This document shows positions 1 through 64,000 of a DNA stretch of 64,000 nucleotides, piece by piece. This DNA comes from Holothuria leucospilota (lineage: Eukaryota). Position 1 is the first letter of the stretch; the number at the start of each line of letters is the position of its first letter. Made by a program: the position numbers and the translations under genes. Location of the stretch: assembly GCA_029531755.1 (NCBI GenBank), contig CM055976.1:6912493-6976492 (forward strand), given 5' to 3'. Under the pieces are notes generated by a model. That model was given only the letters and a program-made list of their open reading frames with translations, did not search any database and was not told where the DNA came from.

Positions 1-200
1 TTGAAAATGATGCACCATTAGTAATTGACCAATGGCAGAGGTGACAGGAAACCAGACAGACTAGGTGCCATGTGCAGTGTCTCAATTTTATGTAAATGAG
101 GTATTCCACCAAAATGCTGCAATCTTTGCTGTAAACAACAAAATGGTGTCTTGATCTCATGATCTATACCAAAACTACTGCACTATAACATACCCTTTGG
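1..200 (+). repeat. Dispersed repeat R1 (copy 1, truncated by the window start)
   Basis: ttgaccaatggcagaggtgacaggaaaccagacagactaggtgccatgtgcag...atgctgcaatctttgctgtaaacaacaaaatggtgtcttgatctcatgatctatacc aligns with 1775-1985. Confidence 0.7.
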
Positions 201-261
201 AATTTGAAAATTTTGAAAAACAGTTTTGAAATTTTGCCTTTCTAAATATGCATATGAGTAA

Positions 262-360
262 ATAGAACATGAAATGATATGACACATATCATGTCATATT
301 TCATGTTATGAAATGATTTTGATGTATATCATGTCATATCATTTCGTAACATGAAATGAT
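262..360. repeat. Cluster of nested inverted repeats (catgaaatgatat / atatcatttcatg)
   Basis: aacatgaaatgatatgacacatatcatgtcatatttcatgtt ... atcatgtcatatcatttcgtaacatgaaatgatat. Confidence 0.7.
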
Positions 361-374
361 ATAGCAGTGTTGTA

Positions 375-590
375 ATGTGTTGTAATGACTCGAGTCATTG
401 ACTCGACGCAAGTTTTTGATGACTCAACTCGAGTCAGTTGGGTCAAAAGACTTGACTCGACACGAGTCAGAAGCTTGACAAAATGCAAAAGACTCGACTC
501 AACTCGAGTCAGTATGTGAAAAAGACTCGACTCGACTAGAGACACTATGCTTGATGACTCGACTCGAGTTTTTTCTCACAATGACTCAAG
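375..590. repeat. Interspersed palindromic GACTCGAGTC / (GACTCGA)n satellite-like tract
   Basis: Eight or more copies of gactcga(c/g)tc, each containing a CTCGAG palindrome. Confidence 0.8.
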
Positions 591-1499
591 TCAAACATAT
601 CGGCAATAATGTTGACAGCGAAAAAAAATATCCAACTTTCGCACTTGCCTATAATAATAATATAATAATATAATATGCACAATATTGCATACAGCGGTTT
701 CATGAGGACACGCGCCAGTCTTAGTCTTCTAGAATGAGTACTGGCAGACATAGCTTGCATCGCCAACATCCAGGCTTTCATTATACTGACTGTGTTTGTA
801 CATATTTGTATCTACCATTATTTTTGTTCTAATTTAAATTATAAATTGATATTCCAGTTTTTCAGAAATTGTGAATTTGTTATACAAGATCAAGGAGAAG
901 GATCAGTTCAGATAAACATGGTGACACGTTGCTGTCTGCTACTAAAGGCATAATGAGAAATGTTTCTGCACACTTTAGCAACAAAATTGGAGAAAATTGC
1001 ATGATTCTGAAGAGCTCAAATGATCACCGTACCTCAGAATTTAATCAGTAATTGGACATAATGGCTTCTGGAACCCATAATATCTGAAGTGGCCAGTTGA
1101 CGAGGTGCCTTACTAGACAAATTTCAGATATTTTTTCAAATTTAATGTTCAGAATTGTGTTATTGAAGGTAAATTAGAATCAGTTCTATTTGAAGCTGCA
1201 TCTGTCTAGGGTTTCCTACATGAATACTTTTAGTTTGAAACCTGGTGTTGTGGCATCAACTCGAGCTTCTGATAGATTCCTGGATGCAAACATAGAAACC
1301 ATATGTGATGCTTAAAAAAAGGAAAGATAAAACTAGATGACTAATTTAATTGAAATGGAGAGTGAAAGTGAGCTGTACAAAGGGAAAGAGTAAACAAATC
1401 TGTAATGGTAGAATTCATTATAACTTGATACTTGTTGACATATAGATGAAAGGAGGAGGCACAATTGTCGCCTCCAACATGTATAGCAGTTGTGTAATT

Positions 1500-1645
1500 G
1501 GACAGAGTGGACAGAGTGACTTGACTCGACTGAACTCAAGTTCAGTTGATGACTTGACTTGACTCGACTCGAGACTCGACTTGACTCGACTCGACTCGAG
1601 ACTCGACTCGACTCAACTCGAGACTCGAACTTCAGTGACTTGAGT
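1500..1645. repeat. (GACTCGA)n heptamer microsatellite
   Basis: gacttgactcgactcgagactcgacttgactcgactcgactcgagactcgactcgactcaactcgagactcgaac. Confidence 0.9.
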
Positions 1646-1774
1646 ACAACACAGCTGAATGGAGAAAACACTAAAGTGCAATTCTAGCAGCTTGGGTGCA
1701 ACATGGGTGTGTCAGGTGGGGCCTGCAGCCTCAGACTTTTTACAGGAAGTAGCTAACATGGGATAGGTTTGTGA

Positions 1775-1985
1775 TTGGCCAGAAAGTGATGTACCATAAA
1801 AAATTGACCAGTGACAGAGGGGACGGGAAACCAGACAGACTATAGGTACCGTGTGCATGCATGTACGTATTGCACCATAATGCTGCAACCTTAGCTGTAA
1901 ACAACAAAATGGCATCCTTCTTGATCTATACTGAAAACTAATGTACTACATACTGCATGGTTTACACCCTACAAAATGAATACCT
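1775..1985 (+). repeat. Dispersed repeat R1 (copy 2, in the same orientation)
   Basis: gtgatgtaccataaaaaattgaccagtgacagaggggacgggaaaccagacagactataggtacc...atgctgcaaccttagctgtaaacaacaaaatggcatccttcttgatctatactg. Confidence 0.7.
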
Positions 1986-2329
1986 AAGTGTAGAATTCCA
2001 GCATGCCAAATGTTGAGTAATTATTTACATATATTCTAGAAATTACCCAATAGAGAACAATTTACTGTAATATTGGGCTTGTTTGGCCAAAATTTTTACA
2101 TCTCATTGTCTAACCTGTGTTGATAGATATTTGCGTGAAGAGAGTCTAGCTTTATATAAGAAGCTTGATGAATACTATGAAAGCATTCTTCTCTATGCCA
2201 GCTCAATGTAAATAGTTTTGCCTTTGTGTTCACATCTGGTCCTGAGTTTTGTTTGGTACAGTACTTTCTGTTCTGTTCGTGTTAGTCTGTTTCCATGCAC
2301 GAAAAAAGCACTTAAAAATGTTTGAAGTA

Positions 2330-3640
2330 CAACACCTTTTGGTTTCTTGCTTTAGCAAAGGAACCTTTGTAGTCAGGTTGGCGTGTTTGTGTGTGTGTGT
2401 GTCTGTGACGCTTGCTTTGGTACACTGTAACTCAACATGGGAAAGATAGACTAAACTTAAACTTGGTATATGGATGCGTCGTAGTGAGAAGGTGTGCCGT
2501 ATTGTTTTGGGTGGAGGTCATCTGAGGTCACAAGGGGTAAAAAACTGAAAACCTTGTTAACGCGATATCTCAAGTTAGGAAGTTTGGATAGTTTTCTTAC
2601 TTAGTATGTGGATGCGTTGTGGTGAGGGGATAAAAGCTATTGCTTCTGGTGGAGGTCAAAGATCATCTGGGGTCACCGGGGGTCAAACACTGAAAAATTG
2701 TTGTTAACACAGTATCTCAAGGTAGGAAGCTTGGATAGATTTCATACTTAGTATTTGGATGCGTTGTGGTGAGGTGATAAAAGCTATTGCTTTTGGTGGA
2801 GGTCAAAGGTCATCTGGGGTCACCAGGGGTCACACTGAAAACTTGTTGTTAAGACAGTATCTCAAGGTAGGAAGCTTAGATAGATTTCATACTTAGTATG
2901 TGGATGCATTGTGGTGAGGAGATAAAAGCTGTTGCTTTTGGTGGAGGTCAAAGGTCATCTGGGGTCACCAGGGGTCAAACACTGAAAAGTTGTTGTTAAC
3001 ACAGTATCTCAAGGTAGGAAGCTTGGATAGATTTCATACTTGGCATGTGGATGAGTTACGGTGAGAAGATGAATCTTGTCATTTTTGGTGGAGGTCAAAG
3101 GTCATTTGGGGTCACTGAGAGTCAAATACTGAAAACCTTGTTAACACAATATCTCAAGGAAAGAATCTTGGATAGATTTCATACTTGGTATATAGATCCA
3201 CCATAGTGAGAAGCTGTGCCATACAGTTTTTGGTGGAGGTCAAAGGTCATCTGGGGTCACCAAGGGTCAAAAACTGATAACCTGGTTGTTAGCACAGTAT
3301 CTCAATGTAGGAAGCTTGGATAAATTTCATACTTAGTGTGTGGATGCCTTATGGTGGAGAAAATATTTTTTGGTGGAGACCAAAGGTCATCTGGGGTCAC
3401 TGGAGGTCAAACTCTGCAAACGTTTTCAACTCTATATCTCAGTGTAGGAAGCTTGAATAGATCTGCTTTGAGGTGTTGCATTAAATTCAGCAGAAAACCC
3501 ATATGAGTTTTGTCGGATGTCAGAGGTGAAATCACCAGATGCCAAAATGCAAATTCCCAAGAATTTCTAAAGTCAAATATAAGCACAAAACTGTATCATT
3601 CCAACACATTAAGATCACATTCACCCAATGACTGAAAGAT
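2330..3640 (+). repeat. Composite satellite element copy with a GT-rich head, about 7 monomers of the ~147-bp GGTCA satellite (2440-3470), and tail type 2 (3470-3640)
   Basis: Monomer ...ttttggtggaggtcaaaggtcatctggggtcaccaggggtcaaacactgaaaa..ttgttaacacagtatctcaaggtaggaagcttggatagatttcatacttagtatgtggatgcgttgtggtgagg... with a period of about 147 bp (2651 to 2798). Confidence 0.85.
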
Positions 3641-6461
3641 GTGGGACATCTTTCAGAGATGCCAAGTATCTCAATTTTAGTTAAAATTATAGTATTACAA
3701 TTTTAATCCATAATTTTGCCATTATGAAAACCTGCATCAAATACCGCTTTTTAATATTGCAGAAGATTCTCTGCCCACAAAGTAGAGAACTGTCATGAAA
3801 GTTCACTAGACAGACAACATTTGTCCTTTATAAGGACATGTGAGCTTGCAGGAATTGGAAATTGAAATTGATTAATTAAATGCTACTATGGGGTTGTTAG
3901 TTTTATAAAGAGAACTATAAAGTTACTGATCATTTGGATCAGATACCATTGAGCATGCATGAATTGTGATTGCTTCATTGAATAAAACAAATTGTAACTG
4001 TATACTGTCTGAGTTGATATCCCTTGAAGTGTCTGCGTATTTCTTCAGAGCAATTTATTTATGCTTGAATGTGTTAACACAAGATGTGCATTGTCTACAG
4101 AGCAGATTTTGTGCATAGATGAAATACAGGGTAGTCAAAAGTAGCCGGTCACCGGCGGTAAATCGCCGCCTACAGCCTCATTTGCCGCCGCCTACTCTTC
4201 ACTCGATGTCAAAAAAATTTAGTTGCAACCTTCCACTTTTTCTTTTTTTTTCAAATACAATCTGCACATGAATTGATCACATACTTTACTATATCATCGG
4301 TTCTAAAATTGCCAACCCCCAAAAGGGACATCAGTTACAATCCCGTAAAAGAATTGATGATCGGAGATCGCGCACGTGTAAAAGAACTTCCCGCACCGTC
4401 ACTGCCGAAATGCGGGCTGCAGAATAGCATGCACGCATATGCAACTTTGATACTTCAAAGAGTTGGCCTACTGTACACATTACACCGAGCAGCTGCCTTC
4501 AACATGCAGACTACATATATGCGTATTTGTACGTACTGCAGTGCTAATGTCGCACTGAGAGATATTTAATCCCCGCGAAAGGTACATTGACTACATTCTA
4601 ATGTTAAATCAGTTCATTTCGTTCATTCTGCATGCTCACATTGTCATTACAATAAAGATCGGCCACGCAGGCAATCCTTGATTATCACATACACAGTATG
4701 CCGGGCTCGTTAAGAGACGAACTTTCAATTAAAATTTTAACTGTTCGTATCATTTTGAAATAGTTTGCAAAGATGATTTAAACCATCGTTACTCCTTCAG
4801 CCATAGTTAATAGCATGTGTGATCATGTACACGGATTTTTTGACTCCCCAAATGAGGATATTTCAGTCCCAAAATTAACGGTTCGATCGCACATTTGAAC
4901 TACTGCTCTCTGCATATATTTAGTACACAGCATCACTCATTCCAAGAGCAAGACCGTTCGTTGGAACTATCGAAAAGAAAAAGCCCTAAGTGGTCAAGAA
5001 CGGCAAAAGGATTCATATCACATGTATAAAAGACTCTCAAATAACAATCAGTAACATATTCGCACGATTTACTTCGAGAGGTTTTCCTTGCGGGGCATTT
5101 TTCCACAGAGTAGCACTGCACTTTTGCCATTGCCTAACGTGTTATATGCAGGTATGGGCCTACTTTACGAACTTTACCTATAGCTTTATTTCTGAAGTAG
5201 TGATTTTCATGAATTCATACAGGTGCACAGGAGAACAGTGCCCACTGTTTCTGATGTTTTTGTTTTTCACGTGTTACTTAGTGTTTTATTTGTTCTCTTA
5301 TGTATTGTTAAGCAGAGTTTGCTTGTCAGAAGTTGATACAATTAAAGTAAACACTTAGGAGCTTTTTTACATTAGCCTCAATCATAGATGTGTACATAGT
5401 TAGGGGAAAAGGGGCAAATTCAACCTATTATTTTCAGCATATCAATGCCTTCAAACAGGCGTTCACACTAGCACAATGTAGGTTTAGTATGGAATGTATG
5501 TTTCTGGTTTATTGAAGTGGGTGGGATATCATAGGAAGGTACAGAATAAATTTTTCTCCCTAAGACCTTTCAGAATACACAATTAATGCCTTGTATTGGG
5601 TTTTAAGCCACAGGGGTTGGGTACTAGTAGCCTAGCTACCTGGACCTAGCATTGGCTGTGATATTTATGTTCAATAGAAGGGGAGGGGATCCAATAGGAA
5701 TGCACAGAATCGGTAAATTTCTGTACCAAAATTCTGAAATGCAGGCGCCTGAGAAAAATGCCTGGAAGTGGGTTAATTTACATTCATTGGTACCTTTTGT
5801 TAAGGGGATGTATCCTGCCCTACCCATGCATCACGGTCAGGGACTACTTGTTCTTTTACTGTATCACTGTGGAGAGTTGTTCATAGAAAATCGACTAAAC
5901 AGGGAATTTTAAACCCAGCTAGGGGAGGAGTAACTAAACTAAAAGATGGAGGAGAACAGCATTTTTTTAGCTGGAAGTGTATGTCGACAACACCAGCAAT
6001 AATATTTAAAATATTCCTCTAGAAACAGTCTTTTAGGGGCTTATGAAACACTAAAACCTAGGAGCTTCCGGGGGCTTTGCCCCCTGGGCCCCCACCAGAG
6101 TGTTTCCCCTGGGCCCCACTAGGGGCTTTAAGACAGGCCCTGGACCCCACCCGTATGGGCTTCCCGCTTCGCGCTCACCGGGCACGCTACACGTGCACAA
6201 GGTAGTGCTTCCAGGTACGCTGCCTACTTGAGCCTGTGTAGCCTGCTACTCAGAAAAACTTTGACTACCCTGGAAATACTGGTTCATTCAGTAGTTGGCT
6301 CAGTTTCATTACATTCAGCAAGGAACCACAGTGCCCATTGGGCTCATGTTATGTTGTTAAACTAGCAGCACACTTTTGTATTGTAGTACTTGCAACGTCT
6401 TTTAAATGTAGTTGTGCTTTTGATACATGTATTAAATGCTGTAATATGTTTTGTTCCTCAG

Positions 6462-6620
6462 AGTTCGGAAAGAAGATCCGCAAATGTAGTGGAGCGACGT
6501 ACACGTAGTCGACAACCCTTGATGACATCAAGAATGGTGAGAAGAGGAAGAAAAGCAGCGATATCGTTAACAGCTACTCCAGACAAAGAACTAATTGAGA
6601 TTGGATCAAGGTTTACTTTG
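6462..6620 (+). CDS. Exon-like block (159 nt, phase 0-0), basic, SSERRSANVVERRTRSRQPLMTSRMVRRGRKAAISLTATPDKELIEIGSRFTL. It may or may not belong to the same gene
   Basis: Acceptor tttgttcctcag|AGTTCG and donor ACTTTG|gtaagagc. Confidence 0.3.
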
Positions 6621-6879
6621 GTAAGAGCATATCATGCACCCGTAAAGATAATTTCTGTAAATAATTGACATTTTTGATAAGAAATCTGTCCAACACAAGT
6701 CATTTATACAATTTACTCTACAGCTCAAAATAAAGTGGACGTTAGTTGCGTTAATCGTTAGAAATTTTGCATTAGAAAAAACCTTCCTACCAATACAAGT
6801 CTAACGTTAGTAACGATCACGATAGTTGCGTTACTATCGTTAGAGGGGCAGCTCTACTGCTAGTAACGCTAGAATCGTT

Positions 6880-7880
6880 AAGGTCAGAACATTGTAAACA
6901 CAAAATCTTAAGAAGGATAACTGTGAGGGATCTCATACTAAGCACGTGAATGGCCCATATTCATGATCGCTACTATTTTTGGTGGATGTCAAATCTCATT
7001 TAGGGTCACAAGAGGTCAAATGGTCAAAAACGTTGTAAATGAGATTTCTCAAAAAGGGTAGCTGTGAGGGATTGCATATGTGGCATGTGGATGGCCAGCT
7101 ATTCAGTAGATGAACACTATTGTTTATGGTGGAGGTCAAAGGCCATTTTGGGTCAACAGAGGTCAAAAGGTCAAAATCCTGTACATATGATATCTCAAGC
7201 AGGGTAGCTGTGAGGGATCTCATATTCCACATGTGGATGGCCCATATTCAGTAGATGATCCCATGTACTTTTTGTGGGCATTTAGGGTCATGAAAGGTCA
7301 AAAGGTCATGATATCTCAAGAAGGGTAACTGTGAGGGATCATATACTTGGCATGTGGATGGCCCATATTCAGTAGATGATCCCTTCTATTTTTGGTAGAT
7401 GTCAAATCTCATTAAGGGTCCTAAGAGGTCAAGTGGTCAAAACCTTTGAAATGAGATTTCTCAAAAAGGGTAATTGGGAGGGATGGCATATGTAACAAGG
7501 AGATGGCCCATATTCAGTCTATGATCTCTTTTATTTTTGGTGGAGGTCAAAGGTCATTTGGAGTCAACAGACGCCAGAAGTACAATTTTTCGGAAAATAC
7601 TGGTAAACGTGGTATCTAAAGCTAGGTAAACAATGGGTATTTCACACTTGACATGTGGATGTTTGATATTGAGAAGATAATCCCTATCGTTTATGGTAGA
7701 AGTCAAAGGTCATGAGTGGTCAAAAGACTAGAACCTTGTGAATGTGATACCTCAAGAAGGATTAATGTAAGAGATCTACTTAAGATGTGGGTGACCCATA
7801 TTTAGTTGATGGCTCTCTTAGTTTGGTGAATGTAAAAAGTCATTTGAAGTGAGTCATCAATGGTCGAAATATGGAAACAT
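6880..7880 (+). repeat. Satellite array, variant B monomers (gggtaactgtgagggatctcatact..gcatgtggatggcccatattcagtagatgatc...ggtggaggtcaaaggtcatttggggtca..agaggtcaaaaggtcaaaa), about 6.5 units
   Basis: Direct reading. It is preceded at about 6808-6835 by a palindrome (acgatagt tgcgtt actatcgt). Degenerate units continue at 8330-8700 and a tail type-1 motif lies at 8925-8960. Confidence 0.75.
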
Positions 7881-9884
7881 GATATTTCAAGAAGGAAAAC
7901 TTGTTTCAATGTCATATGTGGCAGTTAAGTGTGCTCCACATTCATGAGAGAGTCGAAGCACAAGCACAAGTTGAATCATCATTTCACACACGATTGCACT
8001 TGATAGTAATGACTTACGACATCTGCAGGTACAGAAGAATAGAAACAGGCTGTTCTCTTTCACACCCAGACTCCCTTAGAATCTACTTAGTGAATGACCT
8101 ATGACGTAATTCTTTGTTGTCGTGTTGTGTGAGTGTGTACATGCAGTACTGTGACCTTTTTATTGTAGACTGCAGGGAGGAGGTTATAAGCAAACAGCCC
8201 ATTTCCTGTGTGAATGTGTGAGGTTGCTTTTGTATCCTGCAGTCAGTTTTGTTTACTTTAGTCCTAGAATGTAACGCTGTCCGAGAATGTAATGTTCAAG
8301 TCTCGATGTGGTCTCGTCTTGGCATGTTAAGTAGATGATCTTTGTAAGTTTAAGTGATGGCCAAATATCATTTGAGGTGACTAGAGGTCACACTGTGAGA
8401 ACATTGTTAACGAGATAACTTCATGGAAGAAAAACTAAAACACTGAATTTCACAGCTGGTGGTTGGGTGCCTTACATTGATTGCATTTAACCACTAGTGT
8501 CTTTGGTGTAATTAAAAGCTCATTTGAGTTCTGCGGTGGTCAAACTGTGAAAACGTGGTATACTGAGATCTCATAAAGGAATGTATTAGTCTCATACTTT
8601 GCATATGGGTCCCAATATGGAGTGACATCTGTATCATTTATGGTGATGGCCCTTTGTTAGTTGAGGTTACCAGACTTTGTGAAAAGATCCTAAACATGGT
8701 TTGTTATGTTTGTATATGAAACATGTTTGGATCTTTTGTCTGGCATGTAATGGCCAAAATGTATGACCATGTTAACATGAATCAATCTGTTTGGTCTTTA
8801 CCCATGGAAATTTAATGTTTGGTACCTAAATTTATAAAGCACAGTAATTTACAATGAAACTGTGTCAACTTGAAACCACAGTCGTACTACCAATGTATCT
8901 GCATGGTAAGGAATCACTCTATAAGGAATCACTAAGCCTTTTGTCTTTCTGGTTTGCAAGATTGGAAGAAGGAGCACTCATTAAAGTCACTGGCATGGCT
9001 GTCTTATGTTAAAATATTGAAACTGCTGAAGGTATCATGGGAGAATAAAGATCTCCTCCCAACAATGTGGGGCCCTTGAGCCCATCTTAGGGCCACTGGT
9101 AGAGGGGCACTGGTGGAGTCCAGAGGCAATGCCCTGTTGGGGATCCGGGGGAGGGGGAACCCCCAGAAGTCCTGGGGTATTTAGGAAATTGCAAGCATTA
9201 GAATGTTGCTTTAAAGCTTCTTCATATAACATTTGATGGGTACTTAACAGACAATAAAAGTCACAATTTAATAATTTCCAGTTATAGCCGTACTCTGATT
9301 AATAGCTTTCTTGTGTTACATCTAAACAATCCCAATTTTAAAATCTCCAAAATTCACACAGATTGATGTGATAAAAATTAAGTTGCAAATCTCTGAGGAA
9401 AAGCGCCCCCCCCCCCCCCATTGCATGCTTCCATGGCATTAGAATAAAGAGTGCTTTCTAATAAAAGGTCCCTACTAGAGAAATTTGTTTCAACAGAAAT
9501 TAGACATAATGTAAAACTGGTACTGTGCAAGAATAATTTCAATTTTTTGCATGTAATTTTACCAAACAAAAATGTCACAAGTTTTTCTTAAGTATAGTTG
9601 TTATTGGTTGAGAATAGCAGATACTTGTCCCAGTGAAGGAAGGGGAAGGGGGTTAGGTAAGATGGTAACTACTGTATCATGACTTGTTTAGATGGTAGGT
9701 CGTAGATGACTGAATGCATGTGTGTACAAGGCAGCATCTTGCCTGGTGCAACTTTGAATGATCAGCAAACATCATCTAAAGATGGATATTACCAACCAAC
9801 AAGAAAAAGCAAATATCAATATCACTGAAATTATATGGAGAATACAAACACCATAATAGAATACCAAACACCTAAAATATCAAT

Positions 9885-10120
9885 AATCTACATCGCCCCT
9901 CTCTTACCTCCTATTTACCTATGTAATCCCCACTTACCCGCAACTAAACCCTGGTAAACTAATAGCACAGTAGTCAGGGAGGGCGCCCTCCGAGAGGAGG
10001 CCGACCTCCCAAGTCCTCTTCCCACTTACCACCAGATGGTTTGAACGCAACTTTGGCCTTGGTTTTTTCTCCTGCCGATTCCGACTACTGGATTTCCGCG
10101 GGGGACGGATTTTTCCGACT
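9885..10120 (+). repeat. DIRS left inverted terminal repeat (outer ~130 bp strongly matched, similarity decays inward)
   Basis: acatcgcccctctcttacctcctatttacctatgtaatcc...gccgacctcccaagtcctcttcc pairs as the reverse complement with 16890-17030. Confidence 0.6.
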
Positions 10121-10773
10121 TCGACTAATAGCTGGCCCTTTCTGACGCCCTTTCTGAAGATTTTGATGAGTATCCTTTTCTTTGGGCATTTTTTTGGGTC
10201 CCGTAGTTTTCCCGCCCTTTTTTTTTTTTGGTTTGACCCTCTCGGTTTCCCTTAGTCTCGTCTATGGGTACCGGTTCCGCGAATTTGTATTGAGTCATTT
10301 TGTATCTCTTTCAGCTGGATCTGTATACTGGGTCATATTGTATCTCTTTCAGCTGGGCCTGTTTAGCTTGACGTCCGATCTGTGTGATCGTTTTCCCAGT
10401 CCTTTTGGACTCCCTCCCCCCCCCCCACCCCTTTCGGGTGTCCCTAGTTTTTGTGGTTTTACGGGGATTTCTGAGGCCATGTTTTCTCATGTGCATTATT
10501 TGTGATTGTCACATTTTACGTTTTACATTTTCCACACGGAGCATTTTCCAGTTTACGATTACTCTTTCATTCTACATGGAGCATTCATGCACTTAATCAT
10601 ACAACCCTTCGGGGTTAGCTATTGTAATCGTTTTGGTCGTCTCACGGTCTGCTGACCGCAGCTCTCGAGCTTTGGAATTTCTCTCAGGACGACCCTTAAG
10701 CCGTTTGCTTTATTGATTCCAGCTTCGGCTGGCGATGTATTGTTGTATTCTTCCTTGACCGTTCTTTCAGATC

Positions 10774-12816
10774 ATGCAGTCCAATTCATCTAGATGTAGA
10801 TCCTGTAAAGGTGGCATCGCTAAGTGGGATCGTCACGGTCTATGCATTGACTGTCGGTCATGCTCTGAACAATCCTCCTGCAGTGTTTGCAGAGCTTGGA
10901 AGGAGGAATGGAATAAGTTGGCAAAGTTTAAATCCGATCGTGACAAAAGGCTAGCCAAGAAGAAGGCGAAGGACAAGGATAAGGATGAGGAGGGCACAAC
11001 GTCTTCAAATGCAAGACAAGCCCGAGCGGCCACCGTGTTTACGGACGTTAACGGTCGGCTCTCCTCAGATCAATCAAGGGTTAAGTCCCTAGCTAGCTCA
11101 GCTAGCTCTTCTGAACATCGTTGTCAAACGATGACTTCCAACTTGCCAACTCACCAACCTGATCCCACTCCATCGACTTCACAGCCTTCACGCTCCACTG
11201 AATCTTTTCAACAAGGTACGTCCACTCTCACGGCTGCTCAGGTGAACCGTCAGGAGTCATCTATTTCATTGGAGGTCATTGACCCCGAGGCTCGTCAAAG
11301 TCAAGTTGGTCAAGTGTCTAACCAACCAGCGGAGGCTATTTGTGATTTGCTTCTAGTTTCTGATGCTAGCTCTGTTTCCCAGAGAGATTTCGAAGGATTC
11401 TCTGATCAAGCCTCTCACTCTAGACATAGTAGGTCTAGATCTAGACCAAGAAGACACAAAAGGAGACATCGTCGTCGTCATTCCTCCTCCTCCTCTGGTT
11501 CCGTCTCTTCTCCTTCACCAAAACGAAAGAGAGATCACTCCAAATCAAGTACTTTGGACATTATTTTGAACTTATTATCTGGTTTAGTCCAAAAGTCTTC
11601 TCCTCAATTGGAACCAAGCTCTCAAGCTTCAACCTCATCTCAGCCGAGTACCTCCTTTCACGATCAGTCGGCTCCTTATTCTCCGGCGGACTCCTCTGAT
11701 CCTGGTTCCAATGTTGATCCAGTTATGGAAGATAGGAAGGGTATAGACATTCTCTCTGTGGTTAACCAACCTCCCTCGGACGAAGAGTTGTCAGCCTCCG
11801 GTTCGGATGAGGAACCGTTATACGGTACCGATATTCCTCAGGACGTTTTCGCCAGGGCAGTTTCTATTGTCAGGAATCATTTGGGTTATGAGGAACCAGC
11901 CTCGAAAGATCCTCCTTCTAAATCAAAACTGTCACTCAACAAGCCTGCCCAGAGCTCTAAAGCCGCTATGCCCGTAGATGCTGAGTGTGAGGATCGTTAC
12001 AGAGCTTCAGCAGCTTCAGCCACATCTTACAAGTGGACAGCCTTTTCAAAGGCTCAGAATTTGTCCTTCAGAGTAGAAGAAAAAGATTGGCTCACTCTTT
12101 TCAAAACTGCTGTTCCTCAGGCCGCTAGAGATTATTTACGCTCCGTTGGTTCAGTCGACTCTTCTGGAAACTTTAAGTCTCAATCAGACAAACGAAGCCT
12201 GAAGTCACTGAAATCTTTGGACGCAGCTGCCCGTGTCGGCTTAAAGTTTTCTTCGTCCCTACTACTCATTGCCGAGATTCTTTCTAAATCCGTGAGACGG
12301 CCTTCACAAGTTGCTAAGAAGGATGTTGCTACTCTTGTCAGCTTATTGGGTCCGATTTCTCGTAGAGTGTATGACCAGTTTGCTAGAGTTTCTACGAAGG
12401 CAGTGATAGATCAGAGGGATGTCATCATTAATGCCCTACGTCTACCGGAAAGGGATGTCAGAAGACGCTTTAGGCAACTTCCCGTCTCGGGCGAGGACAT
12501 TTTCGGTGGTCAGTTTGATTCACAACTGCAGGCGGAAGTCAAACGTAAGAAGAACCTAATGAAGGCGGATCTGGGAAATCTTAACACCAATCACCCCCGT
12601 TCTTCACGTTTTTCGAGGCCAGGTCCTTCGAACCAGTTAAGACGTCTTCAGAATCAGCCTTCCACTTCGACTTCCAGAAGACTCCTTCATCCAACTGGAA
12701 GCGGCTCGACTCAGACTAGACGTGCCTTGCCTCAACGTTCCTTTACCCGTCCAGCTCCTAGAGGGAATTTCCGTAACTCTCGTTCCAGCAGGGGTCGCGG
12801 CTTCTCCAAGCCCTAA
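10774..12816 (+). CDS. DIRS ORF1, a gag-like protein with an N-terminal Cys-rich knuckle (CRSCKGG..HGLCIDCRSC..CSVCRAW) and an Arg/Ser-rich basic tract
   Basis: A 680-aa stop-free ORF that is the first ORF inside the element. It overlaps the start of the pol frame at 12722-12816, which is typical of retroelement gag-pol organisation. Confidence 0.55.
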   Translation: MQSNSSRCRSCKGGIAKWDRHGLCIDCRSCSEQSSCSVCRAWKEEWNKLAKFKSDRDKRLAKKKAKDKDKDEEGTTSSNARQARAATVFTDVNGRLSSDQSRVKSLASSASSSEHRCQTMTSNLPTHQPDPTPSTSQPSRSTESFQQGTSTLTAAQVNRQESSISLEVIDPEARQSQVGQVSNQPAEAICDLLLVSDASSVSQRDFEGFSDQASHSRHSRSRSRPRRHKRRHRRRHSSSSSGSVSSPSPKRKRDHSKSSTLDIILNLLSGLVQKSSPQLEPSSQASTSSQPSTSFHDQSAPYSPADSSDPGSNVDPVMEDRKGIDILSVVNQPPSDEELSASGSDEEPLYGTDIPQDVFARAVSIVRNHLGYEEPASKDPPSKSKLSLNKPAQSSKAAMPVDAECEDRYRASAASATSYKWTAFSKAQNLSFRVEEKDWLTLFKTAVPQAARDYLRSVGSVDSSGNFKSQSDKRSLKSLKSLDAAARVGLKFSSSLLLIAEILSKSVRRPSQVAKKDVATLVSLLGPISRRVYDQFARVSTKAVIDQRDVIINALRLPERDVRRRFRQLPVSGEDIFGGQFDSQLQAEVKRKKNLMKADLGNLNTNHPRSSRFSRPGPSNQLRRLQNQPSTSTSRRLLHPTGSGSTQTRRALPQRSFTRPAPRGNFRNSRSSRGRGFSKP

Positions 12817-14877
12817 GGGTGCCCACTCCACTGCTTCTCTTCCGGCAGTGGGGGGGAGACTTACTTTGTTCAGTCGAAACTGGAAGAAAATAGATCCGGA
12901 TGATTGGGTTCTAAGGGTAGTAACCGAGGGCTACCAAATAGAATTCTCGAAGTTTCCTCCAGCCAGGGGGCTAATGAAGTTAACTCCAGTTCCAAAGGAC
13001 TTGGACAAAAGAACAGCCCTCAAGACAGAGATCCTCGGTTTTTTAGACAAACAGGCTATTTATGTCGTCCACCCATCCAGGAGTCTCAACCTTATCGGTC
13101 AAGTTTCTTCTTAGCTCCAAAGAAACCCAACCTGTGGAGACCAATTTTGAACCTGAAGCCTCTGAACAAGTTATACATCTCAACCAAGAGGTTCCACATG
13201 GAGACTCTGGCCTCAATCATTCCGACTCTAGAAGAGGGCATGTGGGCCACTTCAATAGACTTGAAGGACGCTTACCTTCATGTTCCGATTCACCCTCTTT
13301 ATCAGAGATTCCTGGCGTTCAGGTACAGGGGTGTAGACTACAGCTTCAGGGCTCTTCCATTCGACCTGGCGACCGCCCCAAGAGTTTTCACCCGGGTTTC
13401 GAGAGCGGGTTCTGGCTTACCTTCGTCGGCAGGGAGTTCTACTTTTCGCCTACCTCGAAGACTGGTTAATCCTCGGGAACTCAGAAGACCAAGTCTCCAG
13501 AGACACAGAATTTGTCATTCAGACCCTTCAGAGTTCAGGCTGGGTAATCAACTGGGAGAAATACAACATCACTCCTCAGAAAGTTACTTATCTCGGTGCT
13601 TCTCTAGACTTCAGCCTTGGTCAAGCCTTTCCCACTCATCAGAGGATAGAAGCTCTAAGTTTTGTTTGCCGAGAAATCCTCTCAAGAAGATCCAGTCAAG
13701 CAAGAGTATGGCTCTGGCTTTTAGGCCTTATGGCCAGTCTAGTAGAAATACTCCCGTTCTGCCGCCTCAGGATGCGCCCGATCCAGTTCCATGTTCTCCG
13801 ATTCTTCAAACCGGACATTCATCCCCTCTCATTACGAATCTCACTGGATCCAGACTTACGTCCCTTCATAGAGTGGTGGCTGTCCCAAGAGAACCTGCTT
13901 CAGGGTCGTCCGTTCTCAGTAGTCAGACCTCAAGTAACCATCACAACAGACGCGTCCAATTTTGGTTGGGGAGCTGCTTGGGGAGCCAAGTCCCTATCAG
14001 GTCAATGGTCCGATGCAGACAAGGTCCTTCACATAAACATTCTGGAATTGACTGCGGTCCAGAGAGCCATTCAAATTTGGGAACCCCAGCTTCGGGCCTG
14101 GATGTTACGGTGATGTCGGACAACTCAACGACAGTCTCGTACCTGAACCGGCAAGGAGGAACCAGATCTCTAGAGCTGTGCAAGCTAACCTGGGACCTTC
14201 TCATCATCTGCCAACAACGAGATATCAACCTCAGGGCCTCTCCTCTAGCCGGGAAACTAAACGTGTTTGCAGACGCCCTGTCGAGAGGCCAATTCGATCA
14301 GAAGGAGTGGTCCCTGTCTCAGGAATGGACGAACCATCTCTTCCTCCTTTACGGCAGACCTCAGATAGACCTGTTCACCAGTCACGAGAACCACAAACTA
14401 CCGACGTTCTGTTCCAGGTTCTTTCATCCCCAGGCATGGGCAACAGACGCTCTGGCGATCCCTTGGGACAATCTAATGTCTTACGCCTTCCCACCGTTCA
14501 ACCTGATTCTAACGACTCTCCTGAAGTTCTCACGCTCCAAGGGCATGATGATTCTCGTCGCTCCTTGCTGGCCGAACCAACCTTGGTTTCCGTTAATTCT
14601 CAATCTTCTGGTCGATCGTCCGTTCAAGCTTGCAACTCAAGGGAAAATTCTGTCCCAGAAGAAAGGCCAGATATTCCATCAGGACCTCCAGTCTCTTCAC
14701 TTAACAGCGTGGAAATTGTCCACCGACGCCTCGTTGAGGGAGGAGTTTCTGAAAAAGCTGCGGACTTGGCAGTTCTCGCCAGGCGATTCTCTACTTCCAG
14801 AACTTACGATTCCAGATTGGCCAAGTTCGCGGACTGGGCAGGTTCTAACTCTGTCAATCCCTTGGATGCTTCCCTAG
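12722..14877 (+). pseudogene. DIRS pol (RT - RNase H - MT-like domain), disrupted by at least 3 frameshifts
   Basis: Conserved pol segments lie in alternating frames. Frame 2 carries the pol N-terminus (WVLRVVTEGYQIEF) at 12722-13080. Frame 1 carries RT motifs at 13080-13440. Frame 2 carries the RT C-terminus plus RNase H (AYLEDWLILGN ... TDASNFGWGAAW ... ILELTAVQRAI) at 13440-14113. Frame 1 carries the RNase H C-terminus and the MT-like region at 14110-14730. The RT catalytic box reads YLED instead of YxDD. Confidence 0.75.
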
Positions 14878-15746
14878 ATGAAGTCTGTTCCTTCCTAATC
14901 CACCTCTTTGATAGCGGCAGACAAGTTTCCACGATAAAGAACTACAGGTCAGCTATTGCTGCCGTTCATTCTGGGTTTTCAGACGGCTCTACAATTAGCT
15001 CGAACACGGTGATTTCCAAGCTGCTTCATGGCATGTTCAATAAGAGACCACCTCAGAGAAGACTAGCTCCTTCTTGGTCTATTAACGATGTTCTTCAGTC
15101 ACTATCGAGACCTCCTTTCGAGCCTCTCCAAAGAGCCCCTCTAGACGCTCTCATGAAGAAAACTCTCTTCCTAGTTGCGGCAGCTTCTGCAAGAAGGAGA
15201 AGTGACATCCATGCTTTGTCCGTTAAGAGAGGTTTCATCAGGTTCGACTCTTGTGGCGTTCACTTGCTACCGGATCCTGAGTTTCTATCAAAGAACCAGA
15301 CTTTATCATTCACTCCGAGCCCAATTTTCCTGCCAAACATGTCAGAAGGCTCTTCGGTTCCAGAAGACAGACTGGTCTGTCCTGTGAGATGTCTGAAGTG
15401 GTACTTAGACAAAACGAAACACATCAGATCCTCAGACGCCTTATTTGTCCTTCCAAGGGCTCCCTACACTGCAGCATCGAAAGACACGATTTCCAAATGG
15501 ATTGTCAAACTGATCTCAGAACACACTCATCCAGGGGAACAGGTTAGGGCTCATGCTTCTTCTATGGCTTGGTTCAAAGGCCTTCCCCTCCAAGAAATCA
15601 TGAATGCTGCAGCCTGGAAGACACCTTCATCATTCGTCTCTAATTATCTTACCAATGTTGTGTCTTCTGAGGGAACTTTTGCCAGAACTGTCTTAGGGAG
15701 TGGCAATCGCCAAACTAGTCACCTCCCTCCAACTTCGCGGTGCTAA
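14178..15746 (+). CDS. DIRS tyrosine recombinase ORF (frame 3), with the recognisable YR domain at about 14700-15746
   Basis: VEIVHRRLVEGGVSEKAADLAVLARRF, a SAM-like N-terminal domain. LDEVCSFLIHLFDSGRQVSTIKNYRSAIAAVH. LFLVAAASARRRSDIHALSV. RAHASSMAWFKG ... AAWKTPSSFVSNYL, with a terminal Tyr. Its 5' part overlaps the pol frame, as is usual in DIRS elements. Confidence 0.7.
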   Translation: MQANLGPSHHLPTTRYQPQGLSSSRETKRVCRRPVERPIRSEGVVPVSGMDEPSLPPLRQTSDRPVHQSREPQTTDVLFQVLSSPGMGNRRSGDPLGQSNVLRLPTVQPDSNDSPEVLTLQGHDDSRRSLLAEPTLVSVNSQSSGRSSVQACNSRENSVPEERPDIPSGPPVSSLNSVEIVHRRLVEGGVSEKAADLAVLARRFSTSRTYDSRLAKFADWAGSNSVNPLDASLDEVCSFLIHLFDSGRQVSTIKNYRSAIAAVHSGFSDGSTISSNTVISKLLHGMFNKRPPQRRLAPSWSINDVLQSLSRPPFEPLQRAPLDALMKKTLFLVAAASARRRSDIHALSVKRGFIRFDSCGVHLLPDPEFLSKNQTLSFTPSPIFLPNMSEGSSVPEDRLVCPVRCLKWYLDKTKHIRSSDALFVLPRAPYTAASKDTISKWIVKLISEHTHPGEQVRAHASSMAWFKGLPLQEIMNAAAWKTPSSFVSNYLTNVVSSEGTFARTVLGSGNRQTSHLPPTSRC

Positions 15747-15749
15747 TCT

Positions 15750-15850
15750 GGATTACATAGGTAAATAGGAGGTAAGAGAGGGGCGATGTAGATTCCCCAA
15801 AACTCCCTGGATTGGGAATCTACGAGCCCCGATACTTACCTCCTATTGGA
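15750..15850 (+). repeat. DIRS internal complementary region (ICR)
   Basis: 15750-15795 (ggattacataggtaaataggaggtaagagaggggcgatgtagatt) is the exact reverse complement of the left-ITR tip at 9885-9930. 15793-15850 (ccccaaaactccctggattgggaatctacgagccccgatacttacctcctat) is the reverse complement of the right-ITR tip at 16992-17048. The two tip complements being joined back to back is the DIRS-1 hallmark. Confidence 0.8.
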
Positions 15851-16189
15851 TCCCGCCTCCCAGCCCCACTGGACTGACTAGTTTATCTAATATTTTGGGG
15901 CTCAGAACTTTATATCTATTTCGTGAACTTTTCAGTGTGTGCGGGATTATCTAGGTCAAGTTAGCTATACTACCCCCAATGGACCTCACACGAACCTAAT
16001 GCTATATTATTTTCTTGGATTCTCAAACTGTTATAACCAATACCATTTTTGTTGGATATATAGTACTGCTATCACCATACCACCGTGGAACTGTCTGCAG
16101 ACTTATCCTTTGGATGTTTGGTGACTCTCATTCTTACTTGGGGGATTCTTAGTTGTTATTAACCGATTTATTTGGACCTTCAACACTGT

Positions 16190-16590
16190 TTCCTCGGAGT
16201 TAAGGTGTTACTTATTGACATTTACCTTGGAACTTACAAGTTACATATCGTGATTTTACGCAACTTCCTAGTGCTCGGACACTGTTTCGTTATGTCAATT
16301 ACCTACCTTTGGAAGTTTACTGTATGTGCTACTACTTAACAACCGAGTGCTTGAACACTGATACATTGTTTCTCCTATACGAGTTTAAGTTCATGTTCAA
16401 CCTTAGTGCTGAGACACTTATTCGTTACCTACCCGTGAATACTATTCATCTTCAGTGCTTGGACACTTATACTACTTGTGCGAATACTATTCACCTTCAG
16501 TGCCTGGACACTTTCACATTGTTACGGAAATATTCTATCTCAGTGCCTGGACACCTTATTTATCAGTGACACTTGGAGTTGTAACTCCCT
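16190..16590 (+). repeat. Tandem sub-repeats of about 45-50 bp (cagtgc(c/t)tggacac...) in the DIRS 3' region
   Basis: Seven or more reiterations of the (a/t)gtgc(t/c)(t/c)ggacact motif between the ICR and the right ITR. Confidence 0.5.
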
Positions 16591-16879
16591 TACTCACATC
16601 CACGGATATTCAAGACGTCCACCTACTTGAGTCAACCTTATCTTGAACTTTTCTGAATCATGAATTCGAGGCGATGTCCCTCATCTAACTGATATCTCAC
16701 CTTAGAGTAGTTCCGGCTATACCATTCACCAATGATGATGTCTCAGAACTACGAGGTGGCCGTTCGAAGATGACGGGTTTGTGAGGTGAGAATGGGTTCT
16801 TCTTATCTCCTTTCCTAACCATCACTTTGTATCTCTCCTCAGGGGGTTTATCTCCACCAAGGCCCAAACGCGGGGTCTG

Positions 16880-17049
16880 GTGGCAAGCGGAAGAGGACTT
16901 GGGAGGTCGGCCTCCTCTCGGAGGGCACCCTCCCTGACTACTGTGCTATTAGTTTACCAGGGTTTAGTTGCGGGTAAGTGGGGATTACATAGGTAAATAG
17001 GAGGTAAGTATTGGGGCTCGTAGATTCCCAATCCAGGGAGTTTTGGGGA
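16880..17049 (+). repeat. DIRS right inverted terminal repeat
   Basis: Reverse complement of 9885-10040. The element boundary is placed where the ICR junction (tagatt|cccc) maps. Confidence 0.6.
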
Positions 17050-17314
17050 TTTTGTGTGTGTGTGTTTTACAGTATCTTTATATAGGGACATGTTCCTTTA
17101 CAATTGTACCTTCAGTACAATACCATCAATAGATAGGGTGCTCATATTTGCCAGATAGCCAATGAAAAAAAAATATTCTCAATGTAAAGGTTGGGCATTT
17201 TACTGGTGATTTTACTGGTGATTAATTCATGGTAAAAGAGGTTTAGAATCTTATTATTACTTTCAAGTATGTATGTCTTGTTTATTATAGTAACCTGTCC
17301 TGTTAGAGGGAATC

Positions 17315-17629
17315 CATAGGCGTAGGAAGCGGGGGAGGGGGGAGGGGGGCTTTAGCACCCCCAGTCAAAAATGTGGGGGGTGAGGTATGCTTCACCCTCC
17401 CCCAAGATCCAAGGGCAAAAACCCCTTATTTGTCTCTTCTGTAAGAAATGTCAAAAATTTGCAGTAATTTTCCTTAAGTTTGTCCAAAATGTTGCACCAA
17501 ATGGCATCTGACCACCCTCAAATACCTAATAATTTTCAAAAGGGGAGGGCGTGTTTAGACCCCTCCCCCAGGACAGCGATCCAAAACAAGGTTCAGCTGC
17601 CCAGTCTCGAAAAGCTTCCTACGCCTATG
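17315..17629. mobile_element. MITE with a 16-bp perfect TIR (CATAGGCGTAGGAAGC) and an 8-bp TSD (AGGGAATC), hAT-like by TSD length
   Basis: 17315-17330 is the reverse complement of 17614-17629. The direct repeat agggaatc is at 17307-17314 and 17630-17637. The interior is G/C-homopolymer rich and internally palindromic. A related partial copy lies at about 52190-52450. Confidence 0.55.
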
Positions 17630-18211
17630 AGGGAATCTATTGACTGAACTATACTAAACAGTCTCATTATTTAGTTGTTAGTGAAACATGAAAATGGATG
17701 CAAGTGTAAAGATATACAGAACAAGGACTCAACATTTAATTCAATTTATTTTTCCCCTTCTGGAGCCAACTTCTACTGTCGCTTCCTGGTCCCTGCAATT
17801 CTGTCTCATCCTTGAGTGATCTTCTTCTTTCTTTCCTACCTATCCAACCCATACCCCAAATTAACATGTGTGACACACTTACATAATTATTCTAAAAGCA
17901 AATTGTCACACATCTATGAAACCAGATGCAAAGCTATTGACATAAGTTTGTGCAAGTCAATCTAACTCTACAGGTGACTAACAGAGAATACAGAGATCTA
18001 CAACATATACAAGCAACAACTTTTGCTCTTTATGTTATTAATGTGAAGGTGTGTGTTGTGATCATTGGAAAAGTAACAGTTACTGTTTACTCCTTATCTT
18101 CCTTAGGGTACGAGTAGTATTGGTAGTCTGTCTGATGTTGATGACTCTATGGCAACTGCTGCAAGACCACTTCCATCTTATTCTATAGTTAACCGCAGTT
18201 CCTATCTTAGG

Positions 18212-18216
<5 letters not shown>

Positions 18217-18256
<40 letters not shown>
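18217..18256. repeat. (TA)n microsatellite
   Basis: Perfect TA dinucleotide run. Confidence 0.95.
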
Positions 18257-18260
<4 letters not shown>

Positions 18261-18307
18261 TTGAGTCGGTAAAGCTGAAAAATCTGGGCGAGGTGACAAA
18301 GCAATGT

Positions 18308-18381
18308 TGACTCCACCGGGATTTGAACTCGGGACCTCCCGCTTGCTAGTGCGGACATTCTAACCACTGAGCCATGAAGCC
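18308..18381 (-). pseudogene. tRNA-like sequence (a tRNA pseudogene or SINE head) embedded between (TA)n tracts
   Basis: The minus-strand sequence ggcttcatggctcagtggttagaatgtccgcactagcaagcgggaggtcccgagttcaaatcccggtggagtca folds with a 7-bp acceptor stem (GGCTTCA/TGGAGTC, 2 GU pairs), a D-arm GCTCAGTGGTTAG, an anticodon stem TCCGC/GCGGG, a variable loop AGGTC, and a T-arm CCGAG-TTCAAAT-CCCGG. The anticodon loop has 8 nt, so it is probably non-functional. Confidence 0.5.
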
Positions 18382-18407
18382 AAGATGGTTTGGCCTTTGT
18401 TCAAACC

Positions 18408-19040
<633 letters not shown>

Positions 19041-19397
19041 TATATATATATTTTATAAATCAGAAAGGAAAAACAAAACGTACAAAAAATGGATATCTTC
19101 GTGCCAACTTAAAATCAAAAAACTCTCCAGCTAAATGTGAAACAAAATATTTCGAGCGTTTTACCAGCTCTTCTTCAGTTGAGAAAACTTGTACTAAGCA
19201 AGAAACATGTACGCCCCTAAGTCTTACACGTACCCACTCATGAAATCTAAATCCCTATTGAGCCCATTCTTGTGAGTATTAAGTCTAAGGATAGTTTTTA
19301 TTTCACATTTTCTGCGGTCCTGTGCTGTTTTGAAATTACCAGAAAGAATAAAGACTTTTAGGTTGGCAAAGCTGTGATCTGTAATTGATTAAAGTGT

Positions 19398-20967
19398 TCA
19401 GCCACTGCATGGGAAGCCGGGGCTGTTCTTTCTTATGCTGCTTTTGTGATTATTAAATCTATGACGGAAGCTTGTACCAGTTTCACCGATATAGGTGATT
19501 CCAGGACATATGTCACAATAAAGCAAATAAACCACGTTGCTAGAATCACAATTAAAATTGCCCGGACTCAGCTGGGTTCCCGTAGCACTATGAAAGAAGG
19601 TCGGTGAGGTGTCGATGTGCTTGCAAATAAGGCACCTGGGTTTATTGTATTGTTCATTCTTGGAGGGATCAGAATTCTGGGACTGGGGGTAGAGTGTAGT
19701 GCGAACGAGGGTAGCTTTAAGGTTACGAGGTTGCCTATGGGCTAGTAATGGAGGTAACTCAAAAAGTTCGGCGATACTAGGGTCACAATGTAGGATCTTC
19801 CAGAAACGCCTAACATTACTAAGGAGGGGTTTAAGTGACGGGTGGAAGGTGGAAACTAGTGGGATGCGATCGGGGGTGGGAGTATTACTATAAGACAATA
19901 ACCTCGTCCTGGGGGTGGAAAGAACCCTGGAAAAGTAGTAGCTAAGCAGTTTGTAAGGGTATCCCCTATAGAGAAAAAATGTACCAACTCGGCTGCCTTC
20001 TCGATGAATATGTCACGACGAGAACAAATACATCTGTACCTGATTAATTGACTGTAGGCAATAGAATGTTTTATATGGATAGGGTGAAAACTCTTAAAAT
20101 GCAAATACAGTAGGTGTGTCTATCGGTGGGCTTAGAATACACAGAAGTCACAATATTATCATCATGTATCGTAACCATTACATCTAAAAAACAAATCTGG
20201 TTGGAGGAGTGTTCCATGGTGAACTTAATAGAATCATGAAAATTATTAACAAAATCATAAAATTTTAGGAGGGCTTCAATGCCGTGTTGCCAGATCATAA
20301 ATATGTCATCAATATACCGTACATAAAAGGATGGTTTTAGGGGAAAAGCAGCAATGAACTGCTGTTCAAGATGATGCATAAAAATGTTTGCATACGATGG
20401 TGCCATTCTCGTGCCCATGGCAGTACCCTTGGTCTGTAGGAAATTACGTTCACAAAAGGTGAAGTTGTTATGGGACAAAATTATTAATTTCGATAATTTC
20501 GATAATTTCGATAATTCAGCATGCAGAATATTGTTACCTGCTTGTAGACTATCACTACAGGACTTGATTCCCTCCTTGTGCAGTATATTAGTGTATAAAG
20601 CTGACACATCCATGGTGACAAGAATGGCATTACTGGGCAAAGAGGACATCTCACTTAATCTGTTTAAGAAATGTGTGGTGTCCTTAATATAACTTGGTAT
20701 AGAATTAAGAATAGGTTGCCAATGCTGATCCATATAGGCAGAGATATGTTCCGTAAGTGTGCCAAGGCCCAATACGATTGGTCTTCCAGGGGTAAGGATG
20801 TTATTAGCACAGATGAAGTCAATCATCCCTTCATCCATAAGATTTTCCCCGGCTTCGGGTCGACGATTGCTAACCAAAGCTCTCAATTTGTGGATTTTAG
20901 GGAGAGTGTAGAAATTGCCGGGCTTAGGTGATGTGGGAATAAGACGTGTTGTGTCGTATTTTGGCAT
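19398..20967 (-). mobile_element. Penelope-like element (PLE) fragment, an RT plus C-terminal GIY-YIG endonuclease, 5'-truncated and frameshifted
   Basis: Minus-strand ORF 20071-20967 carries PLE-type RT motifs (FYTLPKIHK, TMDVSALYTNI, QTKGTAMGTRMAPSYANIFM, YVRYIDDIFMIW, KFTME). ORF 19856-20104 (HFKSFHPIHIKHSIAYSQLIRYRCICS) is the next RT segment in a different frame. ORF 19398-19898 carries GIY-YIG (VVYLLYCDICPGITYIGETGTSFRHRFNNHKSSIRKN) and a CCHC-like upstream segment. Confidence 0.75.
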
Positions 20968-22900
20968 GAATCTTCCTCTTTTCTATAACTTACTGTGTCA
21001 GTCGACCGATTTTCGATGAAATCGACACTCACGCAAAGTTCAAAAAATGTACAAAAACATACTTCAAATCACAATTTCTTTTCAGCTTCTTTCGTTTCCC
21101 AGGTTCAATAGTACGTCCCAAGTACCATGTACTAAACAATGTCAGAAATTTTCTGATGCTAAAATTGCTAGAAATACGTCGCAACCACTTGACCTGCAGT
21201 GATTTGGTCTGAAAAACTTGCATGCGCACCACACAGTATGTTCACGAATAACTTACACGGAAAAGATCTTCCGTTCCGCATATTTTGGGCGGGGCTTGTT
21301 CTTGCTGAATCGATGAACGCCTGACGAAAAAAATGCATTGACTTATTAACTGTGCGTTTTCATTGCACATTATGCATGCACCGAGCCATTGGGTATAAGA
21401 GTAGAAAACCGTCTAAGATCAAGAGATTCTGCACTTCTAGAATATTGTGGCACGTGGCAGTTAACAGAATGTATACAGAATGTATTTTTAAGATGCGCGA
21501 TAAGTTCCGAGTATAGTTGAAACAAAGTAACTATCATTCATGGCATCTACAGTTAAGCTCTTCTCATTACCACAACTCCAAATTCACTTGAAAAGGGGGT
21601 TTTGTTTTACAGGGTCAAATTGCAATACAAGTTGTCGGCTTCATTTGTTACCAAAAAGAAAGAAAGAAAAATAAAACCTTCCTGTGGGACCCGACCTGTG
21701 GGTGGGTAGAGTTTTGTGGCCTATGATTCACTTATACAAGACTTCATGTTACACATACAGATGTTGAAAAACCATCTCTGGAAATTCATGGGAACACTTG
21801 CACCAGTAATATATACTTCCGGCTGGAAGGAGAGAATTGATCTGACCGTGGAGCTCCGTAGTAGCTGCATGATCTGGCTCATCGAAAACAGACGGAAAAG
21901 GGCTCACACAAAATATTTAATTTCGTTGGATTTGCGTTTATCCAATTTTGCATCGCATTCCATAAGTTCTCGAGCTTCCGGGGGGGGGGTTAGAGTAAAC
22001 CAGATACAGTGCCAAGGTTGTCAATCCCCAGGTATTACTGTAAAGCAGTGATTCTCTTCTACACACAACTCACGAAAGAATGATCATTAAGCCAAGTGTC
22101 GGGTAGCCTAGATTTTATCCACAGTAGCATCATCCAGTATAAGACATAAAGGATGAAACTACTAAGCAGAATACCCTTATAAGATAACAAAAAAGGGGGA
22201 TAGACTTGAACAAAACTTTCTATAGTGTCTCCAGAAACTTTCAAGCCATGTTTTTTTACATGAGCTGTTGCACTGGAATCCCAAATCGAACCAATCAAAT
22301 TCGTGATCGCAACAGCCCACAGCCGGTCTGCCGCTCACATAACGTGTATCACTGCGAGCTCCTTGATTCCAAACGTTGCGCTATCGTTTACCTTATGCAG
22401 CGCAAATTGCACACTGTGAGTGTCTGTGTATACCAGTGGCTTTTCACGAAGTATACTGTACGCAAATTTTTTGGTGCGTGAGGACAGTCGGAGGTCGGAA
22501 AGAAAGAGATTATGCGACTGTTACAATCGTGGCAGGATGAGCGAAAAAAGTAAATATTTCGGGTCTTATGTCTGTGTTGGTTTTTAATGAAACTCCGCAT
22601 TTTAAGTCCATTTTTAGTAGTGCTAAATCCATACTTTTTAAACCAGGCGGACAACTTTCAAACTGGGTGGAAATTTTTCAAACCGGGTGCTGACAAGCGA
22701 AATCAAATTCAAACCGAGCTCAGCGCCTGGTTAAAATGGGCTGGCTAGAACCCTGTACCTTACACACATTATGTACAAAAATTGTTTATGTAGTATACAT
22801 AATTATCATAGTAAGCATAGTAACATAATATACCAAAATACTTGATAGATACTTAACTCTCCAAATCATCGATACATGTGCGAGAGACTTCGCTTTAAGC

Positions 22901-24662
22901 TTAATAGTTGTTCCTGCGGGACTTTGAAGTATTTCTTTTAAGAGCTAAATGCTTTTCGACTTTAATAGTGAACGTCGTCATAATAAAAAAAGTGTTACAG
23001 TCTGGTACAGAATGTTTGAGTTTACAATTGTTAATATAGTATTTGCAATGTATAATGAAGAAGTTTAAGGGATCACATCTAGCATAAATACAACCAAAGA
23101 AAAGGTCCTTTCTGGAGAAAATAAACTGACGCCCAAAGAACTTAAATTCACAATCTAAAAGAAAACTAGAGGTGACATGGCGTGACCAGAACAGGTGCTC
23201 TAGAGACTTGGTATCAATATGACAAAAGGTGCACAGAGAAGTATTTGCCTTACCCATTAAACACAGCAGCCTATTTGTTCCTAATATACGGTGAATGAAT
23301 TTGAATTGAAAGTACTTTATCTTCGCTTTCAATACAGTACAAAAATGCATGTTGAAAATAGTAGCCCAATTTTCTGGTGTTATGTTAAATTGAAATTTAC
23401 TTTCCCACTTAGCACAAACTTTGGGCAGACTAGTAATATGATTAATCAATAAAGGGTACACTGCATGGGAAATCTTAGTATTACTCCCGATAGAACCAAC
23501 AATGCGGTCACTGCTGTGATGATCCGAGTGATGAATGGAGTGGACCCAGTCATTTGGAATTGCTGAAAGCAATCCGAAAAATCTAGTAAATGGATAGTTC
23601 AAAATTTTATGTTTATTCCTAAACTCATCATAAAATATTTTTCTTTAAAAAAAATATTTTTTATTAATGAAGTTGCTATCAATACATTCAACATCTTTAG
23701 CAAGAAAGTTACAGTGGAATTTAAAGTTTTTACCAAACTGAGAGAGAAAGTGATCAAAAAACAGTTTCCAGTAGCCCATATTACTCGTATCCTTGTACTT
23801 CCCAACCAAAGTGGCTTTCAATGGATATGCAAAACTCTGGAAATGAATACCCCTTAAGCCCCCTCTATTGATATTGTTTAATATACACTGTGCTTTTAAC
23901 TTTGTCAGGGTCATATCACTCCAAACAAATCAAAAATTAAACTCTGTAAATTCCTAAAAAAATGTTGGGGGATTTGGAAGCACTTGAAACAGAAATACAA
24001 GCTGACTAATGCCATAAGCTTTAACAATAATGTTTCTACCAAGTGAGGTAAGATCCCTGGAGCACGAAATTTTAAGTTGCATGATTTTTGATTCCTTGCT
24101 GAAGGCCGAAGGAATCTATGTGATAGTGATGTCGTGTGTGTGCACATATGTGATGCCTTTGCTTGTAAACACGACATCTCAAGACGTGTATAAACTCCGA
24201 AGGATCACATACTTAGCATGTAGATTGCCCATATTAAGTAGATGATCTCTAATATTTTTGGTGGGGGTCAAAGGTCATTTGGGGTCACAGGAGGTCAAAA
24301 GGTCAAACCTTGTAAACACGATATCTCAAGGAGGGTAAAGAATCTAAACCCACGAATGAAAGGTATCCCCAAAATGAAAGTAATTCAATGTACAGTCTAT
24401 ATGACCCCAATCAACACGATCAAAAGCCTTCTCAAAGTCTACAGAGAAAAGGAAACCAGGAATAGTATGCTTATTTGTGTACTGAATACCATCTAATACA
24501 AAATGAACGTTTTCTCCTATGGAGCAATTCTTAATAAAACCCATTTGGTTTTCACCAGTTATATCAGCAATAACATTCTTTAATCGGTTAGCAAGAGACT
24601 TGGTTCAAATTTTATAATCGGTATTCAGAAGGCTTATTGGTCTATAGTTACTTAAATTATCA
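22901..24662 (-). mobile_element. Non-LTR retrotransposon (LINE) ORF2 fragment, an RT plus C-terminal Cys motif, 5'-truncated, frameshifted, and interrupted by a satellite insertion at 24030-24335
   Basis: Minus-strand translation gives NYRPISLLNTDYKI (24600-24640), QMGFIKNCSIGENV...FLFSVDFEKAFDRVDWGHI (24344-24544), a thumb-like segment at 23645-23914, and a C-terminal HRILGTNRLLCLMGKANTSLCTFCHIDTKSLEHLFWSRHV (22901-23602). Confidence 0.65.
24030..24335 (+). repeat. Hairpin head plus one B-type monomer, inserted into the minus-strand LINE
   Basis: tttttgattccttgctgaaggccgaaggaatctatg...gtgtgtgtg...gcttgtaaacacgacatctcaag...ggtgggggtcaaaggtcatttggggtcacaggaggtcaaaaggtcaaacc, lying between LINE segments. 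Confidence 0.7.
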
Positions 24663-24684
24663 TGATTGTGGTAAGTATATATTT

Positions 24685-26640
24685 ATTGGTTTCTATGATA
24701 AGAGAAACCTATGCATTCATGATGGCGTGTGTATGTATGTGTGTGCATAGATGCCCCATATTGAGAGGAAGAACCCTGTTGTTTTTGGTAGGGGTCAAAG
24801 GTCACATAGGGTCACCAGGGGTCAAACTCTGAAACCCTTGTTAACACATTATCTTGAGGTAGGAAGCTTGGATGAGTTTGATACTTTGTATGTAGATGCA
24901 TTATAGTAAGCGGAAGAACCCTATCATTTTTGGTGGAGGTGAAAGGTCATCTGGGGTAACTGGGGGTCAAACCCTAAAAACTTTGTTAACACAATATCTC
25001 AAGAAGGGAAGCTCTGACAATTCTCAAACGTGGTATATAGATGCCCCATGTTAAGAGGAAGAACCCTATTGTTTTTGGTGGGGGTCAAAGGTCACCTGGG
25101 GTCCCAGGGGTCAAACCTTGAAAACCTTGTTAACACAATATCTTGAGGTAGGAAGATTGGATGAATTTCATACTTTGTATGTAGATGCATTATAATAAGA
25201 GGAAGAACCCTATCATTTTTGGTGGAGGTCAAAGGTCATTTGGGGTCACCAGGGGTCAAACCCTGAAAACCTTGTTAACACAATATCTTGATGTAGGAAA
25301 CTTGGATAAATTTCATACTTTGTATGTAGATGCCTTATACAAAGCTCCCAACCCTCCCGCTTTGGGTGGAAAAGTTTCAAAAATCCTCCCTTGAGCCTGC
25401 CTTTCTGCTGTGTCCTATTATTCTCCCGCCCAGAGGAAAATGTTGGCTGATGTGCGCCATCTTCCATGAGTGGTTGTCACAAAGCCATCAGAAAGCATCT
25501 TTAATATGCAAGGGCTTTTATAAAGTTCTTGGCCCCTTAAGCCTGCTGTATTCCATTTCCAGTATACATTTTGGTAAGTGTTTCCCATTCATACATCAGA
25601 GACAAATGGGTCTTCTGAAGCTTCTAAAACACTGAGAAGTCTGGAACTTCTGGGCACTCCACCCACTGTACCTGTACTGGGGTTTTCCCCTGGACCTGGT
25701 GGGGTCCTATGGAAAGCCCCTGGACTCATTAAGGACTTTGGGGTTTGAGCTTTGCGCTCGCTGTGCATTTCCACTTATTTCCACTTATCATATCCTTACA
25801 TCCCTATTTTGAATTCAGAAATGTTGGGAGCTCTGCTTATAGCAAGAGGAAGAATCCTGTCATTTTTAGTGGGGTTCAAAGGTCATCTGGGGTCACCAAG
25901 GGTCATACCCTGAGAACCTTGTAACATGATATCTCAAGGTAGGAAGCTTGGATAAGTTTCATACGTTGTATGTAGTTGCCTTAACCTAAGAGAAAGAATC
26001 TTATTAATTTTTGGTTGAGGTCAAAGGTCATTTGGGGTCACTGGGGTCAAAACTCTGAAAATCTTGTTAACACAATATCTCCACGTAGGAAGCCTGGATA
26101 GATTTCATACTTAGTATGTGGATGCGTTGTGGTAAGAAGATTAATCGTATTATTTTTGGTTGGGGTCAAAGGTCATTTGGGGTCACTGGGGTCAAACATT
26201 GAAAGCCTTGTTAACACGACATCTCAAGGCAGGAAGCTTTGATAGATTTCATACTTAGTATGTAGATGCATTGCAGTGAGAAGATGAACCCTTTTGTTTT
26301 TGGTGGAGGTCAAAGGTCATCTGGGGTCACCAGAGGTAAAAAAAGCAAAATTTCCCCAGAAATCCCAAGAATATTGCATGGGTTCCCCAGAGGTCAGAAA
26401 GCAAAATTTCCCAAGAATATCCAAGATTGTCATCTGGGGTCACCAGAGGTCAAACCGCAAATTTCCCAAGAATATCCAAGATTAAATAGGAACACAAAAC
26501 TGTATTTTTCTGACACATTAAGATAGCATTTGACAAGTGACTGAAAGATATGGGACATCATGGCATTATTTGGACTAGAACATATATCATCGAAACCTCA
26601 ATGCATTTTTGCATTCTGGTATATATATTTGAACAGAGAA
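24685..26640 (+). repeat. Composite satellite element with head (24685-24750), A-type monomers, an unrelated insertion at 25330-25845, a 55-60-bp sub-repeat block (26330-26470) and tail type 2 (26470-26640)
   Basis: Head tgataagagaaacctatgcattcatgatggcgtgtgtatg. The tail ends ...caatgcatttttgcattctggt. Confidence 0.8.
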
Positions 26641-27478
26641 TTTTAATCCCATTAAGAAATGTATTTTTTGTTGAAAAGAAGTTCCAGTTGTGAGCAAAAT
26701 TGTGTAAACATGATCTGTGTAAGGAAATAATAAAATTTATGTGATAATACTGAAGTAAGAATACTCAGTAATCCTGGTGGATGAAGACTACATGCAAAGT
26801 TCCTCTCTTTTAATGTTGTTTAAGTTGCTTTAAGTTCATAAATCATGGCCCAGGGGTATACATGACACATGACATTATTGAACAAAATTTTTTATCAATG
26901 AGCACAATGAATATTTAAGTAATCCTGAGGCAGGATAAAGGTAGGACCAAACATATATAAATACCTTCCATTTGGTGTACATGCAGTGCCTTTACATCTG
27001 GCCATATTCCTTGACATTTGCATAGAGGACAAGAGGGATGGATGATTTGTATTTGAGAAGAGGAGAGGTGTACTAAGGTCATGAAAGTTCCTGACAATGT
27101 ATGATATGCTTATACATTATTTCGGTGAATGGGTTGTCATGCACATAGTAAGGTGTGTCCAAAGTACACATGAAGAAAAGTTGATCTCATTTACGTAAAC
27201 CATTGTTAAGCTGTCTTCTACTCACAAATATATCATCAATTAAATATTACGCTGTTGACTGAGTATTGGCAGAAGTATTAAAAGGTATTCCCTTTCAAAA
27301 GGTGGCATGACCAACTCTAAAACACTGAAAACACAGAAACATTTTCACATTGTTATCTTTGTTTTTGTATGTTTTTATGGTAGTGAGCCTTCCTTTTAAA
27401 AGCAATCAATAACATTAGCCATTCCAAAGATAGATAGGCTAGTTACATCAACCATTCTTTGATGGAAATGTTGTAATC

Positions 27479-27662
27479 CAGGGAGTAATTATCCAGTATC
27501 GCATCCCATTTTGCTACACAAGATGGACGAATTGCTACACAAATGCAAAATTGTGTAGCATATTTGGTACATATAACATTAGGGATTTTAATAATTTTGT
27601 GATAGAGAAGCCCAGAAACCTCAAAATTGCTATGCAAATTTTGAACACTAAATTATTCCCTG
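27479..27662. mobile_element. MITE (about 185 bp) with TIR CAGGGA(G/A)TAATT and a 5-bp TSD (TAATC), lying 46 bp upstream of an exon
   Basis: Terminal inverted repeat cagggagtaatta ... taattattccctg, flanked by taatc on both sides (27474-27478 and 27663-27667). A second copy lies at 39202-39386. Confidence 0.55.
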
Positions 27663-27708
27663 TAATCATCAGAAACACAAGTTACAACATATGTCTTTTC
27701 TCCCTCAG

Positions 27709-28272
27709 GGAATGGATGGAAGTAGTATGATTGATCATTCAGGTGATGTCTCTGCAGCAAGTGCATCACAGAAGCCCCCTCCCTCACCACCACAAATGTT
27801 TGACTCATCTGCAGCAAGTGCATCGCAACAGCTCCCTCCCTCACCATCACCACGATTGTTTGGTTCCTCTCCAGTAGGTGGAAGAGTTCAACAACAGCTA
27901 CCTCCCCAACCAGCAGCACGATCATTTGGCTTCTCTGCAACAAGTGTTTCACAACAGCAACCTGCCCCTCCATCATTACAAATGTTTGACTCCTCTGAAG
28001 AGAGTGCACTGCATCAGCAACAGCAACATCATCCCCCGTCATCATCACAAACGTTTGGCTTCTCTTTAGCAAGTGCATCACAACAGCAACCTCCCCGGCA
28101 ACCACCTTCATTATTTGGCTCCTTTAAAACAAGTGCATCTCGTGAAAGTGGTCGATATACAAGTTTAACAGGATCATTATTGATGGACAGTAAAACAACT
28201 TCACTCTCTCACACTTTCACTCCTCCACCATCAAAACACAAGGGATTATTTGGATCATCCTTTGCTGCACAG
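27709..28272 (+). CDS. Exon-like block A (564 nt, phase 0-0) encoding FG/GLFG-type repeats (RLFGSS, SFGFS, TFGFS, SLFGSF, GLFGSS) separated by Ser/Gln/Pro-rich spacers
   Basis: Acceptor tcttttctccctcag|GGAATGG and donor GCACAG|gtgagaac. A 188-codon open frame. Internal imperfect ~30-aa repeats (DSSAASASQQLPPSPSP-LFGSS). Confidence 0.5.
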
Positions 28273-28894
28273 GTGAGAACATACTAATTCCAAAGAAAAA
28301 ACAAAATGTAATGTTGAGTTGAATTTTCAGAAAAAGAAAAAGATTGCAGGTTTAAAACATGGACTTTATTAAAACTGTGTTAACAGTATGTAAACCACTA
28401 TTGTAGTTTTGTGTTATACTTGGTAAAACTCAACTCCAAAGAAAATGTCAACACTGAAAAGCCCCATATTGTAGCAGAGTTCTGCCATTACCCACAAGAA
28501 GTGGGGGGGGGGGAATTAAGAACTGCTTAAGTATAGTTCCAAATTGATCTATCCTTGGCAAAGAGTACAAGAAGGTTCAGGGCCAGGGTCAAAACCTTAC
28601 CCTTAAAGCTCCAGTCAGCTGCAGTATGAGTGGTTTGGAAGCCTAGTTCTAATAAAATTCAATCATTACTGCTAAAGTGTCCTCTTTTTAAAGTTAAATG
28701 CTATAATATTGACAGCTTACATATTTCTCTTTTTCTAAATAGGGAGTACCAATTCCCTCCTGTATAGCCTTTTGTTTGTAAAGTCTGAATGCAGTGCTTT
28801 GCTTTGTACATTAGGTGGATAGCAATATTCTTGTCCTCCATTTTCAAGGATGATATAGTCTTCTGATTTTAGGATTGTTTCCCCTTTTCTTCTA

Positions 28895-29600
28895 AATTTG
28901 TTTTTGCTTCAGATTTTTGGTTTCAGTGATAAGAGAAATGGATGCATTCATGATGGCCTTAGCGGGTACCAGGGCAGCCGGCGAGAGCTCCGCTCTGGCA
29001 CGTCTTTCCTAGCTCACATGGAGCTCGAAACTGGCGTAGCTGCCCGAAAATTTGGTCACTGCAAACAGAAGTCAGGCGCAGCTGCATGTGTCTGCCTTGG
29101 AGCACAACCCAACCTCAAGCATGTCCCTCAACTCAGTTTCTTTGCAGGCAGCTTCGCTGCTGGGAAATTCCCTTGCATTCCTTACGGTCCTTTCCCAGTA
29201 CCCCGTAAGGCATTGAGTGTGCGTGTGTGTATGTGTGTGTTTGTGACATTTAGCTCATTAACACAATATCTTGAGAAGGGAAACTCTGACAGTTCTCAAA
29301 CTTGGTAAATAGATGCCCCATGTTGAGAAGGAGAACCGTATCGTTTTTGGTAGAGATCAGAGGTCATCTGGGGTCACTGGGGGTCAAACACTGAAAACCT
29401 TGTAAACACGATATCTCCAGATAGAAAGCGTATATGTATTTCATACTTAGTATGTAGATGCGTTATGTAAGGAAATGAATCCTGTTGTTTTGGTGGGGTC
29501 AAAGGTCATCTGGGGTCGCAAAGGGTCAAACAATGAAAACCTTGTTAATGATATATCAAGTTAAGAAGCTTGGATAGATTTCATACGTGGTGTGTTGATG
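28895..29600 (+). repeat. Head (ggtttc...gaaa hairpin type, carrying a ~255-bp inserted segment at 28943-29215) plus about 2 monomers
   Basis: tttttggtttcagtgataagagaaatggatgcattcatgatgg | ccttagcgggtaccagggcagccggcgagagctc...cccgtaaggcattgag | tgtgcgtgtgtg... Confidence 0.7.
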
Positions 29601-29611
29601 CATTACAGTAG

Positions 29612-30046
29612 GGTTGGGCAATATTCGATTTTTACTATCAGGATAATAAACCTAGAAATTGTCGCAATATTTTAATAATTACGATAATTTTCCTAAGACA
29701 ATTTCCATGCGAGTTCCATACTGACACTGGAATATTCAGGGTTAAGAATAGTCACCAAATCTAATGACTGCAAATTTGTTTCGTTCTCTCCTTGATGAAA
29801 AGATGTGGAAATGATGAACTTGCCTTGATTTTACATCAGTTCTATGTAATAAAAGAATGCCTTCAATAAGAGAATTATTTTGGAGACAGCAAAATGAAGA
29901 AAGAAACCACATGAGGCAAATCATTTCACATTTTTGCCACAGGGTATTATCATCATTTTCAAATTCTTATTATCGTATTGTCTTGCAAAACAAATTATCG
30001 CGATAACGATAATTTTTGATATAAGGCCCAACCTTACATTGCAGTG
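29612..30046. mobile_element. Insertion of about 435 bp inside a satellite monomer, bounded by GGTTGGGC...GCCCAACC
   Basis: The satellite monomer sequence (gatgcattacagt / ttacattgcagtgagaag) is split and partially duplicated on both sides of the insert. The ends are an 8-bp inverted repeat. Confidence 0.35.
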
Positions 30047-31150
30047 AGAAGATGGATACTGTTGTTTTTGGTGGAGGTCAAAGGTCATCTGGGGTCACCA
30101 TAGGTTAAAAAGCAAATTTCTCAAGAATTTCCATGATCGTCCCATGGGTTCACCAGAAGTCAAAAAGCAAAATTTCCCGAGAATTCCCTTGCAAGATCGT
30201 CGTCTTGGGTCATCAGAGGTCAAAATGCAAAAGTTTCCAAGAATTCCCAAGATCAAATATGAACGTTAAACTGTATTTTTCCAGCACTGTAAGATAGCAC
30301 TTGACCAGTGGCTGAAAGATATGGGACATCATGGCATTATTTGGAATAAAACATGTATCATCAAAATCCAATGCATTTTTGCATTCTGGTTACGTTCTCA
30401 AATTTTCTGGAAGAGCAAAATGTTTTCTACGTGGTGGGGTGGGGGACATGGCAGCTGAGCTACAGCATCATTGATGCACTATTTGATTCTTTGCTGAAGG
30501 CAAAAGGCACACAGGAATTTTTTGTGTATGTATGTGCGTGTATGTGATGTTTGGCTTGTAAACATGATATCTCAAGATAGCAGTGATGGATAATTTTCAT
30601 TCTTGGGAGATAGAATTATCATATTAAGAGAAAGATCCCTGTTGTTTTTGGTGGAGGTCAAAGGTCCTATGAGGTCACAGAGGTCAAAAACAAAACCATT
30701 TGAACATGATATCTTTAGGTAGGAAGCATGGATGCTTTTCATACTTAACATGTGGATGCATTATAGTAAGATGAACCGTATTGATTTTGGTAGGTCAAAA
30801 GTTGTCAGAGGTCACCAGAGGTGAACCTACGAAATTCTTTAAAACTGCTTGTAAATATGATATCTCAAGGTAGCAATGATGGGCAATCTTCATACGTGGT
30901 TTATAACTTTATCATATTGAAAGAAAGAACCTTATTGTTTTCAGTGGAGGCCAAAAGTCATTTGAGGTCATCAGAGGTCGAAAACTGAAAAAACACGATA
31001 TTTCAAGACAGGGATAATGGATCCCTTTCATACTTGGTATATAGATGTGTCACTTTAAGAGATAGGGAACTGTATGAGTTTGTTAGAGGTCGATGATCAT
31101 TTGAGGTTATTAGAGGTGCAACTACAAAAACCTCGTAAACTAAATAGGCA
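30040..31150 (+). repeat. Two partial composite elements. 30040-30420 holds a monomer, sub-repeats and tail type 2. 30440-31150 holds a hairpin-type head plus diverged monomers
   Basis: Tail ...caatgcatttttgcattctggttacg at about 30375-30412. Head ...tttgattctttgctgaaggcaaaagg...gtgtatgtatgtgcgtgtatgtgatgtttggcttgtaaacatgatatctcaag. Confidence 0.65.
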
Positions 31151-34100
31151 GTGGGCAGTGCCTCCGAATTGTGTCCGGGGTTTTTTGACCAACAAAAAGT
31201 TAGGGCTGAATTTTTCTACCATTCCAGAGATAAAGTTACAGAGAAAAACATTTATTTTTTCATGAGCAAAACTGTCACAGTAATAAGTACCAATTTAAAT
31301 TACTTAAAGTGGCCATGACACGTAAATTGGAGTAACGGGAGACTAATTTAGCCTAAAGTACACAAAAAGCTCTTTCTAAAACTGTTTTCATCACCCTTAC
31401 AACCTTGAGCATTAAAAAGAAATTAATGTTTCAAAACATTGCACCAAAAAATAGACTGTTGAAAATGAGATTTCAAGCCAACACAATAATGACGTCATTT
31501 TAGGAACACCATCCTCCGCATACCGAACCTGGCGTACAGCATAGCCTATACATAAGTAAGAGATAGTTATGATTGAAATTCGCGGCATGTCTTGAATTTG
31601 AACTTTATTCTGTCTGTTTGGAGAGTGGTATCGGTCTGTTACATTTTGGGGCTGCAATAGGCTATTACTAATAATTACAAAAACTCTTGATTCATAACCG
31701 AAAAACGAAAAAACTCGGCAGTATACTGTTCGGTTCGGTCTGCGTACAGTGAGTGGACTGGCAGCAACCAGCGAATAATACTGTGCACACGCAATCATAG
31801 CCTAGGCTACTAGTTCCACGATTTCCACTGACACTTGCACGAAAGTAACCTGAAGTTCATATTTTGACTGCCTACATAAAACTTTCCAAGCTAAAGTCCC
31901 TTTCAATTGCTCCAAATGCTTCTCGTGCTCGAATTGTTGTGGTGTTGTACTTTTACCTCACCTAACACTGTCTCAAATCGATACGGTCCTGTGCGCCGTA
32001 ACGAATTACTCACCCCATCTGCACCACTGACGTCTTGTTCAGTATCGCCTTTTCGCCTTTCTGATTTCAAATCCAAGAAAACTCACTTTACCGACAGTCC
32101 ACTGACCATTCCTGTCCGATCAGGGAGTTGCCATTAGAGGACAACTCCCTGGCTCAGATCCGCCATTCCAAAGAAAGTATTAAATTTGATTTCACATGGT
32201 ACCTACTACAAAACAGTGCTGGTGATACATGTGTAGTAACAGGTATGTTGTGTGCTGTACCCATGGAAGTAGTACTTCCATGCTGTACCTATGCTGTTGT
32301 GTTGTGAATGTTTGTACATGCAGCTACTTATCATGACACCAAGACGAAAAACCTGCGTGAAATGCATTTAATTGACTGCAACAAGTGGTAAGCACGAGAA
32401 AAGGGATAACAATTCCAAAATTTACAACTTTTCATGCAGGTTTTACATTGTATCGACCTTGGTAACCGGTACAATGGAATGCAAACACTGTATCAAATGT
32501 CCGAAGGATACCACGCCCAAACAACGATCAGTTCCTAAAGTGACGTCACATGACGTAACAAGATTTTGAGAATTTTTGGAAAGACTAACTTTTCAGGGCT
32601 GGAAGAGGGTGTATTTTTTCTCAATTTTCGAGCGGAAAAACAAGTTGTAAACAAACAGAATGGTTGATTTTCGTTGTAGGAAACGTATTCCTAAGGATAC
32701 AAAAGGGTTTAAACCGTTAATTTACACGTGGCATAGCCACTTTAATTGTGAACACATGAAAAGGATGCTGTGTCTATAACATAATTTGAAATACCATAGC
32801 TTAATGAGTTCTTTGATGGCGTAGTGGATTATAGCTTGGTTTTTCACACAGATGGTGCAGATACGAATCCGCCTAAGCATGTTTTATGTTTTTTTTTTAA
32901 TTTTTTGGTATTCCCTTTTTGGTGGGGTTCCAAGGTTATATGAGGTCAGCAGAGGTCAAATTGTTAAAATATCATAAAAATGATCTAATCAAGAAGTATG
33001 AATATGAGAGATGAACCTCAGTGCAACAAATCACCCCTAGCTCTTAGCAAGAAATTCCTAAGCCTATAGGCTTTCTGGTTTACTGTGTGAAGTCAGATTT
33101 CTGATGTAGTCTTCTCTCCTGCCATGCTGATTGCAAAAGACAAAACTTGTGGGTAGTGTAAGAAGAAGAACTGCTCATTGGCACATGTCAAAAACACTCC
33201 ATTGTGACTATAAATCATTATGCCCTCAACTTTCTATCATCTGTAAATAAATTAAACAGAACATCACCCATGAACAGCTAGCTGCAGAATAGTTTGGTTT
33301 TAATCCAGGAAGGAAAGAGTGACATTGCCTGTAAATTATAAACAACATGCACCTTTCATGTCATTTGCACACATACTGAGGTCTGATTGTTTCCTGTGAC
33401 ATGGATGTTATCTTGTGACACTGGTGTAAGTTTTTGAGGCAGCTCTTGGTAGGGTGAAATTCTGTGATGGTGCATGAATTTGTAACAGTTGGCAAGTCTA
33501 GTGTAGGAGTATGTGTTAATTCTGAACATCATCCTTTAATAAGTGGGGGGAGGGCATCTCTGCTGCCACCCCTTCCATGTGAGACAACTATGTCTGATGG
33601 ACTATTTTGTAATCAATTCCTGCCTCATGTTTTTTTTTTTTACAAATTAGCAGTGTGGAATCTTTGCATTTCAGGACAAAAAAAATTGCCACTTTCAATG
33701 CTCATAAAACATTAACTCCATTTGAGACAGTGAACCTTGTGCCATATATTACTGTTTAGTACATATCCTGGCCTCATAGTATACAGTATCATGTAGGGCT
33801 GCTGTATGTTTTAAGCTTACATTTATGGTTATATCTACTGTAGTTCAATTTCTTTTTCAAACTAATTCCTTTAGAACAATATTTCAATGCTTTTTAAATT
33901 GGTACAATTAATGACTGTTTGAGAATGACACTGTTGTAGTATAATGAACTTGGCTAGTTGATAGAGGCTGGAAAGATATGGGACAAGGTTTGAGACACTT
34001 CCAAAGAGTACAGATTAATAGATAGTATTTATCATTTTATCAGCATTACACTCTCGATTAGTGTATCATGTTTCATTAACTAGATTTGGGTGCTGTAATT

Positions 34101-34661
34101 ATACAATATAGTCCATATGAAAGAAACAAACTAGTGGGCAGGTCCTTCATATAAAGCAGTTAGCTTTTATTTTCTAAGTGAAGAGAAATGCTGTGACGTG
34201 TGAAGATGTGAAGACCATATTGCACAGATGAATGGACAGCGTTAAAAATTTCAATCCTTAACTAGTCAAAATACTTGTATAAATAATCTTTGATGGAGAA
34301 ATTTCAGTGCCTAAAATGCTGCATTGTCCTGAATATGGGATTTAATTTGTATAACAAAAGTGGTAATTCCCCTGCTTTTTTCATTGTAGGGCACCCCTCC
34401 CTCAAGAAAAATGAGGCAGGTTAAAGAAAAGTTAAAGCAAACCTCAAGACATGTTGACAACATCACTAAACTGTTATAACATGAATGTTGGAGCCCCACC
34501 ATTCCTGTATCGAAATACGTGGGCCCGCTTGCTAACTGCTAGTTAAAAGATATTGAATAGAAGGACCCGGGTGTTTCATTCATAAATAAAGGCAGGTTAA
34601 TATCATGGCTGAGGTATAACATCCATCCAACATCGAAACATTGGATTTATTTTGTCTTCAG

Positions 34662-34877
34662 AGCCTGAAGTCTACTGATTCCTCACCTTCAGCAGCATCA
34701 CAGCAAAGTTCTGCAGGTCCTGAGATCGGGGAAGGTGGTTCTCTACGTTCGCCTCCACAACCTGTTCGAGACTCTGTCTCATTTACATCACCTCGTAAAC
34801 GCTTAGCTCATCTTCAAGTACGTTCTTTATGTTCTGATCGGACTGCTAAAGAAGGATCTATGAAACCAGAAAGAGAA
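34662..34877 (+). CDS. Exon-like block B (216 nt, phase 0-0), Ser/Pro-rich (SLKSTDSSPSAASQQSSAGPEIGEGGSLRSPPQPVRDSVSFTSPRKRLAHLQ...)
   Basis: Acceptor ttattttgtcttcag|AGCCTG and donor AGAGAA|gtaagaat. Open frame. Confidence 0.45.
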
Positions 34878-36329
34878 GTAAGAATGTTTGAAGAATCTTG
34901 TTAAAGTGTACCTAAAGTCTAGAATTATAAGAATTTATATTTTAAAAGATTGGAAAATGAACTTCATTCATTCAACTCCCATTTTCATAGCTTACTCAGT
35001 TGCTGAGATATAAAATGTTTAAATTTATTCACTTTATTTGAAGTAGTCAATTGTGCAATAATTTTTGATGCCCTTCTTGTACAACTCCTATTACCTGCTT
35101 TTATTTCCTTTTGAAATTAAAATGTTTATATGACCTTGAAAAATTTACTATTGTCTGGCATGGCATGTTGTACACAAAGGTTTTGTATATTCAAGTCACC
35201 CTATAACAGTAAGAAAATGATCACATTTTGGAACAAGGTGCTGTGGCTTTTGGAAAAGCAAAAAAAAAGAATGTAATATGAGTGGAACAAGAATGAAATC
35301 ACACATTATTGCACAATGCACCATTTTAAATTGAGAGGATAAGCTTCATCTATTTCAGTCTCAATACTTTTCAAAAGTCCCCTGGACTCTCTGGCAAAGA
35401 GCCAAGGGATGAAACTAAACATTACTCCTGAAGGAGTTCTGCTCCCCAAAGGAGCTACGTCCCCAAGGGACAACAAACCTACAGTAACTGACCAACCTCT
35501 CGACCTTCAGACCTCTACATGCATGGTCCCATTCTTGACTGGCTGAAAAGAACAGATACTCTTTCTGTCTCAGCTCAGAAATTTCCTTTAAAGATGGGAG
35601 TTAGACTGTTTTGATTCATTTCATTTTTGAGCTTTGTAACTTATATTTTTGAAATTGTAGACTTTAGGTACACTTTAAATGTACTTTTTTGATTCCTTTG
35701 CTGAAGGCCAATTAGAGCTAGATCTTTAAGGTCTGGTGACATGCAAATTATCTAGTTGGATATTTTATGTAAAAAACATTAAAAATCCAGACAATAAATA
35801 CAGTTCCATCAAAATCCATCAATTATCAAGCACTTTACAGGGTAGTCTCTACTTCACACATGTGTCTTGAATAAAGATGAGCTTAATATGCAAATTTGTG
35901 ATTTTGAAAGCTGGTTTCACCACATATGGCTAATGTTTACCTTTTTCTTCTCCATCCTTCATTTCAAGGACAGTACTGGTATCCCTAAGGGATTTATTGC
36001 AGAAGTTAAAATTGTTTTCTTGAAAGTTATTATACTATCAGTCACCAAACTGAAAACTGATGAGGAACTAGAAGATCATTTTTGTAGGATAGATAAGAAA
36101 TGCTGGCACCATGCATGCAACACTCCACATCATTATTTTGGCATATGGAATGAGTTACTCCAGAAGCCATAAAACTGAAAAGGTGTATCCTGAGAAAAGT
36201 AAAAGATATTTAAATAATTTCAATGGATCATTACCAAGTGAAAAAGCAATTTTTGTGGTGCATGTCACCATAACTTTTTGAGTCCATGCAGATGGTAAAG
36301 GAATGTATGCAATCAAATGGGGTGTGTAA

Positions 36330-37450
36330 GGTGTATCCCTTGTGTGTGCGTGTGTGTTTGTGTATGTGATGCTTTGCTTTTAAACAGGAAGTCTTGAGAG
36401 GCGTAAGCTTGAGATCTCATACTGGACATGTGCACACCCCATATTGAGTAGATGATCTCTGTTGTTTTTAGTGGAGGTCAAAGGTCACCTGGGGTCACCA
36501 TAAGTCAAACTATAAAAGCAATGAAGAAAAACTTGTAGACAGGATATCCCGAAAAGGGAAATTTGAATTATACGTTCATAGTTGGATGTGGATATAGCAT
36601 ATTCAAGTTTAAGTAGATGATCACTACTAATTTTTGGTGAAGGTCAAAGGTCATTTGGGGTCACCAGAGGTCATATAGCTTGAAAACTTTTCACAAACTC
36701 AGTATCTCAAGGTGGACAAGCTTGAGGGATATGATACTTGCATGTAGGTACTACATGTTGAGATGGTGATCCTTATTGTTTTTGATGTAGGTCAGTGGTC
36801 ATCTATGGTCACCAGAGGTCATATTTTTAAAATCTTAAAACTTGCTTGTAAACATTTAATTTCCAGATGGGTAAGGGTAAGGGATCTCATATTTGCCATG
36901 TGAATACTTCATACTGATCAGATGATCCTAAAGATTTTTGTGTAGGTGAAAGGTCATTTGGTGACACTAGAAGTCAAAATGTGGAAAATGGTGTTGATAT
37001 GATATCTCAAGAAGGAAAATGTATACGAATCTCAGTTTCCCAGTTGGGTTTTCTGCATTGATCATATGGTTTCTATAATGTTTGGTGGAGGTCAAAGGTC
37101 ATTTGGGATAAGTAGAACTCAAACTGTAGAAACTATGATAATTGTTTTTTTATAATACATGATATCTCAAGATGGGTAACATTGGTGGATCTCATGTGGA
37201 CACTCCATATTGATTAGATGATCTCTATTGTGTTTGGTGGCCAGGGTCAAAGGTTACTTGAGCTCATCAGAGGTCAGAACTGTGAAAACTTTGTAAACAT
37301 CATTTAAAGAAGGGAAACTTCAGTTAAGCTCATACAGGTTTGTGAGTGCCCCACATTAAGTAGAAATAAGTTCAAGATTTTGATGGTTTTGTTAGAGGTC
37401 ATTTAGGTTCACAGAAGTCCAACAGGAGGAACCTTTAATAACTGCCTGAA
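36330..37450 (+). repeat. Satellite array (GT-rich head remnant plus about 7 diverged B-type monomers)
   Basis: gtgtgcgtgtgtgtttgtgtatgtgatgctttgcttttaaacagg...ggtggaggtcaaaggtcacctggggtcaccataagtcaaac, repeating with a period of about 150 bp. Confidence 0.7.
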
Positions 37451-38202
37451 AATCCAATATCGCAAGATACATATTCAGTGAGGGACCTTAAAATCTTGAT
37501 GTGATATTTGAAGTTAAGGAAAATGTCCATTTGAATCTCATATTTGGAGGCATGTATACTCCATATTGAGGTCAGTAAATATTTTATTATTTGATATTTC
37601 GTTAAAAGGTAGCTAGGACTTTATTTCCTTTATTTTGCATTTGTCAACATGTTAAAACCTTTATTTTATATTATACAACCTTTCAAAAAACCTTTACTTT
37701 GTTGAAAAGGCTGTGGGAGCAGTTTAAATGTAAAATTCATGATTTGAAAGTCAGAGTACTTATATACTTTAAGAGCTAAGGAATCACTTAATCCTTTGCA
37801 TGCTCTTTGTGATATTTGATACTTCAGTTTAAGACCCTAGTCAGCAATTTGGCTTCTCTTTTTTGGTTTCAGTAATAAGAGCAACTTTTGAATTCATGAT
37901 GATGTTTGTTTGTGACAGAGTTTTGGTTGGTTAGGGTGTGTACGTATAACACTTTGCTTGTAAGCTCACTATTTCAAGGAGGATCTAGCTGAGAGATCTG
38001 TGCACAGCATATTCAGACCCACAATACTACTGGGACAAAAAAATTGGGAAGGGCCACTCTTTACTCTAGTCATTACTCTCTCATTGTAACATTCCTGTAT
38101 CTGCCTTAGTGTCCAGCAATGATTTGTTCTATTATGGACAGAAGGAACTGCAACGTGTTGTCATTTCTGTAATAGACCTTTAGGGGGAAACTCTCACCAT
38201 TT

Positions 38203-39073
38203 TGGCAATACAGTAAAACCCCGTTTATCCGAACACATCGGGACCGAAGGTTGTTTGGATAATGAAAAAATTTGGATAAACGAGGTTCCAAGTTTTTGCC
38301 TCAAGTATGGTACACTGGATCCATAAGACAGTGTGTCAACACTTTTCCAAAATAATTCCGAAAAGGCTAAAAATTGCTCACAAAATCCCCCAGAATATTT
38401 CGTTACTATTTTTTGTGACCGATGATATGACAAATAAATTTTTAGACTTCTAAAACAGAGAGATTTTGTTCTTAAAATTCGAGCCTTCGTTCGTCTGAAT
38501 AACCAATGCTTTCTACACACTAAATGAGTGTGTGGGCTAAAGAAAAGCTGTAACGATCTGGAGAGGTATCTAGAGTATAAATTCTGCATAAATTTCCAAA
38601 ACTGTTAGAGATACATGTGTAGGAGACTCTCAAACAGCAGTTTGCAATGTTTTTGTAAGGTCTACTTCCGTTATTTTTAGGTATGAAGCTCACTACATTA
38701 CTAACTTTTCAGATTTAGTGAAACTAGGACTTACGCTAGCCTAACGTATTTTTGTAATAGAGGATATTGAGCCTATACCGACTCATGGCTCCTAACAAGA
38801 ATTTCAAAGCAAATACGTACGATATTTCTTCCAAATTTGACAAAGAGATAACTGATTGTTTTTTATGTCCACATGTCGGCTGTTTTGGCCATCATGACAT
38901 CTTTCCATGACTTTTAAAGTCCCAAGAAAATTTAGTGCATTTCTGCAAAAATTTACGTTGAATTTTGCCTTGTAAAGCACTGAAAACTTGGTGGATACTA
39001 CCGTACTACTAATTGTGTTGACTATTATTGTTGTTAAATCTGTCGGCTAGTTCGGATAAACGGGGTTTTACTG
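38203..39073. mobile_element. Tc1/mariner-like non-autonomous element (MITE) with 24-bp TIRs and a TA target-site duplication
   Basis: Left TIR cagtaaaaccccgtttatccgaac (38203-38226) is the exact reverse complement of gttcggataaacggggttttactg (39050-39073). TA lies immediately outside both ends (38201-38202 and 39074-39075). There is no transposase ORF inside. Confidence 0.6.
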
Positions 39074-39201
39074 TACAAGAATGGGTAAGCTAATTCTTTG
39101 GGGCACACACAAACTTGGTCATATAGTTTTAAGTTTCCTGTATTGTAATATCATTTTCATAAGTATTTTTGGTAGAAGTCCAAACTACCCATGTGGGTAA
39201 G

Positions 39202-39386
39202 CAGGGAATGATTTATCCGGTATCGCATCGCAGTTTGCTACACAAGCTGGTCAAATTGCTACACAAATGCAGAAATGTGTAGCACTTTTTTGTGTGAATA
39301 ACCATAGGGTTTTCAGTGATTTTACGCTACAGAAGGAAAAATTCTCATAACTGCTATGCAAAATTTGAATACTAAATTATTCCCTG
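39202..39386. mobile_element. Second copy of the same MITE family, with 5-bp TSD GTAAG
   Basis: cagggaatgattta ... aaattattccctg, flanked by gtaag on both sides (39197-39201 and 39387-39391). It aligns with 27479-27662 over its whole length. Confidence 0.55.
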
Positions 39387-40129
39387 GTAAGTAAAGGTTT
39401 ACTACATGGTAACTGATGGTGCTATGAACAGATAAAGAAGCAAAACAAAAAAGAAAGGAACCTATACATACAGCCGCTCAGCTAGCTGCTGATGTCATAT
39501 TGCACTCCTTATATGTTTATAATACTAACTATATTCTAAAATAAGTTACTATGTATGCTTTCACAGAAAAGGGAACCAAAACGGAAGGGTAAGAACTTTC
39601 CTCTAATCTTCCAATTTAGTAACCAGTGGACTTTTCCGGGGGAAGAATGATTTCCAATCTACAGTACACTTTAGCATTCATGTTGCTTAAGACTTTTAAA
39701 GGCTGTAGGAGATGCATCACATTTCTGAATGTGTGCTTTATAACCTGCTATTACAGAGCTGGTGAGGGTGCATGTACACACCCCTTCCCCCAACCTCCCA
39801 AAAAAGTTGGGAAAGAATAAAGAACAGGTGGAACTGGCCACATGAAATTGATGGAAACATAACTATGCTACATATTATTCCATGCATGTTGTTGTCTAGA
39901 TCTTGAAGGAATTTTGGAGAAGTTCTGCCAGTTCCTGATTCAGCAATGATGCTCTGAATAAAAGGAGAGCATGTTATTTCATTCATAAATGAAGACAAGA
40001 TAATTAAACCTAGTATTATTTGTGGCTGTGGTGTGGTTATTGTCAGTCAGTATGGAAACATATACTGGATCAATTTTCCTTCTTCAGAAACTGCAGACTG
40101 ACCAATTCAAACATCAAACAACATCACAG

Positions 40130-40303
40130 GAAAGCGATAGGTGGATAGGTGGTGAACCTCCACCTCCACCTCCACCACGTGGAGGTGGTCGACCTGCACC
40201 ACTTCCTGTTGGTCGTCAACGTCCAAGACCTCTTGCAAGTGCTCCACCTCCACCAATACCCCCATCACATCAGCGATATGGTTCATCTTTGCCTCCACCA
40301 CCT
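40130..40303 (+). CDS. Exon-like block C, poly-proline rich (GGEPPPPPPPRGGGRPAPLPVGRQRPRPLASAPPPPIPP...LPPPP). The boundaries are uncertain, with alternatives being an acceptor at 40086|40087 and a donor at 40414|40415
   Basis: Perfect donor CCT|gtaagt at 40304. A phase-0-compatible acceptor acatcacag|GAAAGC at 40129. A stronger polypyrimidine acceptor ttttccttcttcag|AAACTG at 40086 would give phase 2. The open frame runs 40022-40447. Confidence 0.35.
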
Positions 40304-40611
40304 GTAAGTGGTGCACCTCTACCTCCACCGCTTCCTCCAGGCCGTGCTTCACCCCAGAAATCTTCAGAGTTTGTTCCAGATTCAGGTTTAATACGTAGGG
40401 GATCAGGGAAAAGGGTAGGAACCTTAGAAGTATTTTGTCAAAGTTAATTCATATTTGATATGAGTTCAATGTTAGGTCCTCTGTGTACAGAAAGGTTGTA
40501 GCTAATCTCAGGCCTATAAAGAACCATATGTGTACCAAAGAAAATGGATGTGATGATAGTGCATCTGTAACATCTTGCAGCACATCTTTACTATATTGAT
40601 CAAGATTATTC

Positions 40612-41473
40612 TTTTTTTGATTCCTTGCCGAAGGCCGAAGGAATCTATGCAATGGTGATGTCGTGTGAGTGTGGGTGCACTCACAAACGTGGCCTTAGCA
40701 GGTACCAGGGCAGCCGGCGAGAGCTCTCCTAGCTTACGCGTGGCTCAATTGGCGTAGCAGCCCGAAAATTCGGTCACTGCGAAGAGAAATTACATACACG
40801 CAGCTGCAGGTGTTTGCCTTGGAGTGCAGCCCGCCCTCAAGCACGTCCGTCTACTCGGCTCCTTCTGGGGCAGCTTCACTGCTGGGAATTTCCCTTGCAT
40901 TCCCTACGGGGTCCTTTGCCAGTACCTCATAAGGCATCGAGTGTGCATGTGGGTATGTGTGTGTGTATGTGACACTTTTGCTTGTAAACACGATATCTCA
41001 AGAAGGGTAACTCTGAGGGATCTCATACTTAGCCTGTGAATTGCCCATATTGAGTAGATGATCTCTATTATTTTTGGTGGTCAACGGTCATTTGGGGTCA
41101 CCAGAGGTAGAAAGGTTAAATCCTTGTGAACACTATTTCAAGAAGGTTAAATGTGAGGGATCTCATACTAAGCATGTGGATTGCCCATACTGTGTAATTT
41201 TTTGTGCAGGTCAAAGGTCATTTGAGGTCATTTGAGGTCAAAACCTAGTAAACATGATATTTTAAGGAGGATAAATATGAGGGATCCCATACTTGGCCTG
41301 TGGATTGTTTATATTTAGCTTGTAGGTCATTTTTGGGTGACAAGATTTCAGAAGCTTTTGACCTTATTAACATGATATCTCAAGTAGAATAACTGTGTGG
41401 GATCTCATACTTGATTCATGTTTGTACAATATATCCATATGGCAAGGAATCACTAAGCCTTTTGGCTTTCTGG
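40612..41473 (+). repeat. Complete short composite element holding a hairpin head (gattccttgcc..ggaaggaatc) with the ~255-bp inserted segment at 40688-40945, 3 B-type monomers and tail type 1 (41437-41473)
   Basis: Head ttttttgattccttgccgaaggccgaaggaatctatgcaatggtgatgtcgtgtg. Tail ggcaaggaatcactaagccttttggctttctggt. Confidence 0.7.
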
Positions 41474-43101
41474 TGAGGCTAAATAGTTTCAGATGTAGTT
41501 CTAGGGTGGCCATGCATCTGACTTTTTGCCAGATTGTCCAGCTTTTGGGCAGCTTGCCCACTGTTGGGTGTTATTTGATGCCAGACATTGATTTGTCCTC
41601 CTTTTTGGAGGTCTGCAAGATCACAGTGAAAATCTTTTAGGTAATATGAAGGAAAAGATAAATCAGAATTGAATTCATACCTATCACATAAAGCTATTGT
41701 GATGTGAAAATTGATTCTGCAGATATATCTCAAAATATTAGCAGTATTCTGATCAGCCACATTCTGTGCGCTTTCAAAAGTAGTAGGTTGTGACAGTTTT
41801 CCAAAACTTTATACAAGGATATCACATAAGAAGGTAGCATAAGAAGTTCTGTCTGAACCATGTTTTGATCTCAGCGTATTGCATGTGGCCAGTATTGTAG
41901 AAATGAATGCTGTGTCAACCCAAATAATTTTATGCAAAGCAGCATTGGTGTTGAAGATGCAATTGTACTTACAAAAAGTTCAGTTTGAGACCAGCATTAC
42001 TGATATTAGATGAATGGTTGGTGTGAAAGTATGAGTTGAATGCTTAGGCTTATTGCAAAGATTTGTTGACACCTCAAGCCATTTGCGTAGGGGACGGAGA
42101 TGAGGGATTAGCTCTTCTTGCAAAATTTTTGGCCTCAATGAAAGAAAATTTCAAGTCACCGTTGCCTTAATACATTTTAAAAATTTCACTCTCTTAAAAG
42201 ATGTTTGCCCCCGACCCCTTAATGCCTTGTCTGGCTATGGGCCTGTGACATGCATCTGTGATTGAGAATTTCTCCCTTATTTCATTTTTCTTAAAACTGT
42301 CACTGTAACCTTTAAGAAGTGTTTCTCTTGCTGAGTCCAAGGATGTGAGATCAGAGTTCATTTAAGGCTTTTTCACCCACAACTAACAATGGATCTTCTT
42401 TAAAGTTGGTCAGAGTAACTCTTGAATAGTGACACAGATAAGGTGTACAAGAACTTTTCATTTGGGCCTATGTATGTTTGTCTGAAATAAGGTAAAACAT
42501 TTTTATACGTCACGGATACATCAGATTTGCAAATGACAGTGCTAAATGATGAACTGCTTTAAGTTCTGTTTGACACATACATTGCTTGAGGGAATGATTC
42601 TGTTGGCATCATAATTCATCATCATGCATGAGTTGTAAAATTATTTGCTCTACTGGGAACTGTGTATTCTAAGTTCCTTTTGGCACCAGAGAGCTAATGC
42701 CAGATTGTTTACTAACTGTAGTGTTGTATATTGTGTGTAAAGACCAGAAGCTACTGGACTTTTAGATGATGCAAGGAGTTGTGATTAAAAGGAGATCTAG
42801 CAGTTTTTGGTTTCGATGAAAAGAGAAACCTATGCAGTCATGATGGCATGTGTGTAAATGTGTGCATGTGTGTGTGAGTGGTGAGTGAGTGTACTTACTT
42901 TCCATTCAGATTGAGGACCTAAACAATGGATTTCAGGTCCTTAGAAGGAAATACAATAGATTTCTCATGTCCTCAGAAGTTTAACAATGGACAGTCTATT
43001 GTTAAAGTTAGGGTTAAGGAAGCAAACACAATAGAGAAAACAATGAGGTCCTCAAACAGTATGTAAAGCACAACTGTGTGTGTGGGTGTGTGTATGTTTG
43101 T

Positions 43102-43167
43102 GACACTTTTTGATTCCTTGCCGTAGGCAGGCAAGGAATCTATGCGATGGTGATGTCGTGTGTGTGT

Positions 43168-43198
<31 letters not shown>

Positions 43199-45391
43199 GG
43201 TGCGTGTGTGTGTGTATGTGTGTTTGTGACGCTGCTTGTAATCGCGATATCTCAAGATAGGATTGACCAACACTTTTCATATTTGGTATATAGATTTGTC
43301 ATGTTGAGAGGAAGAACCCTATTGTTTTTGGAGGAGGTCGAAGGTCATCGGAGGTCACCAGAGGTCAAAAACCGAAAACCTTGTAATCGCGTTATCTTGA
43401 GATAGGGATGACCGACACTTTTCATATTTGGTATATAGATTTGTCATGTTAAGAGGAAGAACCCTATTGTTTTTGGTAGAGGTCAAAGGTCATCTGAGGT
43501 CACCATAGGTTAAACTGCAAAAACCTCGTAAATGGCTTGTAATCGCGCTATCTTGAGTTAGCGATGACCGACACTTTTCATATTTGGTATATAGATTTGT
43601 CATGTTGAGAGGAAGAACCCTATTGTTTTTGGTGAAGGTCAAAGGTCATTTGAGGTCACCGGAGGTAGAAAGCCGAAAAGCTCGTAATCGCGATATCTCA
43701 AGATAGGAATGACAGACAATTTTCATATTTGATATATAGGTTTGTCATTTTGAGAGAAAGAATCCTATTGTTTTTGGTGGAGTTCAAAGGTCATTTGAGG
43801 TCACCAGAGGTGAAAGACCGAAAACCTTGAAATCACGATATTTCAAGATAGGAGTGGCCTGTATGGATTTGTCGTGTTGAGAGGAAGAACCCGATTAATT
43901 TTGGTAGAGGTCAAAGGTCATCTGAGGTCACCAGAGGTCAAAAACCAAAAAACCTTGTAATCGGGATATCTCGAGATAGGGATGACCGACACTTTTCATA
44001 TTTAGTATGTAGATTTGTCATGTTGAGAGGAAGAGCCCTGTTGTTTTTGGTGAAGGTGAAAGGTCACTTGGGGTCACCGGAGTTAAAAAGCCGTAAAGCT
44101 TGTTAATCATGATATCTCAAGATAGGAATGACAGACACTTTCATATTTGGTATATAGACTTGTTATGTTGAGAGAAAGAATCCTATTGTTTTTGATGGAG
44201 GTCAAAGGTCATTTGAGGTCACTAGAGGTCAAAGACCGAAAACCTTGAAATCGCCATATGTCAAGATGGGAATAGCCTATATAGATTTGTCATGTTGAGA
44301 GGAAGAATCCTATTGTTTTTGGTAGAGGTCAAAGGTCATCTGAGGTCACCAGAGGTTAAACTGCAAAAACCTTGTAAATGGCTTGTAAACACGATATCTC
44401 CACATAGCAATGACCGACACTTTTCTTATTTGGTACATAGATTTGTCATGTTGACAGGAAGAAGCCTTTTGTTTTTGTTGAAGGTCAAAGGTCATTTGAG
44501 ATCACTGGAGGTAAAAAGCTGAAAAGCTCATAATTATGATATCTCAAGATAGGAATGACCGACACTTTTCATATTTGGTATATAGATTTGTCATGATGTA
44601 AGGAAGAACCCTATTGTTTTTGGTGGAGGTCAAAGGTCATCTTGGGTTACCAAACGTCAAAAAGCAAAATTTCCCAAGATTTCCCAAGATTGTAATCTAG
44701 CATCACAGGGGTCAAAAGCATCATTTCCCAAGAATTCCCAAGATTGTTATGTGGGGTCACCAGAGGTCAAAAAGCAAAAATTCCCAAGATTGTTATATGG
44801 GGTCACCAGAGGTCAAAAAGCAAAATATCCCAAGAATTCCCATGATTGCAATCTGGCGTCACTGGGGTCAAAAATCAACATTTCCCAAGAATTCCCAAGA
44901 TCATCATCTCGAGTTATCAGAGGCCAAAAAGCAAAAGCAAAATTTCCCAAGAATTTCCAAGGTTGTTATATGGGGTCACCAGAGGTCAAAAAGCAAAATA
45001 TCCCAAGATAATGATATGGGGTCACCATTGGTCAAAAAGTGAAATTTCCCAAGAATTCCCAAGATAGTCATCAGGAGTCACCAGAGGTCAAACAGCAAAA
45101 TATCCCAAGTATTCCTAAGATCGTCATCTAGGGTCACCAGAGGTCAAAAAGCAAAATTTTCCAAGAATTTTCAAGATCCAAGATCCATTGGAGTTGAATC
45201 CCTTTCAAGACACTTCAGTTTTTCTCTTTTGTTATATTTGGTGGGGTTCAAAGGTCATGTGAGGTCAGCAGAGGTCAAATTGTTAAAACATAAAATGATG
45301 TAGTCAAGAAAGATTAATTTGAGGGATAAACCTCAGTGCAACAAAACGTCCCCATTCGGCAAGGAATCACTAAGCCTTTGGGCTTTCTGGT
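43102..45391 (+). repeat. Complete composite element (2.3 kb) with a perfect 11-bp-stem head hairpin, (GT)n, 9 C-type monomers (43260-44640), a 55-60-bp sub-repeat block (44640-45180) and tail type 1
   Basis: Head gattccttgcc-gtaggca-ggcaaggaatc (43102-43130). Tail ...cctcagtgcaacaaaacgtccccattcggcaaggaatcactaagcctttgggctttctggt (ends 45391). The tail carries ggcaaggaatc, so the two ends form an 11-bp terminal inverted repeat. Confidence 0.75.
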
Positions 45392-46650
45392 CTTGTTTAC
45401 ACAATATCTCAAGAAGGGAAACTCTGACAGTTCTCAAAGTTGGTAGGTAGATGCCCCATATTGAGAGGAAGAACCCTAATATTTTTGGTGGAGGTCAAAG
45501 GTCATTTGGGGTCACCAGGGGTCAAACTCTGAAAACCTTGTTTACACTATATCTCAAGTTAGGAAGCTTGGACAGATTTCTTACGTGGTATGTGGATGTA
45601 TTATGGTGAGAGGAAGAATCGTATTATTTTTGGTGGAGGTCAAAGGTCATTTGGGGTCACCAAGGGTCAAACTCTGGAAACCTTGTTTACACGATATCTC
45701 AAGGTAGGAAGGTTGGATAGATTTCATACTTAGTGTGTGGATGCATTATGGTGAGAGGAAAAACTTCTATTTTTGGTGGAGGTCAAAGGTCATTTTGGGT
45801 CACCAGGAGTCAAACTCTGAAAATCTTGTTTACACAGTATCTCAAGTTAGGAAGCCTGGATAGATTTCATACGTAGGATGTATATGCATAATGGTAAGAG
45901 GAAGAATGCTACTGTTTTTGGTGGAGGTCAAAGGTCACGTGGGGTCACTAGGTATCAAACTCTGGAAACCTTGTTTACATGATATCTCACAGTAGGAAGC
46001 TTGGATAGATATCATACTTGGCATGTGGATGCGTAATCTTCAGAGGTACAAGCATATTAATTTTTGGCGGAGGTCAAAGGTCATTTGTGATTACCAGGGG
46101 TCAAAGTCTGAAAACCTTGTTAACAGGACACCTCGAGGTAGGAAGTTTAGATAGATTTCATACGTAGTTTGTGGATACCTTAAGGTCAAAGGTGGAACCA
46201 TATCATTTTGGGGGGGAGGTTAAAGGTCAAATGGGTTCACTGGGGTCAACCTCTGAAAAGCTTGTTAGCATGATATCTCAAGGTAGGAAGCTTGGATAGA
46301 TTTCATGCATAGTATGTGGATGACTTATGGTGAGAGGAAGTACCCTATTTTTTATGGTGGAGGTCAAAGGTCATCTGGGTTCAAACTCTGAAAACCTTGT
46401 TTACAAGATAGCTCAAATTAGGAAGGTTGGATACTTCCCATGGTGTTGCATTTAATCCATCAGAAAACCCCTGTAAATTTTGTCAGAAATCAGAGGCCAG
46501 CTGAAATTACCAGAGGCCATTAAGCAAAAATGCCCGAGAATTCCCAAGGTCAAATATGAACATGAAACTGTAATTTTCCAGCACTTTAAGATCACATTCA
46601 ACCAATGACTGAAAGAAACAGGACATCTTGGCATTTTTATGGATTACACA
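45392..46650 (+). repeat. Satellite array (A-type monomers, 45400-46420) plus tail type 2 (46420-46650)
   Basis: Monomers ...ggtggaggtcaaaggtcatttggggtcaccaggggtcaaactctgaaaaccttgtttacac.atatctcaag.taggaagcttgga.agatttc.tac... The tail is related to 3470-3640. Confidence 0.8.
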
Positions 46651-48365
46651 CAGGGTTTTCGTTAACCCGAGCTCCCGGGTCTCAGACGCACAACAAGGTG
46701 CCTAGACGCTTGGAAGAAAATCCAGTTTGTCTCGTGGACGCATGATGTTCAGCCTTATATGCACAAAAATTGTAGCAAATTGTAACATACTGCACACTTG
46801 CAGTCAAAGTTTTTTTGAAGCTTCAAGCCTGCATATTTTAATATTTTACAGCGAATTTTTCAGTTTATGCCCACATACTACTGAAAGCAATATAATGTTG
46901 TAGGTCCATCATGCACGCCAATCATTAACACTCATATTGATGCTGTGCAGTGGTATACAAACGTACCGCGCTGTCAAAATAGGGAAGTAATTAATGTACG
47001 CAAACACCCATATATTAGGCTAGCCAAGTGTTACTTGAAGTTCAAGTGAAGAGCACACTGCACATGCACAGTAATGGCTCGAAAATTCTATGCGCCATTA
47101 GCCCGAGGCTCGCAGCTCGCTATTCAAATGTTAGGGCTTCCAAAATTCATGATTAAAATTGCCTGTCGGGCTAAAGCTGCGAACACTGCAAAACCTCTGT
47201 AGGCCCGCTACTTATGGGATGAGAAGTAAGAAGAGTAAAAATGTTGCTGCTGTACCTACCCTGTTGTATTTCTTCTCAATTTAAAGGGGAATTTTCATGA
47301 TCCCAGACAGTTCCAATTCTCCCAACTATGCATCTTCTAGCTCCTCCCATATAACTGTATGAGGCTCTTCCTTGTGCAAGAATAAACCTGTTTTATTGCT
47401 TAAGGTCATGTCCTGGTGAGCATACAAGGCTATAAATTGTAATAAAAGTACTCTCTCTGCCTTGTGTGGAATGTGAGCTACTCTGCATCTTTCAAATTTT
47501 CAAACTTTGATGTCAATCAAAGAGCAGTCACCAACTGAGAATTTTGATATACATACACTAAAAATATACTTTGGGGTGATGACTGTCTGTCTTTAAACCT
47601 TAATCATAGCCTAACTCTTTAAAAAATGAACGGTAAAACGGAAACCGAAGCACACAGTAGTTCAATGCAATTACTTGGCTATTTCACACTATCCTATCGT
47701 GCATTACATATGGTTGTAGAGTGTAGGTCTAACACGTTATTGTTTCATACAGCAGTACGGAATGCATGATGTGGTATATATCTATACGTATATGTATTTG
47801 ATACTGTGCATAAATTAATGAAGCTTGTACTGTTCTGTTTAAGCATGAGTTCGAGTGTATCAAACTTTCTTGGACAGCTAGCTCACGTTTCAGGTAGGCC
47901 TATCTTAATTTTGCAAATAATGTAAAAAGCACAATTTATATCATAGGAATAAACATGCATTTTTTGTAAAAAAAAAGCACCCACCGTTATTACTGCAAAA
48001 TATGACTAATAACGGCAATTTTAGCAGTACGAGCAGCGATCGAAAGCATACTCTACTCTCCTGAACCATACCTTACGGTCTTACCCACATACATATACGT
48101 ACATTTCTCTACAGACCTCGTGCGTAGATTTATGTAAGGGCGTTTGCATTTAATTACAAAACTACACATGCACACCAAACTTTGCCGGCTTCGCCGTTCA
48201 TTTCACTTGAACCTGGCCTATGGTATCACGTACATTACAGTCCTATACCAAACTTAGTACGGTTTTTAACCGCAAACTCTTTTTGCTCTCTTGTCCTGGA
48301 TATGACGTTAAAGTGCATCTGGGTGGGGTGAGGAGGTAGTGTGTGGCGACTAGTTTGTCCCCACC

Positions 48366-48392
48366 TATCGCCTATAAAATGCGCACGATAGC
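48366..48392 (+). promoter_or_regulatory. TATA-box-like element (cgcctataaaatgcgcacgatagcg) inside a CpG-rich non-repetitive island
   Basis: A TATAAAA core embedded in a short palindrome (tatcgc...gcgata). The surrounding 46.65-49.5 kb region is unique sequence with clearly higher CpG density than the rest of the window. Confidence 0.2.
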
Positions 48393-49659
48393 GTTATTAC
48401 TCATCCCATGACTGGTGGGTTGTCGGCGCCACAAAACCGAGCAACCCCCGTGTTTGTACCCACTGTGAGCTGGGGGTTGTAGAATATGCCCACGGTTTCC
48501 CCCGCCTGTCGTAAGAGGCGACTGAAGGGGAGGACTTGCACTGCACTCGAACTGTATTTGAAACCAAACTTGAATCGTATTTATCTAGTTGACACTATAT
48601 AACACATTCGTGTTGGTGTGTCGTTAAATCCAGAGATGCCAACAATTACGATTTTGCCTTAATGATTACGATTTTTACACTGGTATTACGCCATTACGAT
48701 GATGTGCCAAAATCTTACCATTTGCGGAACATAAGGTGTGTTAATATCCTTACAGGCTTTTATTAATAATCCTTGTTCATGTAAGCCTATTTACGTTTTG
48801 CAAGTAAAACTGTAAAACAAGGAGTGTTTAAAATGTATAATTAAAAACCCGGTTGGAGATCAAAAAAGAAAGATTAAAAAGATAGAAATCCACTCATTGA
48901 TTCGCGTTATGTGATGGTAGGAGTTGCAGTACGGACACATTTTTGAATCGCATACGTACAATGCATCATTCATGTGCGTAAAAGTTAGCAAAATGAAACA
49001 CGTGTGCAGCATAGGCTGTAGAATACATACACAACATACGTTAGGATATGCAGTGCAGCTGTGCAATGTCCGTTTCCGTGTACTGCAGTTCGGTGTCTTT
49101 GGTCTTTGGCTGGCGTACGTAAAATCGCCGTTCTACTGTACAATCATTTTTCATGCACTATACTGTACAGTGTGTGCTATGTTATGCCGTATCAAATCAT
49201 ACATGGACAGGCGTACGGAGTGAGATCCGTTGCAACAAGATGAATAGCCTGGGTTTAAGTATCGTAACTTTTTAATGTCATAGACAGAGAACAGCGTTCT
49301 GTGTGTATTATGGATATTTTTCAGAAGAGTTATATGAAAGAAATTAAGGGAAATTGAAACACATCATTGCGGTTACTTTTGCGCAAGGCCATGGTAACGA
49401 TGGGCCGAGAAAATTGTCAAGACCCAGAAAGAGTTACGTACAGCCTAAACAATCGTTGCAAGTAAGGGCTGTTACTTTATAGTTTGTAAAGGACTGGACT
49501 ACCGTACCGCGCGGCTCAGAATTTGAGCTAGGATTGAAGTACAGGCTGACTTATTTATTCCCGATTTTAACGATGGTTTTGTTTGACATTTTTTATGTGA
49601 ACAATAAGTCATAAAATCAGTTTGTACCAAAATATGACCATGTAAACGTAAATGAATTT

Positions 49660-51810
49660 TTGGTTTCGATGATAAGAGAAACCTATGCATTCATGACGGC
49701 GTGTGTGTATGTATGTGTGTGTGCGTGTGTATGTGTGTGTGTTTGTGACACTTTGCTCGTTAACACGATATCTCAAGAAGGGAAACTCTGACAGTTCTCA
49801 AACTTGGTACATAGATCCCCCATATTGAGAGGAAGAACCCTATTGTTTTTGGTGGGGGTCAAAGGTCACCTGGGGTCACCGGGGGTCAAACTCTGAAAAC
49901 CTTGTTAACACAATATCTTGAGTTAGGAAGCTTGGATGAATTTCATACTTTGTATGTAGATGCGTTATGGTATGAGGAAGAACCCTATCATTTTTGGTGG
50001 AGGTGAAAGGTCATCTGGGGTCACCAGGGGTCAAACCTTGAAAACTTCGTTAACACGATATCTCAAGAAGGGAAACTCTGACAGTTCTCAAACTTGGTAC
50101 ATAGATGCCCCATATTAAGAGGAAGAACCCTATTGTTTTTTGGTGGGGGTCAAAGGTCACCTGGGGTCACTGGGGGTCAAACTCTGAAAACCTTGTTAAC
50201 ACAATATCTTGAGGTAGGAAGCTTGGATGAATTTCATACTTTGTGTGTAGATGCATTATGGTATGAGGAAGAACCCTATCATTTTTGGTGGAGGTGAAAG
50301 GTCATCTGGGGTCACCGGGGGTCAAACCTTGAAAACTTCGTTAACACGATATCTCAAGAAGGGAAACTCTGACAGTTCTCAAACTTGGTACATAGATGCC
50401 CCATATTGAGAGGAAGAACCCTATTGTTTTTGGTGGGGGCCAAAGGTCACCTGGGGTCACCGGGGGTCAAACTCTGAAAACCTTGTTAACACAATATCTT
50501 TAGGTAGGAAGCTTCGATGAATTTCATACTTTGTATGTAGATGCGTTATGCTATGAGGAAGAACCCTATCATTTTTGGTGGAGGTGAAAGGTCATCTGGG
50601 GTCACCGGGGGTCAAACCTTGAAAACTTCGTTAACACGATATCTCAAGAAGGGAAACTGTGACAGTTCTCAAACTTGGTACATAGATGCCCCATATTGAG
50701 AGGAAGAACCCTATTGTTTTTTGGTGGGGGTCAAAGGTCACCTGGGGTCACCAGGGTTCAAACTCTGAAAACCATGTTAACATGTTATCACCAGGTAGGA
50801 AGCTTGGATGAATTTCATACGTAGTATGTAGATGTGTTATGGTAAGAGGAAGAACCCTATTTTTTGGTGGGGTCAAAGGTCACCTGGGGTCACCAGGGGG
50901 AAACCTTGAAAACCGTAACAAATATCTCATGAAGGGAAAGCTTGACAGTTCTCAAACTTTGTACATAGATGCCCCATATGAGAGGAAGAACCCTGTCATT
51001 TTTGGTGGAGGTCAAAGTTCCTGGGGTCACGGGGTTAAACTCTGAAAAACTTGTTAACACGATATCTTCCAGGTAGGAAGCTTAGATTTCATACTTTGTA
51101 GTGTAGATGCATTATAGTGAGAAGATGAATCCTATTGTTTTAGTGGAGGTCAAAGGTCATCTGGGGTCACCAGAGGTCAATGTCTGAAAACCTTGTCAAG
51201 ACGATATCTCCAAGGTAGGAAGCTTGAATAGAATTTCATACTTGGTAAATTGATGTGTTATAGTGAGAAGATGTACCCCTATTTCTTTTGGTGGAGGAAA
51301 AGGTCATCTAGGGTCACCAGGGGTCAAACACTGAAAACCTGTTTTAACACAGTTTCTCAAGGGAGAAAGCTTAGATAGTTTTATACTTTAGTAATGTAGA
51401 TGTGTTATGGTGAAAAGATGGACCCTATTGTTGGTGGGGTTGTGGTAGGTCAAACCGGTAACACAATATCTCACAAGGTAGAAGCAGTTTCCATGTGTTA
51501 TAGTAAAGGTCAAAAAAGCAAAATTTCCCAAAGTTAGATTTCCCATAGACTACATGTAGAATACAAAACTGTATTTTTCCAACATGTCAAGATAGCATTT
51601 GTCACATTGGTAAATTGATGACTGTTTTTGGTGGAGTTGAAAGGTCTCTAGGGTCACCAGGGTCAAACAAGATAGGGGACATCATATAGGCAAATTTCGC
51701 CAGAATTATAAATGGAATACAAAGAACATGTTAAAATAGCATCATCGATATGGGACCTCAATGCATATCATGCACCTCAATGCATTTTTGCATTCTGGTT
51801 AATATGTACT
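49660..51810 (+). repeat. Composite satellite element with a head hairpin (ggtttc-gatgataaga-gaaacc, 49662-49683), (GT)n, a ~290-bp higher-order repeat x4 that is nearly identical (49763-50925), degenerating monomers, and tail type 2 (51500-51810)
   Basis: acacgatatctcaagaagggaaactctgacagttctcaaacttggtacatagat recurs at 49763, 50053, 50344 and 50634, so the period is 290-291 bp and each repeat is a dimer of about 145-bp monomers. The tail ends ...caatgcatttttgcattctggttaat. Confidence 0.85.
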
Positions 51811-53082
51811 AGACTTCTGAATTTGCATTTTGGGATATAAGCTGTGGGACTTGTATTGTCACGGCGTTAGGCTGCTAAACGTTACACAGACTGATTGCGC
51901 AATTCTGGGGAATTCCCGCAAGGGAACAAAAGTGTTAACACATCTGTGTGAGCAACTGTATTACAAACACCGTAAAAAATGTCTACAGACGTCCGTTGGA
52001 TTACAGAACAAAAAATACAGAAATACAAAGAGGAAACGGAAAAGTGCTGTCACTTTGTTGCAACAAATTGACAGCACTTTTTCCGTTTTCTTTATGTATT
52101 TATGTATTTCTTTGTTTTTTGTTCTGTAAATCTACAGAAATTTTTTACAGTGAAGGATCACTTTGGGCAACACATCCATATACCCATAAGGGTAGGGTCT
52201 GCAGGGGATTTCCCTTTAAAAATTTTGAAGCGCCATAAATAGGGCAAGCCTGTCTAAATAATCTGCCCAAATTTGGCCTAAATGACTGCCAAACTTAACT
52301 TGAAAATGGAAATTCTTAAATATGTGCAAAAGATTGCACCATTTTGCATCTATAAAGCCCCCTTCATATAAGCAAAATTTTCCAGAGGGGAGGGGGACAC
52401 CCACCCCCTCCCCTTAGACCCCTCCCCCAGGACGGCAATCACTAATGGCGTACGTCATTTAAAAAACATTAATATTTCTCTATGACAAATGTTGGCATCT
52501 CTGTAAATCTCATCTAACTAACTAACTAACTAATCTTTTTGCTCTCTTCTCATGGAAAAAATGTGGTCAGAGAAAAGGGACGAGCGGTGATTGATTTTAC
52601 ATCAGTTCAGTATGAAAAAGAATGCAATAAATGAAGAAAATATGGGCCTATGTTCAAGGTTATAGTACAAGTACGGGACTCTTGGAAAATTTTGGAAACC
52701 CTCGAAACTTTTTGGGGACGCTTGAAAAAGAAAGCTGAGAGTTTCGGGACTCTTGAGATTGGAAGCCTAATGAAAACCCTGACACATTAAATGCTGTATT
52801 TATCAAAACAACAATGCATTTTTTTAATTTTTTTTTAATGTCTTAATTAGCTCCCTGTGATATCGACTAGCCTATGGTTATAGTTAAAAATATTGTCCAA
52901 ATATGACAGCTATCATTTTAGAAACTAGCACTTTCATGTATTTTGATCACTGGAACTCTATTGCATTATTTCTTTCGAACAAGCACTTGTAGATCTGTTT
53001 AAAATTTAGTGTAACTGTCACCTTTTTGGTTCAGTTTAAGCTGCTGCACCATTGGTACTCTTTTCTTAGCTTTCTCTAATGC

Positions 53083-53460
53083 TGAGATATAAAATGTTGA
53101 AATTTATGCACTAGATTTTAAATAGAAGATTGCATAATAATGTGTGATGTCCTTCTTGAACAACTCACATTACCTGCTTTTAGGTCCTTTTGAAATTATG
53201 AGATGTTTATATGACCTTGATAAACTACTGTTTTCTTGCACAGCATGTTGTATGGAGGCAGATTGTCATGCTATAGTCACCTTATAATACGAGTAAGACA
53301 TTGATCAGATTTTGGCACAAGGTGCAGTGGCTTTCAAAGAAAAATAAAAAAAGAAAGACAAAGATGGCAATTTGAGTAGTACAAGAATGACATCACAAAT
53401 TTATTACTCAGTCTACCATTTCAAATTGAGTGAATAAACCTTAGCATTTTATATCTCAGC
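53083..53460. mobile_element. Possible MITE (about 380 bp) with TIR GCTGAGATATAAAATG. A related copy at 34985-35345 has a degraded right end
   Basis: tgctgagatataaaatg at 53083-53099, and cattttatatctcagc at 53445-53460. 34980-35340 aligns over most of its length (gctgagatataaaatgttt...atgcccttcttgtacaactc...tacctgctttt...atgtttatatgaccttga). Confidence 0.4.
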
Positions 53461-53728
53461 TCAGGAATGTGAAGATGGGAGATGAACCATTAGGATTCAT
53501 TTTTGATGCTGAGTAACATATGTATTTGAAATTTAACACATTAGGTATACTCTAAATATCTTGGAATGGAAATTTACAGAAAGGATAATGAAGAAATGTA
53601 TTAGTTGAATGAAGTACAGGTAGCCTAATTAAATGTTAAGTAAAATTAAATAGCAAAGAATCTTGATTTCATTCATACAAACATCCAATATGGAATATGG
53701 GTTGGTGTTTTTGCTTCTTCTGAAACAG

Positions 53729-53917
53729 GAGGCTCGTTTACCAATTGGAGGAGTGTATTCACCGATGATGAGTCAGGTTGTCCATACATTGAGAGATGTT
53801 CCCCCTCCTCTTCCAGCCCCACGAAGGGTGCGTTCCAGTTCTTCTTCACCCCAAAAACCTGCTACAAGCCCTGCCAAATTAACAAGAGGAGGAAACAGTA
53901 GGAACCAGGTGGAACAG
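53729..53917 (+). CDS. Exon-like block D (189 nt, phase 0-0), EARLPIGGVYSPMMSQVVHTLRDVPPPLPAPRRVRSSSSSPQKPATSPAKLTRGGNSRNQVEQ
   Basis: Acceptor tgcttcttctgaaacag|GAGGCT and donor GAACAG|gtaggaat. Confidence 0.45.
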
Positions 53918-54465
53918 GTAGGAATTCTTCAAGCCTTTTGTTTAAATACGTCATATTTGATGTGAGTTAGCTTTAGGCCTAGGTTAGGAAGCCTATAGTT
54001 ACTGCATCTCATTCACATCATCCCAGGTTCATCAGGCATTGTTATTGCACATTTGCTGTCAGTAATAAGTTGTAGTATGTTTTTTCATGCATTGATCAAC
54101 ATTATTGCAACATTCCAATAAAATAGTTTCAGAAATAGTACATGAGATGAGTGTGTTGATAAGAAGTAAGAAAAATAAAAAAAAAGTTTATTTACTGTAT
54201 AGTAACCTTAAAGGGGTATTACATGTGTATATTTTGCTTCTCAGTACTTGATGTTTAGATATATTTTGAAATAAAATGCTCATTTCCCATACCAAAATCA
54301 ATTTACAATACCACAAAATGCATATTTGAATGCCACTGTTAGTCCCTGTGCATGCCGTCCATCTGAAACCCAAAATGTGAAAAACAAATACTTTTTGTTC
54401 AATCAAAATGACTTCACTTTCACAGCATAAACCTGTTAGCAAGCAGTATGCTATTGTTCTATGTG

Positions 54466-55547
<1,082 letters not shown>

Positions 55548-55548
<1 letters not shown>

Positions 55549-55619
55549 GATATATATATATATATATATATATAAATATATATATAAATATATATATGTA
55601 TATATATATGTATGTATGT

Positions 55620-55650
<31 letters not shown>

Positions 55651-55660
55651 ATATATATTT
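55548..55660. repeat. (TA)n microsatellite
   Basis: Direct reading. Confidence 0.95.
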
Positions 55661-56015
55661 TTGCTAATTTGGGATTTAGGCGAAAAACCGTATGAAAAAA
55701 CGCGACTGTTGGGAGAACTCGACCCTTAGGCGAAAAATCGTTTCGCCTTAACGTTTTACACACTGTTTTATATAGGAATGCCCAACTCTATACGCAAGTC
55801 CGATTTACCATATAATGTTTATGCAATTACTTAGCTGCGCACCAACTTACGTGCATGTATCCGTTAACACTAAGGACTTACGGGCCATTGAAATAACGTG
55901 CATATATATCTCAGAACCAAAAGGGGAAATATAATCTTATGTATTTTATTGTTTTTTTCTTCCGCTGGTTGTATTGGTGGTAAACCGATTTCGCCTAACA
56001 GGTCGAATTAGCGTT
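55660..56015 (-). repeat. Second copy of the X repeat segment
   Basis: See 18520-19040. Confidence 0.6.
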
Positions 56016-56479
56016 ATATATATATATATATACCTTACTTTTTCTGCACTCTTTCATTATGATGAAGTTTGCCCACTGTAGCACTAGAATTCCGTTTGAT
56101 GGACCTTCACTTAGAGGCAAATTGTAATGGACTCAGATTAATGGTTATTACTTGAATGTCATAATAATCATTGCTGGTGCTTGTCACTCCAGTTTGAGTG
56201 TGAGCTTTGCCCATACGCAAGCACTAAGTGACTAGTCGGCTGTTCTTGCTGGTCCAGACTTATGTCCTAGAACACATAGCCTAGCCTAGTGTGCAGCAGC
56301 TAAGGTTTAGTTTTGTCATGGTGACAAAATTAAGTAGCCTGAAATACAGCAGCTCAAACAAAATGATTCTGTTTTCAAAACTTTGTTGGTTTGCTGAATT
56401 AAATAATTTTACTAGTTATGGCTGCTGAATATATAGCATCAACATTTCAAGTTTGAAAAATGTTTGACATCAGATAACC

Positions 56480-56870
56480 AGAAGCCCTATTGAGTAGAAG
56501 TATGCTGCTTTTGGTAGAAGTCAAAGGACATCTTGGATTGATTGGGTCATCAAAGGTCAAACTCTGAAAAATTTGCAGCCACATATCTTAAGATGTAAAA
56601 AGTATGTATACTTTTCATACTTATCATGTATTTGAATTTGATTAAGTAGGAGAACCCTCTTGTTTTTATAGTGGTGGAAGGTCAACATCTAATGTTACTT
56701 AAGTTCAAAGTCTCAACACCTTACATTACAGGATATTTCATGCTTGGAAACTTGGGAATATTTTATACATGGGAAAGTGTGTATTTGTCACATAAAATCC
56801 TGTTGTTGTGGGTGAAAGGTCATTTGAGATCACCAGGGGTCAGATCTTTGCTTTTTACAGCTGCAAGCAG
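56480..56870 (+). repeat. Degenerate satellite monomers
   Basis: ttggtagaagtcaaaggacatcttgg...ggtcatcaaaggtcaaactctgaaaaatttgcagccacatatcttaagatg... and ...gtgggtgaaaggtcatttgagatcaccaggggtcag. Confidence 0.55.
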
Positions 56871-57071
56871 TGGTACAGAGTAAGGATTCTTGACCTTTTC
56901 CAGCCTTTGGGGAAGTGGCTTAAAACTGGGGATATACTCACATTTGTCAGATATTGAAATGGTGGTCCTGAATGCAATTCCTGACTCTGAATTTGGTATA
57001 AAGTAGGATAAACCAAATATTCTGGCAGTTTAGAGACTAAAATGGAAATTCAAGGTTTTTGTCTTCCTCAG

Positions 57072-57200
57072 GGATGGCGTCAGGCTATGGTAGTCAGATC
57101 TCAGGCTTCAGATGTATCAGACATTCAGCTGGCTAATCAACAGGAAACAACATTTAAAAAAGCGCTAGCTGGTAGTAGAAGGTTTCAAATCCGAGATGAG
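57072..57200 (+). CDS. Exon-like block E (129 nt, phase 0-0), GWRQAMVVRSQASDVSDIQLANQQETTFKKALAGSRRFQIRDE
   Basis: Acceptor ttttgtcttcctcag|GGATGG and donor GATGAG|gtatggtt. Confidence 0.4.
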
Positions 57201-58559
57201 GTATGGTTGTCACATATAAACATAATGGCCTTTTTTAAGTAATTTCACAAAGCAGTGTTGGAGTGAATGCAGTGTTTGCAGCAATGCTAGGTGCTATTAA
57301 ATTTTGAGCTAGGACACATCAGTAAGTGTACCATACATCAGATATTTGATGAGGACTGCTCTCTGTTCTGATGCCTCTACATTCCTACCAGTCCACATTG
57401 AGGTCAGTGTTAGGATAATCAACGGTTAGGTTAGGGTGAGAGGATTAGGGTAAGGGTAATGTGCGTCGGGCCCTGTCGGTGCGGCTCTGAATTGATTTTA
57501 GGTTTTCAGAAATGTCATATTCGACTAGAACAAAAACCAGCAAAGTAGGAAATTAAATTAGGCTATGTAATATAAAGTCATTACTTGACTCCTTCCACGT
57601 TTGCTCCCCTGAGGGAGGGGTGCTAAGTTGCCTACGTTACAGGCTGTGCATTATATTCCTTGTTCAGTCATATCTAGCCAAAACTAATTTCGTGTGCCTC
57701 GTTGACAGTCATGTTATGTACACAGTGGCATGTATTTATGTAGTGGTGCATTGCAGAGTGGTTGTATTTGTAGTGACAAAGCTTTAGCAACGTTAAATCC
57801 CGGAATTTCATTGCAACCTGAGATGACTGTGCAATTGAAAAATATATCATGGTGAATGTTTGTTGATTGGTTACTGAAATGAAAATTTCGTCAATTTATA
57901 TTTCGGTACTAACAATGGTTTGCGGGCATTTTTTATGAACTCGCTCTTTCGGTAACTCTGTAAGATGAAATAATAGACATTCAATCAAAACTTTTTTTGA
58001 CTTTTGGGGAATGCGGCCCTAGAATCTAGCAGACCCACTTCTCTCTCTGACCGTGGTTTAGAATAACTCATTAAGAGCTTCCTCACATACTGGTCACTAA
58101 CAAAGGATAAGTACAGAACTGTTGTAACTTCATCCCTTTCAGAGAACAGTTTTCGTTAGCAGCCTACTTAGTTTGGAATGCCAGCTGTTTCTCCTATACC
58201 GCAAACCTCACAATGACTTTACTGGTGACTCACGCATGCTAGACGCTGCAAAAGTGCAAACTGCCCTCTTAAGGAACTGCTTCCTATGAAAACTTAGTAC
58301 CTCTAACTCTATTTGCCATAGATACAGCTAGTTTCGGGACCTCTTAAGTATGGATTTCGCTCTTTCCAGTTATTGTCCTCTCTCTAAGCCTGAGATCCTC
58401 CCCTGCGGCCCTCGACCTCTTTTCAGCCTCTCTGTTCGGCCCTCACCCTCAAAAAGTTTGAGAACCACTGAGCTAGACTAAGGTACATAGAGGCTGTCTT
58501 CCTATGGATAGGCATAAGCATTGTCTGTATTTGTATGCTTGGCATTAAGAAATGCAAGA

Positions 58560-59000
58560 CTTAGGATGAGTAGCAGTAAGGGACCTTGTATGTGTCATGT
58601 AGATATCTCGTATTGAATTGATGAACCTAATTGTTTTTGGTTCATCAGAGGTTAAACTCCAAACATCATGTAAATAAATCGCAAGAGGAGAAACTTGTGT
58701 TAATATCATAGATTGCATTTGGATATCCAATATTGAGGACATGATGTCAAAAATATTTTGCAGAGGTCAAAATATCATTTGAGGTTACTGAAGGTCAAAC
58801 TGTAAAAACCTTGATAAAACTTTGAAAACACAATAATCTCAAAGATAAAAATATGTGTCAATTTTCAGACATGCATGTGGGTATCCCATTTTTAGTGGTA
58901 TTTTCCATATTGTTTATGTTGGAAGTCATAGGTCACTTCAGGTCATCAGAGGTCAATCTGTGAAAACCTCCTCACATGGTTTATCAAGTATTAAACATAT
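58560..59000 (+). repeat. Degenerate satellite monomers
   Basis: gcagaggtcaaaatatcatttgaggttactgaaggtcaaactgtaaaaacc and ggaagtcataggtcacttcaggtcatcagaggtcaatctgtgaaaacc. Confidence 0.55.
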
Positions 59001-60994
59001 ATGGATCTTGTTTCTAGCATGTGACTCTTAACCCTTATCATGCTAAGGGCGACATATGTCTCTATGAGGGCGCTTCACAAATAAAACATTTAATATACTA
59101 TAATTTAAACAAAAAATGCTTCCATTCGTTTTTGGCTTCAACTCTAAGAAATGGTGGCGCTAGACTAGAGTAGGTCATTTCTGGTTAGGAGAGGTTATGT
59201 ACATGCAACCTGCAAGGCTTCAATGCTTCAAAAATGAAGCCCGCCCTCTAAAAAATTCAGCATGATAACTGTTAATTAAACTTAGGAACAAGAAGTTCAT
59301 TTATGACCATTTTAATATGAAATACATCTGCTTAATCTATGCCCATCAATTTTGGTTTTGACCCATATGCAATCATGAAAGTGTATGTGAATGTTTGGGT
59401 GTATTTATGTACCATGTCTGTATGTATGTGTGTGTGTAAGGGTGTACATACAAATGTCTCTATATGTGTTTGTGACACTAAGCTTGAGCATATGATATCT
59501 CAAGATAGGAACAAATTCTCTTTATACTTGATACGTATGTGTCACATTTAGTTGATGCCTTGTTGTTTTTGGTGGAGTTCGAAGATCATAAGGTGTCACC
59601 AGGTAAAGTAATAAAGTCCGCCTAGAAAATCCTGTAGATTAAGATTGATACCTCAACATATGAAGCTTGGATACATAAAGATAATTATAACAACAACAAT
59701 AACAGTTTGTAATGTGCACATGTTTACTCTGTGGGGAGCTCAAGACACAGTGAAAGAAATATGAAGAAGTGAAAAACAGTTAGACAAAATCACCGAAAGC
59801 TTGTCTCATGAGATGGATTTGAAGATGTCTTTTAAAAACTGAGATGCTGATGCATGATTTCAATTCTGGTGAGGTGCATTCCAAGACTATAGGGGCAGCT
59901 GCATACTTGAAGTGACCTATCACCCCAAGAATGTATGGATCTCTGTTCTTGTAGGAGGCACATATTGCTGGAATAAAAGATTCTTCGATGGCAAGTAAAG
60001 GTTACTTAGCTCAGAAATATAGACTGGAGCTATCTTGTTGAGTGTTTGAAGACAATGAGTAGAATTTTGTAGATGACTCTGAATGAAATTGGAAGCCAGT
60101 GAAGGTTGTAAAGTATTGGTGTGATGTGGCAGGATTTCCTTGGCAAAGTAACAGTCTATGCAGCTGTGTTTTGAAGGTGAGTATAAGTTGGTATTGTGAA
60201 AAACAGTACAAAAGTGAGTTTTTGTTATTAGCTCACACATATACACAGTACATGTGTGAGGTTATAGAATGGGGCTGATGGCATCAACTTTTCAACAAAA
60301 AGTCTTCTTTTTGATGTGAGGAGATGTTCGGCTGAAATTTTGGGATATGATTGTTTGTCAGGAGAGCATTAACACCTACCTATTTGCATTCCATTATAGG
60401 AAAGTTAAGTTGGGTTTTAAAGCCGTTTTTGTAGAGCTGAGTTCACTGTGCCTGCTGAACAGTTAGCTGTATGTACTGATAGCAGTGTGCTTGCTTTTGT
60501 GTTCAGTTGTTATCCTGCAAATGGATATGCAGGCTGTTTGAAATTCAGTCCATCAACACACGTGTTTGTTCGTCAAGTGGCCTCTACAGTCTGAAGCAAC
60601 TCTGTGGTCAGTGTGGCTTAACACATGAAAGGAAATAGTCTTAACTTATTAATTGTGGGGATATCTCCCATTCTGTTCTGTTCAATTGAGTTGGTCAAGT
60701 CAAGTAATTGCAATTTAACTGTTTTGAGTTCAAGTGCAGTAGGAGCTTTTTGAGAGTCTGTTTTATTTTGATCAGTGCAAACCCATGCAGTGTTTACTTG
60801 TGGAATCGAGGGTGCGATTAAATGTACTTTGCAATACAAAACAGTTTATATGTACATCATACAAACTTTTTTTCAGTCTTGCTCCTAATAAAAGTGTATA
60901 CAGCCTTTGCAGGCTTGCTTGATATCAGAAAATATGCAGTGATATTTGTAGCTATCTGTCATAAAACTATGTCAGTTGCAGGTTTACATTCCTT

Positions 60995-63300
60995 AACACA
61001 TTAGCCCAACAAGAAGAGAGAATATCTTGGATTTGCTTTTTACAAATATTCCATGCCTTGTCCAGTCCGTTAATATTTTACCAGGCCTTGCTGATCATGA
61101 TATTGTCTCTGTCAAAATTCTTACTTCTCCCCAGAGAGTAAAGCAATCTCGCAGAAGAGTGTTCTTGTATAAAAAAGGGAACTATGACCTTATTAATGAT
61201 GACCTTAGGCATTACATGAATTCTATCAGCAGTGACTTGCTTGAAACTTGGTCTGCAAACCAGCTCTGGATGGGCTTTAAATCCACCTTGATCAAGGCAA
61301 TGGAAAAACATATTCCTGCAAAGATGTCTCGTCCCAACAGTAACATTCCATGGTTCCACCAAGAACACAAGCGTTTGGCCATACATAAACGTAAAGCCTA
61401 TGATAAAGCCAAACAAGCTGGTTCCTTGAATGACTGGGAGGCCTACAAGAGCATTAGGCGTTACTTTGACCGCTCTCTGAGGAAATCCTGTAGTAATTAC
61501 CTACATAAAGTTGGTGAGAGCCTATCTGCTAGTGATCCGAAACTCTTTTGGAGGTACATTAAAAGTCTGAGGCAGAGTTCTGCTAGGGTTTCCCCTCTAA
61601 ATTGCAAACACATTACTGCTGTTTCAGCTATTGACAAAGCTAATGCCCTGAACAATCAGTTCAAGTCTGTTTTTCCTACAGAAAACTGTGACAAGATGCC
61701 TACTATAGGCAATCCTCCTATTCAGTCTATGCCAAAAATAGAAGTCTTTGTCCAAGGGGTACTTAAACTCCTGGAGGATCTAAACCCTCAGAAAGCACCT
61801 GGTCCAGATGGATTGACCCCAAAGGTTCTAAGAATGTTGCTCCTTTATTACAGCAAATCTTTCAAAAGTCCATTGACACGGGGGATTTACCGGAAGAATG
61901 GAAGTAGGCCAACGTTTCTCCAATTTTTAAAAAAGGAAATCGCTCTGACCCAGCTCATTATAGACCTGTTTCACTGACATCGATTCCGTGCAAACTTCTC
62001 GAACATATCATATTTACAAGTATCATGACTCATCTGGAGAAGCATAACATCCTTAATGATGAACAGCATGGCTTCCACAAGGGTCGTTACTGTGAAACCC
62101 AACTTGCCTTAACTATAAATGACCTTGCCAAAACTCTTGACAAAGAAGGTCAGGCAGATGTCATAGTAATGGATTTCAGCAAGGCATTTGATTTAGTACC
62201 CCACCAAAGACTGTTAATGACATTAAGACATTTTGGTATTTCTGGCACACTACACTCTTGGATTAGAAACTCCCTCACGCATAGAAAGCAACAAGTTGTC
62301 CTTGACGGCACCACTTCCTCATCTATAGCTGTTACCTCTGGTGTCCCTCAGGGTACAGTGTTAGGCCCACTTCTGTTTATCTTATACCTTAATGACCTGC
62401 CTGATGGATTATCATCCTAAGTTCGTCTTTTAGCCGATGACTGTATCCTGTATCGCGAAATTAACTCAATGGAAGATAGTTACTCGTTACAGAACGATGT
62501 AAATAACCTCTGCAAATGGGAGTCTAAATGGCAAATGAAATTCAATGTTTCTAAGTGCTTTGCCATGCGTGTTACTCATAAGAAGAAACCCCTTTTGACT
62601 TCGCATAAAATGAATGATAGTTTACTACAAACAGTCTCCAGCCATACTTATTTAGGAGTGGATATTAACAGTAAATTAAGCTGGGCTGATCATATTAGCG
62701 GCATAACAGCTAAAGCAAACAGAGTTCTCGGATTGTTACGACGTAACCTGTACAGTTGTTCCCCTAAAGTCAAGGAAGCTGCTTTCAAATCCCTTGTAAG
62801 ACCAAGGTTGGAATACTGCTCAAGTATTTGGGATCCTTACCATCAGGAACATATTAATAAGCTTGAAGCAGTTCAGCGCAGAGCCGCCAGATTCGTCTGT
62901 AAAAATCATAAATATAAAAGTAGCGTCTCATCCATGCTTGCTGACTTAAACTGGCCTTCTTTAGAGGAACGCAGGACCAGAGCTAGGTTGAGTTTATTGT
63001 ATAAGTCCCTCCATCACCTGGTTGCCATCAATTTAGACGGATATGTTTTGAAGACCTATAATAATGGAGTATCTACTCGCAAGTCATCTATCTCCTTTCA
63101 TCATCCCACTGTAAGAAAGGACTGCTATAGGTTTTCTTTTATTCCAAGGACAATGGCTGAGTGGAATTGTCTACCCCCAGCTGTTAGGGAGGCCCCTTCA
63201 TTTGAAGCTTTCAAAAACCAACTACGAAAATTGAACTTGTCGTCCTTGAGGAGATCCCAAGTAAATTAGTTTGTCTGCTAGCCGTTACACACCTACAATT
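60995..63300 (+). mobile_element. CR1/L2-clade LINE fragment (end of the APE endonuclease, RT, and a C-terminal conserved tail), with a 5'-truncated EN, two in-frame stops and one frameshift
   Basis: ...LADHDIV (EN end). KAPGPDGLTPKVL (RT motif 0). [127 protein letters not shown]. Stops at 61888 (TAG) and 62418 (TAA), and a frame change near 61850. Confidence 0.75.
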
Positions 63301-64000
63301 GTATATCCCGTTTGCGGAGAACTGTTTGTAGTATTTCACCTGAACACGAACATTTGTGATTTTACGGATGGGTTTTGATTTCTATTAATTATTACGCTCC
63401 TCTCTTCCCTCCCATTTGCCTTTGTAAGGTAAAGAGGTTTTTTGGAAGCAGATGAATAGATGATTAAATTTGGTTTTGTGAGTTTCTATTTTTAACAGAC
63501 AGAGAAATTGTGTGAGCTACACGACAGCATTGCTGTTCTAGTTAAGGAGAGAAGTGATGCTTGAGTGAAATATTTGTTCAGCACCATCATGCAGAGCTGC
63601 CAACCATTATGTTTTTGCCGTAATTTTTTTTTTTTCCCGAAATTCTGATTGTATTGTCATGCAGTGTATATGTAATACACAGCACACTAAGATCAGACTG
63701 GTGCAGTGTTCTAACAAATGGCTGATACGTACATCGTATGTCTGACAAAGTTGCATGCATGCACAGAGCAGTCATATTGTGCTGTTTGCAGGCACAGAGT
63801 TCAAACAGTAATTGAGCAAGCAACATGCACTGCATGCACACTATGTTATGCACTATGCATGCATACTGTACTGTGCATTACATGCCTTGTAGCTGAGTGT
63901 GGTGTGCAGTGCAATCTAGTATGAAATGGTAAATACAGTGCAGTGGAGTAGTGGGAGTGGATGTCTATGTGCACAAGGCCCAGGATCATAGAATACGATG

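What the first reader, a model, noticed from the sequence alone, without database searches (positions are those of the whole stretch)
2330..59600. A family of composite hairpin-terminated elements that carry internal ~147-bp satellite arrays
The ~147-bp GGTCA satellite is not free-standing. It repeatedly occurs inside a fixed architecture.
- First comes a 5' hairpin head. Three different stem sequences are seen, but the layout is the same: ggtttc-N10-gaaacc (49662-49683), gattccttgcc-N7-ggcaaggaatc (43102-43130), and acgatagt-N6-actatcgt (6808-6835). Each is followed by cTATGCAtTCATGATGG and a (GT)n tract, then gtgacactttgcttgtaaacacgatatctcaag.
- Then come the monomers, then a 55-60-bp sub-repeat block (ggtcaaaaagcaaaatttcccaagaattcccaagat).
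- The element ends in one of two tails. Both finish with a small hairpin followed by TTCTGGT. Tail 1 is aagcc-tttg-ggctt + tctggt (41462-41473, 45371-45391). Tail 2 is aatgca-tttt-tgcatt + ctggt (26600-26628, 30388-30409, 51792-51810).
- In the two most complete copies (40617-41473 and 43102-45391) the head stem arm gattccttgcc and the tail ggcaaggaatc form an 11-bp terminal inverted repeat.
This looks like a single non-autonomous mobile element family whose cargo is an expandable satellite. A hairpin followed by CTGG then T at the 3' end is reminiscent of Helitron-type termini (CTRR, insertion 5' of T). I could not match the 5' end to the Helitron TC rule, so the superfamily is open.
Basis: seen in the sequence. 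Interest (0 to 1): 0.72.

Follow-up and report, generated by a model that had tools for sequence, protein, structure and literature searches.

The report
Rolling-circle transposon relics carrying satellite arrays
The window holds about 13 copies of a non-coding, Helitron-like (Helentron-type, "HINE") mobile element that carries a ~145-bp satellite array between a hairpin head and a hairpin tail; this architecture is already well described in oysters, flies and mites, so it is real but ordinary, apart from all copies facing the same way.

Summary
About 145-bp GGTCA-rich tandem arrays sit in a fixed frame. The frame reads: T-run, 11-bp 5' subterminal repeat with a complementary inverted repeat (hairpin), TATGCA..TGATGG, (GT)n, arrays, a 56-bp sub-repeat, a 3' subterminal repeat, a small palindrome, then TTCTGG|T.

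I mapped 13 loci. Seven have both head and tail, and head type, tail type and monomer subfamily agree in all seven. Two stem sets (A and B) differ by compensatory changes in head hairpin, head/tail repeat pair and tail palindrome. One A copy (43112-45391) lies inside a B copy; joining its flanks restores an intact B head, which fixes the termini to about 2 nt with no target duplication.

This matches, feature for feature, the published HINE architecture (non-autonomous Helentrons: DINE-1, Cg_HINE).

Corrections:
- The "head" at 6808 is not a head of this family.
- Several coordinates are 10-20 nt off.
- Type B also has an 11-bp subterminal repeat pair.

I could not find an autonomous partner, outside copies or the host species (a marine invertebrate, possibly an echinoderm).

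Two things remain unexplained. All 13 loci are on the + strand (p about 0.0002-0.002). Every monomer carries DR1/DR4-spaced AGGTCA half-sites.

The parts
2341..3652 (+). E1: hybrid head (GGTTTCTTGC-TTTA-GCAAAGGAACC after T-run 2337-2340), (GT)n, ~7 monomers (2420-3553) and a B-type 3' region that stops ~55 nt before the expected end. No 3' subterminal repeat or palindrome.
6882..8953 (+). E2: old, divergent array (6882-8749, with a foreign stretch at 7933-8329) ending in an A-type tail (TAAGGAATCACTAAGCCTTTTGTCTTTCTGGT).
24090..24338 (+). E3: A-type head plus (GT)n and 1.5 monomers, truncated at the 3' side.
24688..26620 (+). E4: complete B element. Head GGTTTCTATGA..GAAACC; arrays 24764-25336 and 25845-26461 split by a 508-bp foreign insert; 56-bp sub-repeats 26316-26483; 3' subterminal repeat TCATCGAAACC at 26587; palindrome AATGCATTTTTGCATT followed by CTGGT.
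28919..30390 (+). E5: complete B element. It carries a ~250-bp element with inverted ends just after the head (28954-29213), a MITE-like (small non-coding transposon) insertion at 29605-30046, sub-repeats at 30088-30248 and a B tail.
30485..33079 (+). E6: complete A-variant element. Head GATTCTTTGCT; array 30555-31145; a 1.77-kb foreign insertion at 31146-32912; tail AGCAAGAAATTCCTAAGCCTATAGGCTTTCTGGT.
36280..37810 (+). E7: old, degenerate A element (head GAGTCCATGC..AAAGGAATGTATGCAAT; array 36447-37473; degenerate tail TAAGGAATCACTTAATCCTTTGCATGCTCTTTGT).
40619..41474 (+). E8: complete short A element. Head hairpin; the same ~250-bp inverted-end insert (about 40690-40940); ~3 monomers; 3' subterminal repeat GGCAAGGAATC at 41441; palindrome AAGCCTTTTGGCTT followed by TCTGGT.
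42809..46640 (+). E9: B element that hosts the nested E10. Its own parts are 42809-43111 (head and (GT)n, interrupted by ~190 bp of other sequence) and 45392-46640 (7 monomers plus a B-type 3' region). It is truncated ~35 nt before the expected end.
43112..45391 (+). E10: complete, youngest-looking A element, nested in E9. It has a perfect 11-bp stem head (43112-43140), (GT)n at 43158-43228, ~10 monomers (43235-44699) and ~10 copies of the 56-bp sub-repeat (44636-45177). The 3' subterminal repeat is at 45358-45368 and the palindrome at 45372-45385, ending CTGGT at 45391.
49662..51799 (+). E11: complete B element. Head 49662-49683; (GT)n 49701-49747; 11 monomers (49756-51406) arranged as a 290-bp dimer higher-order repeat; B tail ending at 51799.
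56494..56844 (+). E12: degenerate monomers only (2.5 copies), with no recognisable head or tail.
58620..59676 (+). E13: degenerate monomers only (58620-59023 and 59480-59676), with no recognisable head or tail.

Best explanation
These are HINEs: non-autonomous, protein-less derivatives of Helentron-type (Helitron-like, HUH Rep/helicase) rolling-circle transposons. They fall into at least two subterminal-repeat families, A (GATTCCTTGCC) and B (GGTTTCGATGA), plus a hybrid head.

Shown here:
- A fixed layout: T-run | 5' subterminal repeat + complementary inverted repeat (hairpin) | TATGCA..TGATGG | (GT)n | a partial monomer always starting in the same phase | ~145-bp array | 56-bp sub-repeat derived from the monomer | ~100-bp unique 3' region | 3' subterminal repeat complementary to the 5' one | 5-6-bp-stem palindrome | (T)CTGG|T.
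- Families A and B keep these pairings through compensatory base changes.
- The copies are separate insertions into T-rich sites, with no target duplication and no coding capacity.
- Arrays change length in place. Each array is more similar to itself than to other arrays, and E11 grew by amplifying a dimer.

Inferred from the known biology of Helitrons and Helentrons:
- A Rep/helicase(-endonuclease) encoded by an autonomous Helentron elsewhere in the genome recognises the head and the tail hairpin on one DNA strand. It nicks at the 5' end, peels off or copies that strand up to the 3' palindrome, which acts as the stop signal, and pastes it between two Ts.
- Copies with a head but no tail (E1, E3, E9) fit premature termination or later deletion.
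- The satellite is passive cargo. It is spread by the element and expands by unequal exchange or replication slippage.
For: Architecture and co-linearity:
- BLAST map of heads, tails, monomers and sub-repeats, motif positions, and head and tail alignments.
- 7 of 7 complete copies pair an A head with an A tail, or a B head with a B tail. Monomer subfamilies follow head type: cluster 12 in the B/hybrid copies E1, E4, E5, E9 and E11, cluster 13 in E10, and other clusters in the older A copies.

Structure under constraint:
- Head hairpins fold with z-scores of -2.9 to -5.4 and tails with -1.9 to -2.8.
- In the head helix 92% of cells are paired, against 32-62% when the partner columns are slid. 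A<->B double changes occur at two pairs.
- In the tail helix 86% are paired, against 17-46% when slid, again with double changes at two pairs.
- The 5'/3' subterminal repeats are complementary in both families.

Discrete termini:
- E10 sits inside E9. Joining E9's two flanks gives a sequence that aligns across the junction to the intact E11 head region.
- 10 of 10 heads are preceded by 2-7 T. All 8 tails end CTGG followed by T.
- There is no target duplication.

Independence:
- There is no similarity between the flanks of different copies.

No coding capacity:
- No Rep/helicase domain appears in any of the 19 ORFs scanned against Pfam: 9 of the 10 ORFs of 150 aa or more, plus 10 of the 95-150 aa ORFs lying outside the retroelements. 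The only domain hits are from retroelements.

Match to the published definition:
- HINE/DINE-1 (PMC4067079) and Cg_HINE (PMC7492417).

Array dynamics:
- In E11, monomers two apart are 0.90 identical against 0.78 for neighbours. Within-array best matches exceed between-array ones.
Against: - No autonomous Helentron with matching ends is in the window, so the trans-mobilising enzyme is inferred and not shown.
- No copy outside the window could be retrieved. The only collection scan gave three chance bacterial hits. Copy number, insertion polymorphism and true empty sites are therefore untested.
- The single 'empty site' is a diverged paralogue inside another copy, so the ends are known only to about 2 nt.
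- The covariation rests on only two lineages (A and B), so each compensated pair is a single evolutionary event.
- The 3' end (hairpin, a few bases, CTGG, then T) also fits the canonical Helitron CTRR|T rule.
- I could not compare the elements with Repbase or Dfam.
Confidence: 0.82

Rival explanations
1. A non-autonomous canonical Helitron (Helitron1 type: 5' TC ... hairpin ... CTRR 3', inserted between A and T). Here the inverted repeats would be incidental.
For: The 3' end is a short GC-containing hairpin followed within ~6 nt by CTGG (which fits CTRR) and then T in all 8 tails. There is no target duplication and no coding capacity.
Against: - No copy starts with TC. All 10 heads start with G(G/A)TT after a T-run, so the 5' flank is T and not A.
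- 11-bp subterminal inverted repeats, plus an inverted repeat next to the 5' one, are conserved by compensatory change. This is the Helentron/HINE signature and is absent from canonical Helitrons (PMC4067079).
Confidence: 0.07
2. A tandem-repeat-containing MITE moved by a cut-and-paste (DDE) transposase. Similar bivalve elements (pearl, DTC84) were first classified this way.
For: It has inverted repeats near both ends, small size, no ORFs and internal tandem repeats. PMC3879986 described such elements as MITEs.
Against: - No target-site duplication at any of the 7 complete copies or at the nested insertion.
- The ends are asymmetric: the head carries a hairpin and a microsatellite, and the tail carries an extra palindrome and CTGGT beyond the repeat.
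- The inverted repeats are subterminal, not terminal.
- The comparable bivalve elements have since been reassigned to HINEs (PMC7492417).
Confidence: 0.05
3. Not mobile: a locally duplicated satellite region in which the recurring 'heads' and 'tails' are parts of a larger duplicated unit.
For: All copies are clustered in 57 kb and all face the same way. Tandem segmental duplication would produce that pattern.
Against: - Self-comparison with the elements masked finds no similarity between the sequences that separate the copies.
- The copies are of different ages and of two end-families.
- One copy is cleanly nested inside another.
- Copies are bounded by different unique flanks.
Confidence: 0.03

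Closest known systems
Cg_HINE elements of the Pacific oyster (Vojvoda Zeljko et al. 2020, PMC7492417), in particular the two-array types and Cg_HINE_6 (147-bp monomer)
   Same: - Same order of modules: 11-12-bp 5' subterminal repeat, a 7-12-bp complementary inverted repeat 1-12 nt away, a microsatellite, a variable spacer, then short arrays (mostly up to 5 copies) of 140-180-bp satellite-like monomers in fixed orientation.
- Same 3' side: a ~60-bp conserved right flank holding the 3' subterminal repeat and a palindrome.
- Oligo-T/TT insertion sites, no target duplication, and frequent insertion into other repeats.
- Some elements carry two consecutive arrays.
   Different: - Sequence identity could not be tested, because the consensus sequences are not in the held text.
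- The microsatellite here is (GT)n, not the GTCY-type tetranucleotide reported there.
- The window has ~39.5% GC, and its retroelement ORFs best match echinoderm and hemichordate proteins, not mollusc ones. The host is therefore probably not an oyster.
- Here the second array is a deletion derivative of the first.
DINE-1/INE-1 of Drosophila and the HINE families of mite and mosquito (Thomas et al. 2014, PMC4067079)
   Same: These define the class: 13-bp subterminal repeats; a short inverted repeat 3-22 bp from the 5' repeat; a microsatellite; central repeats; a 3' stem-loop; TT target with a variable string of Ts at the boundary; non-coding; derived from Helentrons.
   Different: In those species, partners 95-98% identical to the HINEs were identified; here none was. 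The central arrays here are longer and satellite-like. There is no evident sequence relationship.
pearl (Crassostrea virginica, Anadara), DTC84 (Donax trunculus) and MgE (Mytilus)
   Same: Composite non-autonomous elements with a microsatellite, up to ~5-6 central ~160-bp repeats related to satellites, and inverted-repeat-bearing flanks. They are now regarded as HINE-like (PMC3879986; PMC7492417).
   Different: They were described as MITEs.
Canonical Helitrons (Helitron1; for example Helraiser/HeliBat)
   Same: Single-strand, hairpin-terminated 3' end close to CTRR followed by T; no target duplication; head-only truncated copies and read-through variants are expected from a rolling-circle or peel-and-paste mechanism.
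   Different: Canonical Helitrons have 5' TC, insert between A and T, and lack subterminal inverted repeats (tested here and not met).

Membership tests
HINE (non-autonomous Helentron; Thomas et al. 2014) | 11-13-bp subterminal inverted repeats at both ends | tested here: met
   A: GATTCCTTGCC / GGCAAGGAATC, 11/11 in E8 and E10. B: GGTTTCGATGA (E9, E11) / TCATCGAAACC (E4), 11/11. Older copies are degenerate.
HINE (non-autonomous Helentron; Thomas et al. 2014) | A short inverted repeat complementary to the 5' subterminal repeat, a few bases downstream (or a palindromic subterminal repeat) | tested here: met
   Loop of 7-10 nt. 92% of cells are paired across 10 heads, against 32-62% in slid controls, with compensatory A/B changes at 2 pairs.
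HINE (non-autonomous Helentron; Thomas et al. 2014) | A short stem-loop (palindrome) downstream of the 3' subterminal repeat, at the 3' end | tested here: met
   AAGCC-TTTG-GGCTT (A) and AATGCA-TTTT-TGCATT (B), 3-4 nt after the subterminal repeat. 86% paired against 17-46% when slid; 2 compensated pairs.
HINE (non-autonomous Helentron; Thomas et al. 2014) | Microsatellite after the head and central tandem repeats | tested here: met
   (GT)n at 43158-43228, 49701-47 and elsewhere. ~145-bp arrays of 1.5-11 copies, always starting at the same monomer phase (profile position ~74).
HINE (non-autonomous Helentron; Thomas et al. 2014) | Insertion into TT / T-rich sites with a variable T string at the boundary and no target-site duplication | tested here: met
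   2-7 T precede 10 of 10 heads, and T follows CTGG in 8 of 8 tails. The nested copy lies in a T-run of its host (empty-site paralogue GACACTTTGCT) with no duplication. Only one empty-site comparison was possible, and it uses a diverged paralogue.
HINE (non-autonomous Helentron; Thomas et al. 2014) | No coding capacity | tested here: met
   No Pfam domain was found in the ORFs scanned that overlap or adjoin the elements. All Pfam hits in the window belong to retroelements.
HINE (non-autonomous Helentron; Thomas et al. 2014) | An autonomous Helentron (Rep with Helentron-type motif 2, helicase, AP endonuclease) sharing the same termini | not testable with these tools
   None is in the window. 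The host genome is not available in any searchable collection, and the metagenome scan gave only chance hits.
Canonical Helitron (Helitron1) | 5' end TC and insertion between host A and T | tested here: not met
   All heads begin G(G/A)TT after a host or element T-run.
Canonical Helitron (Helitron1) | 3' hairpin ~10 nt upstream of a CTRR terminus | tested here: met
   Hairpin, then 1-2 nt, then CTGG, then T, in 7 of 8 tails.
TIR-type MITE (cut-and-paste) | Terminal inverted repeats flanked by a fixed-length target-site duplication | tested here: not met
   The repeats are subterminal and the ends are asymmetric. No duplication is seen at 7 complete copies or at the nested insertion.
Cg_HINE_6 / Repbase Helitron-27_CGi, Helitron-N18_CGi (same family by sequence) | [quoted passage not shown] | not testable with these tools
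   The consensus sequences are not in the held paper text or supplements: Table S2 is illegible and the CL6 sheet is truncated.

The most novel reading that the evidence does not exclude
All 13 HINE loci across 57 kb, including the nested one and copies of very different ages and of two end-families, are on the same strand, although they are separate insertions and T-runs and A-runs are equally common in the surrounding DNA. The most novel reading is that Helentron-type elements integrate strand-specifically into single-stranded DNA at replication forks. Their local orientation would then record fork direction, as shown for the bacterial HUH transposons IS608 and ISDra2 (reviewed in PMC5371812). 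That would be the first such evidence for a eukaryotic rolling-circle transposon. More ordinary causes are not excluded: orientation-dependent selection inside a long transcription unit, or preferential same-orientation insertion next to or into resident copies.
Probability: 0.12. Interest if true: 0.7.

Novelty: new member of a known kind. Interest (0 to 1): 0.3.

Why it matters
The finding shows cleanly how short satellite arrays get scattered through a genome. They ride inside rolling-circle transposons and then grow in place. This mechanism has already been established for oysters and Drosophila.

Its value here is threefold:
- It is an annotation. About 31% of this window is HINE-derived.
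- It would extend the pattern if the host proves to be an echinoderm or another non-mollusc. I found no paper in the held library describing HINE-borne satellites there.
- It raises two leads: the strictly uniform orientation of the copies, and the nuclear-receptor-type AGGTCA half-site arrays carried by every monomer.

Tried and rejected
1. Direct sequence comparison with published Cg_HINE and C. gigas satellite consensus sequences failed. Table S2 of PMC7492417 is illegible, the CL6 sheet is truncated, and the satellitome supplement has no matching monomer. PMC11136912 has no held supplement.
2. A full-text search for the subterminal-repeat, palindrome and monomer strings returned only PPAR/RXR response-element papers, because the monomer contains the DR1 consensus.
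3. Host identification was not achieved.
   - An exact look-up of a window ORF found nothing.
   - The ORF of the DIRS-like retroelement best matches sea-cucumber and other echinoderm proteins, at only 42-59% identity.
   - The LINE ORF best matches an unnamed Tara Oceans plankton contig (92%) and a 482-kb unnamed ENA contig. The nearest named hit is a hemichordate at 46%.
   - No host-gene domain was found in the further ORFs scanned.
4. A metagenome scan with the 21-nt B tail gave three hits, all in GC-rich bacterial-looking contexts without monomers, so these are chance matches.
5. Rfam and tRNA scans found nothing in the elements. The only hit is a tRNA-like sequence at 18308-18381.
6. Segmental duplication as the cause of the cluster was rejected.
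7. A strand bias in T-run availability as the cause of the uniform orientation was rejected: 123 T5+ runs against 110 A5+ runs outside the elements.
9. Yang & Bennetzen 2009, on Helitron clustering and orientation in maize, is not held. I know only that Helitrons insert preferentially near other Helitrons (PMC12477314).

Full report
**What is in the sequence**

The window is eukaryotic, at about 39.5% GC, and rich in repeats. It contains:
- a DIRS-like retroelement at 10.7-15.7 kb;
- a Penelope-like element at 19.4-21 kb, with reverse transcriptase and GIY-YIG domains;
- LINE fragments at 22.9-23.6 and 61-63.3 kb.

Tandem Repeats Finder reports ~145-bp arrays at seven places and 56-60-bp arrays at three. 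A monomer profile built by iterated nhmmer finds 102 matches between 2420 and 59676. Every one is on the + strand.

**Anatomy**

I used BLAST with head, tail, monomer and sub-repeat queries, regular-expression positions, direct reading and multiple alignments. Together these give one layout:
1. A run of 2-7 T.
2. An 11-bp repeat: type A GATTCCTTGCC, type B GGTTTCGATGA, or a hybrid GGTTTCTTGC at 2341.
3. A 7-10-nt loop, then the complement of that repeat, which makes a hairpin.
4. TATGCAnTnnTGATGG/TC.
5. (GT)n.
6. GTGACACTTTGCTTGTAAACACGATATCTCAAG. This is the last part of a monomer; eight arrays start at profile position 74, one at 79 and one at 65.
7. 1.5 to 11 monomers.
8. Often a block of 56-bp units. 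These are a shortened monomer: they match profile positions ~38-100 and end in the same CAAGAT.
9. About 100 bp of unique sequence.
10. The reverse complement of the 5' repeat (A GGCAAGGAATC, B TCATCGAAACC).
11. Three or four bases, then a small palindrome (A AAGCC-TTTG-GGCTT, B AATGCA-TTTT-TGCATT).
12. (T)CTGG followed by T.

**The copies**

I count 13 loci.
- Seven have both ends: E4 24688-26620, E5 28919-30390 and E11 49662-51799 are B/B. E6 30485-33079, E7 36280-37810, E8 40619-41474 and E10 43112-45391 are A/A.
- Head and tail types never mix.
- Monomer subfamilies follow head type. One cluster covers all B and hybrid copies, E10 has its own, and the older A copies have others.
- E1, E3 and E9 have heads but lose the last 35-55 nt or more.
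- E2 has only a tail.
- E12 and E13 are eroded arrays.
- Several copies have been hit by other insertions: 25337-25844, 29605-30046 (with inverted ends) and 31146-32912. The family is therefore not all young.

**More than chance, and under constraint**

- A loose head pattern gives 8 hits against 1.6 expected. The specific motifs occur only in these positions and only on this strand.
- As single-stranded DNA, the head hairpins fold with z-scores of -2.9 to -5.4. The tails give -1.9 to -2.8.
- Across ten heads, 92% of stem cells pair, against 32-62% when the partner columns are slid. Two positions switch between A-T/G-C and C-G/T-A between families A and B.
- Across eight tails, 86% pair, against 17-46% when slid, again with two compensated positions.
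- The 5'/3' repeat pair is likewise complementary within each family.
- Only two lineages are compared, so each compensation is one event. Still, three separate pairings being maintained argues that they are recognised as structures.

**Separate insertions with discrete ends**

- With the elements masked, the window shows no similarity between the stretches that separate the copies. Segmental duplication is excluded.
- E10 lies inside the head region of E9. Joining 43050-43111 to 45392-45470 gives a sequence that aligns at about 90% straight across the junction to the intact E11 head: GACACTTTTT|CTTGTTTACAC against GACAC-TTTGCTCGTTAACAC.
- This places the ends of E10 within about 2 nt of 43112 and 45391. 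The insertion is in a T-run and has no target duplication.
- Flanks of the other complete copies also show no duplication.

**What it is**

The feature list is the published definition of HINEs, the non-autonomous partners of Helentrons:
- 11-13-bp subterminal inverted repeats;
- a short inverted repeat next to the 5' one;
- a microsatellite and central repeats;
- a 3' stem-loop;
- TT target with a variable T string;
- no coding capacity (PMC4067079).

It also matches the oyster Cg_HINE elements, whose central repeats are 140-180-bp satellite-like arrays and which sometimes carry two consecutive arrays (PMC7492417). The 3' end (hairpin, then CTGG, then T) does resemble the canonical CTRR|T end.

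None of the 19 ORFs I scanned against Pfam has a Rep or helicase domain. The elements must therefore be moved in trans.

**How it most likely works**

This part is inferred. A Helentron Rep/helicase nicks one strand at the head. It displaces or copies that strand until it meets the tail palindrome. It then joins the strand into a T-rich target.

Head-only copies fit early termination or later deletion. The satellite is cargo whose length changes in place. In E11, monomers two apart are 90% identical against 78% for neighbours, which is a recently amplified 290-bp dimer. Each array is closer to itself than to any other array.

**What could not be done**

- The host was not identified. Retroelement ORFs point to a marine invertebrate. 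The nearest named relatives are echinoderms (42-59%) and a hemichordate (46%). A 92% match comes from a Tara Oceans plankton contig.
- No outside copy was found.
- No comparison with Repbase, Dfam or the Cg_HINE consensus sequences was possible.
- I found no paper in the held library on Helitron-borne satellites in echinoderms.
- The family is therefore best called a new member of a known kind, pending a database check.

**Unexplained observations**

1. All 13 loci face the same way. The two-sided binomial p is 0.002 for 10 loci and 0.0002 for 13. They are nevertheless independent insertions of different ages and families. T-runs and A-runs are equally frequent outside the elements (123 against 110), so target supply does not explain it. 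Candidate causes are:
   - selection inside a transcription unit;
   - preferential same-sense insertion beside or into resident copies (Helitrons are reported to insert near other Helitrons; PMC12477314);
   - strand-specific integration at replication forks, as in the bacterial HUH transposons IS608 and ISDra2 (PMC5371812).
2. Every monomer carries RGGTCA-A-AGGTCA-N4-GGGTCA-N4-GGGTCA.
   - There are 36 exact DR1 matches against 0.01 expected, and 49 DR4 matches against 0.04 expected.
   - This is the best-conserved block of the monomer, and it is the part retained in the 56-bp units.
   - It is the consensus for nuclear-receptor direct repeats. Whether it is bound by a host factor or by the transposase, or is merely inherited, is unknown.

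**Verdict**

The kind is already well described, so overall interest is modest. The orientation pattern is the one feature worth a genome-wide follow-up.

Noticed in passing
window 2341-59676 (all 13 element loci): Every HINE locus and all 102 monomer matches are on the + strand (binomial p about 0.0002-0.002). The copies are independent insertions, and T-runs and A-runs are equally common outside them. Other transposons in the window lie on both strands.
   Followed up: partly
window, each monomer, e.g. 45492-45524 and 49856-49888: Each ~145-bp monomer holds four direct (A/G)GGTCA half-sites spaced as DR1, DR4, DR4. That includes the exact nuclear-receptor DR1 consensus AGGTCAAAGGTCA (36 copies against 0.01 expected). 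It is the most conserved block of the monomer and the part kept in the 56-bp sub-repeat.
   Followed up: partly
window 28954-29213 and about 40690-40940: The same ~250-bp sequence, with ~17-bp imperfect inverted ends (GCCTTAGCAGGTACC...CAGTACCTCATAAGGC), sits between the head and the (GT)n tract in two elements of different families (E5, type B; E8, type A) at ~84% identity. It is either a small transposon that targets the microsatellite or an optional module exchanged between elements.
   Followed up: partly
window 9903-10036 and 16876-17008; ORFs 10774-15746: A 134-bp inverted repeat (97% identical) brackets three + strand ORFs (gag-like, reverse transcriptase, tyrosine-recombinase-like). 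This looks like a nearly intact DIRS-type retroelement. Its recombinase ORF best matches sea-cucumber proteins at 58-59%.
   Followed up: partly
window 54460-55660 and 18215-18920: A 312-bp unit repeated three times at 99% identity (54628-55551) is flanked on both sides by long (TA)n tracts. The sequence next to it (55635-56032) matches 18524-18919 in inverted orientation, which itself adjoins (AT)n tracts and a tRNA-like sequence (18308-18381, - strand). This is probably another repeat family with AT-microsatellite ends.
   Followed up: no
window 29605-30046: A 440-bp insertion inside the E5 array has inverted ends (GGGTTGGGC...GCCCAACC) and is probably a MITE. A 508-bp foreign segment at 25337-25844 splits the E4 array, and a 1.77-kb one at 31146-32912 splits E6.
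   Followed up: no
window 27691-28287 (+): A 198-aa ORF is built of ~20-aa Ser/Pro/Gln-rich repeats ending in FG/FD (..QQLPPSPSPRLFGSS..). It has no Pfam match. It could be an exon of an FG-repeat protein or just a minisatellite. An overlapping - strand ORF reflects the repetitiveness.
   Followed up: no
It folds (z = -2.9) but lacks all other head features. Its origin is unknown.
   Followed up: partly
window 19398-20967 (-) and 61027-63269 (+): A Penelope-like element (reverse transcriptase plus a weak GIY-YIG match) and a LINE fragment. The LINE C-terminal ORF is 92% identical to a protein on a Tara Oceans marine metagenome contig, which suggests that the host or a close relative occurs in plankton samples.
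   Followed up: partly

What the first reader, a model, noticed from the sequence alone, without database searches (positions are those of the whole stretch)
2440..51500. Every satellite monomer carries a canonical DR1 plus two DR4-spaced nuclear-receptor half-sites, and all arrays point the same way
The monomer core is gAGGTCAaAGGTCAtctgGGGTCAccagAGGTCAaa. It holds a perfect AGGTCA-n1-AGGTCA direct repeat, the classical DR1 element bound by RXR, HNF4 and COUP-TF-type receptors. After a 4-nt spacer comes GGGTCA, and after another 4-nt spacer comes AGGTCA (DR4 spacing).
There are well over 100 monomers in 64 kb, so this region is a very dense block of consensus receptor half-sites.
Every one of the 12 or more arrays has ggaggtcaaaggtca on the plus strand and none is inverted. 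Most arrays sit in the putative introns of the plus-strand FG/Pro-rich gene.
The uniform orientation is statistically unlikely for independent insertions. It suggests strand-biased insertion or retention relative to transcription, regional segmental amplification, or a single progressively fragmented super-array.
Basis: partly seen in the sequence, partly recalled or inferred. Interest (0 to 1): 0.6.

Follow-up and report, generated by a model that had tools for sequence, protein, structure and literature searches.

The report
Same-direction cluster of repeat-carrying rolling-circle transposons
The "satellite" arrays are the internal tandem repeats of about 15 copies of a small non-coding rolling-circle transposon (a known kind, here in a sea-cucumber-type genome); the receptor-like GGTCA motif is real and is the best-conserved part of the repeat, and all copies do point the same way, but there is no evidence of receptor binding and the cause of the shared direction is unresolved.

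Summary
The sequence observation largely holds. A ~145-bp monomer carries RGGTCA-n1-RGGTCA-n4-RGGTCA-n4-RGGTCA, and every copy is on the + strand (101 of 101 profile hits; RGGTCA 244 on + against 19 on -). Two claims are overstated. There are about 72 core blocks, not "well over 100" monomers. The DR1 is intact in only about half of them, and all four half-sites in 22%.

The arrays are not a free satellite. They are the central tandem repeats of HINE/DINE-1-type non-autonomous Helentron-like elements. The layout is a 5' T-run, an 11-12-bp subTIR, its inverted repeat, a (GT)n microsatellite, 145-bp repeats, 56-bp repeats, a 3' subTIR, a palindrome, and a terminal TTCTGG|T. Two terminal subfamilies and at least three monomer subfamilies are present.

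Homology stops at the element ends, so these are independent insertions. That rejects a fragmented super-array and a segmental duplication. The same termini occur in three unrelated metagenome contigs. Monomer ORFs match about 280 "hypothetical proteins" of Holothuria leucospilota.

The GGTCA block is the best-conserved part of the monomer, but receptor binding is untested. The uniform orientation (about 15 of 15, while other TEs here lie on both strands) is real and unexplained. This is a new member of a known kind and of moderate interest.

The parts
2337..3652 (+). HINE copy E1. It has a 5' T-run and subTIR-like hairpin, (GT)n, 8 monomers (2421-3503) and a 3'-truncated right flank.
2945..2977 (+). 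Representative intact core block, AGGTCA-A-AGGTCA-TCTG-GGGTCA-CCAG-GGGTCA (DR1 plus two DR4 spacings).
6886..8953 (+). HINE copy E2. Older group III monomers lie at 6886-7942 and 8354-8613. The A-type 3' end reads ...AAGGAATCACTAAGCCTTTTGTCTTTCTGGT. The 5' end was not identified.
24085..24338 (+). HINE copy E3, truncated. It has an A-type 5' end (TTTTTGATTCCTTGC..GAAGGAATC), (GT)-rich tract and 1.5 monomers.
24683..26620 (+). HINE copy E4, complete B-type. It runs 5' TTATTGGTTTCTATGATAAGAGAAACC, arrays at 24744-25339 and 25869-26461 split by a ~530-bp foreign insertion, 56-bp repeats at 26316-26483, and 3' ATCATCGAAACCTCAATGCATTTTTGCATTCTGGT.
28913..30390 (+). HINE copy E5, B-type. It holds a 278-bp spacer module (28939-29216, shared with E9), monomers at 29255-29609, 56-bp repeats at 30088-30248, and a 3' palindrome plus TTCTGGT.
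30480..33079 (+). HINE copy E6. It has a degenerate A-like 5' end, monomers at 30555-31145, a partial monomer at 32921-32972 and an A-type 3' end at 32978-33079. It starts about 90 bp after E5 ends.
36277..37469 (+). HINE copy E7. It has an A-like 5' end and 8 old group III monomers. No 3' end was found.
37861..37946 (+). Solo B-type 5' flank (E8), TTTTGGTTTCAGTAATAAGAGCAAC..TGTGACAG, with no array after it.
40614..41474 (+). HINE copy E9, complete A-type. It runs 5' TTTTTGATTCCTTGCC..GAAGGAATC, spacer module 40673-40939, (GT)n, about 4 monomers, and 3' GGCAAGGAATCACTAAGCCTTTTGGCTTTCTGGT.
42804..46646 (+). HINE copy E10, the outer B-type element. Its 5' end is at 42804 and its monomers are at 45391-46441. 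The right flank (46532-46646) is 3'-truncated. E11 interrupts it at the (GT)n/array junction.
43107..45391 (+). HINE copy E11, a complete A-type element nested in E10 in the same orientation. It has a perfect 11-bp subTIR/IR hairpin, (GT)n at 43158-43228, 10 group II monomers, 56-bp repeats at 44636-45177, and a 3' subTIR plus palindrome at 45359-45391.
49657..51799 (+). HINE copy E12, complete B-type and the youngest copy. It has (GT)n at 49701-49747, 11-12 monomers forming a 290-bp two-monomer higher-order repeat (96-99% between alternate monomers), and 3' CTCAATGCATTTTTGCATTCTGGT.
56513..59676 (+). Three old, degenerate arrays (E13 56513-56844, E14 58560-59024, E15 59483-59676). They lie outside the finding's stated range and are all on +.
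27709..28272 (+). Context only: an FG-rich host coding exon with a ...ctccctcAG|G acceptor and a CAG|GTGAGA donor. Its junctions are conserved in an orthologous genomic contig (L001).

Best explanation
The window holds about 15 independent copies of one family of non-autonomous, Helentron-type rolling-circle transposons (HINE/DINE-1/pearl-like). The host is a holothurian-type echinoderm genome.

Each copy has the same layout:
- a 5' T-run
- an 11-12-bp subterminal inverted repeat (subTIR) and its nearby complement, forming a 5' hairpin
- a (GT)n microsatellite
- 2-12 tandem 145-bp repeats
- often a short array of 56-bp repeats derived from the monomer core
- a right flank carrying the 3' subTIR
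- a short palindrome
- the end TTCTGG|T

The 'satellite arrays' are these central repeats. The four RGGTCA units form a short iterated box at the 3' end of each natural repeat unit. It is the least variable part of the family. Related elements (pearl, DTC84, PERI) are also reported to have such low-variability segments.

Shown: the element anatomy, the independence of the copies, the strand uniformity, and the conservation of the box.

Inferred: the elements were mobilised in trans by a Helentron-type Rep/helicase.

Inferred, weakly: the uniform orientation reflects a strand-polar process acting over a long time on this region. One form is integration of the single-stranded transposon into one particular strand, set by replication or transcription direction. 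Another is orientation-dependent retention inside a + strand transcription unit. Duplication is not the cause. The resemblance to DR1/DR4 receptor sites is a sequence match whose function is untested.
For: Anatomy:
- Many arrays start at monomer column 52-54, right after (GT)n-TGTGAC.
- 5' ends are TTTTTGATTCCTTGCC-n7-GGCAAGGAATC (type A) or TTTTTGGTTTCGATGA-n-GAAACC (type B).
- 3' ends are GGCAAGGAATC-ACT-AAGCCTTTTGGCTT-TCTGGT (A) or ATCATCGAAACC-TC-AATGCATTTTTGCATT-CTGGT (B). Each 3' subTIR is the reverse complement of its 5' subTIR.
- The hairpins fold.
- This matches the published HINE/DINE-1 definition (PMC4067079; PMC7492417).

Independence of copies:
- There are at least 3 monomer subfamilies and 2 terminal subfamilies.
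- Flank homology of 77-92% ends at the element termini.
- One copy is nested in another.

The family exists elsewhere:
- The same termini and monomers occur in JACSEG010049578.1 and in two Tara scaffolds.
- 283 protein hits were found, almost all H. leucospilota 'hypothetical proteins'.

Orientation:
- 101 of 101 monomer hits, 11 of 11 5' flanks and 9 of 9 3' flanks are on +.
- DIRS and LINE elements on + and Penelope and LINE elements on - show that other TEs lie on both strands.
- T-runs and A-runs outside the elements are equally frequent, so target availability is symmetric.

Box conservation: 0.91 against 0.77 and 0.72. There is no codon periodicity.
Against: - No autonomous Helentron is in the window, so the partner, and the choice between Helentron and Helitron2, is unproven.
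- TT insertion without a target-site duplication could not be verified with an empty site.
- In the oyster, Cg_HINEs integrate in both orientations genome-wide. I found no paper reporting a Helitron or HINE orientation bias.
- The polar-insertion or retention step therefore rests only on this one locus.
- Monomers within an array are not independent samples, so conservation of the box is partly shared ancestry.
Confidence: 0.8

Rival explanations
1. The RGGTCA box is a working nuclear-receptor platform (COUP-TF, HNF4, RXR or TR2/4-type receptors). The transposon has spread receptor response elements through the genome, and this locus is a dense regulatory block.
For: - There are perfect DR1 and DR4 geometries, 244 half-sites on one strand, and 0 expected by chance.
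- GGTCA pentamers are more conserved than the spacers. The first base stays a purine in at least 94% of monomers, which fits the RGGTCA degeneracy.
- The box survives in diverged copies.
- There is a precedent for TE-borne receptor sites: HNF4alpha sites in Alu repeats (PMC3252374).
Against: - No binding, chromatin or expression data exist here.
- Only 22% of cores keep all four half-sites and 50% keep the DR1. This looks like decay after insertion, not maintenance at this locus.
- A conserved box near the repeat junction is a general trait of this TE class, and its sequence is unrelated in other families (PMC3879986).
- A to G variation at the first base is also what a transition bias would give.
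Confidence: 0.1
2. The box serves the transposon. It would be an iteron-like array of direct repeats spaced about one helical turn apart, bound by the Helentron Rep/helicase, as in geminivirus or plasmid rolling-circle origins. Alternatively it is the slippage or recombination hotspot that sets array length.
For: - It is the most conserved segment across subfamilies and across contigs.
- It sits at the end of the natural repeat unit. Arrays begin at column ~52 and end after column ~50.
- It is the part kept in the 56-bp repeats next to the 3' end.
- DTC84, pearl and PERI repeats likewise keep a low-variability segment near the unit junction.
- Monomers also contain TTTTTGGT, the first 8 bases of the B-type 5' end.
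Against: This is an analogy only. No Helentron Rep binding site is known to me. GGTCA does not occur in the terminal 40 bp at either end. No autonomous copy was available for comparison.
Confidence: 0.15
3. The uniform orientation is a by-product of instability or of chance. Closely spaced inverted copies of 1-3-kb arrays would be lost through hairpin- or recombination-mediated deletion, so only head-to-tail neighbours survive in a dense cluster. Otherwise this is simply a 1-in-1000 locus picked out by a scan.
For: - The elements are clumped. E5 and E6 are 90 bp apart, E3/E4 and E7/E8 are under 400 bp apart, and E11 lies inside E10.
- HINEs make up 29% of the window.
- The window was selected for being striking, so some winner's curse applies.
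Against: - Several neighbours are 1-15 kb apart and only 60-80% identical. That is weak substrate for inverted-repeat instability.
- The bias holds for old and young copies alike.
- p is about 0.002 even when only 10 clusters are counted.
Confidence: 0.2
4. The arrays descend from a single super-array later broken up by insertions, or from tandem segmental duplication of one array-bearing segment.
For: - All arrays share one orientation.
- Some arrays are indeed split by later insertions, for example E4 at 25339-25869.
- Two ~195-bp segments lie at similar distances upstream of E5 and E9.
Against: - Each array has its own 5' and/or 3' transposon terminus, of two different types.
- There are at least 3 monomer subfamilies at 60-72% identity to each other.
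- E4 and E12 share 91-93% monomers and 89-92% left flanks, yet no homology exists beyond the termini.
- The sequence between the two 195-bp segments and the arrays is non-homologous.
- Those segments are copies of a MITE. An orthologous contig provides an empty site for one of them.
Confidence: 0.03

Closest known systems
Cg_HINE elements of the Pacific oyster, with the related pearl (Crassostrea virginica) and DTC84 (Donax trunculus) elements: non-autonomous Helentron elements carrying satellite-like central repeats
   Same: - The modular plan is the same: a left flank with 5' subTIR, complementary IR and microsatellite; short arrays (2-12 copies) of 140-180-bp repeats in fixed orientation relative to the flanks; and a right flank with 3' subTIR and palindrome.
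- Ends are T-rich, and flank and repeat modules are shuffled between families.
- Copies lie in and near genes, and the repeat has a segment of reduced variability (PMC7492417; PMC3879986).
   Different: - No sequence similarity to these elements was found or could be tested, because their consensus sequences are not held in the library.
- The microsatellite here is the dinucleotide (GT)n, where the oyster elements have mostly 4-nt motifs such as GTCY (3-8 nt overall).
- A second 56-bp repeat derived from the monomer core is present.
- The conserved box is four RGGTCA units.
- The host is a holothurian.
- Oyster elements are reported in both orientations genome-wide, whereas here 15 of 15 share one orientation.
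DINE-1 / DINE-TR1 / PERI of Drosophila, and HINEs of mites and mosquitoes (Thomas, Vadnagara & Pritham 2014)
   Same: The defining set is shared: ~13-bp subTIRs a few bases from the 5' end, an IR 3-22 bp away, a microsatellite, central repeats, a 3' stem-loop, and a preference for TT or T-rich targets (PMC4067079).
   Different: The 3' subTIR lies about 24-34 bp from the end and the palindrome 6-7 bp from the end. That is somewhat closer than the 38-60 bp and 8-35 bp quoted for mite HINEs. No autonomous partner was seen here.
[quoted passage not shown]
   Same: This is an echinoderm precedent. Later authors list Tsp among DINE-1-like or pearl-like elements that contain tandem repeats.
   Different: The original papers are not in the held library, so neither sequence nor structure could be compared.
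Nuclear-receptor sites carried by interspersed repeats (HNF4alpha sites in human Alu; PMC3252374)
   Same: A high-copy mobile element carries consensus AGGTCA-type direct repeats and so seeds many potential receptor sites.
   Different: For Alu, binding was demonstrated experimentally. Here only the motif exists. The carrier is a DNA transposon's internal tandem repeat with four half-sites per 145 bp.
IS200/IS605 (IS608, ISDra2): bacterial HUH single-strand transposons
   Same: They belong to the same broad enzyme class (HUH endonuclease, single-stranded intermediate). Their genomic orientation follows the direction of replication because they insert into the lagging-strand template (PMC5371812). 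This offers a mechanism that would give one orientation across a replicon.
   Different: They are bacterial and use Y1 transposases without a helicase. I know of no evidence for such polarity in eukaryotic Helitrons or Helentrons.

Membership tests
HINE / DINE-1-like non-autonomous Helentron elements | No coding capacity | tested here: met
   Elements are 0.9-2.3 kb, apart from E6 (2.6 kb, with internal non-monomer sequence) and the outer E10 (3.8 kb, with E11 nested in it), and hold only short stop-bounded ORFs. Monomer conservation shows no codon periodicity. There are no Pfam hits other than those in unrelated retroelements.
HINE / DINE-1-like non-autonomous Helentron elements | 11-13-bp 5' subTIR a few bases from the 5' terminus, matched by a complementary 3' subTIR | tested here: met
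   Type A has 5' TTTTT-GATTCCTTGCC and 3' GGCAAGGAATC. Type B has 5' TTTTT-GGTTTCGATGAT and 3' ATCATCGAAACC. The match is exact in the best copies. The same 3' ends occur in L005 and L006, and the same type A 5' end occurs in L002.
HINE / DINE-1-like non-autonomous Helentron elements | Short inverted repeat 3-22 bp downstream of the 5' subTIR (a 5' hairpin) | tested here: met
   In type A an 11-bp stem with a 7-nt loop folds at -11.8 kcal/mol, z = -5.7. In type B a 6-bp stem with a 10-nt loop folds weakly, z = -1.6.
HINE / DINE-1-like non-autonomous Helentron elements | Microsatellite at the end of the left flank | tested here: met
   A (GT)n-rich tract ending in TGTGAC[AG] lies before the first repeat in at least 9 copies, and also in L002.
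HINE / DINE-1-like non-autonomous Helentron elements | Central tandem repeats in one fixed orientation relative to the flanks | tested here: met
   All monomers, left flanks and right flanks are on the same strand in the order LF-array-RF. The same order holds in L002, L005 and L006.
HINE / DINE-1-like non-autonomous Helentron elements | Palindrome or stem-loop close to the 3' terminus | tested here: met
   AAGCC-TTTT-GGCTT (A) and AATGCA-TTTT-TGCATT (B) lie 6-7 nt before the end, at seven 3' ends.
HINE / DINE-1-like non-autonomous Helentron elements | Insertion at TT or T-rich sites without target-site duplication | tested here: inconclusive
   Elements begin with a variable T-run and end in ..CTGGT, followed by T in 4 of 7 cases. 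No duplication is visible at the termini. The nested copy E11 fits insertion at TT in the E10 junction, but only after allowing a 2-nt difference from E12. No true empty site was available.
HINE / DINE-1-like non-autonomous Helentron elements | Termini shared with an autonomous Helentron (Rep/helicase plus AP endonuclease) in the same genome | not testable with these tools
   There is no RepHel ORF in the window. A Helitron2-type partner cannot be excluded.
Canonical Helitron (HLE1) | 5'-TC ... CTRR-3' ends, one 3' hairpin, no terminal inverted repeats, insertion between A and T | tested here: not met
   The 3' end CTGG would fit CTRR. However, the 5' end is a T-run and not TC, paired subTIRs are present, and there is a hairpin at each end.
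Classical satellite DNA | Long homogeneous arrays (tens of kb or more) not embedded in a mobile element | tested here: not met
   The longest array in a single element is about 1.7 kb (E12, 11-12 monomers). The 3.2-kb merged block at 43234-46441 is two nested elements plus 56-bp repeats. Each array is bounded by transposon flanks.
Nuclear-receptor response element (DR1 / DR4) | RGGTCA direct repeats with 1-nt or 4-nt spacing | tested here: met
   There are 36 DR1 and 80 DR4 arrangements, all on +.
Nuclear-receptor response element (DR1 / DR4) | Demonstrated receptor occupancy or receptor-dependent regulation | not testable with these tools
   No binding or chromatin data are available. No paper containing the monomer sequence was found.

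The most novel reading that the evidence does not exclude
Helentron-type rolling-circle transposons may integrate their single-stranded copy into one particular strand of the target: the lagging-strand template at a fork, or the displaced non-template strand of a transcribed gene. All insertions within one replication or transcription domain would then point the same way, as IS608-family elements do in bacteria. On this reading the 15-of-15 same-strand cluster, built up over a long period by several subfamilies, is a fossil record of that polarity. HINE orientation could then be used to read replication or transcription polarity from an animal genome sequence.
Probability: 0.15. Interest if true: 0.7.

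Novelty: new member of a known kind. Interest (0 to 1): 0.4.

Why it matters
- It reclassifies an apparent "receptor-site satellite" as a family of tandem-repeat-carrying rolling-circle transposons. The same class spreads satellite-like arrays through oyster and Drosophila genomes. This extends the class to sea cucumbers, where the family looks very abundant.
- It exposes an annotation problem. About 280 "hypothetical proteins" of Holothuria leucospilota match spurious ORFs in these repeats.
- Two points deserve follow-up, and both can be tested on existing chromosome-scale Holothuria assemblies.
  - The best-conserved part of the repeat is four consensus RGGTCA units. It could serve the transposon (Rep binding or array dynamics) or the host (receptor sites).
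  - Copies of different ages all share one orientation over 57 kb. If that holds genome-wide, it would be the first sign of strand-polar integration by a eukaryotic HUH transposon.

Tried and rejected
- **Literal sequence searches of the paper library** for four monomer fragments, for JACSEG accessions and for the SRR run found nothing.
- **Exact-product look-ups** of two window ORFs found nothing, so the source genome is not indexed.
- **Collection scans with the core pattern:**
  - Metagenome contigs gave 1 contig, which was useful
  - Genome contigs gave 0
  - Viral contigs gave 0
- **A genome-wide orientation test failed.** The H. leucospilota proteins found with the monomer-ORF profile are not in the gene-position index. 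Only short Tara scaffolds could be fetched.
- **Two 21-kb Apostichopus japonicus loci** contain no copy of the family. The sample is too small to mean much.
- **A coding explanation for the conserved core was rejected.** The 145-bp period is not a multiple of 3, stops occur in all frames, and there is no third-position signal.
- **A uni-strand (flamenco-like) TE cluster was rejected.** DIRS and LINE elements are on +, and Penelope and another LINE are on -.
- **Target asymmetry was rejected.** T-runs and A-runs outside the elements are equal in number.
- **Segmental duplication of 27.4-29.6 kb against 39.1-41.5 kb was rejected** by global alignment. The shared 195-bp piece is a MITE.
- **Rfam and tRNA scans** found nothing in the arrays.
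- **The Tsp papers of 1985** could not be read.

Full report

Tandem Repeats Finder reports arrays of about 145 bp across the window. Exact AGGTCAAAGGTCA occurs 27 times, always on the + strand, with none expected in dinucleotide-preserving shuffles.

An iterated nhmmer profile of the monomer, which searches both strands, gives 101 hits at E<=0.01, all on +. Relaxing to E<=100 adds only three marginal minus-strand hits near 56422-56659.

Half-site counts:

| Motif | + strand | - strand |
|---|---|---|
| RGGTCA | 244 | 19 (roughly background) |
| DR1 | 36 | 0 |
| DR4 | 80 | 0 |

The consensus is GGTGG-AGGTCA-A-AGGTCA-TCTG-GGGTCA-CCAG-GGGTCA-AAC.

Two statements are too strong:
- There are 64 near-full-length monomers and 72 core blocks, not "well over 100".
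- Only 36 of 72 cores keep an intact DR1, and 16 of 72 keep all four half-sites.

**2. What are the arrays?**

Many arrays begin at the same monomer column (52-54), directly after a (GT)n tract ending in TGTGAC[AG]. Upstream of that tract lies a conserved left flank of two types:
- Type A: TTTTT-GATTCCTTGCC-n7-GGCAAGGAATC
- Type B: TTTTT-GGTTTCGATGA-taaga-GAAACC

Downstream, arrays end in a partial monomer (columns 1-50). This is often followed by 56-bp repeats that keep the last two half-sites, then a conserved right flank.

The right flank ends in one of two ways:
- Type A: GGCAAGGAATC-ACT-AAGCCTTTTGGCTT-TCTGGT
- Type B: ATCATCGAAACC-TC-AATGCATTTTTGCATT-CTGGT

The 11-12-mers near the 3' end are the exact reverse complements of those near the 5' end. 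The 5' hairpin and the 3' palindromes fold as expected.

This is the published definition of DINE-1/HINE elements, point by point: 5' subTIR, nearby IR, microsatellite, central repeats, 3' subTIR, 3' stem-loop and T-rich ends (PMC4067079). It also matches the Cg_HINE elements that carry satellite-like arrays in the oyster (PMC7492417).

The canonical Helitron definition (5'-TC, no inverted repeats) is not met.

**3. Are the copies independent?**

nhmmer maps 11 left flanks and 9 right flanks, all on +. These define about 15 elements:
- Five are complete: 24683-26620, 28913-30390, 40614-41474, 43107-45391 and 49657-51799.
- The A-type copy at 43107-45391 is nested inside the B-type copy at 42804-46646.

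Monomers fall into at least three subfamilies. Group I arrays are 77-84% identical to one another. Groups II and III are 60-72% identical to group I. Three further arrays are old and degenerate.

The youngest copy, E12, has a 290-bp two-monomer higher-order repeat with 96-99% identity between alternate monomers. E4 shares this repeat at 91-93%. Even so, homology between E4 and E12 stops exactly at the 5' terminus.

A global alignment of the only candidate duplicated segment shows random-level identity between the shared pieces. The shared 195-bp piece is a MITE. An orthologous contig provides an empty site for it.

The fragmented super-array and segmental-amplification readings are therefore rejected. 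The copies entered separately, over a long period (flank divergence 8-25%).

**4. Organism and distribution**

The DIRS-like element in the window finds its best named relatives in Holothuria leucospilota and Apostichopus japonicus, then in a sea star and a crinoid.

A profile of the recurrent monomer ORF finds 283 proteins. Almost all are "hypothetical protein HOLleu_..." of H. leucospilota, on chromosome-size contigs. The ORFs are spurious: the period is not a multiple of 3, stops occur in every frame, and there is no codon periodicity.

Three unrelated metagenome contigs carry the same family with the same termini: JACSEG010049578.1 and two Tara scaffolds. Echinoderm precedents (the Tsp elements of the sea urchin) are cited in the literature, but the original papers could not be read.

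**5. The GGTCA box**

Across 64 monomers, conservation is as follows:

| Region | Conservation |
|---|---|
| 20 GGTCA positions | 0.91 |
| Spacers | 0.77 |
| Rest of the monomer | 0.72 |

The first base of each half-site is a purine in at least 94% of monomers. In the diverged JACSEG copy the box is nearly intact, while the rest of the monomer is visibly much more diverged in the alignment.

Related elements (DTC84, pearl, PERI) also keep a low-variability segment near the unit junction, though with unrelated sequences. Conservation could thus serve the transposon.

The box lies at the end of the natural repeat unit. It is also the part retained in the 56-bp repeats next to the 3' end.

Whether it binds a host nuclear receptor, the Helentron Rep protein, or nothing is untested. 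The decay of half the DR1s at this locus argues against maintenance here.

**6. The uniform orientation**

About 15 elements, or 10 clusters on a conservative count, are all on +. That gives two-sided p of about 6e-5 to 0.002.

Several explanations can be set aside:
- Other TEs in the window lie on both strands, so this is not a uni-strand TE cluster.
- T-runs and A-runs outside the elements are equal in number, so target availability is symmetric.

At least one bona fide + strand exon (27709-28272) lies among the elements. Its splice junctions are conserved in an orthologous contig. The elements are therefore in sense orientation to that gene.

In the oyster these elements are reported in both orientations genome-wide. 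I found no report of an orientation bias for Helitrons or DINE-1.

Bacterial HUH single-strand transposons do align with replication direction (PMC5371812). This makes strand-polar integration a plausible but unproven cause. Orientation-dependent retention within a transcription unit, and loss of closely spaced inverted copies, remain as alternatives.

**7. Verdict**

The feature is a new family of a known kind of element. The conserved four-unit RGGTCA box and the same-strand cluster are the two aspects worth a follow-up.

Noticed in passing
window 9774-17134 (+): A DIRS-like tyrosine-recombinase retroelement about 7.3 kb long. It carries gag-like, RT/RNase H and YR ORFs (10774-15746). Its inverted terminal repeats (9903-10036 against 17008-16876) are 97% identical, so the insertion is young. 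It also accounts for the GC-rich block at 10-16 kb. Best named relatives are in Holothuria and Apostichopus.
   Followed up: partly
window 19398-20967 (-), 22901-23602 (-), 61027-63269 (+): A Penelope-like element (RT plus a GIY-YIG ORF) lies on the minus strand. A LINE 3' part (zf-RVT) also lies on the minus strand, and another LINE lies on the plus strand. Retroelements here are therefore on both strands, unlike the HINEs.
   Followed up: partly
window 27468-27662 and 39191-39386 (+): Two copies (78% identical) of a ~195-bp MITE. Its terminal inverted repeats are CAGGGAGTAATT... and ...AATTATTCCCTG, and it has an internal palindrome. Comparison with the orthologous contig L001 shows an empty site and an apparent 5-bp duplication (TAATC). 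Each copy lies about 1.25 kb upstream of a HINE, apparently by coincidence.
   Followed up: partly
Holothuria leucospilota proteins P0093-P0212: About 280 annotated 'hypothetical proteins' (52-110 aa) of H. leucospilota match translations of the 145-bp HINE monomer. They look like gene-prediction artefacts in repeats.
   Followed up: partly
window 54466-55658: A 312-bp unit is repeated 3.0 times at 99% identity (54628-55551). It is bracketed by long (TA)n tracts on both sides. A ~190-bp sequence next to it (55637-55830) recurs inverted at 18527-18718, again beside a (TA)n tract.
   Followed up: no
window 18306-18382 (-): A tRNA-like sequence (Rfam tRNA 39 bits; ARAGORN gives an odd anticodon) sits between two (AT)n microsatellites. 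It may be the head of a tRNA-derived SINE.
   Followed up: no
window 28939-29216 and 40673-40939 (+): A ~275-bp spacer module lies between the left flank and the microsatellite. It is shared by a B-type copy (E5) and an A-type copy (E9). This is module shuffling between HINE subfamilies, as described for oyster elements.
   Followed up: partly
window 40022-40447 (+): A proline-rich ORF (PPPPPPPRGGGRPAPLP...) with splice-site-like borders on the + strand. It may be another host exon. It has no Pfam hit and was not searched further.
   Followed up: no
monomer consensus columns 1-75, for example window 2940-3015: In the sense orientation each monomer contains an acceptor-like ttgtttttggtggAG|G and, about 65 nt later, a donor-like CTCAAG|GTAGGA. 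Sense-strand intronic copies therefore carry exon-like units, which makes their exclusive sense orientation to the FG exon more puzzling.
   Followed up: no
L005 1360-1470: In a Tara scaffold a HINE 3' end lies about 80 bp upstream of, and in the same orientation as, the start of a protein-kinase-like ORF.
   Followed up: no
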